This document shows, piece by piece, positions 1 to 64,000 of a stretch of DNA of 64,000 nucleotides. The notes below the pieces were generated by a model that did no database searches, was not told the DNA's origin, and saw nothing but the letters and a program-made list of their open reading frames with translations. The position numbers were made by a program, and so were the translations under genes. Numbering within the stretch: the stretch's first letter is position 1; each line of letters opens with the position of its first letter. Source of the DNA: Syntrophobacterales bacterium (GTDB lineage Bacteria > Desulfobacterota > Desulfobaccia > Desulfobaccales > 0-14-0-80-60-11); the NCBI GenBank assembly GCA_020060385.1, contig JAGVAH010000151.1, forward strand, positions 17,474 through 81,473, in the 5' to 3' direction.

Positions 1-315
1 GCCTTTTACATGGAAGCCGATGCGGCCAACCCGGAGCTGGCCCTGTGCGTGGATATGCTGGCCCCCGAAGGGTATGGGGAGATCATCGGCGGCTCCCAGC
101 GGGTGGCGGATCTGGAGGTCCTGCTGACCCGCCTGGCAGAACACCGTCTACCCCGGGAACCCCTGGAGTGGTACCTGGACCTGCGCCGTTACGGCAGCGT
201 GCCCCATAGCGGTTTCGGCCTGGGGATAGAACGCCTGGTGGCCTGGCTCTGCGGCCTCAAACACGTGCGGGAGGCCATCCCCTTTCCCCGCCTCCTGGAC
301 CGCCTTTACCCTTGA
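1..315 (+). CDS. asnS: asparaginyl-tRNA synthetase, C-terminal fragment (gene begins upstream of window)
   Basis: Frame is open from base 1. The C-terminal class IIb aaRS motif-3 region [33 protein letters not shown] resembles AsnRS termini. Confidence 0.7.
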
Positions 316-477
316 TGGCCATGGGGTGGAGGTGAGTCAGGGGCGTGGGCCCCTACCCCGACCCCCCAGTCCCCGCCCCCAGCCTTTATGGGTTCTCTGC
401 ACAGAATTTCCGAGGAGCCGCCGCCAAATTGGGGTACAATATCCCCGGGAAGATCCCTGGGGATCAGGTGTCTCACC

Positions 478-580
478 TATAGCATTTGCCAAAAGTTCTT
501 TCCTCTTATCCCCTCTCCCCCCAGCGGGGAGAGAGGGTTAGGGTGAGGGGGGGCGGAAAAAACTTTTGGCAACCAGTATA
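478..580. repeat. ~100-bp MITE/REP-like palindromic element, copy 1 (tatagcNtttgccaaaagtt ... aacttttggcaaccagtata)
   Basis: Terminal inverted repeats surround a G/C-rich internal hairpin (cctctcccc..ggggagagg). Near-identical copy at 52755-52858; related copies at 17895-17995 and 26788-26846. Confidence 0.8.
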
Positions 581-705
581 ACCTGAGGTAGTCTCGCAAC
601 TTTTTCCAGCGGCAATTATTATGGCTTGAACCGAAAACTGCACCCGATTGTTTAACATTTGCAACCTTGTCAGGTCTAAATGATTGAAGCCCATGAGGAT
701 AGTCG

Positions 706-1296
706 ATGACTGACCCCCAACTCGTGGCCCGGGCGCAAGAGGGCGACCTCCCGGCCTTCGAGGAACTGGTCAAGAAGTATCAGCGGGAGATCTATAGTCT
801 GGCTTACCGGCTGGTACTGGATGCAGAGGAGGCCAAAGACTTGGCGCAACAGGCCTTTCTTCAGGCCTTTGTCCATATCCGGAGCTTTCGCCAGCAGGCT
901 CAATTCCGCACCTGGCTTTTCCGGATCGCCATTAATCAATGCTATAGCTACTTGAAAAACAGGAAAAAGTTCGGGGACCCGGTGGATTGTGAGGATTTCG
1001 TCCTGGTGGGAGAGGAATCGCCGGAAGAGGACCTGGTGGCCCAGGACCGGCGTCAACGCCTCTATGCCGCGCTGCAGCGCCTGCCGGCCAAGCAGCTGGC
1101 GGTGATTACCCTCAAGTTGGAGCAGGGCTTATCCTATGAAGAAATCAGCCGGGTCTTGGGGGGCACCACCGGCGCCGCCCGGGTCAACTATTGCCAGGCG
1201 ATAAAGACCCTGAGGAAATATCTGCAAGACGAGGATGACCATGAAGTGGCGGTGCGCTCTTATCCAAAGATGGTTACCCGCATATCCCGACGGTGA
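706..1296 (+). CDS. ECF-type RNA polymerase sigma-70 family factor
   Basis: Region 2 (FEELVKKYQREIYSLAYRL..DAEEAKDLAQQAFLQAF) and region 4 HTH (LSYEEISRVLGGTTGAARVNYCQAIKTLRK). Confidence 0.85.
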   Translation: MTDPQLVARAQEGDLPAFEELVKKYQREIYSLAYRLVLDAEEAKDLAQQAFLQAFVHIRSFRQQAQFRTWLFRIAINQCYSYLKNRKKFGDPVDCEDFVLVGEESPEEDLVAQDRRQRLYAALQRLPAKQLAVITLKLEQGLSYEEISRVLGGTTGAARVNYCQAIKTLRKYLQDEDDHEVAVRSYPKMVTRISRR

Positions 1297-1894
1297 TCTT
1301 CCCTCCTTTTGGCGGGGGAGAATCAGATCACACCTGGAAAGGTGTCCGGTGTGTCGGGAAGAGTCGGCCGGTTTGGCAGAGACGATTCGGGCGGTTCAGG
1401 CCGCGGGGGAGCCGGACCCGGGAGAGGCCTTCTGGGAGGACTTTAACCGGGACCTGCATCTGGAGTTGGCCCGGAGCGCCCAGGCCCCCGCGCCTTCCCG
1501 TTTCTCAAAAATCCCCTATTATCTACTGGGGGCCCCGGCCGTGGCCTTACTGGTCTTTTGGGTCGCCAGCATCTATCTGCACCAGGAACGGCCCGGCCTG
1601 GCTCCACCCTCCCCCATGGCCCAACAAGAGAAAGCGCCGGAGAAGGAGAAAATGGCAGCCAGGCCTCGGGTGCCGGCGCCAGCCCCGGAGGAGACCGCCG
1701 GGTCCGTCGTCTTGGCCACCCATAATGGCTATGAGATGCCCCCGGACGACGATGTGGACCTCCTTTTGGGTGATCTGGATACAACCTTGGCGGGGATGAC
1801 GGAGAAGGAAAAGGAGGCTTTCCTGAAAAGGTTGCGCCAGCACGATAAGGATGGGTCATGTTCAAAAGAATACTCTGCACCTTTCTGGGCCTAA
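1235..1894 (+). CDS. anti-sigma factor, zf-HC2 (ZAS-like) with one TM segment
   Basis: N-terminal H-x3-C-x2-C (HLERCPVCREE), a central hydrophobic helix (YYLLGAPAVALLVFWVASIYL), and a position directly after and overlapping the ECF sigma gene. Confidence 0.7.
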   Translation: MTMKWRCALIQRWLPAYPDGDLPSFWRGRIRSHLERCPVCREESAGLAETIRAVQAAGEPDPGEAFWEDFNRDLHLELARSAQAPAPSRFSKIPYYLLGAPAVALLVFWVASIYLHQERPGLAPPSPMAQQEKAPEKEKMAARPRVPAPAPEETAGSVVLATHNGYEMPPDDDVDLLLGDLDTTLAGMTEKEKEAFLKRLRQHDKDGSCSKEYSAPFWA

Positions 1895-2871
1895 TCCTGG
1901 CAATAACCGCCTGGGCCTCCCGGGCCCCGGCCCAGGTCGATGGAGGCATGGACGGCAGCTTTCAAGAACGGTTTTATCAGATCAAACGCCGGCAGTTGGG
2001 GCCGGAACTGGGGGTGAGCCAACAGGTCGTGGACCGGCTTCTCCAGATCGAGCAGCACTACCAGGCCCTGCGCCGGCAATTGTTTAAGAACTCCAAGGCC
2101 GATTTCCAACACCTGGTCAAGGTCCTGTCCCAACCCTCCCCCGGGGAACAGGAAGTGAAGCCGATATTAAATAAAATACTGAGGCATCCCCAAGAGAAGC
2201 AGAATATACAGCAGATGCAGACTCAAGAAGAGGAGAAATTGTTAACCCCGGTGCAAGAAGCCCGGAAAATCTTGTATCAGAAAAGATTATTGCAGGAAGC
2301 CCGCAATGTGAAGCGCAGTCAAAGGGGACCCCAGCGCCTGGGCCCCCCCTCGGGTCCCCGGGAGATCCAGGTTTCCCGGAAGACTGTCGGTGACGTGGGT
2401 TCCGGAGGCGCTTATCAAGAAAAGGAATTGACCCTAAATGGCCAGCAACCCCGGATGGTCTCGGCTCTGGGGGTGAATCAACAGACGGTGGTCCAACTCC
2501 TGCAGATTAGAGAGCGTTATCGTCCTAGGCGACAGCAGTTGATCTTGGAGGCAAGAAACGAATTCAGCCGGCTGGAACAGGTGATGCGGCAGCCAAATCC
2601 TGTCAACCCGGAAGTAAAGACAATCCTTAATAATATCAAGAAGAAAGAACAGGAGATGCAGGATCTGAAGCAACGCCAGGAGGAGGAAGTGGTGGCCCTC
2701 CTCACCCCGGTGCAACACGCCCGTTATCTCCTGTTTCTCATCAGCATGCGCCACCAACCCGGGTCTGGGCCCCGCAGCCTGGGTCCTCCCGGGGGCGGTG
2801 GGGTGGGGGCCAAGCCCGCGGGCAACTCATCTCCCGGCTGGTCCATCCCCTCCCGGCCCTCCAACCGTTAA
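1858..2871 (+). CDS. secreted periplasmic protein with two tandem LTPxQ (Spy/CpxP-like) modules
   Basis: Signal peptide MFKRILCTFLGLILAITAWASRAPAQ. Internal duplication: QQVVDRLLQIEQHY..LTPVQEARKILY versus QQTVVQLLQIRERY..LTPVQHARYLLF. Gly/Pro-rich linkers. Confidence 0.65.
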   Translation: MFKRILCTFLGLILAITAWASRAPAQVDGGMDGSFQERFYQIKRRQLGPELGVSQQVVDRLLQIEQHYQALRRQLFKNSKADFQHLVKVLSQPSPGEQEVKPILNKILRHPQEKQNIQQMQTQEEEKLLTPVQEARKILYQKRLLQEARNVKRSQRGPQRLGPPSGPREIQVSRKTVGDVGSGGAYQEKELTLNGQQPRMVSALGVNQQTVVQLLQIRERYRPRRQQLILEARNEFSRLEQVMRQPNPVNPEVKTILNNIKKKEQEMQDLKQRQEEEVVALLTPVQHARYLLFLISMRHQPGSGPRSLGPPGGGGVGAKPAGNSSPGWSIPSRPSNR

Positions 2872-2920
2872 AGGGAGGGAGAGCAGAAGAGTCAAGGGGG
2901 GCCAAAGCCGGAGGGAAAAG

Positions 2921-2963
2921 GGGGCCTGGAGGCGGCAGTAATCCTCCTCCGGCCCTTTTTTTT
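2921..2963 (+). terminator. intrinsic terminator candidate
   Basis: GC-rich imperfect hairpin (ggggcctggagg / cctcctccggccc) followed by a T8 run. Confidence 0.55.
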
Positions 2964-3008
2964 GCACTTGCCAAGTGCGTCCTCGGAAAGCTAAAATAAT
3001 GGGGGCGT

Positions 3009-3096
3009 GCCGGAGTGGTGGAATTGGTAGACGCAGGGGACTCAAAATCCCCCGGGCCGCGCGCCTGTGCGAGTTCGAGTCTCGCCTCCGGCACCA
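3009..3096 (+). tRNA. tRNA-Leu(CAA), type II with long variable arm, CCA encoded
   Basis: Acceptor gccggag/ctccggc; anticodon stem gggga/tcccc with loop ctCAAaa; T-arm gcgag-ttcgagt-ctcgc; D-arm gtggaattggtagac typical of tRNA-Leu. Confidence 0.9.
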
Positions 3097-3206
3097 AAAT
3101 CACCATTTCTGGTTGCAGATGACGTTTTGCGGTTGCATGAATTTGCCCATATATCACATCCAAGTCTTTTTCTCCCCCCGACTCCCCCGGATTCATTACC
3201 CCAAGT

Positions 3207-4760
3207 ATGCGGGATAAGATGAAAAAACTGAGTATTGGAATATTGGTACTGGTTTTATCCGTTCTCTTCCTGACTCCGGCCCAGGGCCGGGAAGTCAGTT
3301 TGAGAATCCTTTATGTCAACGATTTCCATGGCTTTGCTGCGCCTTACCAGTCTATTGGCTCCCAGGAAAAACTGGGAGGCGTCGCTTCCCTGGCCAGAGA
3401 AGTGAAGCGGCTGCGCAAGGAAAAGCCCTCGCTGCTCCTGGCCGCGGGGGACATGATCCAGGGCCACAGTTGGGCCAATCTCTTCCGGGGCAGGTCCACC
3501 ATCGCCTTGATGAACCTGATGCACTTCAACGCCATGGTGGTGGGCAACCACGAGTTCGATTTCGGCCAGGACGTCCTGAAAAAGAGGATTGCCGCGGCCC
3601 GCTTCCCGGTGCTGGGGGCCAATGTGGAGGGTTTTCAGGACGGGCTTAAACCCTATGTAATCAAATCCATTCAGGGCCTGAAGGTGGCCATCATCGGCGT
3701 GGTCACCCCGGATACTCCCCAGGCCACCCATCCCCGCAACGTTCAGGGCTTGAAATTTCTCCCCCCCGCCGCGGCCGTGGAGAAATATCTGCCGGAGCTA
3801 AAAAAGCGGGCGGACCTGGTCCTGGTCCTCTCCCACCTCGGCTACCAGGCTGACCGGGATCTGGCCGCCAAGGTTACGGGGATTGCGGTCATCGTTGGCG
3901 GGCATTCCCACACCAAGCTGCTTCAACCCGCGGTGGTGGGCGACACCATCATTGTCCAGGCCTGGGAGCACGCCAAGGCCCTGGGGGTCCTGGACCTGGA
4001 GGTGGAAGACGGCAGGATCAAGAAATTCAGCGGCCACCTGCAGATGATCAAACCGGACAGGGGCCGGGAGGATAAGGCGGTCCGCGCCCTGGTCAAGAAG
4101 TATGCGGCCAGGGTCAATGCGGTTCTGGGGGAGAAGATAGGCGAGGCCGCCCTGGATCTGGACGGCGAACACGTGCGCACCCAGGAGACCAACCTGGGGG
4201 ACCTCCTGGCTGATATCCTCCGCCAGGCTGCGGGGGCCCAGGCGGCCATCATCAACGGCGGCGGCATCCGGGCCGGCATCCCCAAGGGGACCATCACCGT
4301 CAAGGATATTACCGCGGTTTTGCCCTTTGATAATTACCTGGTGGCCATCAAGCTCACCGGCCAGCAGATCAAAGAGGCCCTGGAGCACGGAGTGTCCGGC
4401 CTGGAGGAAGGGGCCGGCAGGTTTCCCCAGGTCTCCGGCCTCTCCTTCGCCTATAACCGCCAGGCCCCCCCCGGCTCCCGGGTGAAGAAGGTCTCCGTCG
4501 GCGGGCGGCCCCTTGATCCCCGGAAAGAGTACGTCGTGGCCACCAACGACTTCATGGCCGCCGGGGGTGACGGCTACCGGGCCTTTGGCGAGGCCCTGAA
4601 GTCTTCCCCGGATTTTGTCTGCACCGGCGGGATGCTCAAAGGGGATAAGCTGGTATACAACGACGCGGGCCACTGGCTGCGGGACGTGGTCATCGACTAT
4701 ATTCGCCGGCAGAAGACGGTGGCTCCCCAAGCGGACGGCCGCATCAAGCAGATTGATTAG
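3207..4760 (+). CDS. secreted bifunctional metallophosphatase / 5'-nucleotidase (UshA-like)
   Basis: Motifs NDFHG, GDMIQG, GNHEFD, GGHSH plus a C-terminal 5'-nucleotidase domain (TNDFMAAGGDGY). N-terminal signal peptide. The start may be the second ATG at 3219. Confidence 0.85.
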   Translation: MRDKMKKLSIGILVLVLSVLFLTPAQGREVSLRILYVNDFHGFAAPYQSIGSQEKLGGVASLAREVKRLRKEKPSLLLAAGDMIQGHSWANLFRGRSTIALMNLMHFNAMVVGNHEFDFGQDVLKKRIAAARFPVLGANVEGFQDGLKPYVIKSIQGLKVAIIGVVTPDTPQATHPRNVQGLKFLPPAAAVEKYLPELKKRADLVLVLSHLGYQADRDLAAKVTGIAVIVGGHSHTKLLQPAVVGDTIIVQAWEHAKALGVLDLEVEDGRIKKFSGHLQMIKPDRGREDKAVRALVKKYAARVNAVLGEKIGEAALDLDGEHVRTQETNLGDLLADILRQAAGAQAAIINGGGIRAGIPKGTITVKDITAVLPFDNYLVAIKLTGQQIKEALEHGVSGLEEGAGRFPQVSGLSFAYNRQAPPGSRVKKVSVGGRPLDPRKEYVVATNDFMAAGGDGYRAFGEALKSSPDFVCTGGMLKGDKLVYNDAGHWLRDVVIDYIRRQKTVAPQADGRIKQID

Positions 4761-4831
4761 AGGCAGGAGGCAGCCCCAGGCTTCAGCCTGTCTCCCCAGA
4801 ACTAAAAACTAAAAACCAGAAACTGCATTTG

Positions 4832-5014
4832 ATGCGGGTTTATGTGAACGATAAGCCGGTGGAGCTCCTGCCGGGGATGACTGTGAGACATGCCTTGCTC
4901 CAGGCCGGGCTCCTGGGCGAGATTGAGGCGGGCCGGAAGGTCTACGACGACTGGGGCAATGAAGTGGGTCTGGGGGGCGCCCTCTCTGCGGAGATGAAGA
5001 TATGGGTCAGATAA
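4832..5014 (+). CDS. small hypothetical protein (60 aa)
   Basis: ORF ends 15 nt before the next gene, whose SD (aggag) lies just after the stop. No recognisable motif; the ThiS-like size is only a loose resemblance (no C-terminal GG). Confidence 0.4.
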   Translation: MRVYVNDKPVELLPGMTVRHALLQAGLLGEIEAGRKVYDDWGNEVGLGGALSAEMKIWVR

Positions 5015-5029
5015 TAGGAGCCGATATCC

Positions 5030-5617
5030 ATGGCTGAGATCGAACTGCCGGAGCCGGAGGAATTGGAGGAGAAGAAAAGGGAGCCATTCACCAAGAGGGT
5101 GGCCCTGACCACTGCCATCTTCGCGGTCATTCTGGCCATCACTTCCCTGGGGGGGAGCAACGCCATGAAAGAGATGCTCCTGGCCCAGCAGCAGGCCTCG
5201 GACCAATGGGCCTTCTACCAGGCCAAGGTGATCCGGGAGCACCTGTACCGCCAACAGAAACAGCGTCTGGAATTGGACCTCCTGGAGAAAGAGGCCCTCA
5301 AGCCTGAGGTCAGGAAGCGCTATGAGGCCTTGCTCCAGCAGACCTCCAAAGAGGCGGAACGCTACGGTCTGGAAAAGAAAGACATCAGGAAAGCGGCCGA
5401 AAAGCTGGAGCACGAACGGGACATCAACCGCAATAAGGACCCCTACTTCGACTACGCCGAGGTCCTGCTGCAGATCGCCATTGTCATGGCCTCCATCTCC
5501 ATTCTGGCCCATTCCCGCAGGATTTTCATATTCGCCTTGGTCGCCGCGGCCCTGGGCGCTTTCTTGTCCCTGAACGGCTTTACGCTCCTCTTCCGCATCC
5601 CTTTTTTCCATTACTGA
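5030..5617 (+). CDS. DUF4337-like membrane protein
   Basis: Pattern RVALTTAIFAVILAITSLGG..QASDQWAFYQAKVIRE plus a C-terminal TM pair. Paralogous to the convergent gene at 5710-6240. Confidence 0.6.
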   Translation: MAEIELPEPEELEEKKREPFTKRVALTTAIFAVILAITSLGGSNAMKEMLLAQQQASDQWAFYQAKVIREHLYRQQKQRLELDLLEKEALKPEVRKRYEALLQQTSKEAERYGLEKKDIRKAAEKLEHERDINRNKDPYFDYAEVLLQIAIVMASISILAHSRRIFIFALVAAALGAFLSLNGFTLLFRIPFFHY

Positions 5618-5631
5618 GTGAACACTAAGCC

Positions 5632-5695
5632 GTGAGCAGTAAGCAGTGAATAGGACGGGGCCGCTGGCGCCGGTTTCTTCCTGCTCACTGCTTAC
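5632..5695. repeat. heptamer-periodic long hairpin (gtgagca/gtaagca family) between convergent genes
   Basis: Arms gtgagcagtaagcagtga and ctgctcactgcttac. The same family occurs at 12873-12945 and 53471-53544. Confidence 0.75.
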
Positions 5696-5709
5696 CGCCC
5701 ACGCTCGCG

Positions 5710-6240
5710 TTAAAACCAGAGAAAAAAGCCGTTGGCCATGTAGACCAGGCCCACCGCGCTGAGGGCCAGGCCCGCGCCCCACATGCTCTTCCTTCTGATC
5801 AGCGCGGCCACCGCGGACATCATGATGCCGATCTGCAGCAGCATCACCGCCAGGGCAAAGGCGCCGTTATGCCTTTTGAGGACCTCTTGCTCCTTGATGA
5901 AGTTTTCCGCTTCGGTTTTGATTTGCTTCTTCTCTTGATTAAGCTTGTTGATTTCCTGGCTATAATCCTTAATTTTAGCCTTTAGGAACTCTTGCACCTG
6001 GGGGTTGGGGGTTTTCAACAGGTTGGCATAAGTCAGGATGTCCCGGCTCAGCCGGAAACTGTACTCCTTAATGCTCTTGGATTGGTAATAGGCCCAGTGG
6101 TTGGCTTCCTTGGTGGTCTGAATCTGCACCTTGGTGGAGTAGCTGGAGGCCTTCAGGGAAGAGATGGCCGCACATACGGCCAGAATGGTGGTGGTCAGGG
6201 CCACCCACTGGAGCCAGGTCTCTTTGGGGGGCTCGGCCAT
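5710..6240 (-). CDS. DUF4337-like membrane protein (paralog)
   Basis: WVALTTTILAVCAAISSLKA..EANHWAYYQSKSIKE plus C-terminal TM helices. Confidence 0.6.
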   Translation of the reverse strand: MAEPPKETWLQWVALTTTILAVCAAISSLKASSYSTKVQIQTTKEANHWAYYQSKSIKEYSFRLSRDILTYANLLKTPNPQVQEFLKAKIKDYSQEINKLNQEKKQIKTEAENFIKEQEVLKRHNGAFALAVMLLQIGIMMSAVAALIRRKSMWGAGLALSAVGLVYMANGFFLWF

Positions 6241-6555
6241 TGGCTCTCCTTTCTTGGTTTCTTTATAAAGATGAGTGAATATGGCCGCATAATATTACCA
6301 TCCCGGCATTGAAGGGGCAACAGGAAGGCCCCAGGCATCAGGGTTTTGCTGCAACTCAATTAGTGCATTTGCGAAATGTTGTTGATAAAATGATTGCTAA
6401 ACTAAAAGAAGTGTAAGCTTCAGCCTCTCCTCTTATTCCGGGGCTGGCGGTCTTTCCCGTTAAATGCCAGAGGCCGAACATCCCGGGGCTTGGGCTCCGG
6501 CTGCTATATCCGAATAAATTGTAAAAGATTCAGTTTAGTACAAAGGAAGCCAGGC

Positions 6556-9500
6556 ATGACCAGGGCGCAGATATTGGTGGCGGACAGCAATCCCGATTTT
6601 GCCGCAGAACTGGCGGCGAACCTGAAGTCCTTGGGATACGCGGTAGCGGGGGTGGTCTCCTCCCTGGAAGAGGCCTTGAAAAAGGCGGAAGAGAAGCAGC
6701 CGGATTTGGTCCTGTTGGACCTGAAGTTGCTGGCGGACGGCCACCAAGGGAAAACCGCCCGCCAAATCCGGAAGCGCTTAAAAAGCCTGGTCTATTTGGT
6801 GGGGGAGGAAGACCGGAAAACCTTGCAGAGGGCCAAGATCACCCACAGTTTCGATTATCTCCGGAAAGCCTGCGATACCAGGGAACTGGAAACCATCATC
6901 GATATGGCCCTCTACCGGCGGAAGCTGGAAGGGGAGATGACCGGGGGCGGAAAAGCGCCCGCCAAGCCGGATGCGGGAATGAAGGAAGACGCGTCGGGCC
7001 TGGAGAGCGGGATCGACCGCCATCAAAGCCTGGAAGAGACCCTTCAGGCCGAGAGGCAAAAACTCTACCATCTTTTGGATACCCTTCCGGCCTACGTGGT
7101 GCTGCTGGCTCCGGACTACTCCGTGCCTTTCGCCAACCGGGAGTTCATAGAACGCTTCGGGGCGCCGGAAGGCCGGAAGTGCTACGATTTCCTCTTTGGC
7201 CGCACCTCTCCTTGTCAGGATTGCGAAACCTACAAGGTCTTGGAGACCAACGCTCCCCATGATTGGGAGTGGACCGGCCCCGATGGCCGCAACTACCAGA
7301 TCCACGACTTTCCTTTTCGGGACAATGACGGCTCGCCCCTGATTCTGGAAATGGGGGTGGACGTCACCGTCCTCAAGGAGAAGGAGGCCCAGATCCGCCG
7401 GGCCAATCGGGCCCTTCAGACTTTGAGCAGCGTCAACCAGGCAGTAGTGCGGGCGCATACGGAGGCCGAGCTCCTCGAAGACGTCTGCCGCGCGGTGGTC
7501 GCGGAGGGGGGCTACCGCCTGACCTGGATCGGCTACGCCGAGAACGACCGGGAAAAGACGGTGCGGCCCGTGGCCCAGGCCGGCTATGAAGAGGGATATC
7601 TGGAGACCCTGAACATTACCTGGGCGGACAAGACAAGGGGCCGGGGGCCCACGGGCACGGCCATCCGCACCGGCCAACCCGCCCTGGCCCGGAACATCCC
7701 CACCGATCCCCTCTTCGCACCCTGGCGTCAGGAAGCCGTCAAACGGGGCTACGCCTCCTCCCTGGTCCTCCCCCTGTTAGTGGACGGGCAGGCTTTCGGG
7801 GCTTTAAATATCTACGCCGGGGAAGCGGATGCCTTTGACACCGGGGAAGTGCAGCTCTTAGCAGATTTGGCCGCGGATGTCTCCTTCGGGATCATGGCCT
7901 TGAGGGGCAGGGAGGAGCGGCGGCGGATGGCCGCGGCCCTGCGCCACTCTTACGAAGAACTGGAAGCCCGGGTCCAGGACCGGACCCGGGATCTGGCCCA
8001 GGCCAACGCCGCCTTGCAGACCGAGATCACGGAGCGCCTCTGGTCGGAGAAGAAGCTCCGGGAAAGCGAGGAGCGCTACCGCCGCCTGGTGGACCTCTCG
8101 CCGGACGCCATTGCCGTGCAGAGCCAAGGGGAGTTTCTCTTCGTTAATCCTGCGGGCGCGCAGCTTTTCGGCGCGGACAGCCCTCAGGCAATGGTGGGCA
8201 AAAGAGTCCCGGAGGTGATCCATCCCGATTTTCGGCAATTGGTCACCGCCCGCATCAGCCGGGTCAACGCCCCAGGCGCCAAGACCGATCTCCAGGAGAT
8301 AAAAATTTTACGTTTGGACGGCCGGGTGGTGGACGTGGAGGCCTCCGGGGTGGGGATTGAATATCAGGGGCGGCCCGCGGTCCAGGTAATGCTCCGGGAT
8401 ATTACGGTCCGCAAGGAGATGGAAAAGAAACTGGAGCACCTGGCCTCCTTTCCCCAATTGAACCCCAATCCCGTGTTGGAGGTGGATACCTCAGGAGCCC
8501 TCACTTTTTATAACGCGGCCGCCAAGGAGGCCCTCAAGAATGTGGGAATGGCGATAGTGGGGGTATGGCGCTTTCTACCCCCAGATCTGCATGAAATTCT
8601 GAAAACCGCCCAGGAAACTGGAGAGACCCTTTTTCAACGGGAAGTAAAAATAAACGGCGCAATTTTTTTAGAGACGCTTTCTTTCATCCCCGAGGCTAAG
8701 GTCTTGCGCATCTATGCCACGGACATCACTGAGCGCCAGCGGGCCGAAAGGGAGCGCCAGGAACTCCTGGAAAAGTTGCAGGCGAGCGAGGAGGAACTCC
8801 AGGCCACGGTCGAGGAACTCCAGGCGCAGACTGAGGAACTGCAGGCGCAGACCGAAGAACTCCTGTCGACCAACCAACAACTGCACGAAGCCCTGGCAGC
8901 CCTGCAGGATAGGGAAGCCCAATTGCACGCGATCTTCGACAGCCTTACCGAGGGGCTGGTGGTCGCCGATCTTGAGGGCCGCCTGCTGCATTGGAACCCA
9001 GCCGCCATAGCCATGCACGGCGTTGCCACCCTGGAAGAATGCCGCCGCCGCTTACCGGAGTTCGCCAACATCTTCGAACTATCAACCTTGGAAGACGGCA
9101 TCCTGCCCCTGGAAAGATGGCCCTTGGCCCGCATCCTGGCCGGTGAAACTCTCCGGGACTGGGAAGTGCGGGTGCGCCGCCACGGCACCGACTGGCAGCG
9201 GGTCTTCAGCTACGGCGGCAGGCTGGCTTATGACCAAAACGGCCAGCCGTTGCTGGCGGTGGTCACGGTGAACGACATCACGGAGCGTAAGCAAGCCGAG
9301 GAGATGTTGCGCAAGAGTAATCAGCATCTCGACTTGATGGCGGAGACGGCCAGTCAGCTTTTGGCCAGCGCCTCGCCCCCAAAAGTGGTGGATTCCCTTT
9401 GCCAAAGGGCCATGGCCGTTCTCGACTGCGATGCCTATTTCAATTTTCTCCATAATGAAAAAGAGGGACGCCTCCGTCTTAACGCCTTCGCTGGCATCCC

Positions 9501-12432
9501 GGAGGAAGAGGCCCGCCTCATTGAGTGGCTTGATTATGGGGTGGCGGTGTGCGGCTGCGCCTTCCGGGACGGTTGCCGCATTGTGACCGAGGACATTTTG
9601 AACACCACCGACCCGCGCACCGAACTGATCAAGTCTTACGGCATTCAGGCTTACGCCTGCCATCCCCTGATGATCGAGGACCGGGTGCTGGGCACCCTGT
9701 CCTTTGGCACCAGGACTAGGAGCAGTTTTACCCCCGACGAACTGGCGCTGATGAAGGCGGTGGCCGACCTGGTGGCCATTGCCATGGAGCGGAGACTGGC
9801 TGAGGAAGCCCTCCGGGAGAGCCGGGAGGATCTGAACCGGGCCCAGGCCGTGGCCCACACCGGCAGTTGGCGCCTGAACCTGCGGAAAAACGAGCTGCTC
9901 TGGTCCGATGAAACCTACCGGATTTTTGGAATGCAACCAGGTCCGCCGCTGTCCTACGAGTCCTTTCTGGCCGCAGTTTACCCGGAGGATCGGGAATACG
10001 TGGACCAGCAGTGGCAGGCGGCCATCCGGGGTGAGCCTTACGATATCGAACACCGCATCGTCGTGGGGGACGCGGTGAAGTGGGTCCGGGAGAGGGCCGA
10101 ACTGGAGTTCGACCACCAAGGCCAGCTCAAGGGTGGTTTTGGGACGGTCCAGGACATCACCGAACGCAAAGACGCGGAAACGACCCTCCAGGCCTCCAGT
10201 GATTTCCTGGAAATCGCCAACCGCCACACCGAGATGGCGCCCCTGCTCCAGGATTTTGTCGCCGCGGTCAAAGAACACACCGGCTGTGAGGCGGTGGCCA
10301 TCCGCATCCTGGATGAGCAGGGAAGAATCCCCTATGAGGCCCACAAAGGCTTCCCCCCCGAGTTCATCGCCTGTGAAAGCCCCCTGTCCATCGATGCAGA
10401 CCATTGCCTCTGCATTAATGTTTGCAGGGGAACCATAGCCCCAGATTTGCCCTTCTACACCCCGGGCTCTTCCTGTTTTATTAACCGTTTTTCCCAACTT
10501 TTGGCCACGGACTCCCGGGAATTGCTGGGTTATCTCCGCAACGCCTGCCACCGCTTTGGCTTTGAGTCGGTGGCCCTGATTCCCATTGGTTTTGGGGGGA
10601 ATATCTTGGGCCTGATTCACCTGGCCGACCACCGGGAGAACAGGGTGCCCCTGGCCTTGGTGACGCGGCTGGAAAGAATCGCCCTGACCTTGGGGACGGC
10701 CATCAACCGGGTGCGGGCGGAAGAGGCGTGGCGCCAGGCATTGGCTGAGTCCCGGCAGCGCCAGGCGGAGATTGCCGCCCTGCTCCAGGCCACCCGGGCG
10801 GTGCTGGAAGCCGGCAACTTCCAGGAGATTGGCCGTTCCATTTTCGATTCCTGCAAGGCATTAATCGGGGCCACCTCCGGGTACATCGCCCTCCTCACCG
10901 CCGACGGCCAGGAGAACCAGGTTATTTTTCTGGACCCTGGGGGTCTGACCTGCGAGGTGGATTCCTCGCTGCCCATGCCGGTGAGGGGCCTCCGGGCGGA
11001 GGCCTACCGCACCGGCAGAACGGTGTACCACAATGACTTCTCCAGCAGCGATTATGCCAAATTCCTGCCCCCGGGGCACGTGGGCCTGGAAAATGTCCTC
11101 TTCGCTCCCCTGGTGGTGAAGGGCAAGGCCGTGGGCCTCCTGGGCCTGGGTAACAAACCCGGGGGCTACACGGCCAACGACGCCCGCCTGGCTGCCGGGT
11201 TTGGGGAACTGGCGGCCATGGCCCTGGCCAACAACCAGGCCGAAGAAGAACGGGAAAGATTGATCCAGGAGTTGGTGACGGAGCGGGCCCGGCTGCGGGC
11301 CATCATCGCCAGCGCGCCGGAAGCCATTGTCGTGGCCGATGCCGGCGGGCGGATGGTCATGGCCAATCCCGCGGCGGAACGGCTTTACGCCAAGCCCTTG
11401 GAAGATGGCGCGGACCTGGAAGGCTGCGCCTTGTTCCAGCTCTGCCAGGCGGACGGCTCCATCTGCGTCCCCGGCAATCAGCCGCTGCTCCGTTCGGCCA
11501 CGGCCGGGGAGACCCACCGCAACCAGGAGATGATCCTCACCTGGCCCGACGGCCAGAGCCGGGATCTCCTGGTGAACACTGCGCCCATTAAAGACCACCT
11601 GGGCCGCAGCAGCGGCGCAGTGGGCCTCTTCCAGGACATTACCCAGCGGAAACGGGTGGACGAAAAGATCCGGAATCTAAACGCCGAGCTCCGGGACCGC
11701 ATCCGGGAGGTCAGTGAACGCACTCTGCAATTGGAGGCCGCCAACAAGGAACTGGAAGCCTTTTCCTATTCAGTGTCCCATGACCTGCGCTCCCCCCTGC
11801 GGGCCATCGAGGGCTTTGCCCGCATCCTCCTGGAAGAACATGGGGAAAGATTAAATGGGGAGGGCTTGCGCCTGCTCAATGTCATTCGCAGCAACACCCA
11901 CATTATGGGGGCATTGATTGACGACCTCCTGGCCCTTTCCCGCCTGGGACGCCAGGAAATAAAGGCCCAGAAAATCGATCTGGGGGGCCTGGTCACTTCG
12001 GTCTTCGGGGAACTGCGGGCCCAGGCTCCGGAAAGGCAAATGCACCTCATCTTGAATCCCCTGCCCCCCATTTATGGAGACCGCTCCCTGATCAATCAAG
12101 TCCTGGTAAATCTCTTGGGGAACGCGGTCAAATTCACCAAGTCCAGGAAAAAGGCCATAATTGAGGTGGGCGGCTGGACAGAGGGTGAAGAGGATATATA
12201 CTTTGTGAAAGATAACGGGGTGGGTTTTGATATGCGCTATGTGGATAAGATCTTCGGGGTTTTCCAGCGCCTGCACCGGCGGGAAGACTTTGACGGCACC
12301 GGCGTGGGCCTGGCCATTGTCCAGCGCATTATCCAACGGCACGGAGGAAGGGTCTGGGCCGCCGGCAAGGTGAATGGCGGCGCCGATTTTTATTTTGCCT
12401 TGCCGCATAAAGGAGAAGAGAGTGGTGGATAA
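6556..12432 (+). CDS. giant hybrid sensor histidine kinase (N-terminal receiver, multiple PAS and GAF domains, HisKA, HATPase_c)
   Basis: SD aaggaag lies before the ATG at 6556. REC has [11 protein letters not shown]. There are several PAS/GAF-like blocks and a coiled-coil repeat [25 protein letters not shown]-box [18 protein letters not shown]; ATPase N/G boxes ([26 protein letters not shown]). Confidence 0.9.
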
Positions 12433-12442
12433 CTCTATCGCC

Positions 12443-12868
12443 ATGGAAATCATTTTGATTGAAGACAATCCCCATGATGCGGAGCTGGTCCTCAGGGCCC
12501 TGAAAAAACACGGGCTGGCCAACAAGGTGCAACTGCTCCAGGATGGGGCGGAGGCCCTGGACTTCATTTTCGCCAGCGGCGCCTATGTGGGGCGGGACCT
12601 TAATCATCGCCCCAAGTTGATCCTCCTGGACCTGAAGCTGCCCAAGGTGGACGGCCTGGAGATCCTCCGCCGGATTAAAGCGGATGAACGGACCAGGTCG
12701 ATCCCGGTGGTGGTCATGACCTCCTCCCAGGAAGAAAAGGACATCGTGGAAAGTTATAGTCTGGGAGTGAATAGCTACATCGTCAAACCGGTGGATTTTG
12801 ACAAGTTCGTACAATCCGTGGCCGACCTGGGTCTTTACTGGCTGCTGCTGAACAAGGTGCCGGGATGA
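12443..12868 (+). CDS. single-domain response regulator (CheY/Rcp1-like)
   Basis: [16 protein letters not shown].., acceptor [15 protein letters not shown], conserved T (VVMTSS) and K (YIVKP). Confidence 0.85.
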
Positions 12869-12872
12869 GGAA

Positions 12873-12945
12873 GTAAGCAGTGAGCAGTAAGAAATAATTT
12901 GCATTTTTAGCTTCTGCGGCAAACTGCTCACTGCTTACTGCTCAC
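12873..12945. repeat. heptamer-periodic long hairpin (gtaagca/gtgagca family)
   Basis: Arms gtaagcagtgagcagtaag and ctgctcactgcttactgctcac separated by about 30 nt. Confidence 0.8.
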
Positions 12946-12965
12946 TATTTCAGGGTGAACCGACC

Positions 12966-14438
12966 TTGATAAAATCATTAGATATCTTGCTGTTGGAAGA
13001 TATGGAGAGCGATGCGGAACTGATGGAATACGAGCTCCGCAGAGCCAAGATAAACTTCATCTTCAGGCGCGTGGATTCCCGGGACGGTTTTCTCCAGGAA
13101 CTGCAGCAACGTCTCCCTGACCTGATCCTGGCTGACCATAGCCTGCCCTCCTTCGATGGCCTCACCGCCCTGCGGATGGTGGAGAAGATCTGTCCGGAGA
13201 CGCCCTTTATCTTTGTTTCCGGGGCCATGGGTGAAGAAGTGGCCGTGGATACCCTGAAAATGGGAGCCACGGATTATGTCCTGAAGCAAAACCTGGCCCG
13301 GTTGGGCCCGGCCGTGGAACGGGCCTTGCGGGAAGCGGAAGACCGGCGGCAACGCCGCCTGGCCGAAGAGATGCTCCGGGAGAGTGAGGAGAAGTTTCGG
13401 ATCCTGTTCCAAACCGCAGGCAGCTTCATCGGCGTGGCCACCCCGGAGGGCCGGCTTTTGGAGATTAATGCGGAGGCTGAGCGGATTACCGGCTGGCGCC
13501 GGCAGGAGGTCCTGGGGGGGAGTTTCCTGGAATTGTTTGTGCCGGAGGCCTATCAAGAGGCAGTGCAAGGGGACATGCAAAAGGTGTTGGCCGGACAGGA
13601 AACCCGGGGTTTTGAAATGCCCCTCAAGCTGCGGGAGGGGAGTGAACGCCCGTTTCTTTGGAATGTCAACCGCTTATTGGGGAAGGAGGGTGAAGTCCTG
13701 GGCGTTATTGCCGTGGGCCAGGATATCACGGCCAGGAAAAGGGCCGAAGAAGAGTTGCGGGAATCAGAGATGAAACTGCGCCTCCTGACCTCCCAGATCC
13801 TCACCGCCCAGGAGAACGAACGCAAACGTATCTCCCGGGAGCTCCATGACGAGCTGGGGCAAAGCCTGACGCTTCTGAAACTGAACCTGCGGGCTGCGGG
13901 CAAGCACTTGCTGGAGCCCGTGGAGGTTAAAGAAGAATTGGGGGCTTTGTCTCTCTATCTGGATGAAGTCATCGACAAGGTGCGCCGCCTCTCCCGGGCC
14001 CTGTGCCCGGCCATCCTGGAGGATTTGGGCCTGGTGCCGGCCTTGCAATATCTGATCAATGAATTCAGCAAATACTATGAGATCAACCACCACTTCAGTC
14101 TTAAAGATCTGGACCATCTGTTCGAAAAAGAGGCCCAGATTATCATCTTCCGGATCTTTCAGGAAGCCCTGACCAACATCGCCAAACACGCCCGGGCCAC
14201 CAAGGTGCGTTTGGCCGTCCAGGAATCTGGGGGGATGGTCATTTTTGAGGTGGAGGATAATGGCCAGGGGTTTGAGGTAGTTCAGACCCTGAGCCGCCCC
14301 TCCATGGACAAGGGATTGGGACTGGCGGCCCTGGATGAACGGGCCAAAATGCTGGGCGGCTCTCTGTGGATCTGGAGTCAGAAGGGCCAGGGAACGCGCA
14401 TCACCTGCGCCATACCGGTGGGTCAGCAAAGGAATTAA
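12966..14438 (+). CDS. hybrid receiver-PAS-histidine kinase, HisKA_3 (NarX/DegS-type) class
   Basis: TTG start after agggtga. REC (LPDLILADHSLPSFDG), a PAS block, H-box ERKRISRELHDELGQ, and ATPase domain (EALTNIAKHA, DNGQGF, GLGLAAL). Confidence 0.85.
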   Translation: MIKSLDILLLEDMESDAELMEYELRRAKINFIFRRVDSRDGFLQELQQRLPDLILADHSLPSFDGLTALRMVEKICPETPFIFVSGAMGEEVAVDTLKMGATDYVLKQNLARLGPAVERALREAEDRRQRRLAEEMLRESEEKFRILFQTAGSFIGVATPEGRLLEINAEAERITGWRRQEVLGGSFLELFVPEAYQEAVQGDMQKVLAGQETRGFEMPLKLREGSERPFLWNVNRLLGKEGEVLGVIAVGQDITARKRAEEELRESEMKLRLLTSQILTAQENERKRISRELHDELGQSLTLLKLNLRAAGKHLLEPVEVKEELGALSLYLDEVIDKVRRLSRALCPAILEDLGLVPALQYLINEFSKYYEINHHFSLKDLDHLFEKEAQIIIFRIFQEALTNIAKHARATKVRLAVQESGGMVIFEVEDNGQGFEVVQTLSRPSMDKGLGLAALDERAKMLGGSLWIWSQKGQGTRITCAIPVGQQRN

Positions 14439-14499
14439 GCCGTTGACTTGGGAAGTTCTGATGGTGCCTGGGCAAACCTTCCAGGGGAGGAAATAAATC

Positions 14500-15171
14500 T
14501 TGGAGAACTCTTATCGTATCGTTCTGGCCGATGACCATGCCATGTTCCGCCGAGGAGTAAAGAGGATTATCCAGGAAAACACAGAACTGGAAGTGGTGGG
14601 GGAGGCGGCTGATGGCCTGGAATTGTTAGAAATTATCAAGAAATCTCCCCCCCAAATGGTCATCGTCGATGTCTCCATGCCCAATCTTCGGGGGTTGGAG
14701 GCTACCCGGGAAATCAAAATGGCCTTTCCCGCCATCAAGGTCGTCATCCTCACCATGCATAAAGACAAGGAATATCTGTATCACGCCCTGGCGGCCGGAG
14801 CAGAGGGCTATTTGCTGAAAGAAGACGCCGATATCGAGTTGTTTTCCGCCATCAAGACCATCCGCCGGGGAGGGACCTATATCTCCCGCCTCCTGGCCCC
14901 CCAAATGACGGATATCTTTATGGAGCGGCAGCATCTGCGGGAAAGGCAGAGAAAGTTGCCGGGGGAACTCTTAAGCACCCGGGAAAGGGAGATCATCAAA
15001 CTCATTGCCGAAGGCAAATCCAGCAAAGAAATTGCCGAACTCCTGTACATCAGTTCCCGGACGGTGCAGCACCACCGGGCCAACATCATGAGGAAACTCA
15101 ACATCAAAAAGACCGTAGACTTGGTGAAGTACGCCATTCAAAAGGGATATACCTCCGCGGACGGCAGTTGA
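14500..15171 (+). CDS. NarL/LuxR-family response regulator (REC + LuxR HTH)
   Basis: TTG start after ggggagga. PQMVIVDVSMPNLRG; HTH LSTREREIIKLIAEGKSSKEIAELLYISSRTVQHHRANIMRKL. Confidence 0.9.
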   Translation: MENSYRIVLADDHAMFRRGVKRIIQENTELEVVGEAADGLELLEIIKKSPPQMVIVDVSMPNLRGLEATREIKMAFPAIKVVILTMHKDKEYLYHALAAGAEGYLLKEDADIELFSAIKTIRRGGTYISRLLAPQMTDIFMERQHLRERQRKLPGELLSTREREIIKLIAEGKSSKEIAELLYISSRTVQHHRANIMRKLNIKKTVDLVKYAIQKGYTSADGS

Positions 15172-15210
15172 TCCGGCAGGGCGCCGCTCTTATGGGGCAA
15201 ACTCTTTTCC

Positions 15211-15249
15211 TACCATATAGGTAGTTTTACCTAGGCCTAAATAGGTATT
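15211..15249. promoter_or_regulatory. two inverted-repeat operator candidates (TACC-N5-GGTA and TACCTA-N8-TAGGTA)
   Basis: Sequence is taccatataggta followed by ttttacctaggcctaaataggtatt. A near-identical 25-mer recurs at 16271-16295. The half-sites resemble NarL-type TACYYMT heptamers. Confidence 0.45.
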
Positions 15250-15672
15250 ACTGCGCATTTACTTTTCCCCCCCGAAAATAATAAAAGTGAGTAAGAGCCT
15301 ATCTTGGGCGGGGCCGCGGCTAAGTCCCCGGCGGCCCTGGGCTCAAAGGATGCAGAAATGGCATGGCGCCATAAAAAGGCAGAACCCTTGGATGGCAAAA
15401 ACCTTCGGACTGCGGGCCTCCTGCGGTGGCAGCCCCGGACCGGTTTAAGCGTGGAAACCCCGACCTATAAAAAGACCAAAATGGACCTGGCTTTCCCGCC
15501 ATTGCGCCCCGTTAAGTGGTCCTACCGGCAGTTGGGATATTTCCAGGGAAAAAAGGTTTGGGAAACCAGCCTGAGTTTTTCGTATTTTCACTAATTTTAG
15601 GATTTTTCCAGGATGACAGATATCCAGAGGCTTGACCAAAGTGTGTTTGCATGGATGCATGAGGAACCCGCC

Positions 15673-16080
15673 ATGGGAATACCATATTCGGTAGTATTAG
15701 CTGATAGCCATGACATGTTTCGTCAGGAGGTCAGGAGAATTATTGAAACAATGGGAGATATCCGAGTAGTAGGGGAGGCCGGTGACGGATATCAGCTTTT
15801 AGACGTGTTGCAATCTGTGATCCCGGATATGGTTATTGTTGATATTTCCATGCCAAATCTTAGAGATATCGAGGCGATCAGTAAAATAAGAGCGCTTCAT
15901 GCCAATATTAAACTATTATTTATATCAATACATGAACATCAGGAATATCTTAATTATGCTTTAGACAATGGCGCCAATGGCTTTATTTGCAAGCTAAACT
16001 TAGATAACGAGTTGTGGCCGGCAATAGGAGCGATACGTTGTGGAAATATATATATATCACCACTTGTTTCACAAGGATAG
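15673..16080 (+). CDS. stand-alone NarL-type receiver domain (no output domain)
   Basis: SD gaggaa before the ATG at 15673. PDMVIVDISMPNLRD aligns with the REC of 14500-15171. The stop falls where the linker/HTH would begin. Confidence 0.7.
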   Translation: MGIPYSVVLADSHDMFRQEVRRIIETMGDIRVVGEAGDGYQLLDVLQSVIPDMVIVDISMPNLRDIEAISKIRALHANIKLLFISIHEHQEYLNYALDNGANGFICKLNLDNELWPAIGAIRCGNIYISPLVSQG

Positions 16081-16270
16081 AGAAGTAAATGTTAATAACA
16101 TTGCGGCATTTTTATTGCCAGTCACCGCGAGTTGAAAATTCCCCCCCTGGCCTGGGGGGAGGGGCGGCGATAGCCTGGCGTTTATTTCCTAGCCGGTTTA
16201 AAAAAATGCGCGTATGCCGCTTTTCCTTCGTCAGCCAGCAGAATTCTCGCGGACGCTCATTCATTAGGCA

Positions 16271-16295
16271 CTTTTACCTAGTTCCAAATAGGTAT
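16271..16295. promoter_or_regulatory. TACCTA-N8-TAGGTA operator candidate, second copy
   Basis: ttttacctagttccaaataggtatt matches 15225-15249 at 22 of 25 positions and lies about 110 nt upstream of the next kinase gene. Confidence 0.45.
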
Positions 16296-16404
16296 TTTGG
16301 CCGATTGATTTTTCCCGGAAAAAGGAGTTGTATCGACACTGCAGCAGTCTTCTAACCTGGTGAGGATGACAATTCACCGGCAGCGCTTAAGAGGAGATAT
16401 AATC

Positions 16405-17511
16405 ATGGCTACCTGCGGGATTCTGATGTTAGATGACGGCTCCTCCTTGTTTCGAACTTTGGCTTGGGTGTTGGATTACAAGGGCTTCGGGGTGGAGAGG
16501 GCTGCAAGCCCCGAGGCCGCACTGGAGTTACTGGTCACCAAAAACTATGATCTGCTCATCGTTAAACTGACCATGGAGGCGGATGGCAACCTGGACGTCA
16601 TCAAACGCGCCCACAAGCTGAATCCGGAAACCCGCATCGTCGTCGTGGGCGGCGACGACCAGGTGGGTTTTCCCCTGGAGGCCTATCGTCTGAAAATCGA
16701 TGATTATATTCTCCTACCCTGCACTCCCGCGGCCTTGTGGCGACGGGTGGCCAATTGCCTGGAGCGCCGGGAGGCCAGGCAGGCGGAATCCGGTTCCCAG
16801 GTGCGGTTGGCCGCCATCAATGAACAGGTTTTGAACAGGCTGGCCTTGATGTTTCACGATCTGCGCAGTTCCATGGTTTCTAGCTCATCGGCTTTAAAGC
16901 TCTTGCTCCGGGGGGTCTATGGAGGCATGGACGAGCCGGTGGCCCAAAAGATTCGGGAGATCTCTTCCCGGATTCAAAAATTAATCGGCGTCAGCGAGGA
17001 GTTCATGGCCCAGGTCCTTTCCGGGGATAGTGAGGTCGCCTTGGGTCGGGAATTGCTGGATTTGAAACAGGAGATCGTGGATCCGGTGCTGGATGAATTC
17101 GCTGAGGAAATTCAAGATCACGGCATCACCATCGATAACCGTTTGGTAGCCCAACGCACGGCCGCCATCCCCATCAGAGGCAGCAAATTGTACCTGAAGA
17201 GCGTTTTCCGGAATCTCTTGAGCAACGGCATCAAACATGGGGGTGAAGGCAGCACCATCGTCATCGATCTGGAAGAGCAGGGCGCCAATTTCCGTCTGAA
17301 GGTCTGCAACAGCAGCTCTTTTGTGCCCGAAGAAAACCGCTCCATGTTGTTCGCCCACAGCAGTTGTCCGGGCAAAGGGGGCAAGACCCGGGGGCAGGGC
17401 CTGGGTTTGGGACTGCGCTTCGTCAAGGGCATCATCAAGGAACACGGCGGAGATCTATTGCATGAGGCTAAAAACAACGGCACCGATTACATAATTACCT
17501 TGCCTCATTAG
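16405..17511 (+). CDS. histidine kinase with N-terminal degenerate (pseudo-)receiver domain
   Basis: SD agaggag before the ATG at 16405. REC-like fold has Lys where the phospho-Asp is expected (YDLLIVKLTMEADGN). H-box MFHDLRSSMVS; ATPase boxes (NLLSNGIKHG, GQGLGLGLRFVKGI). Confidence 0.8.
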   Translation: MATCGILMLDDGSSLFRTLAWVLDYKGFGVERAASPEAALELLVTKNYDLLIVKLTMEADGNLDVIKRAHKLNPETRIVVVGGDDQVGFPLEAYRLKIDDYILLPCTPAALWRRVANCLERREARQAESGSQVRLAAINEQVLNRLALMFHDLRSSMVSSSSALKLLLRGVYGGMDEPVAQKIREISSRIQKLIGVSEEFMAQVLSGDSEVALGRELLDLKQEIVDPVLDEFAEEIQDHGITIDNRLVAQRTAAIPIRGSKLYLKSVFRNLLSNGIKHGGEGSTIVIDLEEQGANFRLKVCNSSSFVPEENRSMLFAHSSCPGKGGKTRGQGLGLGLRFVKGIIKEHGGDLLHEAKNNGTDYIITLPH

Positions 17512-17543
17512 GGCGGTGCGGGGGTCCTTGAGGGGGCCGGGGT

Positions 17544-17583
17544 CCGGGGGACCCCGGCCCTTATTTATTTTTTCCGTCTCTTC
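17544..17583 (+). terminator. intrinsic terminator
   Basis: Perfect 12-bp GC stem (gggccggggtcc / ggaccccggccc) followed by ttatttatttttt. Confidence 0.7.
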
Positions 17584-17894
17584 TGGGTTTCCGGCAGGAG
17601 CGGACCCATGTGTCCCCCCGGAAATGGGGGCGCCCCCTGGGGTGCCCCGGGGATTCCCGGTCTTTGATGGCGCTGGTTATCCAGAGCCTTCTGGATTAGT
17701 GAGAATTTTTTTAGGGAGAAGGGGCCTGCATCTTGCTTGCCAGGGTCTGGCGCGCCGCTGCCGCCTAAAATCCGATCCACTCATGGCGCCATCTGGGGGA
17801 GATTGGCGGGGTCACGGCACCCGTTGGACCCCGGGCGGGACCCAGGTTCCGTCTATGACCGCCTTCTTGGGCCAGTAGAGCCGCAGGATCAGGT

Positions 17895-17995
17895 TATAGC
17901 GATTGCCAAAAGTTTTTCCTTCTATTCCCTCCCCCCCCAGCGGGGGGAGAGGGTTAGGTGAGGGGGGACAGAAAAAACTTTTAGCCATAAGTATA
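17895..17995. repeat. ~100-bp MITE/REP-like palindromic element, copy 2
   Basis: tatagcgattgccaaaagttt...aaaaaacttttagccataagtata, with the same architecture as 478-580. Confidence 0.75.
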
Positions 17996-18070
17996 AGGAG
18001 AAGGCGGACACAAAATTAAGATTTTCTTGTGCCCGGTTCTCTTCCCCAAGGCTGGCTGGTTTTTCCCCGG

Positions 18071-20047
18071 TTACGGGGTGACAATGTTGAAGCGTGAATC
18101 AAATTTATCCAGCAAAGAAAACAACTCCTTGAGCTTCTCTGGGTTGCCCTCCACCTTGAGTTCCCCCGATTCGATCTTGGCCGGAAGAGAGGCCTCCCCC
18201 AGGATGACTTCGTTCAGCGCGGCCCGGTTGAGGGTGACGGTGGCGTCCGCATCCTTGGCCTGTTTCCGGGCCGTGTGGTTCAGCACGCCATTTTCCAGGG
18301 TCAGCACATATTCCTCTTTGGTATCCGGAAAATTCCAGTTGATGGTCATGGTCTTACCCGCGGCCTGGGGGCCGTTAAGGCGGATGCCCAGGTAATCGAA
18401 GAAGAGGTCCAGGGGCATGGCCTTGATGGTGTCCGGACTGGCGGTGGAGCCCAGAGCTTCCTTGGGCGCCCCCTGGCGCAGTTCCTGAGCCCCGGTAAGA
18501 TAAAAATTGCGCCAGGGACCGGATTCCGCCTGGTAGCCCAGTTGCTCCAGGGCCTGGGCCTGCAGGGCCCGGGCCCCGGTATCCTGGGGATCGGCAAAGA
18601 CCACGTGGTTCATGACCTCCGCCACCCAGCGGTACTCGCCTTTGTCATAATACTTCCGGGCCCTGGCCATCACCGCCTTGGCGCCCCCCATGAATTCCAC
18701 GTACCGCTTGCTGGCCTCCACCGGCGGCAGGGGGTGTAGATGGGCTGGGTTGCCGTCGAACCAACCCAGGTACTTGACGTACACCGATTTCGCATCGTGG
18801 TTGACGGTGCCGTAATAGCCCCGGTCATACCACTCCCGGGCCAGGCTCTCGGGCAGCTGGATCATCTCCCCGATCTCCACCATGGTGTAGCCCTGGTTGG
18901 CCAGACGCAGAGTCTGGTCATGGAGGTAGCGGTACATATCCCGCTCCTTCTTAAGCCGGTCCACGACCCGCGGTTGACCCCAGACCGGCCAGTGATGAAC
19001 GCTCAGGAGCACCTCGGAGACGTCGCCCCACCGTTCCAGGGCTTCGTTGAGGTATTTGGACCAGGCCAGGGCATCCCGGATTTTCGCTCCCCTTAAGGTG
19101 TAGAGGTTATGGAGGGTATGGGTGCAGTTTTCCGCGGTGCAGAGCACCTTGAGCTGGGGCAGGTAGAAGTGCATCTCCGCGGGGGCTTCCGTGTCCGGCA
19201 CCATCTGGAACACGAATTTCAGGCCGTCGACGGTCATTTCCTGGCCCGTCTTGGTGATGGTGTCCGTGGGCGGTATGAGGGTGACTGTGCCGGTGGAGGT
19301 CGTTACCCCCAGGCCGGCGGTCACCTGGCCTTTGGGCCCCGGCGGCAGGAGGACCCCGTACATGTAAGAGGCCCGGCGGCTCATGGCTGCGCCGGCCATG
19401 ACGTTTTCATCCAACGCGGCCTTGAGGAAGCCCTGGGGCGCGATGATCCTCACCTTGCCCTCCTTTACCTCCTCCTCGGAGACCACTCCCTTGACGCCCC
19501 CATAGTGGTCTATGTGGCTGTGGGTATAGAGCACCGCCACCACCGGCTTCTTGGGCCGGTGCTGATAGTAGAGCTTGAGTGCGGCCCGGGCGTTTTCCGC
19601 GGAAATGAGGGGGTCCACCACGATGACGCCGCTATCCCCCTCGATAAAGGTGATGTTGGAGATGTCCGCGCTCCGGACCTGATAGAGCCGGTCCACAACT
19701 TTAAAGAGGCCCGCGTACATCAGGAGTTGGGACTGGCGCCAGAGGCTGGGGTTGACGGTGTCCGGCGCGGCCTCGTCCTCTTTGATGAACGCGTACCGGC
19801 CCAAATCCCATACGGGTTGGCCCTCCTTGCCCTTAATCGTCCCACTGTTGGGGAGGGGGGCGATAAAGCCCCGCTGGGCGTCTGCGAAATCCTGCTTATC
19901 CGCAAAAGGGAGCTTTTTTGATACAGCCGCATTGTTTTTTTTGGTCTGGCTGGTGGCCTCGCCCCTCGGAGGCGGCCCGGCGCTTGCCGTCAGGCCTAGT
20001 GCCATGACGATGCCGCCTATCATTAAAGCCAGTTGCAGTCTGTGCAT
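18071..20047 (-). CDS. secreted alkyl/aryl-sulfatase of the metallo-beta-lactamase fold (SdsA1/BDS1-like)
   Basis: Signal peptide; MBL motif YTHSHIDHYGG; long dimerisation region and an SCP2-like C-terminal domain. Confidence 0.8.
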   Translation of the reverse strand: MHRLQLALMIGGIVMALGLTASAGPPPRGEATSQTKKNNAAVSKKLPFADKQDFADAQRGFIAPLPNSGTIKGKEGQPVWDLGRYAFIKEDEAAPDTVNPSLWRQSQLLMYAGLFKVVDRLYQVRSADISNITFIEGDSGVIVVDPLISAENARAALKLYYQHRPKKPVVAVLYTHSHIDHYGGVKGVVSEEEVKEGKVRIIAPQGFLKAALDENVMAGAAMSRRASYMYGVLLPPGPKGQVTAGLGVTTSTGTVTLIPPTDTITKTGQEMTVDGLKFVFQMVPDTEAPAEMHFYLPQLKVLCTAENCTHTLHNLYTLRGAKIRDALAWSKYLNEALERWGDVSEVLLSVHHWPVWGQPRVVDRLKKERDMYRYLHDQTLRLANQGYTMVEIGEMIQLPESLAREWYDRGYYGTVNHDAKSVYVKYLGWFDGNPAHLHPLPPVEASKRYVEFMGGAKAVMARARKYYDKGEYRWVAEVMNHVVFADPQDTGARALQAQALEQLGYQAESGPWRNFYLTGAQELRQGAPKEALGSTASPDTIKAMPLDLFFDYLGIRLNGPQAAGKTMTINWNFPDTKEEYVLTLENGVLNHTARKQAKDADATVTLNRAALNEVILGEASLPAKIESGELKVEGNPEKLKELFSLLDKFDSRFNIVTP

Positions 20048-20062
20048 CTGTCACTCTCCTTT

Positions 20063-20102
20063 AAAAAAAGAGGGGGATTTCACGCTGCTAAAATCCCCCT
20101 TC
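20063..20102 (-). terminator. terminator-like hairpin between the two sulfatase genes
   Basis: On the minus strand: gggggattt-loop-aaatccccc followed by a T run. It ends only about 15 nt before the SD/ATG of the downstream gene. Confidence 0.45.
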
Positions 20103-20124
20103 CCTGTTCCTGTCCCCGATCCCG

Positions 20125-22548
20125 TTAATGACGGATCGCCGCTGGGTCTCCCTTATCGCCCAGGCCCTCATGCAAATCAATGGTCAGCTTCTCCAGTTTG
20201 CCGGTGAAGCGGAAGGGCACCCGGTAATCCCCCGCGGTGGTGCCGGAGTCCTCCCCCACGTCAAAGGTTTCGTCAAAGGAGAAGCCCGTCATCATGGTGT
20301 GGTCCAGCCGGCCGCCGGCCATCTTTTTTTCGTTGATGAACATGGTGCCGGTGCCCCCCGCGCCCGGTTTGCCCCCGTCCCAGGCAAAGTCGAAGCGGAT
20401 GGTGGACTTGCCGGAGGGCAGCGCTTCCTGGGAAGTGACGGTATAACGGGCGCTGTCCCCCCAGTTGTAGACAAAGGTGGGCTTGCCATCCTTAACGAAC
20501 AAGCTGTAGCCGCCGAATTTGCCCCCCTGGGTCACCAGGACCCCTTGGGCCTTGCCATCGGGGTTGTCCACCAGCGCGGTGATGCTGTAGGATCTATTAA
20601 AGATGTCGGGGGCCAACTCCGCGTTCACCCGGGTGGCGCCAGGGTAGTAGGTGAAGGACTTCCTGGGGGAGGCTAAGCGTTTCCGGGTATCCAGGACCCG
20701 CTCCACGAAGCGGTCGTCCAGGGGCAGGACGTTATATTTTTTCGCCTCTTGCCAGAAGAGTTCCTGCAAGTCCTTGACCTTCTGGGGATACTTGGCCGCC
20801 AGGTCATCCGCCTGGCTGAAGTCCTCGGAGACCTGGTAAAGTTCCCACTTATCGTGGTCGAAATCCCCGGTGGCATGGCCCATGGTCTGCCAGGGGAGGC
20901 GGCCGTGGCGGGCGGAGGCCATCCAGCCGTCGTGATAGAGGGCCCGGTTGCCGAACATCTCGAAGTATTGGGTGAGATGGCGGGTCTTGGCCTGGGCCCC
21001 GGCCTGATCAAAGGTGTAGGCCAGGCTCACCCCTTCCAGAGGTTTTTGTTTGACCCCGTTGACCATGGTGGGGGCCTGGATGCCGGTCACCTCCAGGATG
21101 GTGGGCGCCAGGTCGATGACGTGGTGGAATTGGGGCCTTAAGCCCCCCTTATCGGTGATGCGCTGGGGCCAGGAGATGACCATGGGGTTGCGGGTGCCCC
21201 CGAAATGGGAGGCCACCTGCTTCACCCATTTGAGGGGGGAGGAGCCGGCCCAGGCCCAGCCCACTGGGTAGTGGCCCATGGTCTTGGGGCCGCCGATCTC
21301 GTCATAGCGCTTGAGCATCACTCCCAGGGGTTCAATAATGCCGTTGCCGCACGCGGCCACCTCGTTCAGGGTGCCCTCCATGGTGCCTTCGGCGCTGGGG
21401 CCGTTGTCCCCGACGATATAGATGACCATGGTGTTGTCCAGCTTCCCCAGTTGGCGGATGGCCTCCACCACCCGGCCGATCTCATGGTCGGTGTGGGCCA
21501 GATAAGCGGCAAAGGCCTCCTGCATGTGGGCGAAGAGGCGCTTCTGGTCCGGGGGCAGGTTGTCCCACCCCGGGATTTCCGGAGGCCGGGAGGTCAACTT
21601 GGTCTTGGGGGGAATGACCCCCAGCTTCTGCTGGCGGGCGTAGGTCTCCTCCCTGACCTTGTCCCAGCCCTGGGCGAATTTGCCTTTGAACTTGTCGATC
21701 CACTCCTGGGGCGCGTGGTGGGGCGCATGGCAGGCGCCGGTGGCGTAGTAGATGAAGAAGGGCTTGTGCGGGGACACGGAGTTTTGGTAGTGGAGCCATT
21801 TGATGGCCTTGTCGGCCAGGTCCTTATTCAGGATATAGCCTTCCTCAGGGGTGGCCGGAGGGGAAACGGGATTCTTGTTTTCAAAGAGGGCCGGATAGAA
21901 CTGGTTGGTCTCCGCGGCCAGGAAGCCGTAATAATACTGAAACCCCTGGCCCGTGGGCCAGCGGTCGAAGGGTCCCAAGGTGGTGCACTCCCGGCCCGGG
22001 GCCAGATGCCATTTGCCGAAGGCCGCGGTGCTGAAGCCGTGCTGCTTCAGAATCTCGGCGATGGTGGCCGCGCTTTTGGGCATGATGGCGTCGTAGCCCG
22101 GATAGCCCGTGGCGAATTCCATGATGTTGCCCACTCCCACCGAATGGTGGTTGCGGCCGGTGAGGAGCGCGGCCCGGGTGGGGGAGCAGAGTGCGGTGGT
22201 GTGCAGCTGGTTGTAGCGCAAGCCGTTCTGGGCCAGGCGGTCCAGGGTGGGGGTGGGCACCGGCCCCCCAAAAGTGCCGGCCTGGCCGAAGCCCACGTCG
22301 TCCAGGATGATGAGCAGGACGTTGGGCGCATCTTTAGGGGCTTGCACCGGCTTGGGGAAATCCGGCACCGAATCCTTATAGGTCTTGCCGATCTTGCCCT
22401 CAAAGGGGGGCGCGGGCAAGGGCAGGGTCTCTGCCGGGGCCGCCGGGGCGCCCAGGAAGATGAAGAGGGAGAGGAGGGTCAGGGTAGCGGCCAGGGCCGC
22501 CCAAGGCGCGGGCCCCTTTCGCAGATTCCGGATGAGATGGGAAAACAT
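20125..22548 (-). CDS. Cys-type arylsulfatase (formylglycine-dependent sulfatase family)
   Basis: Signature LCSPTRAALLTGRNHH. N-terminal signal/TM (WAALAATLTLLSLFIFLGAPAAPA). Start chosen at the ATG preceded by aggag; the ORF is open to 22590. Confidence 0.85.
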   Translation of the reverse strand: MFSHLIRNLRKGPAPWAALAATLTLLSLFIFLGAPAAPAETLPLPAPPFEGKIGKTYKDSVPDFPKPVQAPKDAPNVLLIILDDVGFGQAGTFGGPVPTPTLDRLAQNGLRYNQLHTTALCSPTRAALLTGRNHHSVGVGNIMEFATGYPGYDAIMPKSAATIAEILKQHGFSTAAFGKWHLAPGRECTTLGPFDRWPTGQGFQYYYGFLAAETNQFYPALFENKNPVSPPATPEEGYILNKDLADKAIKWLHYQNSVSPHKPFFIYYATGACHAPHHAPQEWIDKFKGKFAQGWDKVREETYARQQKLGVIPPKTKLTSRPPEIPGWDNLPPDQKRLFAHMQEAFAAYLAHTDHEIGRVVEAIRQLGKLDNTMVIYIVGDNGPSAEGTMEGTLNEVAACGNGIIEPLGVMLKRYDEIGGPKTMGHYPVGWAWAGSSPLKWVKQVASHFGGTRNPMVISWPQRITDKGGLRPQFHHVIDLAPTILEVTGIQAPTMVNGVKQKPLEGVSLAYTFDQAGAQAKTRHLTQYFEMFGNRALYHDGWMASARHGRLPWQTMGHATGDFDHDKWELYQVSEDFSQADDLAAKYPQKVKDLQELFWQEAKKYNVLPLDDRFVERVLDTRKRLASPRKSFTYYPGATRVNAELAPDIFNRSYSITALVDNPDGKAQGVLVTQGGKFGGYSLFVKDGKPTFVYNWGDSARYTVTSQEALPSGKSTIRFDFAWDGGKPGAGGTGTMFINEKKMAGGRLDHTMMTGFSFDETFDVGEDSGTTAGDYRVPFRFTGKLEKLTIDLHEGLGDKGDPAAIRH

Positions 22549-22823
22549 CGGTCGCTCCTGGGTAGAAGAACTTGACATGCAGATGCCCATAATAATTATA
22601 ATCTCTCTAAACTAAGGGCAATCTGGTTCGATCCCCCAAGAAAATGGGAATTCTCCAGACCCGCACCATTTTTGCCTCAGAATGGCAATATACCATAAGG
22701 AGTCCGGCAAAAAAATAAAATTGCCAGCTTTGGAGGAGCCCAACCGCAGCCTCTGCAGACGGCAGTCCGGGGATTTTTCCCTCCACAGCCCCAGGCCCGG
22801 TTTTTATTTATTTATGAAAGCTC

Positions 22824-25589
22824 ATGGGTGATAATTCTAAAATGTGCGGAGAGACCCCTTCCTATTACAGCCTGGTTACCGCGCAGGTAATGGAGATGCT
22901 GGACACCGGCCCCTCCGGGCTCAGCTCCTCCCAGGCCCAAGAACGCCTGGAAGACCATGGCCTCAACGAACTGGCCCCGCCCCCCAAAATTTCCCCCCTG
23001 GCCATTTTTTTCCGGCAGTTTCAAAACCTCCTGATCCTGATCCTGATTGCGGCCACCGGTATTTCCTTCTTTCTGGGGGAACACCTGGACGCCTATGTCA
23101 TCATGGTGATCATCCTGGCCTGCACGATCCTGGGATTCGTCCAGGAATACCGGGCCGAACAGGCGGCCGCGGCCCTGCAAAAACTGTCTGCGCCCACGGC
23201 CGCGGTGGTGCGGGCCGGCCGGGAGCAAATCATTCCCGCCCGGGAAGTGGTGCCCGGAGACCTGCTGGTCCTGCATACCGGGGACCGGGTGGCCGCGGAC
23301 GGCCGCGTCCTGGAGGCGGTGAATCTCCAGGCGGACGAATCCCTCCTCACCGGGGAATCCCTGGCTGTTGCCAAGGGGGTGGAGCCAGACTCCCGTGTTC
23401 GGTTGCCCATCGCCGACCAGAAAGGCATGGTGTTCGGGGGCACGGTGGTCACTTATGGCCGGGGCCGGGCCGTGGTGACCGCCACCGGCATGGATACCGA
23501 ATTTGGCCGCATCGCCCGCCTGCTGGGGGAAATGCCCCCGGAAAAGACCCCCCTGGAGCGGCGCATGGCCTCCGTGGGCCTGGTGCTCAGTGTTATATGT
23601 CTGACTGCTGCCGCCGGAGCCATGGTCTTAGGGGTTATTAGGGGGCACCCTTGGCTGGAGATGCTCATTTGGGGGATCAGCCTGGCGGTGGCCGCGGTGC
23701 CGGAATCGCTGCCTGCGGTGGTTACCGGCGCGCTGGCCATCGGCACTACCCGCATGGCCCGCCACCGGGCCATTGTCAAGCGGCTGCCCGCGGTGGAGGC
23801 CATGGGCTGCACCACTGTGATTTGCACCGACAAAACCGGCACCCTCACCAAAAATGAAATGACCGTGCGCCGCCTCTTCCTGGAGGGGCGGCGGGTGAAG
23901 GTCAGCGGTTTGGGCTATCAGCCCGCGGGCACCTTCTCCCAGGACGGCAATGACCTCCCCCCGGCCGGGGACCCGGTCCTTAAGATGGCGGCCCGGGTGG
24001 GCCTGTTGTGCAACGATGCCCTCCTGGAGGAGGCGGAGGGCCTCTGGTCCATCCAGGGAGACCCCACGGAAGGGGCCCTGGTGGTCCTGGGCCGCAAGGC
24101 CGGGCTGGACCCCGCGGCCCTTGGCCGGGAACTCCCCCGGCTGGCGGAAGTCCCCTTTTCTTCGGAACGGAAACTCATGACCACCCTCCATCAAGGTCCG
24201 GCAGGCATCCTGGCCTGTGCCAAGGGCGCGCCGGAAAGCCTGCTGCCCCGCTGCACCCGGGTTTTGACCAGCTCTGGGGAGCGGCCCTTCACTGCGGCTG
24301 ATCAACAGGAAATCATGCGGGAAGCCGGGGAGATGGCCGGGGGAGCCTTGCGGGTTCTGGGGTTGGCCTATCGGGAGATGGCGGACTTCAGCGGCCCTCC
24401 CTCCGAAGATCTGGAGAGGGACCTGGTGTGGGTGGGGCTGGTGGGCATGATGGACCCGCCCCGGCCGGAGGCCAAGAACGCGGTGAGCCAATGCCAGCGC
24501 GCGGGTATCCAGGTAATTATGGTCACCGGCGACCATCCGGATACCGCCGCGGCTGTAGCCCAGGAGTTGGGCCTGATCCCCCGGGACCGGCAAATGCAGA
24601 CGGTGCTTACCGGGGCAGAAGTGAACCAACTCAGCGACTTAGAGCTGACCAAAGCCTTAAAGAAGACCCGGGTGTTTGCCCGGGTGGCCCCGGAGCACAA
24701 GTTGCGGCTGGTGAATTTGCTCAAGGCCCAGGGAGAAGTGGTGGCCATGACCGGGGACGGGGTGAATGATGCGCCGGCCCTGAAACGGGCGGACATCGGG
24801 GTGGCCATGGGCATTACCGGCACCGAGGTCACCAAGGAGACCGCGGACATGATCCTGGCGGACGACAACTTCGCCACCCTGGTGGACGCGGTGGAGGAAG
24901 GCCGGACCATCTTCGACAATATCAAGAAGTACCTGATATTTCTCCTGAGCTGCAATTTGGCCGAGATCTTGGTGCTTACCGGCGCCATCTTCTTGGGTCT
25001 GCCGTTGCCCCTCCTGGCCTTGCATATTCTCTGGGTAAATCTGGATTCCGACGGCATGCCGGCCTTTGCCTTGGGAGTGGACCCCAAGGCCCCGGATATT
25101 ATGCGCCGCCCCCCCCGGCCCCTCCAGGAAGGGGTCTTCACTTCCACGGTGAACAGCTTGCTGGCCGTCATCTCCGTTTATCTGACTTTGGTTCTCCTTC
25201 CTCTCTTTGTCTACTATTATTACGGGAATCCAGGGGGGCACGGCGCCCCGGGGCAAGTGTTGGCCAAGGCCCAGACCATGGTTTTCGTCACCCTGATCAT
25301 CGCGGAACAGGTTAACGCCTTCAATTGCCGTTCGGACCGCCATTCCCTTTTCACCGTGGGGTTCTTTGCCAACCGCCTGTTGATCATCAGCGTCCTTCTT
25401 TCCACCAGCATGCTGGCGGCTGTCATCTATTGGCCCCCCCTGGCGGCGCTCTTTCACACCACTCCCCTGGGGTGGCGCGACTGGCTGCTGGCAGCGGGAT
25501 TGGGGTTGACCATCCTGCCGGTGGTGGAGGCGGCCAAGTGGATCATCCGCCGGAGCGGGCGCAAGCGCACTAGGATGACCTTAATTTAA
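22824..25589 (+). CDS. P2-type cation-transporting ATPase (Ca2+/Mg2+-type)
   Basis: Motifs TGES, PESLPAVVT, ICTDKTGTLT, MVTGDH, TGDGVNDAPALK, and about 10 TM segments. Confidence 0.9.
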   Translation: MGDNSKMCGETPSYYSLVTAQVMEMLDTGPSGLSSSQAQERLEDHGLNELAPPPKISPLAIFFRQFQNLLILILIAATGISFFLGEHLDAYVIMVIILACTILGFVQEYRAEQAAAALQKLSAPTAAVVRAGREQIIPAREVVPGDLLVLHTGDRVAADGRVLEAVNLQADESLLTGESLAVAKGVEPDSRVRLPIADQKGMVFGGTVVTYGRGRAVVTATGMDTEFGRIARLLGEMPPEKTPLERRMASVGLVLSVICLTAAAGAMVLGVIRGHPWLEMLIWGISLAVAAVPESLPAVVTGALAIGTTRMARHRAIVKRLPAVEAMGCTTVICTDKTGTLTKNEMTVRRLFLEGRRVKVSGLGYQPAGTFSQDGNDLPPAGDPVLKMAARVGLLCNDALLEEAEGLWSIQGDPTEGALVVLGRKAGLDPAALGRELPRLAEVPFSSERKLMTTLHQGPAGILACAKGAPESLLPRCTRVLTSSGERPFTAADQQEIMREAGEMAGGALRVLGLAYREMADFSGPPSEDLERDLVWVGLVGMMDPPRPEAKNAVSQCQRAGIQVIMVTGDHPDTAAAVAQELGLIPRDRQMQTVLTGAEVNQLSDLELTKALKKTRVFARVAPEHKLRLVNLLKAQGEVVAMTGDGVNDAPALKRADIGVAMGITGTEVTKETADMILADDNFATLVDAVEEGRTIFDNIKKYLIFLLSCNLAEILVLTGAIFLGLPLPLLALHILWVNLDSDGMPAFALGVDPKAPDIMRRPPRPLQEGVFTSTVNSLLAVISVYLTLVLLPLFVYYYYGNPGGHGAPGQVLAKAQTMVFVTLIIAEQVNAFNCRSDRHSLFTVGFFANRLLIISVLLSTSMLAAVIYWPPLAALFHTTPLGWRDWLLAAGLGLTILPVVEAAKWIIRRSGRKRTRMTLI

Positions 25590-25599
25590 GGGAGGCCCC

Positions 25600-26667
25600 A
25601 TGCCCATCGACCCGGTCTGCAAGATGACAGTGGCAGAAGAAGGGGCGGTCATTGCAGAATGTGACGGAGAGGTTTATTATTTCTGCTCCCTAGGTTGCAG
25701 GGACAAGTTCCTGGAGGGAAAGGTCTGCGAGCCCCGGGCCGCCTATGAACTCATCATTATCGGTGGCGGGCCCGCGGGCCTCACGGCCGCGGTCTATTCC
25801 ACCATCCTGAAAACGGACGCCTTGCTCCTCACCAAGGATTTAGGGGGCCAGGCCATCGACAGCGCCAAGATCGAGAATTACATGGGCTTCGATTTTATCA
25901 CCGGCCCCGAACTCATTGACAAATTCAAGCATCAACTCTTCCACTCCCACTATATCGACCATTTAGTCTGCGAGGTGGAGAAGATCGAGGCCGCGGCCGG
26001 CGGCTTTCATGTGGTCACCTCGGAACTCAAGACCTATTTCGCCCCCGCCCTGCTGGTGGCCACCGGCATGACCCGGAAAAAGCTCCAGTTGCCGGGAGAG
26101 GAGAGGTTCCTGCGCCGGGGCATTTTTTACGGCAATATTCAGGACATCTCTTATGTGCAAGGCAAGGACGTAGCGGTCATCGGCGGCGGCAACACCGCGC
26201 TGCAACTGGTGGAAAACCTCCACCCCGTGGTCCGGAATATCTATCTAATTTCCCATTCGGAACTATCCGGGGACCCTGCCATCATCGAGCGGGTCGTGCC
26301 TTGCCGCAATGTCCACCGATACGAAAATTTTACCGTGGTGGCATTTGCGGGAGACCACCGGCTCTCGGGGATCACCATCAGAAAAATGGCAGGCAGGGAA
26401 ACCGTGGAGTTGGCGGTCCAAGGCGCGTTTATCGCCATCGGCCTGCGCCCCAATGCCGCGCTGGTGGCTTCCTTGGTGCAACTCAATGCCCGGGGGGAGA
26501 TCATGATTCAGCCCGACTGCTCCACCTCCCGCCCGGGCATCTTTGCCGCCGGGGATGTCACCAACTCCTTCGGCAAGCGCATCATCATCGCCTCCGGGGA
26601 AGGGGCCAAGGCGGCCATGGCCGCGCGCCAGTATCTGCTGGATTTGCGGAAAAAACCTTGCCTATAA
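25600..26667 (+). CDS. YHS/TRASH metal-binding domain fused to a thioredoxin-reductase-like FAD/NAD(P) oxidoreductase lacking the CxxC active site
   Basis: N-terminus PVCKMTV..YYFCSLGCRDKF. GGGPAGLTAAVY and VIGGGNTALQ dinucleotide folds. GNIQ replaces the TrxB CATC. The start is 10 nt after the ATPase stop. Confidence 0.75.
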   Translation: MPIDPVCKMTVAEEGAVIAECDGEVYYFCSLGCRDKFLEGKVCEPRAAYELIIIGGGPAGLTAAVYSTILKTDALLLTKDLGGQAIDSAKIENYMGFDFITGPELIDKFKHQLFHSHYIDHLVCEVEKIEAAAGGFHVVTSELKTYFAPALLVATGMTRKKLQLPGEERFLRRGIFYGNIQDISYVQGKDVAVIGGGNTALQLVENLHPVVRNIYLISHSELSGDPAIIERVVPCRNVHRYENFTVVAFAGDHRLSGITIRKMAGRETVELAVQGAFIAIGLRPNAALVASLVQLNARGEIMIQPDCSTSRPGIFAAGDVTNSFGKRIIIASGEGAKAAMAARQYLLDLRKKPCL

Positions 26668-26787
26668 TGCCCTGCCAAGGCTGATGCCGAGTCGTAGCCA
26701 TACGACAATACTCTTGTGGGGGCGGCCCCGGATGTCCGCCTTCTTGCAGGCGCATATGCGGGTGCGCCCCTACAATGTCAAGCCTTT

Positions 26788-26846
26788 TATCGCGATTGTC
26801 AAAAGTTTTCCATTTATTCCCTCTCCCCCCAACGGGCGGAGAGGAA
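26788..26846. repeat. truncated half copy of the ~100-bp MITE-like element
   Basis: tatcgcgattgtcaaaagttttccatttattccctctccccccaacgggcggagagg; the right arm is missing. Confidence 0.6.
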
Positions 26847-27138
26847 AATAATCGATATATCCATAAGATACAAACTTATGGGTAATAATATGCCTCCGCC
26901 TGGGGGTTATCATTACCCAAAGGTCAGGAAGGAGTTTAACTTAGGGAGTTATTGCATGAAATCCGGCTCCTTCATACCCTTGGAAAAGAGCGGTGGCGCA
27001 GGCTTTCCAGCCTGTGCGAGGTGGGCTTTTCCAGGGGCTTATGCATGGGCCTGCGGCCGGCCCAGAAATTTTGAAAGGTTCGCAAGGTGGGCGTCCTCCC
27101 CTGCCGCAATTCTGCAAAATGGAGTGCATGGCGCACCC

Positions 27139-27350
27139 TAGTGTCGTGTCCCAGAAATCCTTTTCATAATCAGGGCAGTCTTTTCTCCCTCCCCCTTGAG
27201 GGGGGAGGGTCGGGGTGGGGGTGGCGTCTTTTTGCTTGATTACGAGTATTTGCCCAAAGTCGCCCCCCTCCCCCCAACCCCCTTCCCCCGTGGGGAGGGG
27301 GAGTTTTTAAGTGTAAATATTTTGTAACTTATTTCTGGGACATGATACTA
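27139..27350. repeat. 212-bp MITE-like element with 20-bp terminal inverted repeats
   Basis: tagtgtcgtgtcccagaaat versus the reverse complement of atttctgggacatgatacta (2 mismatches). Inside are two G/C hairpins (ctccctccccc..gggggaggg; cccttccccc..ggggaggggg). Confidence 0.7.
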
Positions 27351-27481
27351 GAAGCTATCGCAAAATCTATTTTCCTTGTCACCCTGAGCCGCAGGCGTAG
27401 GGACTAGTCCTTGAAATCACTAGATTCTCCGCTTCGCTCAGAATGACAATTCGGCTGATTAGGAGGTTTTGCAATAGCTTC
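27351..27481. repeat. palindromic element of the gtcaccctgagc...gctcagaatgacaa family, flanked by 15-bp inverted repeats
   Basis: gaagctatcgcaaaa / ttttgcaatagcttc. The core is related to 48777-48860 and 63654-63775. Confidence 0.7.
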
Positions 27482-27655
27482 TAAGAGAAGAACTTTCCGG
27501 CAAAGCCTGGATAGGCTGTGCTATCGCTCATAAAAACTTGTAGGTAATGATTAGCCCCTGGTGGGAGGGAATTAAGGGGAGGGAATTTCGAGAAGTACCG
27601 GTCTTTCGCAGAGGTCTCGATTTGGCATGAGAATCTACTAAATAAAGGATGACCC

Positions 27656-28051
27656 ATGAAAAGGATTGCCCTTGACACCCTGCCCGCCCTGGATGCGGCC
27701 TTGAAGTGGATCTCTCTGGGCATCGAGGCGGTGGGGGTGGCCATTATCGTCTGCGGGGCCCTGGCCACTTCCGCCATCTTTCTCTATCGGCTGGCTCAGA
27801 AGGAACCCCCGGCTGAGTGTTACTCGCGCTATCGGGGCGCGTTCGGCCGGGCCATACTCCTGGGTTTGGAGTTTCTGGTGGCCTCCGACATCGTGGGCAC
27901 GGTGGCCGTGGGCCTCACCTTCCAGGACCTGGGCCTCCTGGGCCTCCTGGTCCTCATCCGCACCTTCCTCAGCTTTGCCCTGGAGGTGGAGATCAACGGC
28001 CACTGGCCCTGGAAAAGCAGTGAGCTGGCCCTGAAATCGACCAACAAATAA
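27656..28051 (+). CDS. small integral membrane protein (DUF1622-like)
   Basis: SD aaaggat before the ATG; hydrophobic helices; the motif RAILLGLEFLVASDIVGT resembles DUF1622. Confidence 0.55.
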   Translation: MKRIALDTLPALDAALKWISLGIEAVGVAIIVCGALATSAIFLYRLAQKEPPAECYSRYRGAFGRAILLGLEFLVASDIVGTVAVGLTFQDLGLLGLLVLIRTFLSFALEVEINGHWPWKSSELALKSTNK

Positions 28052-28187
28052 CCGGGAAGCCCTGGGGCAGGCCCCCCCCGGGTCCTGAACATCCGAGGCC
28101 GTGGATTGCAAATGGCTCCAGCCTTTCCCCAAACAAAAAGGCTGGCAGCCGCACCTCTGCCAACCCTGAATAATTTCAGCCAATTTC

Positions 28188-28234
28188 TGGTCGGGACGAG
28201 AGGATTTGAACCTCCGACCCCCTGAACCCCATTC
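28188..28234. repeat. att direct repeat: 47-bp copy of the 3' part of tRNA-Pro(GGG)
   Basis: Exact identity with 48495-48541 (tggtcgggacgagaggatttgaacctccgaccccctgaaccccattc). Sequence diverges immediately outside both copies. Confidence 0.9.
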
Positions 28235-28402
28235 CGTTTCATTGCCTTTTTCTTATTTTTCCCGCCTTGAGAAAAATCTTGACATTTCCTGTAAAATAAG
28301 CAAATTAAAATCATAGATTTTGTGATGGTTTTACCCACTTAGAGATAGATTATCTTTTTATCACCCACACTACACCCACACCGAAAAAGAGGAGCTTTGA
28401 CA

Positions 28403-29587
28403 ATGGCTATTAATATCTTCTGTCCTGCCTGCAAGAGAAATTGCGGCTTGAAGGCTGAGGTTTGTAAGTGCGGGAACATATTTGGACGGAAAAAGCAGTA
28501 CCGGGTGCAGGTGTACCAGAATGGAAGGCCCGTTTATGATAAGGTGTTCCCTAACCTCGCACGGGCCGAAAAAGCTGAGACCATCAAGAAAGCAGAGCTT
28601 GAAACGAACGAGCTTGGCATTAAAGAGAAGCCGAAACCGGCCCCCACCTTGACAGAGGTTTGGCTCAAATACCAGGTTTGGGCCAAGGGGAATAAGAAAA
28701 CCTGGGATGATGACATGCTGAACTACGGGAAGCACCTGGCCCCCCGGTTTGGCAAGAAGCGCCTGGATGCCATCTCTGCCATGGAGGTGAACCGTTTAAA
28801 GCTGGAAATGGCCAAGGGGAAAACCAAAGACGGTGCCCCATACTTGAGCAAACGGGGGAAGCTCTTTTCCGCCAGTACTATCAAGCATCAACTGGTGCTG
28901 CTTCAAAGGCTCTATAAGTTTGCCCAAGGCCCCGACTTCAAGTACAAGGGGAGCACCCCATTCGACCATAAGCAGGTGGTAATGCCCCACCTGGATAACG
29001 AACTGCCAAGATTTCTAGCCGGTGACCAGTTGGCGGCCCTGTGGGGTGCCCTGGATGCTTGGCCGGAGAAGGTGACAGTGGGCTTTATCAAGTTCGCTTT
29101 GCTTACCGGGGTGCGCCGGGGCACATTATTTACTATCCGATGGGCGGACGTAGATTTTGAAAGAAGCATGGTGACCCTGACCATCTCTCACCGGCGGAAG
29201 GGGACCGAAACAGTTGCCAAGAAAGTTTGCCCGGAAGCGCTTGAAGCGCTTAGAGACCTGCCCCGGATTTCGGAGTATGTTTTCCCGGGCAAAGGTGGAG
29301 GGCAAAGGACAGATTTCAAAGGCCCCTGGCGGCGGATTAGGAAGGTGGCGGGGTTGCCAGACAGCATCCGCTTTCACGACCTAAGGCATACCTTTGGGAG
29401 CTATCACGCCATGAACGGGACTACCCCGCAAGTCCTGCAACAGTTGATGAACCATCGGGACTTCAGGACTACCCTGAAGTATGCCCACCTGTCCCCCGGC
29501 GTGGTTAACGAAAGGGCGGCCCGGACTGGCGAGATGTTGGCCCCAAAGAAGACAGAAGGCAAGGTTATCAATTTGACGGAAGATTGA
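28403..29587 (+). CDS. int: tyrosine recombinase / phage-type integrase
   Basis: SD agaggag. Arg-I GVRRGTLFTIRWADVD; HDLRHTFGS; NHRDFRTTLKYAHL (catalytic Tyr). N-terminal Cys-rich segment CPACKRNC..CKCG. Confidence 0.9.
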   Translation: MAINIFCPACKRNCGLKAEVCKCGNIFGRKKQYRVQVYQNGRPVYDKVFPNLARAEKAETIKKAELETNELGIKEKPKPAPTLTEVWLKYQVWAKGNKKTWDDDMLNYGKHLAPRFGKKRLDAISAMEVNRLKLEMAKGKTKDGAPYLSKRGKLFSASTIKHQLVLLQRLYKFAQGPDFKYKGSTPFDHKQVVMPHLDNELPRFLAGDQLAALWGALDAWPEKVTVGFIKFALLTGVRRGTLFTIRWADVDFERSMVTLTISHRRKGTETVAKKVCPEALEALRDLPRISEYVFPGKGGGQRTDFKGPWRRIRKVAGLPDSIRFHDLRHTFGSYHAMNGTTPQVLQQLMNHRDFRTTLKYAHLSPGVVNERAARTGEMLAPKKTEGKVINLTED

Positions 29588-29712
29588 GCGGCTATCAGGC
29601 CCTGATGTTAAACACAAGGATTTCCGGGGATAGGGTCGCTCCCGACAAGACGGTAATCCAGGCCGTCTTCCCCGGATTCACCCCCAGGAGCAACCGCGAC
29701 AGGAGGCGGAAT

Positions 29713-30432
29713 ATGGGTACTGTAGATCTCAAGCCAGAGGCGCTTGAAGCCACTCGGCTTTTCAATCAATACTGTCATCCTGAACACCCTCATTGGAAAA
29801 ACAAGCATAGAAAACAGGCCACCCTTGCCATGCTTGGGTCAGGAATCTTCGGAGATAACGAATTAAAGGGGCACGCTAAACACAAGACTACTTATCGAAT
29901 AGAAGTAAAGAATTTGATTTATGAACTGGTAAATGTTTACTGCGGCCATTCCTATATTCCCTCAACCTCTTATGTGAAAGAGGATATTCTCCGTGAATTT
30001 GGCCATCATTTTGCTTATGTTATTGCAATAGCACGGCTTGCTAGCATCAGAAAAGATGCGGTTGAAACTGTGGTTAAAGATTATGGGGATACTTGGGGTA
30101 AAAAAATATCTAATGCGGCTGATAAGGGTAAAATACCTACCAACTGGCGGAACCTTATAGAGGCAGAGGTGTTCTATGGTCAGCGCTATCAAACCCCCAA
30201 AATGGCTCACGAGTTTGCCGACATTTTTCTCTCATATTGTCCGTCTGCTCCACCTAACAGAATTGCCGGTTGGGTGATTGCCATGTTTAAATCTCTTGGG
30301 CTGGACTCTCCCGGCAAGACTAGTCTAAGCGATTACATTAAAAAGCGACAAAAAGAGGAACAGGAAAATATAATAGCCGCTGGAGAGGATATTAACAACT
30401 ATCAGAAAAAGGGAATTCAGATTCGATACTGA
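29713..30432 (+). CDS. hypothetical protein (AT-rich island gene)
   Basis: Long ORF open from 29584; the ATG at 29713 is preferred. No recognisable motif. Confidence 0.5.
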   Translation: MGTVDLKPEALEATRLFNQYCHPEHPHWKNKHRKQATLAMLGSGIFGDNELKGHAKHKTTYRIEVKNLIYELVNVYCGHSYIPSTSYVKEDILREFGHHFAYVIAIARLASIRKDAVETVVKDYGDTWGKKISNAADKGKIPTNWRNLIEAEVFYGQRYQTPKMAHEFADIFLSYCPSAPPNRIAGWVIAMFKSLGLDSPGKTSLSDYIKKRQKEEQENIIAAGEDINNYQKKGIQIRY

Positions 30433-30680
30433 TTACGTCCCCGCATAATCCCTCCATACCCGTCCGTTTACTTCCCGAAATTGCCCCCAGAAATGGGGGG
30501 TTCTTGTCTTAAAACCAGCAAATAAAACTTACATGCCGGAATATCGGTAAATAATGCCTATTTTGATGTTAATTTCTGGTAAGTAAATTAAGTCTTATTA
30601 CTTTGATTTCTTGTTAATTTTTATTATCATTATTTCACTATTGTGATGGTATGCTAAATTCAACTACGGAGGACGCTTAG

Positions 30681-30881
30681 GTGAGCAAGAATTTTGATTT
30701 AATTCGTGTCTGTAAAATTACACCTGAAGATGGCCTGCCCTACGGAAAGTCCTGTTTTTATAAATGGGCGCACTTAGGCAAACACCGTGAAATTTTTGTC
30801 CGATTCGGCGGCGGCCTCTTTATAGACCGGATCGCGCTAGAGCGGGCAATGGAAGCAGGCCGTTTGCTGGGGGAAAGATAA
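30681..30881 (+). CDS. small DNA-binding protein, excisionase/AlpA-like (MerR-type HTH)
   Basis: GTG start after acggagga. 66 aa with the pattern ..SCFYKWAHLGKHREIFVRFGGGLFIDRIALERAM.. typical of Xis/AlpA-size regulators. Position between int and the replication gene. Confidence 0.55.
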   Translation: MSKNFDLIRVCKITPEDGLPYGKSCFYKWAHLGKHREIFVRFGGGLFIDRIALERAMEAGRLLGER

Positions 30882-31025
30882 TGAACCGCCGTCCAGTAAC
30901 AGGCTCCGGAGCTTGCCGGCGGACCGGGGCGGCAAGGGTATGTCGGGGATCGAATTATATTGATAAAAGCCATTTCTTCCCCGGAAAACTAGTATTTTCA
31001 TGGCCTCTCAACCTGGAGGTGCGCC

Positions 31026-33707
31026 ATGGATAATCCTATCCTGCAAGCGGCCCTTGATTACCGGGCAGCCGGAATTTCCGTGATTCCTGTTTCTCCGACA
31101 ACCAAGAAGCCGAAGGTCAAATGGTCCGGCTACCAAGACCCCGAGAAGCTCCCGGATGAGGCCGAATTTCGGACGATGTTTAATCGCGCTAATGCCCTGG
31201 CTGCTATTTGTGGCCAGGTTTCCGGGAACCTGGAGGCGCTTGATTTCGACTTTCAGGCCGAACTATTCGAGCCGTGGCGTGAACTTGTGAACCATGAAGC
31301 ACCGGGACTCGTGGAGCGGCTTCCTTTGCAGAAGTCCCAACATGACGGGCGGCACATCGGCTTTCGCTGTCCTGGGATGAAAATTTCTGGCAACAAGAAA
31401 TTGGCGCAAAAGGGGGTTGACGTTACTGACCAAGTCTTGGCCGGGTTGACGGAACTAGGGGTTGACCCGACCGACGCTCCGGCAGTCAAAAAGGCATTGG
31501 TGGGGATGCGGGTTAAGGCTGGCGGAAAAGATGCAGCGCCTATTCCCCACCATGGCGGATTTGTCGCCGTCATCACGCTTGTCGAAACCCGTGGAGAAGG
31601 CGGCTATCTGCTGGTGGACCCTTCTCCCGGCTATAAGTGGCTCCGGGGAAGTCCTAAACGTGATATCCCCGAAGTCACCCCGGAAGAGCGGGAAGTGATG
31701 ATAAGGGCGGCCATGGCTCTCAACGAATGGGTAAACCCCAATGAGGTTGAAGGGCTGGGGTGGAACCTCCCTAAGGAAGCCCGGCGACCCGGCGATGACT
31801 ACAACGGACGCGGCCCTGTGGCGGAAATCTTGGAAAAACACGGCTGGCAGCCGGTGGGAGCCAGAGGGCTTTATCAGCATTACCGGCGTCCTGGCAAGGA
31901 CCGCGGACAGTCTGCCTCACTGATTGATGAGAAATGGTTCCGCGTTTTTAGCTCCAATGCCTATCCGTTTGAAGCCGAAACCACCTATTCTCCGTTCGGT
32001 GTCTATGTCCTCTTGGAACATGATGGAGATTTCGTCAAGGCTGCTGGGGAATTGGCGAAGCAGGGTTATGGTGAGCGTCAGAAGAAGCAAAAAGAGCAGG
32101 CAGAACAAAAACCTTCTCAGCAAGATATATTGCTCACCATTGCGGCGGCGGTTGAGTTGTTTCATACCCCAGACGAAGATGTATATGGAATCATTACCAT
32201 CAATGAACATCGGGAGACCTGGGCAATCCGCTCTAAAGGGTTCCGGCGCTATCTGGCTCATGAATTTTATAAGATAGAGGGCAAAGGCCCCCAGGCTGAG
32301 GCCCTGTCCTCTGCCCTGCAAGTCTTGGAGGCCCGGGCGCAGTTTGACGGCCCGGAGCGCCCGGTGTGGGTGCGCGTGGCAGAGCATGAAGGCGCAATCT
32401 ACCTGGACTTGGGGAATGATTCATGCGAGGCGGTGAAGATAACCCCGAACGACTGGGAATTGGTGTCAGACCCACCGGTATGTTTCCGCCGGACCCGTAG
32501 TATGACGGCCCTCCCCTACCCTGTGAGGGGCGGCAATGTCATGGAACTCAGGCAATTCCTGAACATCGCCTCCGATGCTGATTTCATTCTCCTGGTGGCT
32601 TTTCTCATAAGCGCTCTACGCCCCCGCGGCCCCTACCCGATATCGGTTCTCAATGGTGAGCAGGGGAGCGCCAAATCCACCACGGCCCGGTGCCTGGGTA
32701 ACCTCATAGACCCCAGCACCTCCCCTCTCCGTTCCACTCCCCGTGATGTGCGAGACCTGATGATTGCGGCCACAAATTCGTGGGTTTTGGGCTTCGACAA
32801 CCTCTCCGGCGTGAGTGACTGGCTTTCCGATGCTTTTTGTCGCCTCTCCACTGGCGGCGGATTCAGCACCCGTGAACTCTATACCGATAGGGAGGAAGTC
32901 ATCTTTGAGGCCACCCGTCCCATAATCCTGAACGGGATAGACGCCCTAACCAACCGGCAAGACCTGGCTGACCGGAGCTTGATTTTCAACTTGCCACAGA
33001 TTGAAAAAAAGAAGAGACGGAGCGAAAAGGAATTTTGGAAGGAGTTTGGGGAGGCCCGCCCCCGAATCCTTGGGGCATTGCTGGCCACGGTGAGCATGGC
33101 TCTCCGAAACATTGACACGGTAAAACTCCCGGACCCCCTCAGAATGGCCGACTTTTCCTTATGGGTTGCGGCGGCTGAACCGGCCCTCCCATGGCCCGCC
33201 GGTTCCTTCATGGAAGCCTATGCGCACAACCGGGCTGAAGCCGTGGAGCTATCCCTTGAAGCCGACTGTGTGGCCGTTACCATGCGGGAATTTATGGCCG
33301 ACAAAATTGAGTGGAGCGGCAAACCATCCCAGCTTTATGAAGAGCTTGAAAAGCTGGTGCCAGAGAATACCAAGCGGAGCAAGTTATGGCCCAAGGCGGC
33401 TAACAAGCTATCGAACCGGCTCACGCGGGCGGCTACCTTTCTTCGGGTTATCGGGCTTAATGTTGAAAACGGATGGTCAAAAACGGGGGAGAGGGAGATA
33501 AAGATTAGACGGGTTCCCAAGGGCAGGGAATCTACCGTGGGAACCGTGGGAACCGTGGGAAGTGAGGAAACATGCGGCTTTTCTTCCCACGATACCACAA
33601 ATGAACCGTGGGAAAGGAAAGCCGGTAATCATGCCCCTTTCCGCGATACCCACGATACCCACGATACTTTGCACACTCCGGACGGATTGGAGGAATTGGA
33701 GCTATGA
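31026..33707 (+). CDS. bifunctional primase-polymerase (PrimPol) fused to a P-loop helicase-like domain (P4 alpha / D5-like)
   Basis: N-terminus AALDYRAAGISVIPV..KKPKVKW and an acidic EALDFD motif. Walker A LNGEQGSAKST with a downstream Walker B-like VLGFDN. The C-terminal tail holds peptide repeats TVGTVGTVG / DTHDTHDT. Confidence 0.8.
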   Translation: MDNPILQAALDYRAAGISVIPVSPTTKKPKVKWSGYQDPEKLPDEAEFRTMFNRANALAAICGQVSGNLEALDFDFQAELFEPWRELVNHEAPGLVERLPLQKSQHDGRHIGFRCPGMKISGNKKLAQKGVDVTDQVLAGLTELGVDPTDAPAVKKALVGMRVKAGGKDAAPIPHHGGFVAVITLVETRGEGGYLLVDPSPGYKWLRGSPKRDIPEVTPEEREVMIRAAMALNEWVNPNEVEGLGWNLPKEARRPGDDYNGRGPVAEILEKHGWQPVGARGLYQHYRRPGKDRGQSASLIDEKWFRVFSSNAYPFEAETTYSPFGVYVLLEHDGDFVKAAGELAKQGYGERQKKQKEQAEQKPSQQDILLTIAAAVELFHTPDEDVYGIITINEHRETWAIRSKGFRRYLAHEFYKIEGKGPQAEALSSALQVLEARAQFDGPERPVWVRVAEHEGAIYLDLGNDSCEAVKITPNDWELVSDPPVCFRRTRSMTALPYPVRGGNVMELRQFLNIASDADFILLVAFLISALRPRGPYPISVLNGEQGSAKSTTARCLGNLIDPSTSPLRSTPRDVRDLMIAATNSWVLGFDNLSGVSDWLSDAFCRLSTGGGFSTRELYTDREEVIFEATRPIILNGIDALTNRQDLADRSLIFNLPQIEKKKRRSEKEFWKEFGEARPRILGALLATVSMALRNIDTVKLPDPLRMADFSLWVAAAEPALPWPAGSFMEAYAHNRAEAVELSLEADCVAVTMREFMADKIEWSGKPSQLYEELEKLVPENTKRSKLWPKAANKLSNRLTRAATFLRVIGLNVENGWSKTGEREIKIRRVPKGRESTVGTVGTVGSEETCGFSSHDTTNEPWERKAGNHAPFRDTHDTHDTLHTPDGLEELEL
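33534..33667. repeat. iteron-like cluster (ccgtgggaa direct and inverted copies; cccacgata units)
   Basis: accgtgggaaccgtgggaaccgtgggaag; cttcccacgatacc; aaccgtgggaaagg; gatacccacgatacccacgatac. All lie within 134 bp at the 3' end of the PrimPol-helicase gene. Confidence 0.7.
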
Positions 33708-34012
33708 CCCTCAACCCCGGAATCGAGGCGGTGCGTAAGCTGGCCAATATGGGCTATCGGTTCACGGTGAACGGAGAGAGCATCAAGGGAAAGTACTTCG
33801 GCCCCGACAAGCCGGACCCTGCCGTGGTGTCTCCCCTGCTGCAAGTGGCCCGCCAGCATCGGGGGGATGTGCTGGCCTTTCTTTCTTGCTTCTGCCCCCG
33901 CTGCGGTGGCGTGGCTTCCTGCCCGGACTACGAGGGGAGGCCCGTGTGTTTGGCCTGTGATTGGACGGAACTAAGCCGGCTGTACCCCGGCTTGGCAGAA
34001 GTGAAGAATTGA
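33704..34012 (+). CDS. hypothetical Cys-rich (zinc-ribbon-like) protein
   Basis: ATGA overlap with the upstream stop. CFCPRCGG..CPDYEGRPVCLAC. Confidence 0.55.
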   Translation: MTLNPGIEAVRKLANMGYRFTVNGESIKGKYFGPDKPDPAVVSPLLQVARQHRGDVLAFLSCFCPRCGGVASCPDYEGRPVCLACDWTELSRLYPGLAEVKN

Positions 34013-34039
34013 CCTGGAAACGGTCTCGGTGGAGGTGCC

Positions 34040-34330
34040 ATGAGCAACCGCAGATTTACTCCGAAGCAACTGCGATTTTTAGAACTCTTTTTTTCCGGCT
34101 TCATGATGAAAGACGCTGCCCGCGGTGCGGGCTACCAGGGGCGAAGCGACCAAAGCCTTTGCAATCTGGGGCTGAGGATTCTGCGTAAATTTGTCGGAGA
34201 CCCAAAGACGGTTTTTAGGCGTCGGCCCGGGGCTATTCGTGGAAAGAACATCAGTCAGATGCTCGAAGGCTCCCCAAAAGAGCAACTCGCGGCCCTGAAA
34301 ATCATATCGACATTTGTCGACAGGAGGTGA
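34040..34330 (+). CDS. small HTH protein resembling the N-terminal DNA-binding domain of terminase small subunits
   Basis: FTPKQLRFLELFFSGFMMKDAARGAGY follows the LTPKQ..F....n..AA..AGYS pattern of Terminase_2 N-termini. At 96 aa it is shorter than a full TerS. Confidence 0.45.
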   Translation: MSNRRFTPKQLRFLELFFSGFMMKDAARGAGYQGRSDQSLCNLGLRILRKFVGDPKTVFRRRPGAIRGKNISQMLEGSPKEQLAALKIISTFVDRR

Positions 34331-34641
34331 CCACCGTGGCCCGGGGACTTTCAAGCCTTCAACGTGAAATTTTATGTCTCGCCTCGGAAAAAAGATTTGT
34401 TACATACAAAGAGATGATCGAAGAATTCTGGGGCTTGCAGGACCGGGACGGGAGGTCCAAAGAGCGCACCTATGATGCGGCTCACGCAAGCCTAAGCCGC
34501 TCTGTCAGCCGATTATGGGCACGTAACTTGGTCGATGTCTGGAAAGGTGTAACCGGTTGGGGGACAGGGGTAACTCTGACGGGCGATGGCGAGGAATTTG
34601 TTTTGGCCATTTCCGCGGAAGAGGAATTAATGGATAAGTAG
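34327..34641 (+). CDS. hypothetical protein, possible winged-helix
   Basis: GTGA overlap with the upstream stop. LSSLQREILCLASEKRFVTYKEMIEEF. Confidence 0.45.
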   Translation: MTTVARGLSSLQREILCLASEKRFVTYKEMIEEFWGLQDRDGRSKERTYDAAHASLSRSVSRLWARNLVDVWKGVTGWGTGVTLTGDGEEFVLAISAEEELMDK

Positions 34642-35028
34642 GGCTATATTGGTGGAAAATTCCTGCATAATTGCAGCATAAAAATTTATTAATCATGTTT
34701 ATACAGTGATATAAATGAGTTAATAATTTTTCATTCAATAAAGTAAAAGAATTTTCTGGACTCCAGGTCCGTACCCTGAATGTTTATTCACCCATTTTCT
34801 CCATATCCCCTCCCAAAACATAGATTACTTAAAGATATAGTGTTTTCACTAAGGTAACCTCTATCCGCCCATTTTTTCTCTGTGACTGCTCCCGGTTAAG
34901 TGATTCTGCTCAGTTTTCATTTCTCCGGAAGTGGCCCTCTTGAAATTTGTTTCAGCAGTACAATTTGCAGCCCTTGCTCCGCAAGAAAGTATTAACCAAT
35001 AAATTCTTAGTCATGGCATAATGTTGCC

Positions 35029-38000
35029 ATGGATGAAGCCAAGCTGATCCAGGCCAGAGACGCCCTCACTCGCTACTGCCTAAGCATCCGGCAAATCCGC
35101 CAGGACCCCGGCCACCATCCCGAAACCTCCCTTTACACCCCTTTGGAAAACCTGTTGCGGGAACTGGCCGCCATCCTAGATACCAAAATTACCGTCATCC
35201 AGCAGTATTCCACTGGAGAGATCGGCGCTCCGGATTTCTGCATCAAGCCTGCCGGAAAGTCCTTGGCTTTCTCGGAAGCCAAGGAGCCCGATAAACACCT
35301 GGATAACTTGCGGGGCCGGGACCGGGAACAACTGGAGAAATACCGGGAGTTGCCCAACCTGCTATACACTAACTTCTGGGACTTGAAACTCTTTCAGGAA
35401 AAGAGCGAAGTGCAGCAGGCGGTCCTTCTGCCCCGGGAATGCCTGGACCCCGGGATTCCTTATACCGCCCGGCTTGCGTCCCATGATCCTGGCCCTGCTT
35501 TGGATCTGTTGGCCCGGTTCTTTACTTACTCCCTCCCCTACATCACTAAGCCGGCCCAACTCTGCCAGCACCTAGCCCGGGCCGCCCGCCTGGTCAGGGG
35601 CGCGGTGGAAGAGGCCATGGAGATCGCGCCCCCCGACTCTCCTCTGGGCCAGATTTACTCCGAGTTTCGGGATATCCTGTTCTTCGAGTTGGACCAAAAG
35701 GAATTTGCCGACGCCTACGCCCAGACCCTGGCCTATGGCTTATTGCTGGCTAGGCAGGCGGCCACCGGCCAGACCCTGGCCCTGGCCACGGCCCACACCT
35801 TCATCAGTCCGGAAAGACATCGCCTCCTCGCCGCCACCCTGAACCTCCTGGCCCAGCCGCCGGTCACCGCTATGGTGGGCTGGAGCTTGGCCTCCCTGGT
35901 GGAACTGGTGAACCAGGTGGACCCCGGAGTGCTGGCCTACGAGGACCCGGCCCATGACCCCTTGCTCTATTTCTATGAAGACTTCCTGGCCGAATATGAC
36001 CCGGAACTGCGGCGTAAGCGGGGCAGCTATTACACGCCCCCGCCGGTGGTGAACTTCCAGACCAGGGTGATCAACCGCCTGCTGGTGGATCGTTTTCAAC
36101 GGCGCTACGGCCTGGCCGATGCAGGTATTGAGATTCTTGATCCCGCAGTGGGTACCGGCACTTATCTGGTTTCCGCCCTGGGGGAAGGCTGCCAGCATAT
36201 GCGCCGGGCCATGGGCGAAGCCGCGGTGCCCCAGGCCGCCACCCACCTGGGCAACCACCTTCATGGCTTTGAAATCCAGGTGGGGCCGTATGCCGTGGCC
36301 CATTACCGTCTGGCCACCGCGGTGCAAGAATATGGCGGCCATATCTCCGGGCGCCTGCCCATATATTTAACCGATACCCTCTTGCCCTCTTATGGCCAGC
36401 CCCAGGTCACCCCCCACTTCGGTTTCATGTCTGCGCCCATCACCGAGGAGCGTCAGGGTGCGGACCGGGTCAAGGCGGAGATCCCCATCATGGTCATCAT
36501 TGGTAATCCCCCTTATGGCCGGGGCAAGGCCGAAACCGGCTGGGTCTGGGAAGTCCTGATGGAAGATTTTCGCAAGGAGGTGCCACCGGAATACCGCATC
36601 GATCTGAAGAACCTGGCAGAATGGTATGCTTATTTTTATCGCTGGGCCATGTGGAAGCTCTTTGAACAGGAGGCGGCCCCCAATCGGGGTATCTTGAGCT
36701 TCATCACCAATTCCCGCTGGCTCATTGGCGGGGCCTTCGGGGGCATGCGCCAGATGTTCCGGCGCTACTTCGACCGGATTTATATCCTGGACCTGCACGG
36801 TGACGGCCGGGCCCCTTTACCCGCGGGGGTGGAGGTAGACCAGAACGTCTTTGACATCCAGGTGGGGGTGGCCATCGCCGTGTGTGTCGCCGACGGCTCC
36901 CGAGGCGAGGCGGAGGCGGAAGTTTATTATACCGACGAGTGGGGCAGCAGGACCTCGAAGGAGGAATGGCTCAACCAGTTCCCCGAAAACCTGCCCCTGG
37001 ATTGGTTTGAGGTGGTTTCCGGAAGTGGCCTGGACCCTTTCTATCCGAGTATGGAAGTGAATTTTACCACTTGGCCCGATTTGCGTTCCATATTCATTAA
37101 AAAATTTAGTGGTGTCGAGACGAAGAGAGATAAGTTAGTAGTTGCTCCAACTAAAGATGAAATCCAAAGAAAAATTACTATTTTTCTTAATGCTCCTGAA
37201 AACCAAAAGGAAGAAATTTTCCATAATACGCGAGATAAAACTTACTACAGGGCAGCCGAAACAAGTTTTGACCCCACCTTGATTGCTCCGTATGCATATC
37301 GTCCTCTTGATAACCAATTTATATATTATCATCAATCATTTATAGACTATGATCGTAGAAATTCATTAAAACCTTGTTGGGGGTCTAATAACCTTTCTTT
37401 GGCTTCTCTTCAATATCGTCATGGGCGCGGCCCCGTAGCTTTTCTGCAATCGGTCCTTCCCAACCGTCATGTTTATGGAGGCCATGGCGGTCACATCTTT
37501 CCCCTTTGGGACAAATCCACCGGCGCTTGGAGCACCCACAACTTTCACCCCGCCTTGCTGGAAAAACTATCCACTTTTTGGGGTCAAGAGATAACCCCAG
37601 AGCAGCTTTTCGCTTACTGCTACGGGGTCCTGGCCTGGGAAGGTTATAGCCTGCGCTTTGCCCGGGAGCTGGCCCGGAGCTTTCCCCGTGTTCCCTTTCC
37701 CCGTGATCATAATCTTTTCCAGGAGGGCGCGGAGTTAGGGCAGCACCTCATCAACTGGCACAGCTTCCAGGAGCGTTACCCCGGCGACGGTTCCATCACC
37801 ATCCAGGGGCCAGCAACCACCATCGAGAAGAGCGAGTATGACCCCCCAAACCGCTGCCTCTATTTGGCAGAGGAAACCAACGCCGCTCCGGTCTCCCTGG
37901 AGGCTTGGGACTATGTGGTAAGTGGCTATGAGGTCCTGCGCCAGTGGGTGAAACGTCGCCTGGGGCTCCCCATGACCCTGGAAATCCAGAGACAGTTGCT

Positions 38001-38115
38001 CGATGTGATCTGGGCGGTGGAGCAGACGGTGAATCTGCGCCCGGCCTTAAATGACTTTGGTGAACGTCTTTTGGCCGCTACGCACTTTTCGATTCAGGAA
38101 CTGGGGATAGGGTAA
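35029..38115 (+). CDS. single-polypeptide type IIG/IIL restriction-modification enzyme (PD-ExK nuclease + N6-adenine methyltransferase + C-terminal specificity region)
   Basis: N-terminus GAPDFCIK-x14-SEAKE (PD..ExK). SAM motif I ILDPAVGTGTYL. Motif IV IIGNPPYGR. C-terminal WDYVVSGYEVLRQWVKRR, typical of the type ISP/IIG tail. Confidence 0.8.
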   Translation: MDEAKLIQARDALTRYCLSIRQIRQDPGHHPETSLYTPLENLLRELAAILDTKITVIQQYSTGEIGAPDFCIKPAGKSLAFSEAKEPDKHLDNLRGRDREQLEKYRELPNLLYTNFWDLKLFQEKSEVQQAVLLPRECLDPGIPYTARLASHDPGPALDLLARFFTYSLPYITKPAQLCQHLARAARLVRGAVEEAMEIAPPDSPLGQIYSEFRDILFFELDQKEFADAYAQTLAYGLLLARQAATGQTLALATAHTFISPERHRLLAATLNLLAQPPVTAMVGWSLASLVELVNQVDPGVLAYEDPAHDPLLYFYEDFLAEYDPELRRKRGSYYTPPPVVNFQTRVINRLLVDRFQRRYGLADAGIEILDPAVGTGTYLVSALGEGCQHMRRAMGEAAVPQAATHLGNHLHGFEIQVGPYAVAHYRLATAVQEYGGHISGRLPIYLTDTLLPSYGQPQVTPHFGFMSAPITEERQGADRVKAEIPIMVIIGNPPYGRGKAETGWVWEVLMEDFRKEVPPEYRIDLKNLAEWYAYFYRWAMWKLFEQEAAPNRGILSFITNSRWLIGGAFGGMRQMFRRYFDRIYILDLHGDGRAPLPAGVEVDQNVFDIQVGVAIAVCVADGSRGEAEAEVYYTDEWGSRTSKEEWLNQFPENLPLDWFEVVSGSGLDPFYPSMEVNFTTWPDLRSIFIKKFSGVETKRDKLVVAPTKDEIQRKITIFLNAPENQKEEIFHNTRDKTYYRAAETSFDPTLIAPYAYRPLDNQFIYYHQSFIDYDRRNSLKPCWGSNNLSLASLQYRHGRGPVAFLQSVLPNRHVYGGHGGHIFPLWDKSTGAWSTHNFHPALLEKLSTFWGQEITPEQLFAYCYGVLAWEGYSLRFARELARSFPRVPFPRDHNLFQEGAELGQHLINWHSFQERYPGDGSITIQGPATTIEKSEYDPPNRCLYLAEETNAAPVSLEAWDYVVSGYEVLRQWVKRRLGLPMTLEIQRQLLDVIWAVEQTVNLRPALNDFGERLLAATHFSIQELGIG

Positions 38116-38139
38116 CTGATTAAAGAGAAGAGAACAAAA

Positions 38140-38409
38140 ATGAGCTTCTGCCTGAACGAGTCGGCTCACCGGCGCAGCGTCCAGGCCAAGGTCTGGGGCT
38201 ACGACATCGGCGGCTACCAGGTCATCAAGAAGTTGCTCTCATACCGGGAACACGACCTCCTGGACCGCTCCCTCACCCCGGACGAAGCCCGGGAAGTCAT
38301 GAACATGGCCCGGGGCCTGGCCGCCATTGTCTTGATGGAACCGGCACTGAACGCAAATTATCAGGCATTGAAAAGGTCAACATACTCTTGGCCCAAAAAC
38401 TTACCTTAA
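38140..38409 (+). pseudogene. orphan 89-aa ORF homologous to the C-terminal tail of type ISP/IIG R-M enzymes (gene remnant or detached module)
   Basis: VWGYDIGGYQVIKKLLSYREHDLLDRSLTPDE parallels WDYVVSGYEVLRQWVKRRLGLPMTLEIQ at the end of the preceding gene. Confidence 0.45.
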
Positions 38410-38900
38410 TACCGTCCGGACCTTTTAGGGGGCCAGGATTACCCTGCCTAATTTCAAGAAAAATCTGCCCTCTTAAAAGCCCCAAGAGGAAATCCTAAAA
38501 ACTTTCCAACATAGTTTCATATCTGGAATCGTGGTTCTCGGCCTACCAGAGCAGATAATGGCAAGCTATCTATCATAGTTGGCAAAATACCCATGTAGAT
38601 AAAGGTTTGGGAGCAGATTCGATGCTTCCAGAGAATTTAAAAGTTATTTTTCCTCGTCTTACGTCTTATCATTATCTGTTGGTGTTACTCTGGGTTATTT
38701 AGCCTGAAAATCAGATCTGGGCTGACCTTCTCTGGCGTCTAATAACCGCAGAGGGGGGTTTTAGAAAGGTTTTATGTTATCATCCTTCTGAGAGTGGAAA
38801 TCCATCCCCTGGCGAAGTTCGAAAAATATTTCCATACACCTACTTGAGCAGCCATCGTCTGATTCCCGCGGAAAGTGGGCGATTGAGGAGTTTTACAGCT

Positions 38901-40478
38901 ATGCGGGCTTTATTGGTATGTCCCGAATTTCCCCTTTCCTTTTGGAGTTTCCAGAAATCTTGCCGGCTCCGGGGTAACAAAACTGTTAATCCACCGTTGG
39001 GCTTGATTACGGTGGCAGCATTGCTGCCGGCCGAATGGGAACTGCGTTTGGTCGATCTCAACACTGGCAGCTTGACGGAGGAAGATTGGCAGTGGGCCGA
39101 TCTGGTCTTGATCTCGGCCATGTACATTCAAAGAGCGGGTTTGGTGGCCCTGGTAAAAGAAGCCAAGCGCCGGGGGAAAACCGTCGTCGCCGGGGGACCC
39201 CACCCCACTTCGCTCCCTGAGGCTGTCCTGGAGGCCGGTTGTGATTTTGTGGTGCGGGGCGAAGGCGAAAATACGATTCCCTTATTGCTGGAAGCGATGA
39301 GAGTTGGCAAGAACGGGATCATCGAAAACGACGCCAAGCCGGATCTGACTACCTCACCGGTCCCGCGCTTCGACCTGTTGCGGCTGCAAGATTACGCCAC
39401 CGTGACCATTCAGACTTCCCGGGGCTGCCCCTTTGACTGCGAATTTTGCGATGTGGTGAACCTTTTCGGCCGCATTCCCCGGTACAAGACCCCCCAGCAG
39501 GTCCTGGCCGAACTGGAGACCCTCCATCGGCTCGGGGCCAGGGGGTCGGTGTTCATCTGCGATGACAACTTCATCGGCAGTAAGAAGCACGCCCGGGCCC
39601 TTCTGCAAGAGCTTACCCCTTGGCTGCGGAGCCGGGGGGAACCTTTCCATTTCATGACCCAGGCCTCGGTGAATCTGGGGCAGGATCTGGAGATGATCGA
39701 CCTCATGACTGCAGCCAACCTGGATAAAGTTTTTATCGGCATCGAGTCTCCGGATGAGAAGGTGCTACAAGCTAGCCACAAATATCACAACATCAGGAAT
39801 CCTCTCGTTGAATCGCTCCGCAACATCAAAGAGAATGGCATAGGAGTCATAGGCAGTTTCATCATCGGTCTGGATGGGGAAACGAAAGGGGCTGGCGAGC
39901 GCATCTGCGCCTTCCTGGAAGAGACCGCCATACCGGTGGCCATGCTTGGGGTCCTGCAGGCCGCGCCGCACACTAAACTGTGGCATCGACTGGAGAAAGA
40001 AGGGCGGCTGCGCCCGGACGTGGGAGATGACGCGGGGACTTTCTCAGCCATGAACCTCGAGCCGGATCGGCCGGAAGCCGAGATCATGCAGGAGTACGCC
40101 GAGGCCTGGGACTATCTTTACGAACCTTCCCGCTATCTGGCGCGGGCTTACCGCTATCATCTGGCCATGCGTGCGGCTCACCGGGCCCAGGGAATGACGT
40201 TGCGCCAGATATTAATTGAAGCCAAGGCTTTTTTCCAAATCCTCTGGTGGCAAGGGGTGCGCACGCCATACCGGCGCCAGTTCTGGACCCAGATGCTCGG
40301 GCTGTTGCGGCGCAACCCCACTAGATTTGTGGAGTACATCGTCACCTGCGCCATGGGCGAGGATCTCTTCAATATGAGAAAGGTGGTGCGGGAAAAGGCC
40401 ACGGCCATCATGAAGGAGCTGCAGATAGAGGTACCCGCCACGCCACCCCGGCGTGACGTGGGCTCCAGGGCAGGTTAG
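38901..40478 (+). CDS. B12-binding (class B) radical SAM enzyme, DUF4070-type C-terminus
   Basis: SD gaggag before the ATG at 38901. N-terminal B12-binding Rossmann region (ADLVLISAMY..VVAGGPHPT). Cluster motif SRGCPFDCEFCD. Confidence 0.8.
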   Translation: MRALLVCPEFPLSFWSFQKSCRLRGNKTVNPPLGLITVAALLPAEWELRLVDLNTGSLTEEDWQWADLVLISAMYIQRAGLVALVKEAKRRGKTVVAGGPHPTSLPEAVLEAGCDFVVRGEGENTIPLLLEAMRVGKNGIIENDAKPDLTTSPVPRFDLLRLQDYATVTIQTSRGCPFDCEFCDVVNLFGRIPRYKTPQQVLAELETLHRLGARGSVFICDDNFIGSKKHARALLQELTPWLRSRGEPFHFMTQASVNLGQDLEMIDLMTAANLDKVFIGIESPDEKVLQASHKYHNIRNPLVESLRNIKENGIGVIGSFIIGLDGETKGAGERICAFLEETAIPVAMLGVLQAAPHTKLWHRLEKEGRLRPDVGDDAGTFSAMNLEPDRPEAEIMQEYAEAWDYLYEPSRYLARAYRYHLAMRAAHRAQGMTLRQILIEAKAFFQILWWQGVRTPYRRQFWTQMLGLLRRNPTRFVEYIVTCAMGEDLFNMRKVVREKATAIMKELQIEVPATPPRRDVGSRAG

Positions 40479-40840
40479 CGGCAGCCTCGTAGAAGCCCGG
40501 GTGCTTGCCCCTTGACATTAGGCCCACCTTTTTATACCATTATTTTAATTAAACAGAGTGGGATTCAAAGCTAATCCAAACTTTCCTCCAGAAAAGCTAA
40601 CCAAGACCTTGTCGCTGGCAATCCAAAGTCTGATGTAAGGCACAATAATGGAGTAACGCCGCATATTACTTATGGCGTTAAGAGTTTGTCTGTCTGCATT
40701 CCCCTCTAAATGGCCATTTTTAGTGGAAGCGTGGGGAAAAGGGCGACAAATTCGCAAAGTAAAGTGCGCCGCGACCAATCTGTTAATGGAAGCATTTTAA
40801 TATACGGGGCTTTTCCCTGAACTTAGAAGAAAAGGAACCT

Positions 40841-42088
40841 ATGGAATTTAACACCTTTGATTTTCATCACCAGGTTATGGCGGGCGTTAGCGCGGCGCGC
40901 TATCTAACGCCAACGCCGATACAGGCACAGGCAATCCCGCTGGTCATGCAAGGGCACGATATCGTGGGCCTGGCCCAGACCGGCACCGGCAAGACCGCGG
41001 CCTTTGTGCTGCCAATTCTCCATCGCCTGATGCAAGGCAGGCGCAGGCACGTCAGGGCCCTGATTATTGCCCCCACGCGCGAACTGGCCGAGCAAATCCA
41101 TCAGGCCATTGGCACCCTGGGAAGCCGGACCGGACTCAAGAGCGTTACTATTTATGGAGGAGTTGGCTTCAACCCGCAGGCGGATAAGCTGAAACGCGCC
41201 GCCGCGATTGTCGTTGCCTGTCCCGGCCGCCTGCTTGACCATATCAGTCGTGGCACCATCGACCTCTCACATCTGGAAGTGCTCGTACTGGACGAGTCAG
41301 ACCGGATGTTAGACATGGGATTTCTGCCCGATATCAGAAAGATCATCGAGCACTTGCCGGCAAAACGCCAGACGCTTTTGTTCTCAGCAACCATGCCGGA
41401 TGATATTCTGCATCTATCCCGGGCAGTCCTGAAAGCACCGGTGACGGTGCAGGTTAATGCTACTGGACCGGCAAGCACTGTCTCTCATAAACTTTATCCG
41501 GTCGCGCAGCACCGTAAGACCCCGCTGCTCCTCGAACTGTTGCGCCATACCGCTACTGAGTCGGTTCTGATCTTTACGCGCACCAAACATCGGGCCAAGC
41601 GTCTGGGGGAACAGTTGGGGAAGGCCGGCTATCGAGCAGCATCACTGCAGGGAAATCTCTCCCAGGCGCAGCGTCAGGCGGTGATGAACGGGTTCCGCAA
41701 CGGCAACTTCCAGATACTTGTGGCCACTGACGTGGCCTCCCGGGGGATCGACGTGACCCAGATTTCCCACGTAATCAATTACGATATGCCGGATACTACT
41801 GATGCCTATACCCACCGAATCGGACGTACCGGCCGCAATGCCAAGAGCGGTGATGCCTTCACCTTTATTACTTCTGAAGATGAGGATATGGTGCGCAGCA
41901 TCGAGCGGGTCCTCCGCACCAAGGTAAAGCGTTGTATACTGAATGGTTTTGATTATAAAATGGCGGCACCGCCAGGCGATGCCGAGTTCGCACGGCCGCG
42001 ACGTAAGCCGCAGCGGCGCTTGGAACAGAAAAACCCCAAATCATTCAAAGCTTATGGTGAAGGCGCGCATTCTTTTGGACACAGATAG
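40841..42088 (+). CDS. DEAD-box ATP-dependent RNA helicase (RhlE-like), with DESD in place of DEAD
   Basis: Q-motif; AQTGTGKT; PTRELA; LDESDRMLDMGF; SAT; HRIGRTGR; basic C-terminal tail. Confidence 0.9.
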   Translation: MEFNTFDFHHQVMAGVSAARYLTPTPIQAQAIPLVMQGHDIVGLAQTGTGKTAAFVLPILHRLMQGRRRHVRALIIAPTRELAEQIHQAIGTLGSRTGLKSVTIYGGVGFNPQADKLKRAAAIVVACPGRLLDHISRGTIDLSHLEVLVLDESDRMLDMGFLPDIRKIIEHLPAKRQTLLFSATMPDDILHLSRAVLKAPVTVQVNATGPASTVSHKLYPVAQHRKTPLLLELLRHTATESVLIFTRTKHRAKRLGEQLGKAGYRAASLQGNLSQAQRQAVMNGFRNGNFQILVATDVASRGIDVTQISHVINYDMPDTTDAYTHRIGRTGRNAKSGDAFTFITSEDEDMVRSIERVLRTKVKRCILNGFDYKMAAPPGDAEFARPRRKPQRRLEQKNPKSFKAYGEGAHSFGHR

Positions 42089-42467
42089 AGGTTAAATCAA
42101 GCAGCCGGGAGCAACCCTGATATTGCTTCCGGCGGGCTGGGGCCGGGGTTTTGTGATCCTGATGTTAGGATAATCCCAGTTTCCGTGCAAAAATGCGCTA
42201 AAATCCAGGAGGGGTGCGTCAGAGAAAAGGGTGAGGCTCTCTAGCACGCCAGTCATGACGCAGGATCGAGCCCCAATTTGACTAAGCGACTGGTTAGCCA
42301 GGTTGGATCAGAGATGGCGATAGCTCCTATGACCTGCCCCGTTTCCAACAAAAAAATGGTTATTTGCTATGGTTAGCATAACTACATTTCAGGTCATTGC
42401 CCTTTTCAAATCTTACCTCAATTTATAATATCCCTCTTTACGCTACTATCCTCAGCCTGTCAGGTGA

Positions 42468-42941
42468 CTAGGCAAGACGCAATTGCGCCAGCGAGGCCCT
42501 GGCGCTGCCACCGCTGATATCCGGCACAATCTTTAATTCGAGCACGGTTACCCTGTCGAGATCGACCTCGTAGTTTTCGACCTCCCGGGTTTCCCCAGGC
42601 GGACTGAAGTTATATTGTTGGCGCAGAATCTCCCGGTAGGTCTGACCGCCGTCTGGTGACCATCGCAAAACGAACTCTTGGGTGCGCTCCTGCTCGCCTT
42701 CATGGAACATCAGGTGGACCCGCCTAAGGCTCAGCGGCTCATCAAACAGGAGGCGAATGGTCTGCTCCCCTGGCTCCGCCGCCCGCCAACCCTGGCCCGT
42801 ACCCTGAATCAGCGCCGATTCAATCGGATAGTCGGCATCTTCGGACGTGATTTCGGCTTGGGCCAAGAGGTCAAGGTCCAGCCAACCGGGCTCGGGGGCT
42901 TCGACCTCACGAGGCCCATGACCGATAATGCGCTTACGCAT
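42468..42941 (-). CDS. hypothetical protein, possibly a discoidin/F5-8 type C-like beta-sandwich
   Basis: 157-aa ORF and the only minus-strand gene in the island. The fold call is weak pattern recognition only. Confidence 0.4.
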   Translation of the reverse strand: MRKRIIGHGPREVEAPEPGWLDLDLLAQAEITSEDADYPIESALIQGTGQGWRAAEPGEQTIRLLFDEPLSLRRVHLMFHEGEQERTQEFVLRWSPDGGQTYREILRQQYNFSPPGETREVENYEVDLDRVTVLELKIVPDISGGSARASLAQLRLA

Positions 42942-43114
42942 AGAGTCTTCCTCCTTTTCCCCATTCTAGTTTAACTTATATATTAAGTGGATTCTATTTT
43001 TTTCCCCTAAGTCACTTTGACGGATGCCTTAAAAAATAACCTCTATTATTTATAGTATTATTTATAGGGGTTAATTGGAGTCCCGGGATTTTGCTGCCAA
43101 TTATTTTAATTGGC

Positions 43115-43142
43115 TTGACATCAAATAATTTTTTTGTAAAAT
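43115..43142 (+). promoter_or_regulatory. sigma70-like promoter candidate for csp
   Basis: TTGACA-N16-TAAAAT, about 160 nt upstream of the csp ATG. Confidence 0.5.
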
Positions 43143-43196
43143 ACATCCAAGTTTAGCATGTCAGAATGAAATCAGGGCCACAAGTCCTGGACAAAA

Positions 43197-43234
43197 ATCG
43201 GACGGGGGTGCTAATTCCCGGCCGATTTTTTTTT
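43197..43234 (+). promoter_or_regulatory. terminator-like hairpin + T9 inside the csp 5' leader (possible attenuator/thermosensor)
   Basis: atcggacggg / cccggccgat (9 of 10 bp paired) followed by nine T residues, between the promoter candidate and the csp start. Confidence 0.4.
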
Positions 43235-43301
43235 GCCTGACTGCTGTGCGCCCTGCTTTTTGGGCAGGAATATCTTTGCAGTATTTGTTGGAGGTTTCAC
43301 C

Positions 43302-43505
43302 ATGAAGGAAACTGGTACGGTTAAATGGTTTAATGACTCGAAAGGCTTTGGTTTCATTACCCGGGAAAACGGTCCGGATGTGTTTGTACATCACAGCGCC
43401 ATTCTGGGCGAAGGCTTCCACACCCTGTCAGAAGAACAGGCAGTAGAGTTCGATGTAACCCAGGGTCCCAAGGGTCCCCAGGCCCAAAACGTCGTAAAAC
43501 TTTAG
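43302..43505 (+). CDS. cold-shock protein, CspA family
   Basis: [15 protein letters not shown] (RNP1) and DVFVHHSAI (RNP2); 67 aa. Confidence 0.9.
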
Positions 43506-43586
43506 GCCAAACAGCCTAAAGAGCGGACCTCCGTCGGTCTCTGGACCCTCGGAGTTCCGCCACCTTGATTATTAAAGAGGTAGAAC

Positions 43587-43733
43587 TTGGCACGTAACCG
43601 TTATAGCTGGCAAAAGCGGGTAAAAGAGTTGGCCCGAAAAGAAAAAAATGACGAAAAAATGAAACGTCGCCAGGGAAAAACCACGCCACCGCCGACGGAG
43701 GAAATGCCGAGGGAGGTTGAAGAAGGAACTTAA
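43587..43733 (+). CDS. possible 48-aa Lys/Arg-rich small protein (TTG start)
   Basis: SD aagagg lies 8 nt before the TTG. Translation LARNRYSWQKRVKELARKEKNDEKMKRRQGKTTPPPTEEMPREVEEGT. Absent from the supplied ORF track, presumably below its size cut-off. Confidence 0.3.
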   Translation: MARNRYSWQKRVKELARKEKNDEKMKRRQGKTTPPPTEEMPREVEEGT

Positions 43734-43776
43734 AGGTACTGACGGGCAGGTCCGGCAAGACCAACAGGGAGAAGAT

Positions 43777-44082
43777 ATGAGTATCAAATTGTACGTGGGC
43801 AATCTATCCTACGAGACTACCGAAGAACAGCTGAACTCTTTGTTCTCCGAGGCCGGCGCCGTGGCCTCGGCCAAGATCATCACCGACCGGCAGACGGGTC
43901 AACCCCGGGGTTTCGGTTTTGTGGAAATGGAGAGCAAAATGGACGGCCAAAAGGCCATTTCCATGCTCAACGGCCGTAATATAGATGGCCGCGCCCTGGC
44001 AGTCAATGAAGCCAAACCGCAGCAAAAAGGCGGATTTGGGGGCGGCCGTGGCGGCCGCGGCGGCCGCGGCGGTTACCGCTAG
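43777..44082 (+). CDS. RRM-type RNA-binding protein with C-terminal RGG tail
   Basis: RNP2 KLYVGNL, RNP1 RGFGFVEM, tail GGGRGGRGGRGGYR. Confidence 0.9.
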   Translation: MSIKLYVGNLSYETTEEQLNSLFSEAGAVASAKIITDRQTGQPRGFGFVEMESKMDGQKAISMLNGRNIDGRALAVNEAKPQQKGGFGGGRGGRGGRGGYR

Positions 44083-44146
44083 AGCCGGGGGTCAGGTGCT
44101 AGGAAGTAGACACTTTACTATCAGTCCTGGGATTTTCGGGTAATCG

Positions 44147-44175
44147 AAAGGCGGCCTTTGGGCCGCCTTTTTGTT
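44147..44175 (+). terminator. intrinsic terminator
   Basis: aaaggcggcc-tttg-ggccgccttt followed by ttgtt. Confidence 0.7.
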
Positions 44176-44243
44176 CAGAAACTGAATCAGCGGTGTTATT
44201 TCCGCGATTCCTTAAGCGTCAGCAGATGCGAAGGATTTTCTTA

Positions 44244-45782
44244 ATGAAGATCTTTTTGGTTTATGTGCGAGATGAAAACTTTTGCCGCTTACTGCCCAAA
44301 GAACTGGATAGATCCCCCTCTGACAATAGCCGCATCAAAGTAATGGGCCTTCCGCCCCTGGGAATCCAGACCCTGGCGCCGGTCCTGCGCCGGCATGGAC
44401 ACCGGGTGCGGCTGTTTGATACCTGTCACCCACTGATGCAGGCGGAACATATCGCTCAGGCAGTGGAAGAAGAATGGCCCGACGTCATTGCCCTCTCCTG
44501 TCTCTCCACGACCACCTACCCGGCGGTCAAAGACCTGGCCCGGCGATTAAAGTTGGGACCGCGGCAAATCCCCATCATCTTAGGCGGGCCATTTGCCACC
44601 ATGAATGCAGACCGCATCCTGGCAGACTGCCCTGACATCGACTGCGTGGGGGTGGGGGAGGGCGAAGAGCTGTTGCCGGACTATTTGAGCAACCTCGCCG
44701 ATCCCAGCTCCGTAGCCGGTCTGGTCTGGCGCCACGCAGGGAAGATTGTGGAGAACGTCTTACGACCGCTTATTCAGGATCTGGATCAGTTTCCCTACCC
44801 CGACCGCACCAGCCTGCCCATCGACTACATCGAGTCCTTGCCCCTGGACGTCCCTGCGGTCCTCTCCCTAGATAAATTTTGCACCATGCAGACTTCCCGA
44901 GGCTGCCCTTATTCCTGCATATATTGCGATATTCCCTCCCTGGCCCGGGGCAAATGGCGCTACCGCTCCGCGGAGCATGTCTTGGGGGAAATGCAGCAAT
45001 TGAATGATCTGGGCTATCGCTCCATTTACCTGACCGATGATCATTTCCTCCTTAACCGCAAGCGCATCAGCGAAGTTTGCCGCGGGATTATTGACCGCGG
45101 GCTGCAGTTCCATTGGGGTTGCGAAGGCAGGGTGGATGCAGTCGCGGTGGATCAGTTGCCTATCATGAGTAAAGCCAACTGTAATTTCCTGGCTTTTGGC
45201 GTGGAGGCGGGGACGCAAAAGGTGCTTGACCGGCTTAACAAGAAACAGACTCTGAAGCAGGTGGAACACGCGGTCAGTGAAGCGAAGCGGCATGGCATCG
45301 CCAGGGTGCACGGATTTTTTGTGATTAGCTCTCCCGACGAAACCGAAGAGGATATCCTGGCCAGCTTCCGTTTTGCCGCGCGGCTGAAGCTGGACACCTT
45401 CGGTTTCGGACGCTTATGCGTTTACCGGGGCACCCCTTTATGGCAGGAGTATATCGATCGGGGGATCATTGACGACACACTGGATTGGCACAAATGGTTC
45501 AAGTGCTCGGACGTTGACCCCACCGTATTACCGAGCGCCAGGGTGAACCGTCTGCGCATGAAAGGCTACGCCTTGTTGTTTGCCCGCCGGATTTTCAGGC
45601 GCCCCTTCCGCACCTACAAGCTCCTGCGCATGTTCGGCCGTCATATGAAGAAATCAGATCTCCTAAAATTGCTCTGGAGCCCTTTCCAACGGCGGACTCT
45701 GAGCCGGAAGCCCGATCTCCCGGCCAGGATGATGGATCTGGGACTCACAGAGCCCGAGAGGGGCACAGTCTCCATCACCTAA
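44244..45782 (+). CDS. B12-binding (class B) radical SAM enzyme, second copy
   Basis: N-terminal B12-binding-like region (PDVIALSCLSTT..IILGGPFAT). Cluster motif SRGCPYSCIYCD. The ORF is open from 44193. Confidence 0.8.
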   Translation: MKIFLVYVRDENFCRLLPKELDRSPSDNSRIKVMGLPPLGIQTLAPVLRRHGHRVRLFDTCHPLMQAEHIAQAVEEEWPDVIALSCLSTTTYPAVKDLARRLKLGPRQIPIILGGPFATMNADRILADCPDIDCVGVGEGEELLPDYLSNLADPSSVAGLVWRHAGKIVENVLRPLIQDLDQFPYPDRTSLPIDYIESLPLDVPAVLSLDKFCTMQTSRGCPYSCIYCDIPSLARGKWRYRSAEHVLGEMQQLNDLGYRSIYLTDDHFLLNRKRISEVCRGIIDRGLQFHWGCEGRVDAVAVDQLPIMSKANCNFLAFGVEAGTQKVLDRLNKKQTLKQVEHAVSEAKRHGIARVHGFFVISSPDETEEDILASFRFAARLKLDTFGFGRLCVYRGTPLWQEYIDRGIIDDTLDWHKWFKCSDVDPTVLPSARVNRLRMKGYALLFARRIFRRPFRTYKLLRMFGRHMKKSDLLKLLWSPFQRRTLSRKPDLPARMMDLGLTEPERGTVSIT

Positions 45783-45861
45783 ACTGAACTGCTCTGTGTC
45801 GAGGTGGCTCAGGAGAAGACGCAGACCAATGCCTCTAGATAAGACCGACAAGGAGAAGGCG

Positions 45862-46140
45862 ATGAGTAAAAGATTAGCCGTGGGCAACCTGCCCCACCAA
45901 ATGACCGGAGAAGAGTTGCAGACCCTTTTTTCTGAAGCCGGCTTGGTGGCCTCCTCCAAGATCATCACTTATCTGCACAACGGGCAGACCCGCGGTTTCG
46001 GCTTTGTGGAGATGCATACCCCAAAGGAAAGCCAGAGAGCCATTGCCCTGCTCAATGGCCGGCAGGTTGAGGGGCGCCCCCTGGTAGTCAAAGCGGATAG
46101 AGTGGGGTCAAAAAACCCTTTTAGCCGCCGCCGCAAATGA
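45862..46140 (+). CDS. RRM-type RNA-binding protein, second copy
   Basis: RNP2 RLAVGNL, RNP1 RGFGFVEM; short basic tail. Confidence 0.85.
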   Translation: MSKRLAVGNLPHQMTGEELQTLFSEAGLVASSKIITYLHNGQTRGFGFVEMHTPKESQRAIALLNGRQVEGRPLVVKADRVGSKNPFSRRRK

Positions 46141-46290
46141 TCAAATAACCCTGAGCGCGGCTGTGGTAGATTCCAGCCCGTAAGGTGACCAGGCGCGCCA
46201 ATACTAGACATTCATGATTGAGTACCAGGCACCGGTGTTGAGGCGATTAATGGCCTGGCAGCCCCCACCAGTTTTGCCAAGTGGTATTCG

Positions 46291-46479
46291 ATGCTTAGCG
46301 TGAAAGGAAATAATATTATGGTAAGATTTATTCCGCAGTTTGAACTAATGAAATATTTTTATTACCGGTTGGCTATCATTCAGGTGAGAGCTGGCGAGAC
46401 CAATGATGAAGCCTGGCATCGCCACCTCATGGAGACCCCTGATGATATTCATGCGACCATCAGGGTTTTTAACTCTTAA
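46291..46479 (+). CDS. hypothetical small protein
   Basis: ORF only; the start is uncertain (alternative ATG at 46318). Confidence 0.3.
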   Translation: MLSVKGNNIMVRFIPQFELMKYFYYRLAIIQVRAGETNDEAWHRHLMETPDDIHATIRVFNS

Positions 46480-46516
46480 GTTAGCGAGGAGAACAAGGGT
46501 CATCGAGGAGACCTAT

Positions 46517-46858
46517 ATGAAACAAAAAAACGTTAAGGCGATCTTTTCGGAATTTGACGCTTATTGCGAGGCACTGGATAGAAACGGCTGTATCAGCTAT
46601 CCCGTCACCATCACCTGGACCATGACCGGGCAACATTACGGCCGGCCCGTGGTGGTGATTCTGGGTGAGGCCCGGGAGACCAGTGACCTGCCTCCCGGTG
46701 AATTGCAGGTGCCAGCGGAGATTTTGGAAGAAGTGAGGCAGGTTGGATATGGCGCCCAACCTCTCAGCCTGGAGGAAATCAAGGAGTATTGGAGAGAGGC
46801 TAGCCGGTTGATTGTCAAAAACCATTGGCACCCAGAGGCCCGGCTGGTGCAATATTAG
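46517..46858 (+). CDS. hypothetical protein
   Basis: 113-aa ORF from an internal ATG preceded by ggagac; no motif recognised. Confidence 0.4.
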   Translation: MKQKNVKAIFSEFDAYCEALDRNGCISYPVTITWTMTGQHYGRPVVVILGEARETSDLPPGELQVPAEILEEVRQVGYGAQPLSLEEIKEYWREASRLIVKNHWHPEARLVQY

Positions 46859-47138
46859 ATAAAATCGACCTCTTTTCCCCGAATAGCGTATACCTAATTA
46901 GGTGAGAGGCAGGAAAATAAGATAAAAGTGGCAAACAATATTATTTATCCGAAGTTTTTCCCAAAGCATCCCAGAGAAATAGCTCATCTTTTCTGTCGAT
47001 AACTGCTATATCTCAGCTACTTAAATAATCAATAAGATATTTGGATATGATCATTGTATTGACCACTGACCCTACCTCCCTTCTTCTCCTCCCATCCCCA
47101 TAGATTCATCGCCAGGTCGAAGGAGAGTACCCGCCCTA

Positions 47139-47159
47139 GAAAAGCGCTAGCGCTTTTTT
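47139..47159. terminator. palindromic terminator-like element
   Basis: gaaaagcgct|agcgctttttt, a perfect palindrome with A/T runs on both sides. Confidence 0.35.
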
Positions 47160-48494
47160 AGAGGGTGTCTGAAGAGGGACCATCGTCTGTAAGGGAAAGC
47201 ATGGGGAAGCATGTTTTCTATTTTTTCCCCGGCAAATGTCAGGAGTTACTGTGTATCGGGGGCAGGCCCTACCCCCTTTAGGGAAGAGGGATCGGAACCT
47301 TTGCCCAAAGGCAAGCTTCCCCCCGGCTCCCGGCGCCCCTGCCCGGTGCCGAAGCTCCCACCCTTGCCAGCGCATGAATCTCACTCTCTCTGAAATTTTT
47401 CCCTGTCTTAGAGCGGGAGTTTTTTCGAAATCCGCCCATTCCCGCCTCCACCGCAAACAGAGGGTCAGCCGGGGGCGGAAAACTGCAAAAAACTTCCCAG
47501 CCGCGTGGGAGAAAAACTTAGAAAAGATGCCAACCTATGCTTACCTATGGGCTCCTCGATTGCGAGGGCAAATAGACCCATAACTCCTAACTCAAGTTGA
47601 GAGTTTTCAGAAAAAAAAGCAGGGGACATCCACCCCCATGCCAGGGAAGATTTTGCCTCGCAAATTTTGAGGTCCAGGTCCCGTTGACGGGGGGGGGGAG
47701 CTGGTCACCGGCACTGCTCACCCAGAAAAGATTTTTGAGAATCTGGTCCGCCAGCATCGTACTGACAGGGGGGGATAGGAGTCCCGTCCCGGGGTTTAGG
47801 TTCCCGGGCCAGAAAGTTCTCAGAGCGCGGCGGCCGGGGGCCGGTGGACATCCGCCACCAGTCCCGGGCCAGCTGTCCGGGACCCACGAACTGCTGGTAG
47901 CCTACCGGTAGGCGGGGAGAGACCACCGGCCAGATCACGGCCACACCACTCCCGGGCCGGATAACCAGTGTCAGAAATCCTGGATAGGCGGGTTATCTGT
48001 TGCAGAAATTCATCTTGTAGTGACGTGGGCGGCAACCTCATTCCAGGCGATTGGAAGGGCGGCAGGAATGCGTCTTGAAGGCTGTTGTAGAGGAAGGTGT
48101 CACCTTACCCCTACCTTGCTGCGACAAGGGGCCTGGGAGCCGTTTCTACCAAGGATTCTGACGCCTGGCGCTGGGCTGGCGATGGAGTACAGGGCCGGTC
48201 TGGGGAAAGGCCCCCTTTGGCTGCGCGTGTTACTCGCTGCCCTCCACCCCGAGATGGTTTTCTCTCCCATTGCTACGCCCGGCTCTTGGCGATAGACCGG
48301 TTCTGGATTGCCAGAGCCCCGTTTCTCTGCCCCGCCAGAGTGGGGTACAAGGTGGGCAGGAATCAAAAAATTAAAATGCCTGATGGGGTACTCCTGAAAA
48401 TCATACCCACACTACACCCACACCGGCCAAAAAAATTAAAAAAGGCAAGTTCAGCAAAAATGCCGTAAATTGCCTTATTTTTTAGTTTATTTAA

Positions 48495-48571
48495 TGGTCG
48501 GGACGAGAGGATTTGAACCTCCGACCCCCTGAACCCCATTCAGGTGCGCTCCCAGTCTGCGCCACGTCCCG
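48495..48571 (-). tRNA. tRNA-Pro(GGG), CCA encoded; integration target of the island
   Basis: Minus strand reads cgggacg-tg-gcgc-agactggga-gcgc-a-cctga-atGGGgt-tcagg-gggtc-ggagg-ttcaaat-cctct-cgtcccg-a-cca. Confidence 0.9.
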
Positions 48572-48776
48572 ACAATTTTTTATCATACCAAGGGACCTCC
48601 GGGGTGTCAATGGCTTAACCCCCCCCGGCCCCGGCTCTGCCGGGAAGATGGGGAAAAAATTATTTTTAACCCCGGGCTGGCCTGGGGATTGCGGCAGGCT
48701 TCCCCTTTTTGCCTCCTATACCATTGCCCCAGCAAAAGGTATTGGCACCTCTTGCGAAACCACAATTTCCCCAAAA

Positions 48777-48860
48777 CTGTCATTCTGAACGAAGCATAGC
48801 GGAGTGAAGAATCTCGTATTTTCGAGGTCTTGGGTTCCTTCATTGCCTTCAGGATGACAG
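48777..48860. repeat. palindromic element of the gtcattctgaacgaagc...cttcaggatgacag family
   Basis: Long imperfect hairpin. Its core is related (in inverted orientation) to 27351-27481 and 63654-63775. Confidence 0.65.
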
Positions 48861-49198
48861 AACAAGAGGTCTTGCAACAGGTTCTAAACTGTAGGCGCGC
48901 ATCTGGTATGGGCTTGCCCATACAGGGCGAATACAAGATTCGCCCCCACAAGATAATTGCTGTTAGAGTGCGACTTGCTTTTTTCTGGTCCTTTCCATAG
49001 GTAGGCGGCTTGAGGAGGGTAGGTCTTGCAGGTCCTTTACCCTCTCCCTGGCGATCCCCAGCAAACATCCGGCTTTAACGGCCTTGATTGCAAATTTAGG
49101 TGAAATTGTTTATGCTCCGATACCACGATAATTTGTTTAGGGTTCTTTCTCCAGTATCTTAGGCCCTCCCTTGGCAAGTCAGGGAAAAAGGAGGAACA

Positions 49199-49702
49199 GT
49201 GAAAGTGCCAGCTTGGTTGAGAAAGTCCCGGGGATGGCTGCTGCCCCTGGTTCTGGCCGTCCTGCTTGGCAGTCCGGTGCTGGCCGGGGCGGATACCATG
49301 AAGGTCTCCCTGGACAACCAGTCCCTCTATGCGGAGCCGAATTACTCCGGCACCCCCATCACCCCGGTGCCCGCGGGCGCGGAAGTGAAGGTGGTCACTA
49401 CCTCCGGGGATTGGTACAAAGTGGAGTACCAGGGCAATACCGGTTGGATGCACCGGGGGGCCTTCGCCCAGGCCCAGACCCCGCAGTTAAATCTGCCGGG
49501 CATGCTGTTCGGGGGCGGGGTGAAACAGACCAAGAGTGATGAAGTGGCTCTGGCCGGCAAGGGCTTCACCCCGGAAGTGGAGGCCGGCTATCGCCAGAAA
49601 CACCCGGAAATGAATTTTGCCCTGGTGGATCAGGTGGAAAGCTTCAAGGTGGATAACGCCAAACTGCAGGCCTTTATCAAGGAAGGAGGGTTGACGCCAT
49701 GA
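49199..49702 (+). CDS. secreted SH3b-domain protein
   Basis: GTG start after aaaggagga; signal peptide; SH3_3-like SGDWYKVEYQGNTGWMHRGAF. Confidence 0.65.
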   Translation: MKVPAWLRKSRGWLLPLVLAVLLGSPVLAGADTMKVSLDNQSLYAEPNYSGTPITPVPAGAEVKVVTTSGDWYKVEYQGNTGWMHRGAFAQAQTPQLNLPGMLFGGGVKQTKSDEVALAGKGFTPEVEAGYRQKHPEMNFALVDQVESFKVDNAKLQAFIKEGGLTP

Positions 49703-50556
49703 GACGCCGGACTATGGGGGCTATGTTCCTGGCGCTATCCCTCACCCTGGTTTGGGGCTGCGCCGGCATGGATTATGCCTCGGTGGCCAGCATTGCCGTG
49801 AAGACCACCGTCAAGGCGGCCGAGGCCTCCCGGCCCATCAGCGATTCGGAGGAATATTATATCGGCCGGGCCGTGGCGGCCCGGGTCCTGGGGACCAGCC
49901 GCCTCGTCCAGGACCCCCAGTTGACCCTCTACGTCAACGAAGTGGGGGAGACCGTGGCCCGGAAGTCCCCCCGGCCCCACACTTACAAGGGCTATCATTT
50001 TGCCGTGCTGGATAGTTCCGAGCCCAACGCCTTCGCCTGTCCCGGGGGCCTTATCTTCGTCACCAAGGGGTTGGTGGTGATGTGCGGCAACGAGGACGAA
50101 CTGGCCGCGGTGCTGGCCCATGAAGTGGCCCATATCGCCAATAAGGACGGGATCAACTCCATCAGCAAGGCCCGTTGGACCGAGGTCCTCACCACCCTGG
50201 GGACGGAGACCGCCAAACAGTACGCGGGCGCGGGCGGCCAGCTGATCACCCTGTTCGAAGGCTCCATTGACGACGTGTTCAAGACCATAGTGGTCAACGG
50301 CTACAGCCGCGCGGCAGAGGAGGCTGCGGACGCCCAGGCGATTAAGACCCTGCAAAAGGCCGGATATGATCCCGGGGCCATGGCCGCGCTGCTGGCCAAG
50401 ATGATGGCCAAGAAAGGGGCGGGCAGTTCGGGCATCTTTAAGACCCATCCGCCCACCGGTGACCGCTTGGCCAAGGTGAAGTCCGAGACCCCGGCCGCCA
50501 CCCCCAATAAGATGGAAGCCGTGCGCACCAAGCGCTTCGAAAGTATCAAAATGTAA
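49699..50556 (+). CDS. M48-family Zn metallopeptidase (lipoprotein-type)
   Basis: ATGA overlap with the upstream gene. Lipobox-like LTLVWGC. HEVAHI (HExxH). Confidence 0.8.
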   Translation: MRRRTMGAMFLALSLTLVWGCAGMDYASVASIAVKTTVKAAEASRPISDSEEYYIGRAVAARVLGTSRLVQDPQLTLYVNEVGETVARKSPRPHTYKGYHFAVLDSSEPNAFACPGGLIFVTKGLVVMCGNEDELAAVLAHEVAHIANKDGINSISKARWTEVLTTLGTETAKQYAGAGGQLITLFEGSIDDVFKTIVVNGYSRAAEEAADAQAIKTLQKAGYDPGAMAALLAKMMAKKGAGSSGIFKTHPPTGDRLAKVKSETPAATPNKMEAVRTKRFESIKM

Positions 50557-50759
50557 GGCTCTCCCCAGGGGACCGGGGCCCAGCCCCGGTCTCCTGATGG
50601 CAGCTTTTGGCAAGAGAGTGGCCGGGGGAACAGAGAGGGGGTGTCTGCGGCCACTTCCCTCTCCCCTTGAAGACCGGCCCCTTTTAGTATCTTCAAACTC
50701 CAGAGCCAGTCCCCATATTTTCCTTAACCATCCTGGGAAATTAGCCGATATAACATCAG

Positions 50760-51479
50760 GTGCCGGTGATGCAAAATCCGCTCTGTTCCGAGACTGCGTG
50801 CCCCCTTGGGGCTGAGGATTGCCCTCTCTGCGCAGAAGTCCAACGCCTGCAAAGCGAGTGCGAGCGCCTCCATGAGCTGTCCCACACCGATCCCCTTACC
50901 GGGGTTTTCAACCGGCGCCATTTGATGGCCGCCCTGGACCAGGAAAGGGAGCGGACCCGGCGCACGGGCCTGCCCACCAGCCTGATCATGATCGATCTCG
51001 ATCATGTCAAGCGGATCAATGACACCTATGGCCATCAGGCGGGAGATGACGCCCTCAAGTGGGTCAGCCAGGTGTGGCGGAAGAATTTGCGGCGCATCGA
51101 TATTCTCTGCCGCTATGGCGGTGAAGAATTTGCCGTTATCCTGCCGGGGACCCGTCTTAATGCCGCAGTGCGGGCTGCCAAACGCCTGCGGACGACCACG
51201 GAACAATCGCCGGTAACCCTGATGGGCCGGAAAATAACCCTGACCGCCAGTTTCGGGGTGGATACTTTTTTGGACACGGAAGAACTGACCTCCAGGGCTT
51301 TCATCAAACGGGCCGACAGGTATTTGCTGGAGGCCAAGATCAAGGGACGCAACCAGGTATGCTGCCGGAAACCGGAGAAAGCCCAACAGACCATAGAAGT
51401 CACCGTGGACGAAAGGGCGGCGCTCTATGGAGGCGGCATCCTGCCCAAAAAAAAGACGGCCCGCAAGAACAAGGGATAA
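50760..51479 (+). CDS. diguanylate cyclase (GGDEF) with short Cys-rich N-terminus
   Basis: DPLTGVFNRRH, RYGGEEF, and an I-site-like RRTG. N-terminal CSETACPLGAEDCPLCAE. Confidence 0.85.
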   Translation: MPVMQNPLCSETACPLGAEDCPLCAEVQRLQSECERLHELSHTDPLTGVFNRRHLMAALDQERERTRRTGLPTSLIMIDLDHVKRINDTYGHQAGDDALKWVSQVWRKNLRRIDILCRYGGEEFAVILPGTRLNAAVRAAKRLRTTTEQSPVTLMGRKITLTASFGVDTFLDTEELTSRAFIKRADRYLLEAKIKGRNQVCCRKPEKAQQTIEVTVDERAALYGGGILPKKKTARKNKG

Positions 51480-51501
51480 ACCATTATAAGGGACTGAAGT
51501 T

Positions 51502-52317
51502 ATGGCAGAAATATCCAGGCACAACCCCCGCAAACCCGTAATGGCCTGCATGAGCAGCGGCAAGGGGGGCGTGGGGAAGACCAGCTTGACGGTGAATCTG
51601 GCCTTCGCCTTGGCCCAAAGAGGCCTCAGAGTGTTGGTGGTGGATGGGGACCTCGGACTGGCCAATGTGGATGTGCTGCTGGGCCTCCAGGTGCAAACCA
51701 CCATCAACGACATCCTGGACCGGGAGGCCGACCCCCTGGAGGCGGTAGTCTACTTGGAGCCGCGCCTGGGTATCCTGCCCGCCAGCTCCGGAGTCCCTGA
51801 CCTGGCCAAGCTGGGGCCGGAGGATCACCGGCAGCTGGGTAGCATCCTCCTACCCATCACCCGCCATTTCGATTTTGTCCTGGTGGATACCGCCGCGGGC
51901 ATCGGCTCCTCGGTGCTTTGGTTCAACACCTTCGTGGACTATAATATTTTGCTTCTCACTCCCGACCCCACCGCCATGACCGACGCCTACGCCTTGATCA
52001 AGGTCCTGTCCCGGGATTATCACCGGCAGACCTTCCATTTGATCCTGAACCAGGTCAAGAATGAAGCCGAAGCCCGCCAGGTTTACGACCATCTGGCCCG
52101 GGTGGCTTCCCATTTCCTGAGTCTGAACCTGGAGTACCTGGGCGCGGTGCCCCAGGATACCTCCGTGAGCAAGGGGGTGCGCCATCAGAAGCCCTTCATC
52201 AAGGTTGCCCCCCATAGCAAGGCGGCCATAGCCATATCGGGCCTGGCCGAGCGCCTCAAGGGTTGGGTCACCCAAAAATCAGCCTCCCGGAAGACCGTGG
52301 GGGAAGCCGGAGGCTGA
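51502..52317 (+). CDS. MinD/ParA-family P-loop ATPase
   Basis: Deviant Walker A SGKGGVGKT and VLVVDGDLGLAN. Confidence 0.8.
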   Translation: MAEISRHNPRKPVMACMSSGKGGVGKTSLTVNLAFALAQRGLRVLVVDGDLGLANVDVLLGLQVQTTINDILDREADPLEAVVYLEPRLGILPASSGVPDLAKLGPEDHRQLGSILLPITRHFDFVLVDTAAGIGSSVLWFNTFVDYNILLLTPDPTAMTDAYALIKVLSRDYHRQTFHLILNQVKNEAEARQVYDHLARVASHFLSLNLEYLGAVPQDTSVSKGVRHQKPFIKVAPHSKAAIAISGLAERLKGWVTQKSASRKTVGEAGG

Positions 52318-52352
52318 AAAACTGGAGCAATGGTCTTCCCTCCCCGCCGTTC

Positions 52353-52637
52353 TCAGGCCTGCCGGGTGCGGGCCCGGATCAGAAAAAAGATGATGATCCC
52401 GGAAATGCCCTGGGCTAAAGTAACTAGACCCAGGATAATCCGGTAGGCGCCCCCCAGGGGGGGCCAGCCGAAATGCAGAACCCCCAAAATCCTATCCAAC
52501 AGGGAAGGGTCGCCGCCGGGGATCAACCCCAGGGCCGCGAGGCCCAATCCCGTCAGGGTCTGTCCCATCAGGAACCAGACCATGATTATCCCCAGAAGCC
52601 GGTGGAACTGCCGCACCTTCACTTCCTTCATCCTCAA
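52353..52637 (-). CDS. small hypothetical membrane protein
   Basis: Three predicted hydrophobic helices; no motif recognised. Confidence 0.4.
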   Translation of the reverse strand: MRMKEVKVRQFHRLLGIIMVWFLMGQTLTGLGLAALGLIPGGDPSLLDRILGVLHFGWPPLGGAYRIILGLVTLAQGISGIIIFFLIRARTRQA

Positions 52638-52754
52638 TCTCCTTTATCTGCACTGCCGACGTTACCCTGGAATTATCGGGCCCAACCTCCATTAAAGATA
52701 GAACCTCCCAGGGGTCCAAGCCAGTGGGGAAAGGATATCTTCAGGCAAGGGGCC

Positions 52755-52858
52755 TATAGCTTTTGCCAAAAGTTCTTTCCTCTTATCCCCTCTCTCCCCA
52801 GCGGGGGGAGAGGGTTAGGGTGAGGGGGGGCGGAAAAAGCTTTTGGCAACCAGAATAT
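52755..52858. repeat. ~100-bp MITE/REP-like palindromic element, copy 4
   Basis: Nearly identical to 478-580. Confidence 0.8.
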
Positions 52859-52956
52859 GGGTTGGGGAGGGGGTAGGGGGAGGGACAGGGTCCGTAGGGC
52901 GGGCGTCCCCGCCCGCCTCGTCAAGCCGCACAGGCTGGAAAGCCTGTGCCACCGGC

Positions 52957-53448
52957 TCACAAATCCAGCCGGTAAGCGATGGGGCCGGGTTGGGGGTCAA
53001 GCTCCGGCGCGCGCCTAAACCCCAGTTTTTCATAGATATGCCGGGCCGCGTCCATGAACTCCCCGGTGAACAGGAAAATGGTGGAAATCTGCATCGCCTT
53101 GGCCCGGCGCAGGCATTCTGCGGCCAGCCGGGTGCCGTAACCCTGCCCCCGGGCCGGGGGCGACACCGCCAGGATCCTGATGGCCGCCACTCCCGGGGGC
53201 CAATGGCCCATGCCGGACTGGGAGGCTTCGGGGTAGAACTTGATGACCCCCTGGATGATGCCGCCGGCCATGGCCACCAGGAGCATGCCGGCCGGGGCCC
53301 GGACAGTCTCGCTGACGTTGTCCATCCAGGCCTGCCAGACCTTCTCCGGGAATTGGGGGCGGAATTCCCGGTAGGCCTCTTTCACCAGGGCTTCGATATC
53401 GTCCAGTTCCTCCGGCGCGGCGTCCCGGATGAGGATTTCGTTACTCAT
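52957..53448 (-). CDS. GNAT-family N-acetyltransferase
   Basis: Acetyl-CoA motif A: RGQGYGTRLAAECLRRAK. Confidence 0.8.
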   Translation of the reverse strand: MSNEILIRDAAPEELDDIEALVKEAYREFRPQFPEKVWQAWMDNVSETVRAPAGMLLVAMAGGIIQGVIKFYPEASQSGMGHWPPGVAAIRILAVSPPARGQGYGTRLAAECLRRAKAMQISTIFLFTGEFMDAARHIYEKLGFRRAPELDPQPGPIAYRLDL

Positions 53449-53470
53449 GAAAACCAGCCTACTCGATGGA

Positions 53471-53544
53471 GTAAGCAGTAAGCAGTAAACTCAAAATCAC
53501 CTAGCAAACCCCCTTTACTGCTCACTGCTCACCGCTCACTGCTC
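53471..53544. repeat. heptamer-periodic long hairpin (gtaagca family) overlapping the trpA stop
   Basis: Arms gtaagcagtaagcagtaaa and tttactgctcactgctcaccgctcactgctc. The right arm encodes the last ~7 codons of trpA. Confidence 0.75.
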
Positions 53545-54412
53545 CCTTCCCCTTCAACGGCGCCTTCAGGGAGGCGACGAAGTCCCCCACCTCTTTGATC
53601 AGCTCCGGTCCCTTAAGTTTGGCGACCCGCTGCACAATGGCGCTCCCCACCACCACCCCGTCCACGTAAGGAGCCAGATTTTGCACCTGTTCCGGGCTGG
53701 AGATGCCGAAGCCCACGGCCAGGGGACATTTCACCAGGGAGCGGACCTCTTTGAGCGCAGCCACCAGGTCCGCGGGCAAGGCCTGGCGCGCGCCGGTGAT
53801 GCCGGTGACGGAGACATAATACAAAAATCCCCGGGTATGGCGGCCCGCCTTGGCGATGCGCGCCGCGCCGCTGGTGGGCGCGGCCAGGAAGATGGGGGCC
53901 AGCCCCGCGGCCATTGCGGCCTGGCGCCAGGGTCCGGCCTCCTCCAGGGGCAGGTCCGGGATGATGAAGCCGTCCACCCCCAGGCTTTTGGCTTCCTGGG
54001 CGGTGCGCTCCAGGCCATACTGCAGGATGGGGTTGTAATAACCCATTAATATTAATGGAATCTCCGTTTTCTGGCGCAGTTCTCCCGCCAGCTGCAGCAC
54101 TTCCTGGAGGTGCGTGCCTGATTGCAGGGCCCGGTTGCTGGCAGCCTGGATGGTAGGGCCGTCGGCCAGGGGGTCGGAGAAGGGGATGCCCAACTCCAGC
54201 AGGTCCGCGCCCCGGGCGGCCATCTCCAGGGCCAGGGCCTTGGTGGTCTGCAAATTCGGGTCACCCGCGGTGATAAAGGGAATGAGGGCCTTTTCGCCCC
54301 GTTTTTTTAAGCTTCTAAAAGTCGCATCGATGCGCTTCACAATTTGCCTCCGCCATATCAAAATGGGTCCAGTGGGGGGCCAGGGAGCCGGCTCCCTGCC
54401 TGCCACCCACAC
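53522..54412 (-). CDS. trpA: tryptophan synthase alpha chain
   Basis: ALIPFITAGDP, ELGIPFSDPLADGP, GFGIS. The true start may be the internal GTG at 54340 (VKRIDATF). Confidence 0.9.
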   Translation of the reverse strand: MWVAGREPAPWPPTGPILIWRRQIVKRIDATFRSLKKRGEKALIPFITAGDPNLQTTKALALEMAARGADLLELGIPFSDPLADGPTIQAASNRALQSGTHLQEVLQLAGELRQKTEIPLILMGYYNPILQYGLERTAQEAKSLGVDGFIIPDLPLEEAGPWRQAAMAAGLAPIFLAAPTSGAARIAKAGRHTRGFLYYVSVTGITGARQALPADLVAALKEVRSLVKCPLAVGFGISSPEQVQNLAPYVDGVVVGSAIVQRVAKLKGPELIKEVGDFVASLKAPLKGKGAVSGEQ

Positions 54413-54426
54413 CCGCTAAGCACTCC

Positions 54427-55620
54427 TCAATGGGCCTCACCCGACATCTCCAGGGCCTGGGCCACCGCGTCCACGTCCTTGTCCCCCCGGCCGGAGAGAT
54501 TGACGATAATTATGTCCTCCGGCCCGTATTGGGGCGCGAGTGTTTGCAGATAGGCCACCGCGTGGGCGCTCTCCAGGGCCGGCAGGATGCCCTCGGTCCG
54601 GGAGAGCAGCTTGAATCCTTCCAGGGCTTCCGTGTCGGTCACCGCCACGTACTCCGCCCGGCCCGTATCCTTGAAGAAGGAATGCTCCGGCCCCACCCCG
54701 GGATAATCCAGCCCCGGGGCCAGGGAATGGGCCTCCTGGATGTTGCCCCAGGGGTCTTGCAGGAGATAGCTGAACGCGCCGTGGAGCACCCCTTGGCTCC
54801 CCGCCACCAGGGTGGCGGAGTGATGCCCCGTCTTAAGACCGTGGCCCGCGGCCTCCACCCCAACAAAGCGCACGTCCTCCTGCACGAAGGCATGGAAGAG
54901 CCCCATGGCGTTGCTGCCGCCCCCCACGCAGGCCACCAGGCATTGGGGCAGGCGGCCGGTGGCCCGGCGCAATTGGGCCCGGGCTTCCCGGCCGATGACC
55001 GCCTGGAAATCCCGGACGATCATGGGATAGGGATGGGGGCCCCCCACTGAGCCCAGGACATAGTGGGTATGGCGCACGTTGGTGACCCAATCCCGGATGG
55101 CCTCGTTCATGGCGTCCTTCAGAGTGCAGCTGCCGGATTCCACCGGGATCACCCGGGCCCCCAGGAGGCGCATGCGGATGACGTTGAGGCGCTGGCGGCG
55201 GATGTCCTCGGTGCCCATGTAGATGTCGCACTCCTGCCCCAGTAGGGCCGCCACCGTGGCCGTGGCCACCCCGTGCTGGCCCGCGCCGGTTTCGGCAATG
55301 ATCCGTTTTTTCCCCATGCGCCGGGCCAGCAGCCCCTGGCCCAGGGTGTTGTTGATCTTGTGGGCCCCGGTGTGGGCCAGGTCTTCCCGCTTGATATAGA
55401 TCTGGGGCCCCCCCAGGGCCTCCGTCAGATGCCGGGCAAAATAGAGGGGCGTGGGCCGGCCCACGTAATACTTCAGATACCAGCCCACCTCCCGGCGGAA
55501 CTCCATATCATGGCTGATGCGCCGGTAGGCCTCTTCCAACTCCAGGAGCGCGGGCATCAAGGTCTCGGGAACGAACTGACCCCCGAAAGGGCCGTATCTG
55601 CCATGCCGATTTGGTAACAA
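54427..55620 (-). CDS. trpB: tryptophan synthase beta chain
   Basis: HTGAHKINN (PLP lysine), GGGSNAMG, and full-length similarity pattern. Confidence 0.95.
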
Positions 55621-55716
55621 TTGAACCTCCTTATGCAGAAAGCTTTCAGCTATCAGCGATCAGCTTTCAGCTTTTTGGTTTCGAGTTTTGCAGTATGGTC
55701 TTTAACTGACCACTGA

Positions 55717-56337
55717 CTACTGGCCACTGACCACTGCTTTAAAAAAAGCCCGCAGCTTTTCCGGATCCTTCTTCCCCGGATAAGCCTCCACGCCGCTGGC
55801 CAGGTCCACGGCCTGGGGTTGAGCGACCGCGATGGCCTGGGCCACGTTCTCCGCGGTCAGACCCCCGGCCAGGATAATGGGGCCGTATTTTTTCGCCTCC
55901 CGGGCCAGGTCCCAATCAAAGGTCTCCCCGGTGCCGCCCACCTGGCCTTTCTTATAAGTATCCAGCAAAAACGCCTGGGCCGCGCCTTGATAATCCTGAA
56001 GCCGTCCCAGGGAAGCAGCGTCCCGGATACGAAAGACCTTGATCACCCGGCGGTCCAGGGCCCGGCAATACTCCGGGGGTTCCTGGCCGTGGAGCTGCAG
56101 CCAATCCAGGCCCGCCTGCCCGGCTAGTTCCATGATCGTGGCCGCGTCCTCATCCACGAACACCCCCACGGTGGTTACCAAAGGGGGCAACTGGGGAATA
56201 ATGGCCCGGGCCGCGTCCGGCGTCACGAAGCGGGGACTGGGGGGGTAAAAGATAAACCCCAGTGCATCCGCGCCCAACTGCGCGGCCAGCAAGGCGTCTT
56301 CCAGATTGGTGATGCCGCAGATTTTTATGCGTACCAT
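55717..56337 (-). CDS. trpF: phosphoribosylanthranilate isomerase
   Basis: VRIKICGIT, GADALGFIF, LAGGL. Confidence 0.9.
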   Translation of the reverse strand: MVRIKICGITNLEDALLAAQLGADALGFIFYPPSPRFVTPDAARAIIPQLPPLVTTVGVFVDEDAATIMELAGQAGLDWLQLHGQEPPEYCRALDRRVIKVFRIRDAASLGRLQDYQGAAQAFLLDTYKKGQVGGTGETFDWDLAREAKKYGPIILAGGLTAENVAQAIAVAQPQAVDLASGVEAYPGKKDPEKLRAFFKAVVSGQ

Positions 56338-56391
56338 ATACCCAATCTCATTTAAAGGTGTATGACTTGAGTTATGGATATTAATAATTAT

Positions 56392-57546
56392 TCAGTAAAT
56401 CTCTTTTGGCTTTGGACGCATGCCAAATAGAAACCGCACGACAGCAAACCGTTTCACTATGGCCTCATAAATCGCCACAATGAGAGCTAAAGAAATTATA
56501 TTAATGAAGGTGTACTTGGTAATCACGGAAAAATCCGTTTCTATAATATAAAAACCTAACATAATTATAACAGTTTGGTGCAGAATATAAATCGGCAGCA
56601 CCCCCTCGCTGGTATATTCCAGGAAACGATTGCTGAAGTTTAAAGTGCGTTGCGCCAATCCCAATAAAACCATAAGCCAGCATAAGGTCACCAAAGCCAT
56701 AATGCCCAGTAACACTAGATTATGAAGATTGTACCCAAAAGCTATTTTGTAGTCTAAAAGATACATGGCAATTAAAATGGCGGCAACAACCGATCCTGTT
56801 GCCAAGGCGACGCCCAGGTTGCGTTCGATGGAATCACGGAAACTTGGGAATATGCAAAAAAGGACCCCGTATAGAAAAACAAATAACATGAATAAAATAC
56901 GCGCCCAGTCCGTGATAATATTTTGTGGTCCAGGAAATGCGACTTTTAAGGTCATCTGGATTACCGCCAGAGGTATGGCCAGTAAAAAAATGCGGCGCCC
57001 CCCAGCCAACCAGGCACAAAAGCTTTCTATCATGGATGCCCCTCTGCCTGACTTCCAGTTCAATATTAAGGGAAGAGAGGACAGAGAAATAAAAAAAAGA
57101 TAGAAGAGAAACCATAGATGATTCCATGTCAGATTGCCTTGGGGAACGAAGCCATTGAAGAGATGAGAATAAAAGTAAAAATAATTGCCCGTAAATCCAA
57201 ACTTCTGTATTTTTTCATAGAATGTTTGGGGTGGCACAATGATAAGTATGCCAAATAGCAAGGGGACAATAAGTCGTAAAAACCGTTCCTTGATATAGGC
57301 GCCCGGAGAACGTTTAGATAATGCCAGCCAGGTGGAAACTCCTGCCAGGAGAAAAAACAAGGGCATATGCCAGTTATCGATAAAGGCATTAATAACCGTA
57401 ATTCCTTTGCTGGTGATCTTGTTTTTTATATGGAAATCACTTTCCACGAAAATCATCCCAGTATGATAAGGTATCAATAACATAACAGCAAACACTCTCA
57501 GCCAATCCAGATAATAAAGCCGCTCTTTTTTTAATTGATTCTGCAT
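56392..57546 (-). CDS. acyltransferase family 3 integral membrane protein (OafA/OpgC-like), AT-rich insertion in the trp operon
   Basis: YLDWLRVFAVMLLIPYHT, about 10 TM helices, and markedly lower GC than the flanking trpC and trpF. Confidence 0.75.
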   Translation of the reverse strand: MQNQLKKERLYYLDWLRVFAVMLLIPYHTGMIFVESDFHIKNKITSKGITVINAFIDNWHMPLFFLLAGVSTWLALSKRSPGAYIKERFLRLIVPLLFGILIIVPPQTFYEKIQKFGFTGNYFYFYSHLFNGFVPQGNLTWNHLWFLFYLFFISLSSLPLILNWKSGRGASMIESFCAWLAGGRRIFLLAIPLAVIQMTLKVAFPGPQNIITDWARILFMLFVFLYGVLFCIFPSFRDSIERNLGVALATGSVVAAILIAMYLLDYKIAFGYNLHNLVLLGIMALVTLCWLMVLLGLAQRTLNFSNRFLEYTSEGVLPIYILHQTVIIMLGFYIIETDFSVITKYTFINIISLALIVAIYEAIVKRFAVVRFLFGMRPKPKEIY

Positions 57547-57607
57547 AATGGCAATGCCGGGCAGGCATGGCCTGCCGGCCTTTTCTGGCGGGCTATGCCC
57601 ACTCTAC

Positions 57608-58393
57608 TCAATCCCCCCTACCCAGAAACTCCCGCAGCTTCGCCCCTGGGTCAGCCGCCACCACCAGAGTCTCGCCGATGAGAAAACCCTTGATACCCGC
57701 GGCGGCCAAGCGCTCGAGGTCGGCCTTGGTTTTAAGGCCCGACGCGGCCACCAGGGTCACTCCCGCCGGCGCCATAGGAGCCAGTTCCAGGGCCCGGTCC
57801 GGGTACATCTTAAAGGTGTGCAGGTCCCGGGAATTGATGCCGATGACCTGGGCCCCGACGCTGAGCGCCAGTTCCATTTCCTCCGGGGTGTGCACCTCCA
57901 CCAGGGCCTCCAGACTTAGGGAGCGGGCGAGCAGCAGCAGGGCCCGGAGCTGTCCCGGCTGCAGCAGGCTGACGATGAGGAGCAGGGCGTCCGCGCCCAG
58001 GGCCGCGGATTCGTACACCTGCACCGGCTCCAGGATGAAGTCCTTGCGCAGGATGGGGATTTTTATCACCGGCCGCATCCGGGGGATGAACTCCGGATCC
58101 CCTTTAAAGTATTTAACCTCCGTCAGCACCGACAGGGCCGCGGCTCCATTATCCTGGTAAACTTTAGCCAGCTCCACCGGGTCCCAGTCCATGGCGAACT
58201 CCCCCTTAGAAGGGGAGGCCCGCTTGATCTCGGCGATGATGGCCGGGCCCGGCATCGCGTCCAACGCGGCTTTCAGGCTCAAGGCCGGGGGCCGGGCGGC
58301 GATGGCCCCCTGGAAGCGTGCGGTGGCCTCCGGCGTGAAGAGCGACTCTGACTCCTTCAACTTATGGGCCACAATTTCTGCCAGAAAATTCAT
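57608..58393 (-). CDS. trpC: indole-3-glycerol phosphate synthase
   Basis: IIAEIKRASPSKG, ALSVLTE, LLIV, INSRDL. Confidence 0.9.
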   Translation of the reverse strand: MNFLAEIVAHKLKESESLFTPEATARFQGAIAARPPALSLKAALDAMPGPAIIAEIKRASPSKGEFAMDWDPVELAKVYQDNGAAALSVLTEVKYFKGDPEFIPRMRPVIKIPILRKDFILEPVQVYESAALGADALLLIVSLLQPGQLRALLLLARSLSLEALVEVHTPEEMELALSVGAQVIGINSRDLHTFKMYPDRALELAPMAPAGVTLVAASGLKTKADLERLAAAGIKGFLIGETLVVAADPGAKLREFLGRGD

Positions 58394-58411
58394 TTTCGCC
58401 TTTCAATGATT

Positions 58412-58484
58412 CACCACCAAGGCACAAAGATGCACCAAGAAAATATTTCTTTGTGTCTCTTTGTGTCCTTTGTGCCTTTGTGGT
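58412..58484. repeat. long hairpin of the caccaaggcacaaag / ctttgtgcctttgtgg family (trpD-trpC spacer)
   Basis: Imperfectly complementary arms built of cacaaag/ctttgtg units; related copy at 61561-61680. Confidence 0.7.
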
Positions 58485-58494
58485 TAATCCTTTT

Positions 58495-59553
58495 TCATCC
58501 AAAGCTTTTGCTCTTCTCGATCAAGGCTTCCAGCTTGCCCAGGGCCCGGCCGGAGTTGATGACCTCCCGGGCCAGGGCGATGCCCGCGGGGAAATCAGGG
58601 GATAGCCCCGCGGCGATAAAGACCGCGGCCCCGTTCAGGGCCACCATGTCTTCTTTGGGCCCGCCCCCGCCTGAAAGAACCTGGCGGACGATGCGGGCGT
58701 TCTCAAAGACGTCCCCGCCCTTGATGTCCTCCAGAGTTCCCCGCTTTAAGCCAAACTCTTCCGGGGTGATGGTGTAGGTGCGCACCCTCCCGTCCTTAAG
58801 CTGGCTCACCCGGGTGGGGCCGACGATGCTGATTTCGTCAAAGGAGCCTTCCCCAAAGACCACGAAGGCGCTGCGGGAGCCCAGGCGGCCCAAAACCTTC
58901 GCCAGGGGCTCGGTGAGGTCCGCATCATAGACCCCCAGCACCTGGACGTTGGCCCCTGCGGGATTGGTCAGGGGCCCCAGGATATTGAAGATGGTGCGGA
59001 TGCCGATCTCCCGCCGGGGGCCGATGGCGTAGCGCATGGCCCCGTGGAGCTGGGGCGCGAAGAGGAAGCCGATGCCCACCTCGCTCACGCATTGGGCCAC
59101 CTGTTCCGGGCTTAGGGCCAGGTTGATCCCCAGGGCCTCGATGACGTCCGCGGAGCCGCAGCGGGAGGAGACCGCGCGGTTGCCGTGCTTGGCCACTTTC
59201 AGCCCCCCGCCGGCCACCACGAAGGCGGTGACGGTGGAGACGTTGAAGGTGTGGGTGGCGTCCCCCCCGGTGCCGCAGGTATCCACCACCGTCTCCTGGT
59301 CCACGTTGATCTCGTCCCGGTCCAGGTCCACCAGGTTATCGCCCACCGGGATGCGGGTGGCCTTGGCCCGCATCACCTTGGCCGCGGCGGAGATTTCGGT
59401 AACCGTCTCCCCCTTCATGCGCAGGGCGGTGATAAAGGCCCCGATCTGGGCCTCGGTGGCCTCCCCGGTCATGATGATGTCCATGGCCCGGGTCATCTCC
59501 TCTTCCGTCAAATCCTGGCGGGTAACTACTTTAAAGATGGCGTCTTTGAGCAT
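58495..59553 (-). CDS. trpD: anthranilate phosphoribosyltransferase
   Basis: [24 protein letters not shown]. Confidence 0.9.
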
Positions 59554-59629
59554 GTTTTTTCCTTCATCCCACTTGGTTATCTTAAACTGATCAGAAACAT
59601 GGCCAGCCCCATGATCATGGAAATCTTCC

Positions 59630-60949
59630 TCAAGCCAGTCTATCCTTCACCCGCACCGTGAGCTCCGTAGGGGTTTTGATATGGAGGTCGTGCTGCGGGA
59701 AGGGGAATTCAATGCCGTTCTCTTTGAACAGGTCCCAGATTTTCAGTTGCACCTCGCTCTTGATATTAGTCACCCCATTAGCCGGGTCCTTGATCCAGAT
59801 GCGCAGGTCCAGATTGATGGCGCTGTCCCCGAAGCTCACCAGGCGGGCCACGGGCTTGGGATTCGCTAAAATCCGGGGGAAGTCCGCGGCCGCGGCCACC
59901 ATCAGGGCCATGGCCTCATGGACGTTGGAGGTATAGGAGATGCCCACCGGGATCTTCAAACGGATACCCTTGCCGCTGAAGGACCAGTTGATGACCTTGT
60001 TGGAGATCAACTCGTCATTGGGAATCAGATAGGAGGTGCCGTCCCGGGTGATCATGGAGATGAAGCGGGAGTGCAGCGATTCGATCCAGCCGAAGACGCC
60101 CCCCACTTCGATGACGTCCCCGGGGCGGATGGAATTGTCCATGAGGATGATCACCCCGCTCACCAGGTTGGACACCACCTTCTGGAGGCCGAAGCCCACC
60201 CCCAGGCCCACCGCGCCGCTGAAGACCGCCAGCAGATGAAAGTTGAACCCCACGCTGCGCAGGGCCACCAGGATGGCCAGGGTATAGATGCCGGTCTTGG
60301 TGAGTTTAACCAGCAGCACCTGGATCCTGGGGGTCAGGTTGGCAACCTGCTCAATGCGGTGTTGGAGAACCTGGCACAACCAGCCGGACAGGGGCAGGAG
60401 CAAGGCCAGCATGACCGCGGTCTTGATGATGATCCACAAGGAGAGGCGGCCCTCCCCCAGGTTGAAGCCCACCCGGTCCAGCACCTCGATGGTGGGGTCC
60501 AGGACCCCGACGATGTCCATGGCCGCCACCGTCATGATCAGGATGGCGAAGGGTTTGGACCAGGCGGGGCTGATGAGCAGACCGGTGAGCAGGCGGATGA
60601 AAACCCAGGCCCAGAGAAGGTCGCCGGCCGCGTAAATCACCTGGTGGCCCCAGTGCTCATGCCTGGCCACCAAGAAAATTACTCCCAGGAGGATGGCCGC
60701 GGCCAGGGGCGCGGCCACGTCGGTCAGTTTGGCCCGGATTTGGGGCAGGTGGTGTTTTTCTCCCGGTAAAATGTCCCCCAGGAGGCGGGCCATGCCCCTT
60801 CTGACCACACCCCCCAAAAGGAACATGCCCAGGACCACCAGACCCACAACGATGAGTTGAAAAATGATGTTGAGGTCACAAGCCCCGGCGCAGAGCTTGG
60901 TTTGCGCCCCGCAAATGATCATCTTCAAATATTCCCAAAGTTCTCCCAT
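59630..60949 (-). CDS. mechanosensitive ion channel, MscS family
   Basis: Multiple TM helices followed by the MscS beta-domain signature [38 protein letters not shown]. Confidence 0.8.
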
Positions 60950-60967
60950 ACCAACCCTTCCTTAAAC

Positions 60968-61540
60968 TCAGGAGCCCTCACGGGGATTCTTCCCGGTCTC
61001 TAAACTCGCCCAGGGCCGGGCCGCTTTCATTCCTGCGGCCAAGGCCTGTTTGTTCAGTTCTGCCGTGCCCCTGGGCACCCGGGCCAGGACCGCCTTTTCC
61101 AGGCTCTCCAGGGTGACCGCGCGGCTGATGGCTGCCAGAGACCCCAGGGCCACGATGTTGGCCACCATCTCCCTCCCCAATTCCCGGGCCATGTGGGTGA
61201 AGGGAATGGCGATAAAGCGTTCCACGGGGACCTCCGGCACCAGGGTGGCGTCCACCATGAGCAGGCCCCCCGGCTTCAGGTCGCCGAGATAGGTGTCCAG
61301 GGACTTCTGGTTCAGGGCCAGGAGCACGTCCGGCTGGATGGCCTGGGGATAGTCGATCTCGGCGTCGCTGATCACCACCTCCGCCTTGGAGGCTCCCCCC
61401 CGGGCCGCAGGGCCGTAACTCTGGGTCTGGCAGACGAACTTGCCGTCATAGATGCCCGCGGCCTCCGCCAGGATGATGCCCGCCAGGATCAACCCCTGGC
61501 CCCCGGACCCGGCCAGCCTGATTTCAAAGCGTGTGCTCAT
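60968..61540 (-). CDS. 2-oxoacid:ferredoxin oxidoreductase, gamma subunit
   Basis: IRLAGSGGQGLILAGIILAEAA, typical of POR/KOR gamma subunits. Confidence 0.8.
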   Translation of the reverse strand: MSTRFEIRLAGSGGQGLILAGIILAEAAGIYDGKFVCQTQSYGPAARGGASKAEVVISDAEIDYPQAIQPDVLLALNQKSLDTYLGDLKPGGLLMVDATLVPEVPVERFIAIPFTHMARELGREMVANIVALGSLAAISRAVTLESLEKAVLARVPRGTAELNKQALAAGMKAARPWASLETGKNPREGS

Positions 61541-61560
61541 GCGCTTCCTGAAAAAAATTT

Positions 61561-61680
61561 ACCACCAAGACACAAAGAGCACTAAGAGGCACAAAGGAAA
61601 GATACATTTGTGCCTTGGAGGAGCCAAGGCACAAATATTTTTTCTCTGTGTCCCTTTGTGTCCTTTGTGTCTTTGTGGTA
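61561..61680. repeat. long hairpin of the cacaaag/ctttgtg family (between the beta and gamma subunit genes)
   Basis: accaccaagacacaaagagcac...gtgtccctttgtgtcctttgtgtctttgtggt with an inner hairpin tttgtgccttgg..ccaaggcacaaa. Confidence 0.7.
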
Positions 61681-61682
61681 AA

Positions 61683-62516
61683 TCATTTCTTCCCTCCGCC
61701 TGCCGCCTCCCGGATACGGCGGTATTCCTGGGTATAGATGGGCAGGTCCCGGTCCACCAGGGTGCCGATGGTGATTTTCCCCGCCAGTTCCTCCGGGGTC
61801 ATGGTTTTGGCCTTTTCCACCCGCACCGCCATCTCCTTCTGGCGGCGCATCATCTCCACCGGCCCCCCCTGTTTATTTTTCAGGCCGAACTGGGTGTGGC
61901 AGTGGCTGATGACTTCCACCACCGCAAAGCCCCTCTTATAAATCGCGGCTTCCATCAGCTGGTCCAAAAGATTGGCATGGTAGACCGTGCCCCGCCCCAC
62001 CCAGGCCGCGCCCGCGGTCACCGCCAATTCGGCGATGGAAAAGGGGTGTTCGATGTGGCCGTAAGGCGCGGTGGCGCTCCAGGCGCCGTAGGGGGTGGTG
62101 GGGGAGTACTGGCCCCCGGTCATGCCGTAGATATTGTTGTTGATGATGATGGCCGTGAGATTGAGGTTCCTCCGGGCCGCGTGGATGAAGTGGTTGCCGC
62201 CGATGGCCGTGGCGTCGCCGTCCCCCATGACCACGATGACCTGGAGCTTGGGGTTGGCCAGCTTCACTCCGGTGGCGAAGGTCAGGGCCCGGCCGTGGGT
62301 GGTGTGCAGGGTGTTGAAATCCACGTACACGCTCATGCGCCCGGAGCAGCCGATGCCGGAGACCAGGACGATCTGGTCTTTGGTGAAGCCGGTGCGGTCG
62401 ACGGCCCGGATCAGCGCGCCCAGGACGATGCCGTTGCCGCACCCCGGACACCAGACATGGGGGAACTTCTTTTCGTGGCGCAGGTACTTATGGATGAGTT
62501 GTGTAATTTCGGCCAT
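61683..62516 (-). CDS. 2-oxoacid:ferredoxin oxidoreductase, beta (TPP-binding) subunit
   Basis: WCPGCGNGIV, GIGCSGR, GDGDATAIGGNH. The ORF is open to 62552, but the ATG at 62516 gives a canonical N-terminus. Confidence 0.85.
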   Translation of the reverse strand: MAEITQLIHKYLRHEKKFPHVWCPGCGNGIVLGALIRAVDRTGFTKDQIVLVSGIGCSGRMSVYVDFNTLHTTHGRALTFATGVKLANPKLQVIVVMGDGDATAIGGNHFIHAARRNLNLTAIIINNNIYGMTGGQYSPTTPYGAWSATAPYGHIEHPFSIAELAVTAGAAWVGRGTVYHANLLDQLMEAAIYKRGFAVVEVISHCHTQFGLKNKQGGPVEMMRRQKEMAVRVEKAKTMTPEELAGKITIGTLVDRDLPIYTQEYRRIREAAGGGKK

Positions 62517-62600
62517 GGTATAAGCTCTCAGCTTTCCATGTAGAGCGGGCACTGCCCGCCAATAATAATCTCTTTATCTCTTCAGTTTTCGGTTTTAGGT

Positions 62601-62777
62601 GGGGCGGGCCTCCGTGCCCGCCTTTCTTCTGTCTGCGACAAGTTCGGGTTGCCTGGTGGCGCAGGCGTCTTGCCTACGGGGCGCTGGGGCGGGCGAGACG
62701 CCCGCCCCTATAAATTTTTCTTCTCGTTCCCAAGCTCTGCTTGGGAACGCCAATGTCCATCCAAGCTCCGCTTGGAT
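62601..62777. repeat. hairpin cassette A (four GC-rich perfect or near-perfect stem-loops)
   Basis: ggggcgggcc..gcccgcc; ggggcgggcg-aga-cgcccgcccc; cgttcccaagc-tct-gcttgggaacg; atccaagc-tcc-gcttggat. The same order recurs at 62988-63258. Confidence 0.75.
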
Positions 62778-62792
62778 ACCTTATTCTTCAGG

Positions 62793-62963
62793 TTACTCCC
62801 ATTTATGCTCCGGGTCCGGCAGGAAGACGATGAAATCCGAGTCCGCGGTCTGCACCCGCACCAGCCAGCCCCCCGGGACCTTGGTGCGGTAAAGACCCCG
62901 CTTGGCAATCCAGCTGATGCCCTCCTGCTTGACTTCCTCCCAGACTACCGTAACCACGGCCAT
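62793..62963 (-). CDS. small hypothetical protein (56 aa; VPGGWLV / PDPEHKWE motifs)
   Basis: MAVVTVVWEEVKQEGISWIAKRGLYRTKVPGGWLVRVQTADSDFIVFLPDPEHKWE. The start is uncertain: the ORF is open to 63059 and there is an alternative ATG at 63002. Confidence 0.4.
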   Translation of the reverse strand: MAVVTVVWEEVKQEGISWIAKRGLYRTKVPGGWLVRVQTADSDFIVFLPDPEHKWE

Positions 62964-62987
62964 TCTCCTTATGGGAAATCTATTGTT

Positions 62988-63258
62988 GGGGCGGGCCTTC
63001 ATGCCTGCCTCCGCTTCCTTTTCCCAGGCTCTCCGAAAATTCCGGTTATCTGGCGGCACAGGCGTCCCGCCGGTGCTGCCCCCAGCGGGCGAGACGCCCG
63101 CCCCTTGTTTTTCTTCTGCTCTGAAAGTGCTGCTCGCACAGGCTGGAAAGCCTGTGCCACCACACTTTCATGGTTTTGGGTGAGCCTGAGGCTCATGAAT
63201 GTCTCGTTCCCAAGCTCCGCTTGGGAACGCCATTTGTCCATCCAAGCTCTGCTTGGAT
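62988..63258. repeat. hairpin cassette B (same modules as cassette A plus cacaggctggaaagcctgtg and tgagcctgaggctca hairpins)
   Basis: Modules at 62988-63012, 63085-63104, 63136-63158, 63181-63195, 63205-63229 and 63240-63258. Confidence 0.75.
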
Positions 63259-63335
63259 ACCTTATTTTTCGACTGCAATATATTGAACTTCAGCCCCCTC
63301 CGATACATCCCATATCTCGGCGGGCAGTACCTGCC

Positions 63336-63626
63336 CTACACCGGCACCGCTTCTTTCAAAACGCGCTCCCTGATCCGGGCCCGCAAACCTTTTTCCGTGA
63401 CCACGTCAACTTCCCGCCCCAAAAGCTGTTGCAGGTCCATGAGCAAGCCACCCAGGTCAATCAAGCTCCGGCCCGGCTCCAGGTCCACCAGCACATCCAG
63501 GTCACTGGCCGCGTCCGCTTCTCCCCGGGCCACGGAACCAAAAACGCGCACATTAGTGGCGCCATGCCGGGCGGCTATCAGAAGGATTTCTTGGCGTTTT
63601 TCTTTTAGGAGCTTATCAAGTTCCAT
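63336..63626 (-). CDS. MNT-type nucleotidyltransferase (MntA-like antitoxin of HEPN/MNT modules)
   Basis: [19 protein letters not shown] (GSxxRGx..SDxD) motif; 96 aa. Confidence 0.8.
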
Positions 63627-63653
63627 AGTATTGCCTTAGCCTTCGATATGTCA

Positions 63654-63775
63654 TTGCTCGGAGCATAAAATAAATTGCTTCTTTGTCACCCTGAGCGAAG
63701 CGAAGGGTCTAGATTCTTCGGCCCCTTCGGGGCCTCAGAATGACAATAAATGCAAATGACTTCTTGCTCCGAGTA
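63654..63775. repeat. palindromic element of the gtcaccctgagcgaagcgaagg...cagaatgacaa family with flanking inverted repeats
   Basis: ttgctcggagca / tgctccgag flank the conserved core. Confidence 0.65.
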
Positions 63776-64000
63776 ATATTTAGCAGGCATCTTACGACTA
63801 AATTTATTTCTCTACAACACTTGCTAACAGCATTACTCCAGGGAAAATATAATTTTTATACTGCCCACCTCCATTTAGATTCCTGACGATAGCTGGAAAT
63901 GACCAAGCAAAAGCGTCATAGCGAGCTATGGGGGCATCTTTGATGATAGTTTCAATATGGTGATTCATTTTATGTTTACAATCTCTATGGATATATGGAG

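Follow-up and report, generated by a model that had tools for sequence, protein, structure and literature searches.

The interval at 28188-48541 of the window (the whole stretch of DNA analysed, 64,000 nucleotides) is bounded by two copies of one 47-mer, TGGTCGGGACGAGAGGATTTGAACCTCCGACCCCCTGAACCCCATTC, which lie at 28188-28234 and 48495-48541 as a direct repeat and are identical at 47 of 47 positions. They are the only two copies in the window: no third is present at <=3 or at <=14 mismatches, chance predicting 0 matches. Counted between the starts of the two repeats, the island measures 20,307 bp. The right copy makes up the 3' portion of a tRNA-Pro(GGG) gene that lies intact on the minus strand (48495-48571), is called by ARAGORN and by Rfam (tRNA, 56.9 bits) and aligns to the tRNA gene of the relative described below; attR thus lies inside a regenerated, intact tRNA. 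The left copy, attL, is a displaced 3' fragment of the same gene. Sequence similarity is lost immediately outside both copies, and in all these respects the boundaries are as the first-pass annotation had drawn them: a perfect 47-bp repeat, its right copy within an intact minus-strand tRNA-Pro(GGG), and divergence directly beyond each copy. A putative chromosomal promoter of the tRNA lies outside the island, recognised by a consensus match only (48582-48610, minus strand; TTGACA, 17 nt, TG-TATGAT; 11/12 consensus matches), while the 3' 47 nt of the working tRNA and its terminator come from the element itself. The Islander criteria and the anticodon-centred attP class provide the published framework for such islands in tRNA genes (PMC4383910).

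The first gene inside the left repeat (28403-29587, plus strand) encodes a 394-aa tyrosine integrase whose N-terminus carries a Cys4 zinc ribbon (Pfam Phage_integrase PF00589, 3.6e-23; phrog_1 integrase, 2e-48). All of its catalytic residues, R...HxxR...H...Y, align to XerA, and its catalytic set is complete. The zinc ribbon recurs in 108 of 120 integrase homologues. The distance from the left repeat to the int start, given earlier as about 170 bp, measures 168 bp, and int indeed lies at the island end opposite the intact tRNA. This placement had been regarded as unusual; it is in fact the rule in every related element examined. Across other metagenomes, about a dozen independent elements have a related int some 170-200 bp from the same tRNA fragment and in the same orientation, and in some of them it adjoins the equivalent fragment of another tRNA. 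The identical 47-mer is found beside int in L079 (the closest integrase, 80% identity), L069, L087, L092 and L094, with one mismatch in L068 and in L090, and in part at the end of contig L080, whereas in L070 and L081-83 int adjoins the corresponding 47-mer from a tRNA-Ala(GGC)-like gene. A complete island of 5,738 bp (L087-89) carries the identical 47-bp repeat, and its intact tRNA is at the far end from int. The 47-mer is not a dispersed tRNA-derived repeat; in other genomes it adjoins a related integrase.

Between attL and the integrase gene lie the P' arm and int leader (28235-28402, plus strand), homologous to the corresponding arms of L079, L081, L087, L090, L092 and L094. Two conserved boxes are discernible here, one containing TTGACA (28262-28284) and unique in the window, the other CCCACTTAGAGATA (28334-28347). 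A perfect 21-mer with a tandem pair of CCCACAC motifs occurs at only two places, 28363-28383 in this arm and 48405-48425 in the P arm at the opposite end of the island, with 0 expected by chance. The P arm (48405-48494), homologous to those of L079 and L087, continues from the 21-mer through an A-run to a hairpin (48442-48476); hairpin and U-run fold at -19.6 kcal/mol (z -2.9) and form the terminator of the regenerated minus-strand tRNA. A tandem repeat particular to each element lies immediately upstream of int, and integrases with a different N-terminus are accompanied by a different repeat class. In the independent island L087, a motif of its own, GTGCACGT, is present as a pair spaced by 11 nt in the P' arm and again in the P arm, at matching relative positions. 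Because motifs occupy the same two places there, the evidence points to the CCCACAC 21-mers, which are new here, as candidate arm-type integrase sites.

The search proposed earlier for an empty site, that is, a tRNA-Pro followed directly by a DUF1622-like gene, was successful in one relative (n=1), the Thermodesulfobacteriota MAG058 (L004). Here the DUF1622 gene, a single intact tRNA-Pro that it directly adjoins, and the right flank are all present, and exactly 20,307 bp are missing. Window positions 27644-28234 align to 11213-11804 of L004 and positions 48495-48690 to 11758-11954, such that the two window flanks overlap by exactly 47 bp, in agreement with the base-level alignment. The flanking DNA is about 84-90% identical at the nucleotide level, and the homology to the left of attL includes the old terminator hairpin of the tRNA (28138-28167). 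This shows that the element is an insertion relative to L004, in which the tRNA-Pro(GGG) site is unoccupied; gain in the window and a precise excision that removed it from L004 are formally equivalent. The whole interval is lacking there, including the restriction-modification (R-M) gene and the RNA-chaperone/radical-SAM cluster; the first-pass annotation had regarded everything between the repeats as potentially mobile cargo. Relatives carrying the same 20 kb without the repeats were not found.

Downstream of int comes a set of backbone genes that recurs in part among the sister elements. It begins with an int-alpA RNA motif (Rfam RF02996; 29623-29689, plus strand; 37.1 bits, gathering score 35.8), after which come a GGAGG and the start ATG of the downstream gene. 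All three helices of the motif are kept, with some compensatory changes, and it is found at the matching place in L092 (41.1 bits), L090 (40.5) and L081 (34.9). Its position upstream of a conserved 239-aa gene is a new observation. This gene, orf239 (29713-30432, plus strand; called mechanically as a 282-aa ORF starting at 29584), is of unknown function: it is 63.5% identical to the gene at the same position in L092/L093, has 20 homologues, all hypothetical, and a GC3 of 0.39, and its AF2 model (pLDDT 84, all-alpha) has no fold match in PDB or BFVD. The next gene, orf66 (30681-30881, plus strand), is a candidate for a small DNA-binding protein of the AlpA/excisionase type. Its homologues, 48-54% identical, occupy the same position in L081, L087, L090 and L092 and another one in L079; the window copy by itself has no family match, and the assignment derives from weak, transitive profile matches, the L079 homologue matching phrog_66 'excisionase and transcriptional regulator' (E 0.006).

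The largest backbone gene (31026-33707, plus strand) encodes a replication protein of 893 aa with an N-terminal Prim-Pol (AEP primase-polymerase) domain (Pfam Prim-Pol, 4e-12; phrog_19930 DNA polymerase/primase, 2e-50) and a C-terminal P-loop-like motif, GEQGSAKST, read from the translation. Its relatives are distant only, with 32-35% identity over the C-terminal part. The 3' end of this gene harbours an iteron-like cluster (33534-33667) with four direct copies of ACCGTGGGA and three inverted CCCACGATAC; TRF reports perfect 9-bp arrays, and CGTGGG/CCCACG occurs 7 times in 170 nt against 0.14 expected. We propose this cluster, likewise new here, as a candidate replication origin. Three small ORFs on the plus strand complete the backbone (33704-34641): orf102 (33704-34012), whose N-terminus has 67% identity in L081; orf96 (34040-34330), with a weak match to the Terminase_2 N-terminus (E 0.039, below cut-off); and orf104 (34327-34641), which shares 40-47% identity with the gene immediately preceding the R-M slot of L090 and L092.

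All but this backbone is cargo, consisting of a Type IIG R-M enzyme, a set of RNA-chaperone/cold-shock type and two B12-radical-SAM enzymes. The R-M enzyme (35029-38115, plus strand; 1028 aa) fuses nuclease, methyltransferase and specificity domain and matches PADLOC REase_MTase_IIG over its full length (6e-179), with Pfam matches to Type_ISP_C (2e-60), N6_Mtase and Eco57I. The gene sits in an exchangeable defence slot, a new observation: at this place, downstream of orf104, the sister elements carry different R-M or defence genes. Next to it, orf89 (38140-38409, plus strand) weakly matches the C-terminus of a Type IIG enzyme, and L092/L093 conserve its last 30 aa immediately to the right of their R-M slot; orf89 is a probable scar of cargo exchange.

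The remainder of the cargo begins with a B12-binding radical SAM enzyme with DUF4070 (38844-40478, plus strand; Pfam B12-binding, Radical_SAM and DUF4070), which an independent gene call gives as 493 aa and whose NCBIfam matches are all below the cut-offs. Its paralogue (44193-45782, plus strand; Pfam B12-binding 2e-24, Radical_SAM 9e-23) shares with it a common cluster-motif repeat, D4. Between the two are a CshA/RhlE-like DEAD-box RNA helicase (40841-42088, plus strand; Pfam DEAD 8e-52, Helicase_C 4e-33; NCBIfam CshA 1.6e-125, below the equivalog cut-off), the minus-strand orf157 of unknown function (42468-42941), and a CspA-family cold-shock protein of 67 aa (43302-43505, plus strand; Pfam CSD 5.6e-29), which accounts for a sub-threshold Rfam cspA match. 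For orf157 a galactose-binding-like match falls below cut-off (Pfam F5_F8_type_C_2, E 0.005); its GC3 of 0.68 looks coding, and the gene is also called in L096 and L097. Two RRM-type RNA-binding proteins flank the second radical SAM gene, one at 43717-44082 (likely start 43777; Pfam RRM_1 4e-24; NCBIfam Rbp_regulator 107 bits, cut-off 100) and one at 45796-46140 (Pfam RRM_1 2.5e-17), both on the plus strand and with 71% nucleotide identity between their genes (repeat D1). Further right, orf113 (46517-46858, plus strand; orf151 with a later start), of unknown function, looks coding by composition and is 113 aa in L096, with no family match in the Pfam and PHROG searches. The last ~1.5 kb before the P arm (46859-48404) holds no convincing gene: its ORFs have flat GC1, GC2 and GC3, no genes are called there in L096, and there is no similarity to the sister elements.

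Composition sets the interval apart from its surroundings. GC amounts to 53.4% in the island versus 58.9% and 59.0% in the flanks; GC3 is 0.39-0.70 in island genes (0.76-0.78 in two small ORFs) versus 0.75-0.83 in flank genes, and the tetranucleotide deviation is elevated, with z of 2 to 6.7, across nearly the whole island. GC, GC3 and k-mer content thus mark the interval as foreign, which supports the earlier reading. The left third had been singled out as AT-rich; it is atypical, but the atypia spans nearly the whole island. The region of the R-M gene is the exception, with a host-like k-mer composition, and the host-like k-mers of this Type IIG gene count against reading the interval as one foreign element.

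Different histories or modes of transfer could be considered for this interval. A phage satellite of PICI or P4 type, unlikely but worth weighing, would be induced to excise by a helper phage via the AlpA-like regulator, replicated as a circle by Prim-Pol and packaged into helper capsids, with the R-M slot as a defence hotspot. The island's int, primase and AlpA-like gene together correspond to the minimal PICI/P4 core, a combination that by itself scores only as 'Type C PICI' (PMC10085698). The int-alpA motif, the absence of structural genes, the variation of the defence slot among sister elements and the weak match of orf96 to the N-terminus of small terminase would all fit, as would the phage-like contigs L080, L067 and L068, which target this tRNA-Pro site too and whose integrases are 76% identical over the catalytic region. 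However, Pfam and PHROG show no hijacking or packaging gene, with neither terS, ppi/rpp, sid/psu/delta nor capsid genes among their matches; no helper phage is known, orf66 is only weakly assigned to AlpA, and the Prim-Pol gene has no relative in viral contigs. At 20.3 kb the island also exceeds typical PICI or P4 elements, the P4-like median being about 10 kb (PMC10085698).

Rather doubtful, too, is that the island is a fixed remnant of a past integration that has lost excision and transfer and is kept for useful cargo. Contigs of the two source metagenomes all show the occupied site, an exact attB junction was not found in assembled metagenome contigs, transfer machinery is missing, and some relatives have decayed, L087 having a truncated core and an int-less segment. 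Decay is difficult to reconcile with an attL that is perfect at 47/47 despite no selection as a tRNA (L068 and L090 have one mismatch each, L087 a truncation), or with the intact state of the integrase, the 21-mers in both arms, the RNA motif, the replication gene and the iterons. We consider improbable an integrative mobilisable element that excises and replicates itself and relies for its transfer on a conjugative element in the same cell, acting on an oriT that escaped recognition: relaxase, coupling protein and secretion genes are absent from the island by Pfam, and no oriT was identified in it, even though the 1.5-kb non-coding stretch close to one end could hold one. The L079 element does carry a TrwC relaxase and a type IV coupling protein together with its orf66 homologue, but this relaxase module has nothing else in common with the island of the window. 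Least of all do we favour a composite of >=2 independent insertions (for example, a small element with int and replication genes joined by a cargo block of separate origin or by a tandem neighbour with a lost junction), the right half of which would not move with the left: although tandem or decayed arrays at the tRNA-Pro site in L087 and L079, the mere 5.7 kb of a complete sister island, the scar-like orf89 and the uneven k-mer signal could be so read, the window has neither an internal att copy at <=14 mismatches nor a second P' box, the far-right P arm bears the perfect 21-mer of the int-proximal arm and so ties both ends to one integrase, the whole interval is missing from L004, and GC3 is below the host level throughout.

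Based on the above data, we propose that a circular form with an attP composed of P arm, 47-bp core, P' arm and int would have recombined with the chromosomal tRNA gene, strand exchange occurring at or near the anticodon loop. The catalytic domains of the integrase would bind the 47-bp core, and its zinc-ribbon domain the tandem CCCACAC pairs of both arms; the P' pair lies ~20 bp upstream of the int start, so that int could be autoregulated. Excision, the present-day occurrence of which we infer, would require the integrase and a directionality factor, most likely orf66 (AlpA/Xis-like), after which the Prim-Pol/P-loop protein may copy the circle, starting at the iteron cluster that its own gene contains at the 3' end. 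The int-alpA motif, as the 5' leader of orf239, probably controls the expression of this gene. Capsid, packaging, relaxase and secretion genes were not found in the island by Pfam and PHROG, and transfer would therefore proceed through a helper (phage or conjugative element) or by passive routes.

The integrative-island interpretation of the first-pass annotation is thus supported, and every proposed check that was run came out in its favour. The interval 28188-48541 is very probably a single site-specific integrative element, one of a recurring family of small, self-replicating integrative islands. Its host is an uncultured relative of sulfate-reducers. The island is a genuine mobile element, fairly ordinary in kind, and its family is found in Thermodesulfobacteriota and other 'deltaproteobacterial' lineages.

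The 47-bp sequence at 28188-28234 is identical to a second copy at 48495-48541 on the same strand, and searches of the 64-kb window that tolerated as many as 3 or 14 mismatches gave no third copy (shuffled sequences give an expectation of 0). The right-hand copy belongs to a minus-strand tRNA-Pro(GGG) gene called at 48495-48571 by ARAGORN, with which Rfam concurs (56.9 bits). The 3' end of this tRNA faces the island, and its cognate 3' fragment lies 20.3 kb further on, downstream and in the same orientation. Alignment shows that the two copies part company immediately beyond the 47 bp. The perfect direct repeat made of the 3' part of tRNA-Pro(GGG), with divergence right outside both copies, was the central claim of the first-pass annotation and is confirmed by sequence identity, uniqueness and both tRNA predictions.

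The same annotation called for an empty site in a relative, which we found by scanning one genome per species with the YHS-domain oxidoreductase of the left flank. The best match, at 90% amino-acid identity, is contig JBFLXM010000049.1 of Thermodesulfobacteriota MAG058 (L004). Window segments 20173-26668 and 27644-28234 align with this contig as far as its position 11804, and segments 48495-48690 and 48992-52645 align with it starting at 11758; the left and right flank alignments thus share exactly 47 bp. L004 carries one intact tRNA-Pro(GGG), at 11758-11834, preceded by the DUF1622 gene and followed by the right flank, and in a three-way alignment it matches the flank of the left attachment site (attL, 28188-28234) leftward and that of the right site (attR, core 48495-48541) rightward. 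Because the flank alignments overlap by 47 bp, 20,307 bp constitute an insertion relative to L004; equivalently, the alignment could be read as a precise loss of these 20,307 bp from L004. The exact attB junction has no match in assembled metagenome contigs. Searches of sequencing runs gave nothing for the left junction and, for the right one, only runs that have words of the tRNA in common with it, at 4-5%. We conclude that this is a true genomic island, integrated in a tRNA gene and belonging to a recurrent family; its ends are defined precisely, and it can probably still excise.

We rejected the idea that the inverted repeats I1 and I2, outside the island, delimit a larger unit: both belong to a short dispersed repeat that occurs a third time at 63684, and the DUF1622 gene and the tRNA are syntenic in L004. 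The dispersed repeat itself, GCTTCGYTCAGAATGACA, lies at 27431-27448 (+), 48778-48795 (-) and 63684-63701 (-), that is, 3 matches against 0.05 expected; with I1 and I2 it forms inverted copies just outside both island ends, and among the loci examined it is absent except from the window's own contigs. The adjoining left flank, 26669-27643, comprises about 975 bp of non-coding sequence between the oxidoreductase and DUF1622 genes, as against 144 bp in L004. It contains long G/C-run hairpins at 27138-27351, and both JGI contigs of the source samples begin inside it, at 27195. Its 141-aa ORF (orf141) is flat in codon-position GC and was discarded as a gene on composition and independent gene calls; mir-like Rfam matches at 27198-27290 were likewise dismissed, as they reflect the G/C-run hairpin.

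The island is also compositionally distinct, with a GC content of 53.4% vs 58.9% and 59.0% in the flanks. Third-position GC of its genes is 0.39-0.70 (0.76-0.78 for two small ORFs) vs 0.75-0.83 in flank genes, and tetranucleotide deviation from the flank profile reaches z 2-6.7 over the island, with the exception of the restriction-modification (R-M) gene. The AT-richness originally noticed in the left third does reflect foreign composition, but it is not limited to that third: the entire interval looks foreign by GC, third-position GC and tetranucleotides. A second low-GC stretch (0.47-0.52; tetranucleotide z up to 3.0), at window 14000-18000 and well outside the island, may be another foreign segment.

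The sublocation classes of attP reportedly follow Williams 2002. With an identity block running from the anticodon to CCA, the attachment site corresponds to the anticodon-centred attP class, which is the commonest among Islander-type islands (2083 of 3919; PMC4383910). The island has the properties by which such islands are recognised (Hudson, Lau & Williams 2015, PMC4383910): a regenerated tRNA gene with its displaced cognate 3' fragment downstream in the same orientation, a tyrosine integrase inside the interval, and an empty site in a relative, here L004. Nothing essential differs from that description; the integrase gene sits at the island end away from the intact tRNA, and its product has an N-terminal Cys4 zinc ribbon instead of a recognised arm-binding domain.

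All island genes lie on the plus strand unless stated otherwise. The integrase gene (28403-29587; PF00589, 3.6e-23) encodes the R, HxxR, H and Y residues when aligned to XerA, and its zinc ribbon is common to 108 of 120 homologues. Hundreds of relatives occur in Syntrophobacterales, Desulfobaccales and other 'deltaproteobacterial' MAGs, and we examined the gene contexts of about a dozen elements of this clade. In all of them int is preceded, at a distance of about 170-200 bp, by a tRNA 3' fragment, with the same strand arrangement as in the window. The Pro 47-mer is identical in L079 (integrase 80% identical), L069 (51%), L087-89 (50%), L092 (52%) and L094, and has one mismatch in L068 and L090; the L080 copy is interrupted by the contig end, and L070 and L081-83 carry a positionally equivalent 47-mer from a tRNA-Ala(GGC)-like gene. 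The L087-89 locus is a complete island of 5,738 bp with the same perfect 47-bp repeat and an intact tRNA-Pro distal to int. The placement of int far from the intact tRNA, at first regarded as less common, is therefore the normal layout in this clade. Its members are of several types: an element with relaxase and coupling protein (L079), phage-like contigs with head genes (L080, L067, L068), and small replicons built like the window island (L081, L087, L090, L092, L094).

Two of these loci hold further attachment-like segments. Two more P-arm-like segments, each followed by a core copy, lie at 330-437 and 9707-9838 of L087; the first extra core is shortened to 35 nt, the middle P arm has the L090-type repeat GTGCACAC, and the segments enclose an ABC-transporter/POR operon without an integrase. 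The whole resembles a tandem array at tRNA-Pro that has decayed. Around 9700-10000 of L079, P arm, core and P' arm follow one another in attP order immediately before int, and to their left lie a B12-radical-SAM gene and methyltransferases; the arrangement represents a tandem neighbour or else a circular form that was assembled as such.

The arms of the window island contain a second perfect repeat, the 21-mer ACCCACACTACACCCACACCG, in which CCCACAC occurs twice at 11-nt spacing. One copy (28363-28383) lies in the int-side arm, P', 20 nt before the int start, and the other (48405-48425) in the P arm (48405-48494), 70 nt before the attR core; the window has no further copy, with 0 expected by chance. 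If the element were circular, the core would have one copy on either side, in the P and the P' arm. Homology of the P' arm extends throughout the family, but the tandem repeat right before int differs from element to element: GCACAG twice in L079, TGCACAGG twice in L081 and three times in L092, GTGCACAC twice in L090, CACGCACAGG twice in L094 and GTGCACGT twice in L087. The deciding comparison is with L087, the only other complete island: two copies of its motif, spaced 11 nt apart, are also present in its P arm (15444, 15455), and their placement with respect to hairpin and core matches that in the window. The integrases of L067, L068, L080, L069 and L070 have a different N-terminus, and their elements a different repeat class (GGGGGTAA or GTGGGAC). 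Since the repeats recur in both arms of the window island and L087 and their class changes with the integrase N-terminus, we infer that they are candidate arm-type integrase sites, read by the N-terminal domain. The locus L098 was unsuitable as a second test of the arm repeats, as its integrase and target are different. A hairpin with a U-run behind it on the tRNA strand (-19.6 kcal/mol, z -2.9) separates the P-arm repeats from the core; the working tRNA therefore owes both its 3' 47 nt and its terminator to the element. The tRNA promoter is predicted to be chromosomal, not island-borne, and the displaced tRNA fragment retains the old chromosomal terminator.

Downstream of int, an int-alpA RNA motif (Rfam RF02996) at 29623-29689 scores 37.1 bits against a gathering threshold of 35.8, and stands directly ahead of the ribosome-binding site of orf239 (29713-30432), whose start is set by a conserved GGAGG and ATG; the mechanically called ORF, of 282 aa, overlaps the motif. 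The motif lies directly upstream of an orf239-family gene in L081 (34.9 bits), L090 (40.5) and L092 (41.1) as well, between int and an AlpA-like gene, and its three-helix structure is kept across the four elements with some compensatory changes. In L090 an extra gene separates the motif from int, and the motif therefore behaves as a leader of orf239. Described int-alpA RNAs come mainly from Proteobacteria. The orf239 product is 63.5% identical in L092, and the left end of L094 shows about 70% nucleotide identity throughout. The predicted model of the orf239 product is confident and all-alpha (pLDDT 84), and comparison with PDB and BFVD yielded no related fold (best E 0.35-1.7, TM at most 0.22).

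The next gene, orf66 (30681-30881), has same-position homologues in L081, L087, L090 and L092 (48-54% identical) and a further homologue in L079 (49%). The window copy matches nothing in Pfam, PHROGs or NCBIfam, found only itself in a word-index search, and gave nothing in a profile search against PDB; its single-sequence structure model (pLDDT 54) was not used. The L079 homologue matches phrog_66 at E 0.006, which would tie orf66 weakly to AlpA/excisionase families. A replication protein of 893 aa (31026-33707) follows, with an N-terminal Prim-Pol domain and a P-loop-like GEQGSAKST motif. It has no relative among viral contigs, no sequence relative in PDB, and three distant relatives in metagenome contigs. 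The 3' end of its gene holds an iteron cluster (33534-33667) with four direct copies of ACCGTGGGA and three inverted copies of CCCACGATAC, or 7 core matches in 170 nt against 0.14 expected. The replication protein varies within the family, being of Prim-Pol type in the window, D5_N/DUF5906 in L092, DnaB in L090, AAA_25 in L087, and unannotated in L081 and L094. Three small genes, orf102, orf96 and orf104, come next (33704-34641); the orf102 N-terminus is 67% identical in L081, and orf104 is 40-47% identical in L090 and L092.

Further observations concern three loci. In L098, 8488-13239 carries the same backbone of orf239, small ORFs and replication gene with a different integrase, beside a tRNA-Arg(CCG)-like sequence; backbone and integration module can therefore be swapped. 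At 6257-13409 of L086, what appears to be another small island includes a distant relative of the C-terminal part of the replication protein; a 407-aa ORF marks one end and tRNA-Thr(CGT) the other. The L081 locus has a c-di-GMP-I-GGC riboswitch (17935-18014; 75 bits) close to its end, past a GGDEF gene and transposase fragments.

Downstream of the orf104 homologue each element carries a different defence system. In the window this is a full-length Type IIG R-M gene (35029-38115), for which the PADLOC REase_MTase_IIG profile covers 21-1050 of 1086 at 6e-179; together with the Pfam matches N6_Mtase, Eco57I and Type_ISP_C, this predicts that nuclease, gamma-class N6-adenine methyltransferase and specificity domains are fused in one polypeptide. 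In L090 the slot holds a 27% identical IIG/ISP-like enzyme, and in L092 a BsuBI/PstI nuclease together with an Eco57I-type methylase; further systems in the family are a TIR protein, Type I R-M and Fic (L094) and R-M with GmrSD (L098). The 89-aa orf89 (38140-38409) weakly matches the Type IIG C-terminus in its front part. A counterpart of its final 30 aa is retained on the right side of the R-M slot in L092/L093, and the ORF is probably a scar left by an exchange of defence genes or cargo.

The right-hand cargo comprises a B12-radical SAM/DUF4070 enzyme (38844-40478), a DEAD-box RNA helicase (40841-42088), a 67-aa CspA-family protein (43302-43505), an RRM protein (43717-44082), a second B12-radical SAM enzyme (44193-45782) and a second RRM protein (45796-46140), and is shared with none of the sister elements examined. 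Also in this region are orf157, on the minus strand (42468-42941), and a 113-aa ORF (46517-46858). The CspA gene is smaller than the first ORF cut-off and was noticed through a weak Rfam cspA match; as an RNA element this sub-threshold cspA thermoregulator match was rejected because it overlies the CspA coding sequence. Long untranslated stretches lie on either side of the gene (42942-43301 and 43506-43776). The last 1.5 kb or so before the P arm (46859-48404) has no coding signature, gene calls or similarity to the sister elements; it includes a palindrome at 47129-47168 and could be the place of an oriT, of a packaging site or of an RNA gene. ORFs at 47236-48468 were rejected as genes by composition and independent gene calls.

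Two kinds of known element resemble the island in its contents. The integrative mobilisable or conjugative relatives are represented by L079, which has the closely related integrase, the same tRNA-Pro 47-mer, a homologous P' arm and an orf66 homologue. However, L079 encodes a TrwC relaxase and a T4 coupling protein, whereas Pfam scans of the island proteins found no relaxase, coupling-protein or secretion genes. The PICI/P4-like satellites (de Sousa et al. 2023, PMC10085698) share the order of int, small candidate AlpA-like gene, large primase-type gene, small ORFs and variable defence slot, the lack of structural genes, the tRNA integration and an int-alpA RNA motif. Of the SatelliteFinder core (PMC10085698), the island has the integrase and, as primase/replicase, the Prim-Pol fusion with its P-loop-like motif; a core of int, AlpA-like gene and primase scores as 'Type C PICI', a class that the authors deem ambiguous (PMC10085698). 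In contrast to these satellites, recognised packaging or capsid-redirecting genes (terS, ppi/rpp, capsid morphogenesis, the P4-like psu/delta/sid operon) are absent from Pfam and PHROG scans of the island proteins. The same scans gave none of the capsid, portal, terminase and tail genes that would mark a prophage and that L080 carries. PHROGs gave no matches to the small ORFs, and an N-terminal Terminase_2 match in orf96 is sub-threshold (E 0.039; 15 bits vs a cut-off of 26). The Prim-Pol (AEP) fusion also differs from the alpha-type primase of P4, an extra conserved 239-aa gene separates int from the AlpA-like gene, the island measures 20.3 kb, and its host is uncultured and of a phylum outside those with described satellites, with no helper known.

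We advance as a speculative and rather unlikely reading that the island and L081, L087, L090, L092, L094 and L098 are satellites that depend on a helper and form a lineage not yet described, with hosts among Thermodesulfobacteriota and related anaerobes, and that the window member makes a temperature-acclimation trait mobile. If true, the lineage would be defined by int, the int-alpA leader, an orf239 without fold relative and an AlpA-like gene, followed by an interchangeable replication protein and a hot-swappable defence slot, and its tRNA-Pro attachment site would be common to temperate phages of the same integrase clade. As the cargo comprises a complete cold-shock RNA-chaperone set (CspA, DEAD-box, two RRM) together with two B12-radical-SAM enzymes, temperature acclimation would on this reading be the mobile trait.

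Independently of that reading, the island boundaries are base-exact, and the early view of the R-M gene and the RNA-chaperone/radical-SAM cluster as potentially mobile cargo holds within them: these 20.3 kb are accessory and potentially mobile, not core. No general principle is altered, and the family-level features (arm repeats that co-vary with the integrase, an RNA leader together with a gene lacking any detectable fold relative, an exchangeable defence slot and a mobile RNA-chaperone set) are of moderate specialist interest. Lastly, the comparison delimits a family of small integrative replicons from anaerobic lineages that have received little study. Its members have matched arm repeats that vary with the integrase, share a conserved RNA leader and differ in the defence system in their slot, and they offer ready material for the study of integrase arm recognition and defence-gene exchange beyond model bacteria.

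Follow-up and report, generated by a model that had tools for sequence, protein, structure and literature searches.

What kind of mobile element joins an integrase, an AlpA-like regulator and a primase-helicase to a defence gene in a Syntrophobacterales genome (GCA_020060385.1), a phage satellite or an integrative plasmid? We sought to answer this for a window of 64,000 nucleotides (JAGVAH010000151.1:17474-81473), the whole stretch of DNA analysed, in which the original prediction had placed a capsid-less module at 28403-34641. All seven backbone genes, from int to p104, were recovered at their predicted coordinates on the + strand (Table 1).

An island in a tRNA-Pro(GGG) gene

The predicted module held as a backbone, but not as the whole element, being the left third of a 20.3-kb island (28188-48541) that is inserted in tRNA-Pro(GGG) and carries an exact 47-nt direct repeat at each end. 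A sulfate-reducer-type bacterium thus harbours, within a tRNA gene, a mobile island of 20 kb that brings its own integrase, excision regulator and replication machinery. An exact 21-nt repeat lies just inside the 47-nt repeats, and co-oriented motif pairs likewise flank attP in HE-PICIs (PMC10111431). As proposed, an integrative backbone (integrase, AlpA-like protein, primase-helicase and ori) without capsid genes is accompanied by defence cargo, a type IIG restriction-modification enzyme. Searches of the island ORFs with Pfam and PHROGs returned no match to capsid, tail, portal, large terminase or lysis genes, in agreement with the original prediction. Homologous elements that always carry conjugation or partition genes had been named as a pointer to a simple integrative plasmid; instead, relaxase, coupling protein and T4SS genes were not found in the island or the related elements examined, nor were ParA/ParB partition or plasmid maintenance genes.

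Table 1 Features of the island, in window coordinates.
Feature	Position	Strand	Evidence
attL core, displaced copy of the 3' 47 nt of tRNA-Pro(GGG)	28188..28234		Exact 47-nt repeat with 48495-48541
Subterminal 21-nt repeat ACCCACACTACACCCACACCG, candidate arm-type Int or AlpA site	28363..28383	+	Exact co-oriented copy at 48405-48425
int, tyrosine integrase, 394 aa	28403..29587	+	PF00589 (Phage_integrase) 3.6e-23; phrog_1 2.2e-48
int-alpA RNA motif, Rfam RF02996	29623..29689	+	37.1 bits against gathering score 35.8
Small hairpin CCGC..GCGG enclosing the p239 Shine-Dalgarno AGGAGG (29701-29706)	29694..29709	+	Predicted consensus fold, 6 elements
p239, conserved backbone protein, orphan all-alpha fold	29713..30432	+	About 20 homologues; AF2 pLDDT 84
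Terminator-like hairpin, candidate end of int-RNA-p239 unit	30483..30501	+	Consensus scan only
AT-rich control region, two promoter-like sites ahead of the HTH gene	30528..30630	+	Consensus scan; GC 0.43
hth66, 66-aa AlpA/HTH_17-like small winged-HTH protein	30681..30881	+	hhalign of family profile
Replicase, 893 aa: N-terminal AEP PrimPol, C-terminal P-loop NTPase, repeat-encoded tail	31026..33707	+	PF09250 4.2e-12; phrog_19930 2.3e-50
Iteron cluster, candidate ori, in 3' end of replicase gene	33534..33668		Direct and inverted 9-mers
p102, small protein with C-terminal CxxC..CxxC zinc ribbon	33704..34012	+	Sequence; 4-nt overlap with replicase stop
p96, small-terminase-type HTH (residues ~5-55) and family-specific C-terminal helix	34040..34330	+	Profile against SF6 TerS
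p104, p96 partner; winged-helix-like by sequence pattern only	34327..34641	+	4-nt overlap with p96 stop
Type IIG restriction-modification enzyme, defence cargo	35029..38115	+	PADLOC REase_MTase_IIG 6.3e-179; Pfam Type_ISP_C, N6_Mtase, Eco57I
89-aa fragment resembling type IIG C-terminal tail	38140..38409	+	Type_ISP_C 0.0016; PADLOC 2.7e-4
Adaptive cargo: two B12-radical-SAM genes, DEAD-box helicase, Csp, two RRM proteins, unknowns	38844..46858		Pfam
Subterminal 21-nt repeat, copy 2	48405..48425	+	Exact match to 28363-28383
Intact tRNA-Pro(GGG); its 3' 47 nt (48495-48541) are the attR core	48495..48571	-	ARAGORN; Rfam tRNA 56.9 bits; repeat

A conserved integration module and an exchangeable replicase

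The integrase displays the catalytic motifs HDLRHT and LKYAHL and begins with a zinc-ribbon-like CxxC..CxC motif. The int-alpA RNA lies just downstream of it, as the definition of the motif describes, and the next gene here is p239, not alpA. At the same position RF02996 exceeded its gathering score in three related elements (L013, 47.3 bits; L009, 42.8; L010, 41.1), and the RNA sequence is also conserved in L007 and L008. The CCGC..GCGG hairpin that follows is without covariation support because its pairs are invariant across the six elements compared.

The second gene, predicted as 240 aa, is present at 239 aa. Its ATG start is supported by the conserved N-termini of its homologues and by the conserved RNA and Shine-Dalgarno sequence just upstream. 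All of these homologues come from Desulfobacterota-type MAGs or metagenomes, and p239 stands directly 3' of int in every examined context with enough upstream sequence, while the protein itself found no match in PDB, BFVD, Pfam, PHROG or PADLOC. The AlpA-like character of the 66-aa protein was borne out when its family profile was compared with the AlpA/HTH_17 set (hhalign probability 93.8%, E 1.7e-7, 53 columns); the single sequence had no Pfam match. It could serve in excision and as an activator of the operon.

The 893-aa replicase proved to be the PrimPol and P-loop protein with adjacent iterons that had been predicted, with the Prim-Pol domain at residues 9-216 and a C-terminal P-loop NTPase at residues ~370-830 that contains an invariant GxxGxAKST motif. 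This NTPase is of an uncharted P-loop family without a match in Pfam or PDB; the C-terminal domain has more than 6000 homologues, among which the N-terminal primase domains are swapped. The iterons comprise ACCGTGGGA three times in tandem, inverted copies, and CCCACGATA three times, and clusters at the equivalent spot in L001, L003, L007 and L010 have a sequence specific to each element.

Relatives in other Desulfobacterota MAGs keep int, the RNA and p239, and most also keep the HTH gene; across L007-L017, int and p239 are joined to an exchanged replicase (D5_N, DUF5906, NrS-1-type, PriCT) and to defence genes as cargo; capsid, conjugation and partition genes were not seen in the relatives examined. 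Further afield, an E. coli island with the same RNA has int, the RNA, an unknown gene, an HTH gene, a toprim primase and DUF927, followed by PerC and Mor regulators.

A small-terminase-type HTH in p96

The three small genes behind the replicase had been described as translationally coupled, which holds for two of the three junctions, where stop and start overlap by 4 nt, but not for p96, which is preceded by a 28-nt gap and its own Shine-Dalgarno sequence. In L003 and L017, homologues of p102 also come after the PrimPol gene.

We confirmed that p96 matches the pattern FTPKQ..F....AA.GAGY, and to a degree greater than chance. Its match to Pfam Terminase_2 lay below threshold (15 bits, E 0.039, cut-off 26.1) and covered profile positions 2-32 only, whereas its family profile recovered the SF6 small terminase in PDB with E-values of 1.2e-5, 3.4e-5 and 9.3e-5. 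Against the Terminase_2 domain hhalign gave 81% over 37 columns, and 5 of 40 family-search matches carry Pfam Terminase_2. Structural likeness to TerS HTH domains, on which the original prediction had staked this assignment, was found as well: the three top Foldseek hits were SF6 TerS (probability 0.91-0.95), with E-values that are not significant on their own. In its N-terminal HTH, p96 is a homologue of the domain with which Terminase_2 small terminases (SPP1/SF6 G1P; PDB 3zqq, 2cmp, 4zc3) bind DNA; identity to that of G1P is 35-36% over ~45 residues, and the likeness is confined to the HTH. In contrast to those proteins, p96 is only 96 aa long; neither the TerS oligomerisation core nor the beta-barrel was detected in it (a second HMMER stretch had an i-Evalue of 5.7e3), and a TerL partner neither adjoins p96 nor occurs elsewhere in the island. 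The AF2 model ends in a single C-terminal helix, and the resemblance of p96 QLKALKIL to a KALELLGK helix is weak and non-significant.

Since the same type of HTH also occurs in fusions with GIY-YIG nucleases and with DnaB-type helicases, it is no marker of packaging. The pair p96 and p104 is kept in L006 and L007 behind different replicases, and p104 occurs without p96 in L010; p104 itself matched nothing in Pfam or PDB. None of p96, p104, p239 and hth66 occurs in IMG/VR, and p96, the one protein also compared with INPHARED phages, is absent from those.

Satellite-like element, plasmid or relic

Measured against the five core components that define PICIs in SatelliteFinder (PMC10085698), the predicted hallmark set was recovered in three: an integrase, a regulation module of AlpA/MerR/Stl type and a primase-replicase with adjacent ori. 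The other two, a small terminase subunit and a capsid-morphogenesis gene, were not found, with no head-related Pfam or PHROG match among the island ORFs. Elements with three of five are termed ambiguous by the SatelliteFinder authors, whose PICIs lie to more than 99.9% in Proteobacteria and Firmicutes (PMC10085698). Gram-negative PICIs are laid out as unidirectional int, alpA and pri, with ori after pri and pairs of arm motifs (PMC10111431). The island resembles them in its single direction, its order of int, AlpA-type HTH and primase-helicase, its ori at the end of the replicase gene, its downstream small regulators, its co-oriented subterminal repeats around the att core, its defence cargo and its int-alpA RNA, and the E. 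coli island that bears this RNA has the same gene order. It differs in lacking a capsid-morphogenesis gene and a full small terminase, in the orphan 239-aa gene between int and the HTH gene, in its Desulfobacterota-type anaerobic host and in being large at 20 kb and at best presumptively dependent on a helper.

Other systems share parts of this plan. Tycheposons of Prochlorococcus are likewise tyrosine-recombinase elements at tRNA sites with a flanking partial tRNA, as is present here, an excisionase-like HTH protein, a primase/helicase module and niche-adaptive cargo, and they include cargo-carrying and PICI-like (terS-bearing) forms on one common backbone (10.1101/2020.12.28.424599); however, they occupy another host phylum, neither the RNA motif nor p239 has been described in them, and the likeness considered here is one of organisation. 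PICMIs of Vibrionaceae (PMC10803314) are satellites of a minimal kind that have int, alpA and a primase but no genes for capsid remodelling, so the absence of such genes is compatible with a satellite life style. They are described as small and gene-poor, and their packaging by virulent helper phages is proven, whereas this island is 20 kb long and at most a candidate for such packaging.

The original proposal of a P4-like satellite was not upheld. Satellite phage P4 resembles the island in its integrase, its regulator of the AlpA family, its primase-helicase (alpha), its iteron ori and its defence hotspots; yet the backbone ORFs showed no Psu, Sid or Delta homologue by Pfam or PHROGs, and the replicase is of another family. 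Size also counts against a satellite: with 20.3 kb, 14 kb of it cargo, the island would be among the few large ones in the size range reported for P4-like satellites (PMC10085698). In pRN1-type ORF904 replicons of small plasmids and their integrative relatives pSSVi and pSSVx, one large protein of PrimPol and NTPase is the sole replication protein; these elements include ones that integrate and ones that helper viruses package. They differ from the island in that its NTPase is not a recognised SF3/D5 helicase and its host is bacterial.

We consider the island an integrative, self-replicating, capsid-less element of PICI-like or tycheposon-like organisation, a reading that leaves the transfer route open and to which we give a probability of about 0.55; that it integrates and replicates is, taken by itself, very probable. 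Between a satellite-like element and an integrative plasmid, the evidence leans mildly towards the PICI-like element.

An integrated plasmid with no phage tie is the strongest rival, although we think it rather unlikely. The PrimPol/P-loop protein would then be a plasmid Rep, p96 and p104 would regulate copy number or transcription, and the element would alternate between episomal and integrated states and spread through transformation, in vesicles or by hitching a ride on conjugative elements. The helicase-like domain speaks for it, since among annotated proteins its best matches are plasmid ORFs (41-45% identity), ahead of those of phages (29%): identity is 45% with an ORF of a Methylobacterium plasmid of 18 kb, which carries a ParA-like gene too, and 41% with the sole large ORF of pH6Ac, a 12-kb plasmid of Methanothrix, and many small Streptomyces plasmids contain the domain as well. 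Beyond this replicase domain, the island has nothing in common with plasmids. A big adaptive cargo is plasmid-typical as well, and the island holds no phage-derived structural or hijacking gene. However, the same domain is found in phage-like IMG/VR contigs bearing TerL, portal and MCP, which makes the replicase part of the phage gene pool. The absence of partition, relaxase and T4SS genes from the island and the family elements examined also argues against a plasmid, as do a TerS-type HTH protein kept behind unrelated replicases and the match of the int-alpA RNA, AlpA-like gene and unidirectional order to PICI-type islands.

A fixed defence or adaptive island, whose mobility genes are relics of lost excision and replication, is improbable. 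All three assemblies that hold the island have it integrated at one site with 99.99-100% identity, and the frameshifted int and p239 of L017 demonstrate that decay does occur in the family. These assemblies say little about mobility, however, because they represent one strain, and in the island itself the 47-nt and 21-nt repeats are exact, the iterons intact and the backbone ORFs all intact with good ribosome-binding sites. A prophage remnant that has lost its structural genes is very improbable: integrase, tRNA site and TerS-like HTH are common to prophages too and the replicase family occurs in phages, but no PHROG structural match was found, including among the short ORFs tested across the ORF-poor 46.9-48.5 kb, and the independent relatives examined are just as compact and capsid-less, differ in replicase and cargo, and contain no fragments of structural genes.

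For the PICI-like or tycheposon-like element, we infer the following course. Int, the RNA and p239 would form one transcription unit, and a promoter in the AT-rich gap would drive an operon of hth66, replicase, p102, p96 and p104. Upon some cue, the AlpA-like protein may activate this operon and steer Int towards excision at the 47-nt core, with the 21-nt subterminal repeats as arm sites. The 20.3-kb circle would be replicated from the iteron ori, PrimPol acting as primase and the P-loop domain as helicase, and p96 and p104 would be DNA-binding proteins that serve in regulation or, as a pair, confer packaging specificity. Transfer into new cells would most likely use helper-phage capsids, and no other transfer device is encoded; such helper dependence is our leading guess, at somewhat less than even odds. 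The type IIG enzyme, 84% identical to its counterpart in the diverged element L015, and the cold-shock cluster may be what the host is paid for carriage. A bolder version, which we regard as doubtful, is that a family of phage satellites exists in Desulfobacterota (Thermodesulfobacteriota) and that the island is its first member to be recognised, with p96/p104 as a stripped-down small-terminase derivative that re-targets a helper terminase and the int-alpA RNA and p239 as a helper-sensing switch. If that were true, p96/p104 would bind a site on the island and recruit or re-target the helper terminase, and the 20-kb island would be packaged together with its restriction-modification and cold-shock cargo.

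Limits, gene content and layout of the island

ORF listing and translation confirmed seven genes, all in one direction, in the module at 28403-34641: the integrase gene int, p239 (a 239-aa protein), hth66 (a 66-aa HTH protein), the replicase gene (an 893-aa PrimPol and P-loop protein) and the small genes p102, p96 and p104. The capsid-less module of integrase, HTH, PrimPol-helicase and small genes described in the original prediction was thus upheld and could be extended to a 20.3-kb island. This island is bounded by exact 47-nt direct repeats, one of which belongs to an intact tRNA-Pro(GGG), and the module is therefore its left third and not free-standing. A second pair of exact, co-oriented repeats lies just inside the ends, and comparable co-oriented motif pairs flank attP in helper-embedded PICIs (PMC10111431). 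No ORF of the island matched capsid, portal, tail, TerL or lysis families in Pfam or PHROGs. At the tRNA-proximal end we observed an ORF-poor stretch of 1.5 kb that lacks Rfam matches and whose tested ORFs match nothing in PHROGs or Pfam; this is the expected place of a pac/cos site or of arm-binding sites.

The integrase matched Pfam Phage_integrase (3.6e-23) and phrog_1 (2.2e-48). As a single sequence hth66 had no Pfam match; a profile of six family members aligned over the full length with AlpA/HTH_17 proteins whose genes occupy equivalent positions (hhalign 93.8%, E 1.7e-7). A consensus scan, the only basis for these sites, gave a terminator-like hairpin 3' of p239, two promoter-like sites in the AT-rich gap 5' of hth66 and one promoter-like site 5' of the restriction-modification (R-M) gene. 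The hairpin and promoter-like sites suggest two putative transcription units, one of int, the RNA described below and p239, the other an AlpA-led operon of hth66, replicase, p102, p96 and p104. A comparable AlpA-led arrangement is found in GN-PICIs (PMC10111431).

Coordinates of features in the window and in comparison loci (L-numbers, loci of related elements or comparison contigs)
Feature	Sequence	Position (strand)	Details
47-nt direct repeat	window	28188-28234 and 48495-48541	second copy is 3' part of tRNA-Pro(GGG), minus strand
21-nt direct repeat	window	28363-28383 and 48405-48425	
int-alpA RNA	window	29623-29689 (+)	37.1 bits; gathering score 35.8
int-alpA RNA	L013	3080-3146	47.3 bits
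int-alpA RNA	L009	9913-9982	42.8 bits
int-alpA RNA	L010	5779-5847	41.1 bits
Replicase C-terminal P-loop family	window	32100-33707	
Iterons	window	33534-33668	in frame inside replicase gene
Type IIG restriction-methylase	window	35029-38115	1028 aa
Type IIG restriction-methylase	L015	15803-18886	
cspA thermoregulator (Rfam)	window	43249-43558 (+)	30.8 bits; gathering score 78
ORF-poor stretch	window	46859-48404	
MITE-like segment	window	27138-27294	just outside island
Inverted copy of MITE-like segment	L081, L082	1-157	98.7% identical
int and p239, frameshifted	L017	8639-10618	
p96-like gene, split	L017	17094-17806 (-)	
Capsid-less E. coli island	L018 (NZ_CP027586)	2134869-2145030	

The int-alpA RNA, p239 and the element family

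All seven genes of the original prediction were present, and an element it had missed lies between the int stop codon and the p239 ATG: an int-alpA RNA (Rfam RF02996) scoring above the gathering threshold. The RNA occupies the same place in three related elements (L009, L010 and L013), and the entire int-p239 spacer is kept in L007 and L008, including a small hairpin around the p239 Shine-Dalgarno sequence. The predicted pairs are mostly invariant, with a compensatory change in only one, and covariation evidence from this small set is close to nil. The Rfam consensus was found in 177 E. coli genomes. The one E. coli context inspected (L018) is an island without capsid genes, about 10 kb long, between yicC and dinD, ending near a tRNA-Tyr annotation, with the order int, int-alpA RNA, a 317-aa gene, HTH, two Icd-like genes, toprim primase, DUF927, SSB fragment, PerC and Mor. 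Both islands are capsid-less and alike in gene order. The product of the 317-aa gene, which occupies the position of p239, is unrelated to p239 (hhalign probability 0.3). Conservation of the RNA across the family, together with its same relative place before an unrelated gene in E. coli, suggests that it is a cis-acting leader of the gene after int and not an alpA-linked sRNA. With these results the Rfam RNA has a wider range of hosts and a place just before a variable gene and not before alpA; the E. coli island offers a good laboratory-strain model of both the RNA and the slot behind int.

Searches with p239 recovered about 20 homologues at 40-65% identity, all from Desulfobacterota-type MAGs or metagenomes, and the gene lies directly 3' of the integrase in every readable context; in some relatives it has diverged less than int. 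The confident AF2 model (pLDDT 84) is all-alpha and had no neighbour in PDB or BFVD, and the protein had no match in Pfam, NCBIfam, PHROGs or PADLOC. An orphan-fold protein that travels with int and the int-alpA RNA is thereby defined.

Surveying the family across all retrieved loci with tblastn and HMMs, we found int with p239 in eight loci (L007, L008, L009, L010, L013, L015, L016 and L017) and an hth66 homologue in five of them (L007, L008, L010, L013 and L017). The replicase differs from element to element (D5_N plus Toprim-like; NrS-1-type plus D5_N/DUF5906; PrimPol plus PriCT_1; unknowns of 423-450 aa), and is followed by small HTH proteins and then by defence cargo, comprising type I, II and IIG R-M, TIR, GmrSD and Fic. 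L017 is a decayed member in which int and p239 are frameshifted and split over frames, with a split p96-like gene encoded by the other strand some 6 kb downstream. In the window, the gene neighbouring the module encodes a full-length type IIG restriction-methylase (PADLOC 6.3e-179). L015 has an enzyme of 84% identity, yet its backbone has drifted much further from that of the window, with 41% identity for p239 and 23% for int. This difference in identity points to a probable recent exchange of defence cargo between elements. A sub-threshold cspA thermoregulator match was observed 5' of the island csp gene.

Replicase modules and the terminase-type domain of p96

In the replicase, residues 9-216 form a Prim-Pol domain (4.2e-12) and residues 8-387 match phrog_19930; profile searches of the C-terminal 55-60% against Pfam and PDB returned nothing beyond weak P-loop matches. 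This C-terminal domain has more than 6000 homologues at 50-73% identity, and the GxxGxAKST motif is invariant in the 20 compared. Their N-termini vary (PrimPol, PriCT_1, Toprim, zf-CHC2, DUF3854 and even a uracil-DNA glycosylase, UDG), giving fusions to at least six kinds of N-terminal domain. We call the domain helicase-like because of its P-loop, its primase fusions and its plasmid Rep context. A very large P-loop replicase family of plasmids, phages and islands, with neither a Pfam model nor a solved structure, is thus exposed.

A single-sequence query found no close replicase relatives among genome contigs. ORFs of small plasmids match the helicase-like domain at 41-45% identity; one is the sole large ORF of the 12-kb Methanothrix plasmid pH6Ac, and another adjoins a ParA-like gene on a Methylobacterium plasmid of 18 kb. 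A Microbacterium phage protein with the annotation DNA helicase or primase shares 29% identity with the domain, which also occurs in 58 IMG/VR contigs; those examined are real phage-like genomes, as judged from their TerL, portal, protease-MCP and ParB-methylase genes. None of p239, hth66, p96, p104 and p102 was present in these 58 contigs. From these plasmid and phage-like occurrences, the replicase is a module common to plasmids, phages and islands and cannot decide the life style of the element. The IMG/VR contig L042 combines the helicase-like replicase with portal, protease-MCP fusion and TerL genes in 13.5 kb, and may represent either a small phage or a satellite that forms capsids.

The iterons of the window encode odd peptide repeats, TVGTVGTVG and THDTHDT, in the C-terminal tail of the replicase. 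Iteron clusters with direct and inverted copies were also found at the replicase 3' end or just beyond it in L001, L003, L007 and L010, each with its own repeat sequence. Element-specific iterons at the replicase end are what one expects of a cognate ori, and in PICIs, too, ori is as a rule found downstream of pri (PMC10111431).

Pfam Terminase_2 matched p96 below threshold (15 bits, E 0.039, residues 7-37). A word-seeded search found only two close homologues, in L006 and L007, where a p96 and p104 homologue pair lies 3' of unrelated replicases (DUF5906 in L006, a D5_N plus Toprim-like protein in L007). A profile search of 1.8 billion representatives extended the family to 52 relatives, the majority spanning all 96 residues. 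Terminase_2 was detected in 5 of the 40 relatives scanned, whose match to p96 covers only residues ~5-60; one of these (346 aa) combines three HTH copies with a full Terminase_2 domain, and in another of the five a GIY-YIG/T5orf172 nuclease is joined to two HTH copies. Against PDB, the family profile hit the SF6 small terminase over the HTH (E 1.2e-5, 3.4e-5 and 9.3e-5), and hhalign matched the family to a Terminase_2 domain at 81% over 37 columns. The AF2 model (pLDDT 70) shows a three-helix HTH and a C-terminal helix, and its best three Foldseek matches were SF6 TerS (probability 0.91-0.95, 35-36% identity over the DNA-binding domain), with E-values not significant by themselves. On these profiles and this model, the HTH is a genuine terminase-type DNA-binding domain. 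p96 is not a small terminase; an oligomerisation core was not detected and the island has no TerL. The C-terminal helix was considered as a TerS oligomerisation helix, its QLKALKIL resembling KALELLGK, and is kept as a tentative lead only, as HMMER and hhalign alignments stop before it. In phages, p96 had no match by tblastn in INPHARED and none in IMG/VR, and its HMM had none in the 58 contigs with the helicase-like domain. The p96/p104 pair is a concrete candidate for a minimal terminase-derived DNA-binding module.

Classification, transfer and occurrence

Three of the five PICI core components (integrase, regulation module, primase-replicase, capsid morphogenesis and small terminase) were found in the element, a number at which class is ambiguous according to the authors of the scheme (PMC10085698). 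The element fell outside P4, ICE/IME and partition-bearing plasmids alike. The satellite-or-plasmid reading in the original prediction is partly supported, its P4-like part having failed. The element is an integrative island that replicates itself, lacks capsid genes and is organised like PICIs or tycheposons.

Satellites without capsid-remodelling genes are known as PICMIs (PMC10803314), and tycheposons have cargo-carrying and terS-bearing forms on one backbone (10.1101/2020.12.28.424599). Considering these precedents, a satellite life style remains the best single guess for transfer, with a probability that we put at about 35-40%. The main rival, an integrated plasmid that moves independently of phages, is only somewhat less probable. 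Conjugation or partition genes in all relatives had been named as the mark of a simple integrative plasmid; the family elements examined contained none, nor any capsid gene.

To our knowledge, phage satellites and tycheposon-like elements are described almost exclusively from Proteobacteria, Firmicutes and marine cyanobacteria. The island and its relatives show that the same building plan, consisting of integrase, int-alpA RNA, AlpA-type switch, a primase-helicase that can be exchanged and brings its own iterons, and a slot for defence or adaptive cargo, is present in anaerobic sulfate-reducer-type sediment bacteria. If helper dependence is true, the island would be a vehicle moving restriction systems and cold-adaptation genes among uncultured anaerobes.

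A search of sequencing runs listed no run with a 6.6-kb query and one sediment metagenome with a 1.5-kb query, in which backbone depth was zero and matches were confined to the tRNA and conserved cargo genes. The same strain was found in two JGI metagenomes with the island integrated, at 99.99-100% identity. The JGI contigs L081 and L082 contain the attL/attB flank pattern, for which a metagenome contig collection that lacks these samples gave 0 hits. Just outside the island, a segment whose inverted copy begins two JGI contigs (L081 and L082) fits a MITE-like repeat that would break assemblies.

Follow-up and report, generated by a model that had tools for sequence, protein, structure and literature searches.

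A conserved, island-borne cluster of two orphan B12-binding radical SAM enzymes and RNA-chaperone proteins as a candidate low-temperature acclimation module

In a 64,000-nucleotide stretch of DNA from a Syntrophobacterales bacterium (GCA_020060385.1 JAGVAH010000151.1:17474-81473; hereafter the window), two genes for cobalamin (B12)-binding radical SAM enzymes, rSAM1 and rSAM2, are interleaved with genes for an RNA helicase, a CspA-family protein and two RRM proteins, and this association is conserved in related genomes and recurs in a second phylum. The explanation we prefer, to which we give a probability of roughly 45%, is that the cluster is a low-temperature acclimation module of Desulfobaccales-like anaerobes in which RNA chaperones act as the gate for two radical SAM enzymes that are co-regulated, work without O2 and probably modify lipids. 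A literature search found no paper describing such a module, in agreement with the sequence-only reading, which could not assign the arrangement to a described system.

The cluster sits in a 20.3-kb island bordered by a 47-nt direct repeat of a tRNA-Pro 3' end. The tRNA-Pro(GGG) gene lies on the minus strand at 48495..48571, its 3' 47 nt (48495-48541) being attR, while an exact copy on the plus strand at 28188..28234 marks the left boundary (attL); the chance expectation for this exact repeat is 0. An integrase gene (PF00589, 28397-29587) is the next after attL, and the repeat also encloses a Prim-Pol protein, a Type ISP restriction-modification enzyme and the RNA/rSAM cluster. The G+C content is 0.48-0.56 within the island compared with about 0.60 outside. 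The tyrosine integrase, the tRNA 3'-end repeat at both borders and the deviant composition bear out the earlier claim of a mobile island, of which the module would be a cargo in this genome. The island backbone was found to accompany the module in no other locus examined. With PADLOC, the module proteins gave only generic superfamily matches (helicase, CSD and a weak rSAM model) and no specific defence-system match.

Every gene of the earlier list was recovered at its place with Pfam scores above the gathering cut-offs, and the start codons were refined. With a conserved promoter and leader belonging to rSAM1 itself and a conserved terminator between RRM1 and rSAM2, the cluster is not one operon but probably comprises about five transcription units. 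These would be rSAM1 with its promoter and leader; the helicase gene with a long leader; a divergent gene for a 157-aa beta protein; cspA, a 48-aa basic peptide (s48) and RRM1, ending in a terminator; and rSAM2, RRM2, a 62-aa ORF (u62) and the gene for a 113-aa orphan protein (u113). The description of the cluster as an RNA-centred module holds for the conserved adjacency of rSAM and RNA-protein genes, but neither for its RNA-centred nature nor for a single operon.

Both enzymes carry the domains of class B radical SAM proteins in Pfam. rSAM1 (38901-40478, plus strand) consists of B12-binding (PF02310, 60 bits), Radical_SAM (PF04055, 72 bits) and C-terminal DUF4070 domains and contains the CxxxCxxC motif CPFDCEFC; its ATG at 38901 is kept in the alignment of orthologues, of which there are more than 100 at 78-89% identity, including one at 81% in a UniRef entry labelled Desulfobacca acetoxidans. 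rSAM2 (44244-45782, plus strand) consists of B12-binding (PF02310, 86 bits) and Radical_SAM (PF04055, 82 bits) domains with the motif CPYSCIYC. An enzyme counted as a member of a characterised class B family if its score reached the curated equivalog cut-off of NCBIfam, and the equivalogs compared were HpnR, HpnJ, BchE, QCMT/TIGR04014, PhpK, ApyD, ladderane TIGR04072, AprD4, BzaD and slr0320. All NCBIfam scores of rSAM1 were below cut-off, the best matches including TIGR04013 (108.6 bits, cut-off 251) and TIGR04014, and those of rSAM2 reached no cut-off either, with ApyD (173.6 bits, cut-off 750) and BchE (169.6 bits, cut-off 481) as the best. The solved structure closest to rSAM1 is QCMT (9ccb, E 6e-16), and the PDB relatives of both enzymes are only remote. 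Judged by these scores, rSAM1 and rSAM2 are both orphan families, and the prospect that they might fall within characterised families did not materialise. Across Desulfobaccales and Verrucomicrobiota, the identity of rSAM2 orthologues does not fall below 74%, while the next full-length relatives share 46, 43 and 40%; this cross-phylum identity is unusually high for a lipid-tailoring enzyme and counts against a lipid substrate. The C-terminal 80 residues of rSAM2 are very basic. A tail of this kind could bind RNA as well as membranes, which likewise counts against lipids.

Orthologue alignments revealed a promoter and leader cassette 5' of rSAM1 (38690..38900, plus strand), which is conserved whatever the neighbours of rSAM1. 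Its core, GGTTTTAGAAAGGTTTTATGTTATCAT at 38757-38783, contains an extended -10 element (TGnTATCAT) and is followed by a leader of ~120 nt with the Shine-Dalgarno (SD) sequence GAGGAG. Among 170 loci, the core motif was found nowhere but 5' of the two rSAM genes or their orthologues: in 7 distinct loci and the window it precedes rSAM1, in 5 loci rSAM2. The presence of one cassette in front of both genes points to a common regulon, of which the two enzymes would be the enzymatic output. Counting against a module, Csp and RRM neighbours are missing from the rSAM1 orthologues of about half the species sampled.

The Csp, RRM and helicase proteins would act as RNA chaperones. The RhlE/CshA-like helicase (40841-42088, plus strand; PF00270, 175.8 bits; PF00271, 114.5 bits) has motifs I (AQTGTGKT), III (SAT) and VI (HRIGRTGR) and scores below every named NCBIfam equivalog. 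It had been called a DEAD-box helicase; the helicase is there, but motif II reads DESD, here and in all module orthologues. The gene is preceded by a promoter-like site, TTGACA-17-TACCAT (40512-40540), with a leader of ~300 nt (40512..40840, plus strand), and is followed by a terminator-like hairpin (42127-42148). The promoter of cspA, TTGACA-16-TAAAAT (43115-43142), is preceded by the palindrome GCCAATTATTTTAATTGGC and followed by a leader of ~160 nt (region 43096..43301, plus strand), so that the long leaders proposed for both genes are plausible with these sigma-70-like promoters. The 67-aa CspA-family cold-shock-domain protein (43302-43505, plus strand) is a clear family member (PF00313, 98.9 bits, cut-off 27; RNP1 KGFGFI and RNP2 VFVHH readable) and falls just under the NCBIfam CspE cut-off (107 bits, cut-off 120), while the cspA region scores 30.8 bits with the Rfam cspA thermoregulator, under the gathering score of 78. 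Some CspA-family proteins are not cold-induced, which counts against a role in the cold. RRM1 (43777-44082, plus strand; RRM_1, 84.8 bits) has an RGG tail and exceeds the NF058537 cut-off of 100 (107.2 bits), while RRM2 (45862-46140, plus strand; RRM_1, 62.9 bits) remains under it (70.5 bits). RRM2 starts 79 nt after rSAM2 with no terminator in the gap. In Bacteroides, RRM-1 proteins are cold-shock proteins redundant with Csp (PMC13370968).

Upstream of rSAM2, a leader of three hairpins (44083..44243, plus strand) shows conserved pairing in 19 loci. P1 is a long hairpin; P2 is an intrinsic terminator (GGCGGCC...GGCCGCC followed by a T-run, 44146-44172), the one already suspected between RRM1 and rSAM2; and P3 pairs UCCUU with AAGGA, sequestering the SD of rSAM2. 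Across these loci 83% of cells are paired (P2, 93%), compared with at most 56% when the partners are slid.

The remaining genes encode small proteins, three of which lack family matches. The minus-strand beta-type ORF described earlier is present at 42468-42941, divergent from cspA, and its 157-aa all-beta product is 70-85% identical among module loci; it gave weak matches only, to F5_F8_type_C_2 (E 0.005) and XRCC1_N, and an AF2 model of low confidence. The Lys/Arg-rich microprotein s48 (43587-43733, plus strand, TTG start), previously a mere possibility, is supported as a conserved frame: of 19 distinct sequences listed, 17 retain the frame and the N-terminal 30 residues with the core ARNRYGWQKRAKELARKEKNDEKMKRRQGK (a stop occurs in L171 and L008 is short), while the C-terminus is variable. 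Profile searches found no family match for s48, and none was found in Pfam for u62 (46291-46479, plus strand), which is conserved in some module loci (72-82% identical in L097, L100 and L101). The last gene of the rSAM2 unit encodes u113 (46517-46858, plus strand), with Cys17, Cys25, His103 and His105 (HWHP) invariant; its 202 homologues are all 'hypothetical' and without Pfam domains, and the AF2 model is of low confidence. A 151-aa version of this ORF was rejected, as its start is too early.

The adjacency of rSAM genes to RRM, Csp and helicase genes is not unique to this genome. The order rSAM1, 157-aa gene (minus strand), CSD, (s48), RRM occurs in L001, L002, L008 and L012, and the full arrangement from rSAM1 to rSAM2-(CSD)-RRM-u113 in L084 and L171, while the helicase gene varies in position, lying 5' of rSAM1 (L010), 3' of u113 (L012) or as here (L098/L099). 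In close loci, defined by an rSAM2 orthologue at least 86% identical, the 5' side of rSAM2 carries RRM (12/12) and CSD (12/12) genes and the 3' side RRM (13/13) and u113 (11/12) genes. At least five genomes retain the inner gene order between differing outer flanks. Most rSAM2 orthologues below 79% identity sit among unrelated genes, which counts against a module. A JGI metagenome scan supplied the contigs that carry the orthologues. Metagenome runs with words in common with the window bear the labels lake water, freshwater sediment and marsh, some MAG titles point to lakes and peat, and no RNA run was found to contain the sequence.

In Verrucomicrobiota the order is RRM, rSAM2, Des, DUF4070 rSAM and DEAD (minus strand), with 41-44% identity of the RRM protein to RRM1, 77-78% of rSAM2 and 38% of the DUF4070 enzyme to rSAM1; in L048 a DUF4070 rSAM gene is followed by an RRM gene. 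Judging from the other RRM lineage and gene order, the association was assembled independently in these cases. With 460 bits in the NCBIfam Delta(5) desaturase DesA model (cut-off 500), the Verrucomicrobial desaturase comes close to being an equivalog of the cold-shock Δ5 acyl-lipid desaturase of Bacillus. That the link to Des comprises four distinct loci of one lineage counts against the lipid reading. In L086 and L129, the Des gene adjoins a HisKA_3 kinase and a GerE-type regulator, the kinases not being DesK equivalogs.

Two hypotheses had been put forward for the cluster, modification of RNA handled by the chaperones and lipid remodelling within a low-temperature package. The latter is favoured, because the only informative enzyme partner found is this Des-like desaturase, operonic with rSAM2 and the DUF4070 rSAM. 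B12-dependent radical SAM enzymes methylate lipid tails, and Ted desaturates them without O2 (bioRxiv 10.1101/2025.10.20.683597; PMC13459092). We therefore consider membrane-lipid acyl chains the most likely substrate of rSAM1 and rSAM2, which would be methylated or desaturated independently of O2 at unactivated carbons, as a strict anaerobe's equivalent of the O2-dependent Des desaturase of aerobes. Against this, no lipid-biosynthesis gene lies inside the Desulfobaccales module itself. From the position of rSAM2 behind cspA-RRM1, a conserved terminator and an SD hairpin, we infer a gate at the RNA level: in the cold, accumulating Csp and RRM chaperones, or the helicase, would permit read-through and rSAM2 translation. 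CspA-family proteins act at terminators (Bae et al., 2000, as cited in PMC8307031), but B. subtilis Csps favour termination, not read-through, at some sites (PMC8307031), which counts against such gating. A more specific version of the proposal would place rSAM1 and rSAM2 in two new families of temperature-gated, O2-independent acyl-lipid enzymes (a mid-chain C-methylase and/or an anaerobic desaturase), counterparts of Des that are mobile on islands and controlled by a Csp/RRM-dependent riboregulatory leader; this version is doubtful.

That rSAM1 and/or rSAM2 instead modify rRNA, tRNA or mRNA at unactivated carbons, with the Csp, RRM and helicase proteins unfolding or presenting the RNA, seems unlikely. 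All close loci do have an RRM gene on either side of rSAM2, the set of RRM, DEAD, rSAM2 and DUF4070-rSAM genes is met again in a second phylum, and rSAM2 has a basic microprotein and a Cys/His protein for company; the enzyme, with its strongly basic C-terminal tail, is also as tightly conserved as translation-apparatus enzymes often are. However, we know of no enzyme acting on RNA among the cobalamin-dependent (class B) radical SAM proteins, and the sole enzyme partner found is the Des-like lipid desaturase; moreover, a terminator lies between RRM1 and rSAM2, rSAM1 forms a transcription unit by itself and many orthologues have no RNA-binding neighbour. The words 'RNA' and 'tRNA' are absent from the searched text of a review of B12-dependent radical SAM enzymes (PMC12931638).

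C-methylation of protein residues, for example in the RGG tail of RRM1, Csp, a ribosomal protein or u113, is very improbable. Its models would be Mmp10 and QCMT, which act on methyl-coenzyme M reductase. The structural proximity of rSAM1 to QCMT, its TIGR04013/TIGR04014 matches, the RiPP enzyme ApyD as best match of rSAM2, and the small conserved proteins s48, u62 and u113 next to the enzymes all fit this idea, but the QCMT-type and ApyD-type scores are far under the family cut-offs, the module contains no leader/core precursor-peptide-like gene, RiPP recognition element, protease or exporter, and there are rSAM2 orthologues that have none of the small proteins beside them. It is also unlikely that the genes share no function, their company being synteny inherited in one Desulfobaccales clade or hitch-hiking in tRNA-linked hot spots, with an rSAM pathway unrelated to chaperones or temperature. 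The association falls with divergence (12/12, 8/13, 3/14 and 3/32), rSAM1 orthologues are often elsewhere (L003, L007, L009, L011, L013, L016), the units have separate promoters and terminators, and the module lies near various tRNA genes. Set against this are the inner order kept between changing outer flanks, the separate origins in Verrucomicrobiota and L048, the single promoter cassette serving both rSAM genes, and the conserved structured leader coupling rSAM2 to the cspA-RRM1 unit.

O2-dependent desaturases, which serve membrane fluidity in the cold, are not available to strict anaerobes. The company of two tightly conserved orphan B12 rSAM families (Csp, RRM, helicase and, elsewhere, a Des-like partner) points to anaerobic membrane adjustment in the cold. 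If the enzymes methylate, they would be candidates for the enzymes that methylate branched membrane lipids of bacteria in a temperature-dependent way, a signal read as a palaeothermometer in peat and lake sediments; should RNA be their substrate instead, we know of no earlier RNA modifier among the class B radical SAM enzymes. The csp-rbp operon 5' of a terminator and SD-hairpin leader offers a natural, conserved case for studying Csp- or RRM-dependent read-through in bacteria other than E. coli. Three small orphan proteins are tied to bacterial RRM biology, and the module exemplifies a stress-acclimation package on an integrative island.

The bacterial cold-shock stimulon (CspA; CsdA/CshA/CrhC; cyanobacterial and Bacteroides Rbp) comprises the same three protein classes and long 5' leaders; here, in contrast, the classes are physically clustered on an integrative island and interleaved with two cobalamin rSAMs, a 48-aa basic peptide and two orphan proteins. 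In the Des pathway of B. subtilis, a DesK/DesR-controlled Delta5 acyl-lipid desaturase modifies acyl chains after synthesis upon a cold trigger and needs O2. The Verrucomicrobial operon of a Des near-equivalog with rSAM2 and a DUF4070 rSAM resembles it, whereas no membrane FA_desaturase gene, found only in that counterpart, and no two-component system occur in the window, and radical SAM chemistry does not need O2. DUF4070 is also present in HpnP, and a literature text search found the term in two hopanoid papers. HpnP/HpnR, GrsA/B, Gmm and the GDGT methylases, the Ted desaturase and the ladderane rSAM share the B12-binding and radical SAM architecture and act on unactivated lipid-tail carbons (bioRxiv 10.1101/2025.10.20.683597; PMC13459092), but the scores with the HpnR, HpnJ and ladderane models are 5- to 9-fold under the cut-offs, and the neighbourhood of the rSAM genes contains no hopanoid, ether-lipid or ladderane genes. 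As in antitermination by E. coli CspA/CspC/CspE, a csp gene lies directly 5' of a conserved intrinsic terminator preceding further genes; here, however, the target would belong to the csp gene's own cluster, in cis, and be accompanied by a hairpin that sequesters the SD.

Genes were called as six-frame open reading frames (ORFs), followed by Pfam and NCBIfam scans of the window, and every element of the gene list given by the sequence-only reading was recovered. The first B12-binding radical SAM enzyme (rSAM1; 38901-40478; B12-binding, Radical_SAM and DUF4070 domains) is followed by a DEAD-box-type helicase (40841-42088), a minus-strand ORF of 157 aa (42468-42941) with a weak galactose-binding-like match and nothing else, CspA (43302-43505), a 48-aa Lys/Arg-rich ORF (s48; 43587-43733), an RGG-tailed RRM protein (RRM1; 43777-44082), an intrinsic terminator of textbook form (44146-44172), the second B12-binding radical SAM enzyme (rSAM2; 44244-45782; B12-binding and Radical_SAM domains), a second RRM protein (RRM2; 45862-46140) and two unknown ORFs of 62 and 113 aa, the latter (u113) at 46517-46858. 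Between u113 and a tRNA-Pro gene lies an interval of ~1.6 kb (46859-48494) that contains no convincing gene and shows no similarity to comparison loci L001-L168, a set to which the near-identical contig L169 does not belong; a 40-nt palindrome is located within it at 47129-47168. A 1980-aa ORF (6490-12432) was observed well away from the cluster.

The 3'-terminal 47 nt of tRNA-Pro(GGG) (48495-48541) are exactly repeated at 28188-28234, where no such repeat is expected by chance. This repeat, a tyrosine integrase (28397-29587) at the end distant from the intact tRNA, and a G+C content between the repeats lower than that outside bear out the earlier description of the region as an island. The integrative element spans 20.3 kb (28188-48541), also encodes a Prim-Pol protein (31026-33707) and a Type ISP restriction-modification enzyme (35029-38115), and carries the whole cluster as cargo. 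Homologues of the integrase, the Prim-Pol protein and the restriction-modification enzyme are missing from all other loci with the module, and co-travelling of the island backbone with the module was therefore rejected. An anti-phage defence reading, prompted by the restriction-modification enzyme, was also discarded, since PADLOC returned generic matches only. In three other loci a tRNA-Val, tRNA-His or tRNA-Asp gene adjoins the module (L084 4449-4523, L008 2166-2242, L089 12102-12178), which hints at a frequent location in tRNA-linked variable regions.

Orthologues of rSAM1 number more than 100 at 78-89% identity in Desulfobaccales and Thermodesulfobacteriota MAGs, and for rSAM2, too, more than 100 were found, at 75-90% identity. 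One rSAM1 orthologue, of 81% identity, is in a UniRef entry labelled Desulfobacca acetoxidans. Their neighbourhoods were sampled by look-ups of the contigs encoding orthologues, by a scan for rSAM1 over one genome per species followed by tblastn with all module proteins, and by a metagenome scan for rSAM2 followed by tblastn. The core order rSAM1, 157-aa ORF (minus strand), CspA, s48, RRM1, rSAM2, RRM2, u113 was found whole or in part in many loci. Adjacency of radical SAM genes to RRM or helicase genes, for which a check across genomes had been suggested, recurs in differing outer flanks: gas-vesicle genes and L25 in L001, ABC transporters in L002, a toxin-antitoxin pair and an MFS transporter in L084, topoisomerase I and a CHASE2 cyclase in L171, and the island in the window and L169. 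The helicase gene shifts its position: L098/L099 have it at the place seen in the window, L012 has it downstream of u113, and L010 has it upstream of rSAM1. Further B12-binding radical SAM paralogues were seen near the module in L098 (11774-12922), L100 (6688-7764) and L010 (1534-2634), and L017 (6706-11599) contains such paralogues in tandem, three in a row.

Both radical SAM enzymes have a class B architecture with an intact CxxxCxxC motif and are 25% identical to each other. When compared with characterised class B families, as the sequence-only reading had proposed, both scored far under all curated NCBIfam equivalogs (HpnR, HpnJ, BchE, QCMT, PhpK, ApyD, ladderane and others), and their solved relatives are remote only (QCMT 9ccb, AprD4 6fd2). 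An exhaustive search of 1.84 billion cluster representatives showed that rSAM2 forms a tight clade; once fragments of rSAM2 itself are set aside, identity drops to 46, 43 and 40% in the nearest full-length relatives and then to ~30-35% in the general superfamily.

The rSAM1 gene has its own conserved cassette, consisting of an extended -10 (TGnTATCAT) with an inverted repeat upstream and a ~120-nt leader, which is kept in orthologues with or without Csp/RRM genes after them. The core, GGTTTYGGGRAAGYTTTRTGWTATCAT with the inverted repeat ATCAG...CTGAT upstream (window 38757-38783; L114 7908-7934; L118 7701-7727; L124 1637-1663), occurs 13 times in 170 loci and the window, solely upstream of rSAM1 orthologues (8; seven distinct loci and the window) or rSAM2 orthologues (5; L114, L118, L120, L121 and L124), where it takes the place of the cspA-RRM1 unit. 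One cassette serving two non-orthologous enzymes is good evidence of a common regulon, and GGTTTYGGGRAAGYTTTRTGWTATCAT with its inverted repeat probably serves some regulator as operator and promoter.

Sigma-70-like promoters precede the helicase gene and cspA in the window and, as predicted from sequence, would give long leaders. Immediately next to the -35 of the cspA promoter lies a perfect palindrome, GCCAATTATTTTAATTGGC (43096-43114), whose 12-nt core ATTATTTTAATT is present again at 40539-40550, where it directly follows the helicase promoter's -10. A search for a 'cold-box' motif common to the window leaders gave no convincing candidate; the sole overlap was this 12-nt stretch, which the csp and helicase promoter regions have in common at unlike relative positions. 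No riboswitch or known leader was detected in the window with Rfam at gathering and E-value thresholds, the sole match being a sub-threshold one to the cspA thermoregulator, mostly over coding sequence. A search of sequencing runs with words of the window returned no RNA runs, and no DNA run contained more than 7% of these words.

Across 19 distinct loci, the 161 nt that separate RRM1 from rSAM2 keep three hairpins, namely the long hairpin P1, the terminator P2 (93% paired cells and a core, GGCGGC/GCCGCC, that hardly varies) and P3, in which UCCUU is paired with the Shine-Dalgarno sequence AAGGA. In total, 83% of cells are paired; with the partners slid, this share reaches 56% at most. The closeness of the sequences keeps the covariation modest. 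The P1 structure used in this test was mapped from two members, and the RNAalifold consensus for P1 disagreed with the single-sequence folds.

Motif II of the helicase is D-E-S-D, not D-E-A-D (window 41280-41300, residues ~150-156), and D-E-S-D is also found in all five listed orthologues from module-type loci (81-100% identical). Of the 19 distinct s48 sequences listed, 17 retain the reading frame together with a basic N-terminus that hardly varies. In the u113 family (202 members, no Pfam match), Cys17, Cys25, His103 and His105 (HWHP) are invariant and suggest a metal site; the few members with a named source come from Deltaproteobacteria, Desulfobaccales, Syntrophobacterales and Thermodesulfobacteriota MAGs. 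Between loci, the 157-aa protein shows 70-85% identity, and its family profile gave a single match against the PDB, XRCC1_N (E~0.07). Structure predictions for u113 (25-sequence alignment, pLDDT 46.7) and the 157-aa protein (single sequence, pLDDT 40.1) were of low confidence and hence too poor for a fold search.

In Verrucomicrobiota (L086/L087, L129, L138, L141), rSAM2 orthologues of 77-78% identity occur in an arrangement unlike that of Desulfobaccales, with an RRM gene (41-44% to RRM1), rSAM2, a fatty-acid desaturase gene and a DUF4070 radical SAM gene (38% to rSAM1). In L129 the desaturase gene is a short remnant, and a DEAD-box helicase gene follows the DUF4070 gene on the opposite strand; motif II of the verrucomicrobial helicase is DEAD. 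Since the RRM genes are of another lineage and the genes stand in another order, we regard this as a second assembly of these protein classes and not as inherited synteny. A third case is L048, where a DUF4070 radical SAM gene is followed by an RRM gene. The verrucomicrobial desaturase reaches 460 bits with the NCBIfam Delta(5) desaturase DesA model, just below the cut-off of 500, indicating a close relative of the Bacillus desaturase, which is a cold-shock-induced acyl-lipid desaturase. A HisKA_3 kinase and a GerE-type regulator are encoded close by in L086 and L129. Their identification as DesK/DesR was rejected, as the families match with no equivalog-level match, and the two-component system is accordingly taken as no more than a hint.

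The RNA chaperone set of Csp, RRM-1 proteins and helicase is established cold-shock machinery. We propose, with a probability of roughly 0.45, that the cluster is a low-temperature acclimation module with lipid-modifying radical SAM enzymes and a chaperone-gated rSAM2 unit, within which we infer cold induction, substrate, chemistry and read-through mechanism alike. Csp, the RRM-1 proteins and the helicase would act as its cold-shock RNA chaperones, with both radical SAM enzymes co-localised and co-regulated with them; rSAM1 and rSAM2 would modify membrane acyl chains independently of O2; and the rSAM2 unit would be opened by chaperone-dependent read-through and unmasking of the Shine-Dalgarno sequence. 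Bacteroides RRM-1 proteins are cold-shock proteins of a non-canonical kind that work with the sole Csp (PMC13370968), and proteins of the CspA family act at terminators (Bae et al., 2000, as cited in PMC8307031). Lipid tails are methylated by B12-dependent radical SAM enzymes, and one such enzyme, Ted, desaturates them without O2 (bioRxiv 10.1101/2025.10.20.683597; PMC13459092). Such lipid-active enzymes, the link to the chaperones and the verrucomicrobial Des-type operon are the grounds on which acyl-chain modification is proposed.

The C-terminal 80 residues of rSAM2 contain 21 Lys/Arg versus 5 Asp/Glu, and this basic C-terminus would suit an anionic membrane surface or RNA alike. RNA or RNP substrates would agree with it too, and we consider them unlikely, the Des-type operon pointing to acyl chains. 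Proteins, e.g., the RGG tail or small proteins such as the conserved s48, are highly improbable substrates. A functional separation of the radical SAM enzymes from the chaperones would be consistent with the rSAM1 orthologues that have no Csp/RRM neighbours in about half of the sampled species and with stand-alone rSAM2 orthologues, whose neighbour census gave mixed genes with no pathway enriched. The association also weakens with rSAM2 identity (8/13 at 82-86%, 3/14 at 79-82%, 3/32 below 79%). Among rSAM2 orthologues of at least 86% identity, RRM and CspA genes lie upstream in 12/12 each, and RRM and u113 genes lie downstream in 13/13 and 11/12, respectively; we judge such a separation rather improbable. 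The interpretation offered by the sequence-only reading is borne out in part: the association that it noticed is real and had not been described, with the evidence leaning towards its lipid hypothesis more than towards an 'RNA-centred' module.

We found no paper on a Csp/RRM/helicase cluster with B12-dependent radical SAM enzymes, in agreement with the earlier statement that the arrangement could not be assigned to a described system, and a 2026 review of lipid-modifying radical SAM enzymes has no entry acting on ordinary bacterial fatty-acyl chains upon cold (PMC13459092). Taken together, each protein class is known already, as is the cold-shock logic; what is new is their conserved coupling with two orphan B12 enzymes, together with the leader and the promoter cassette.
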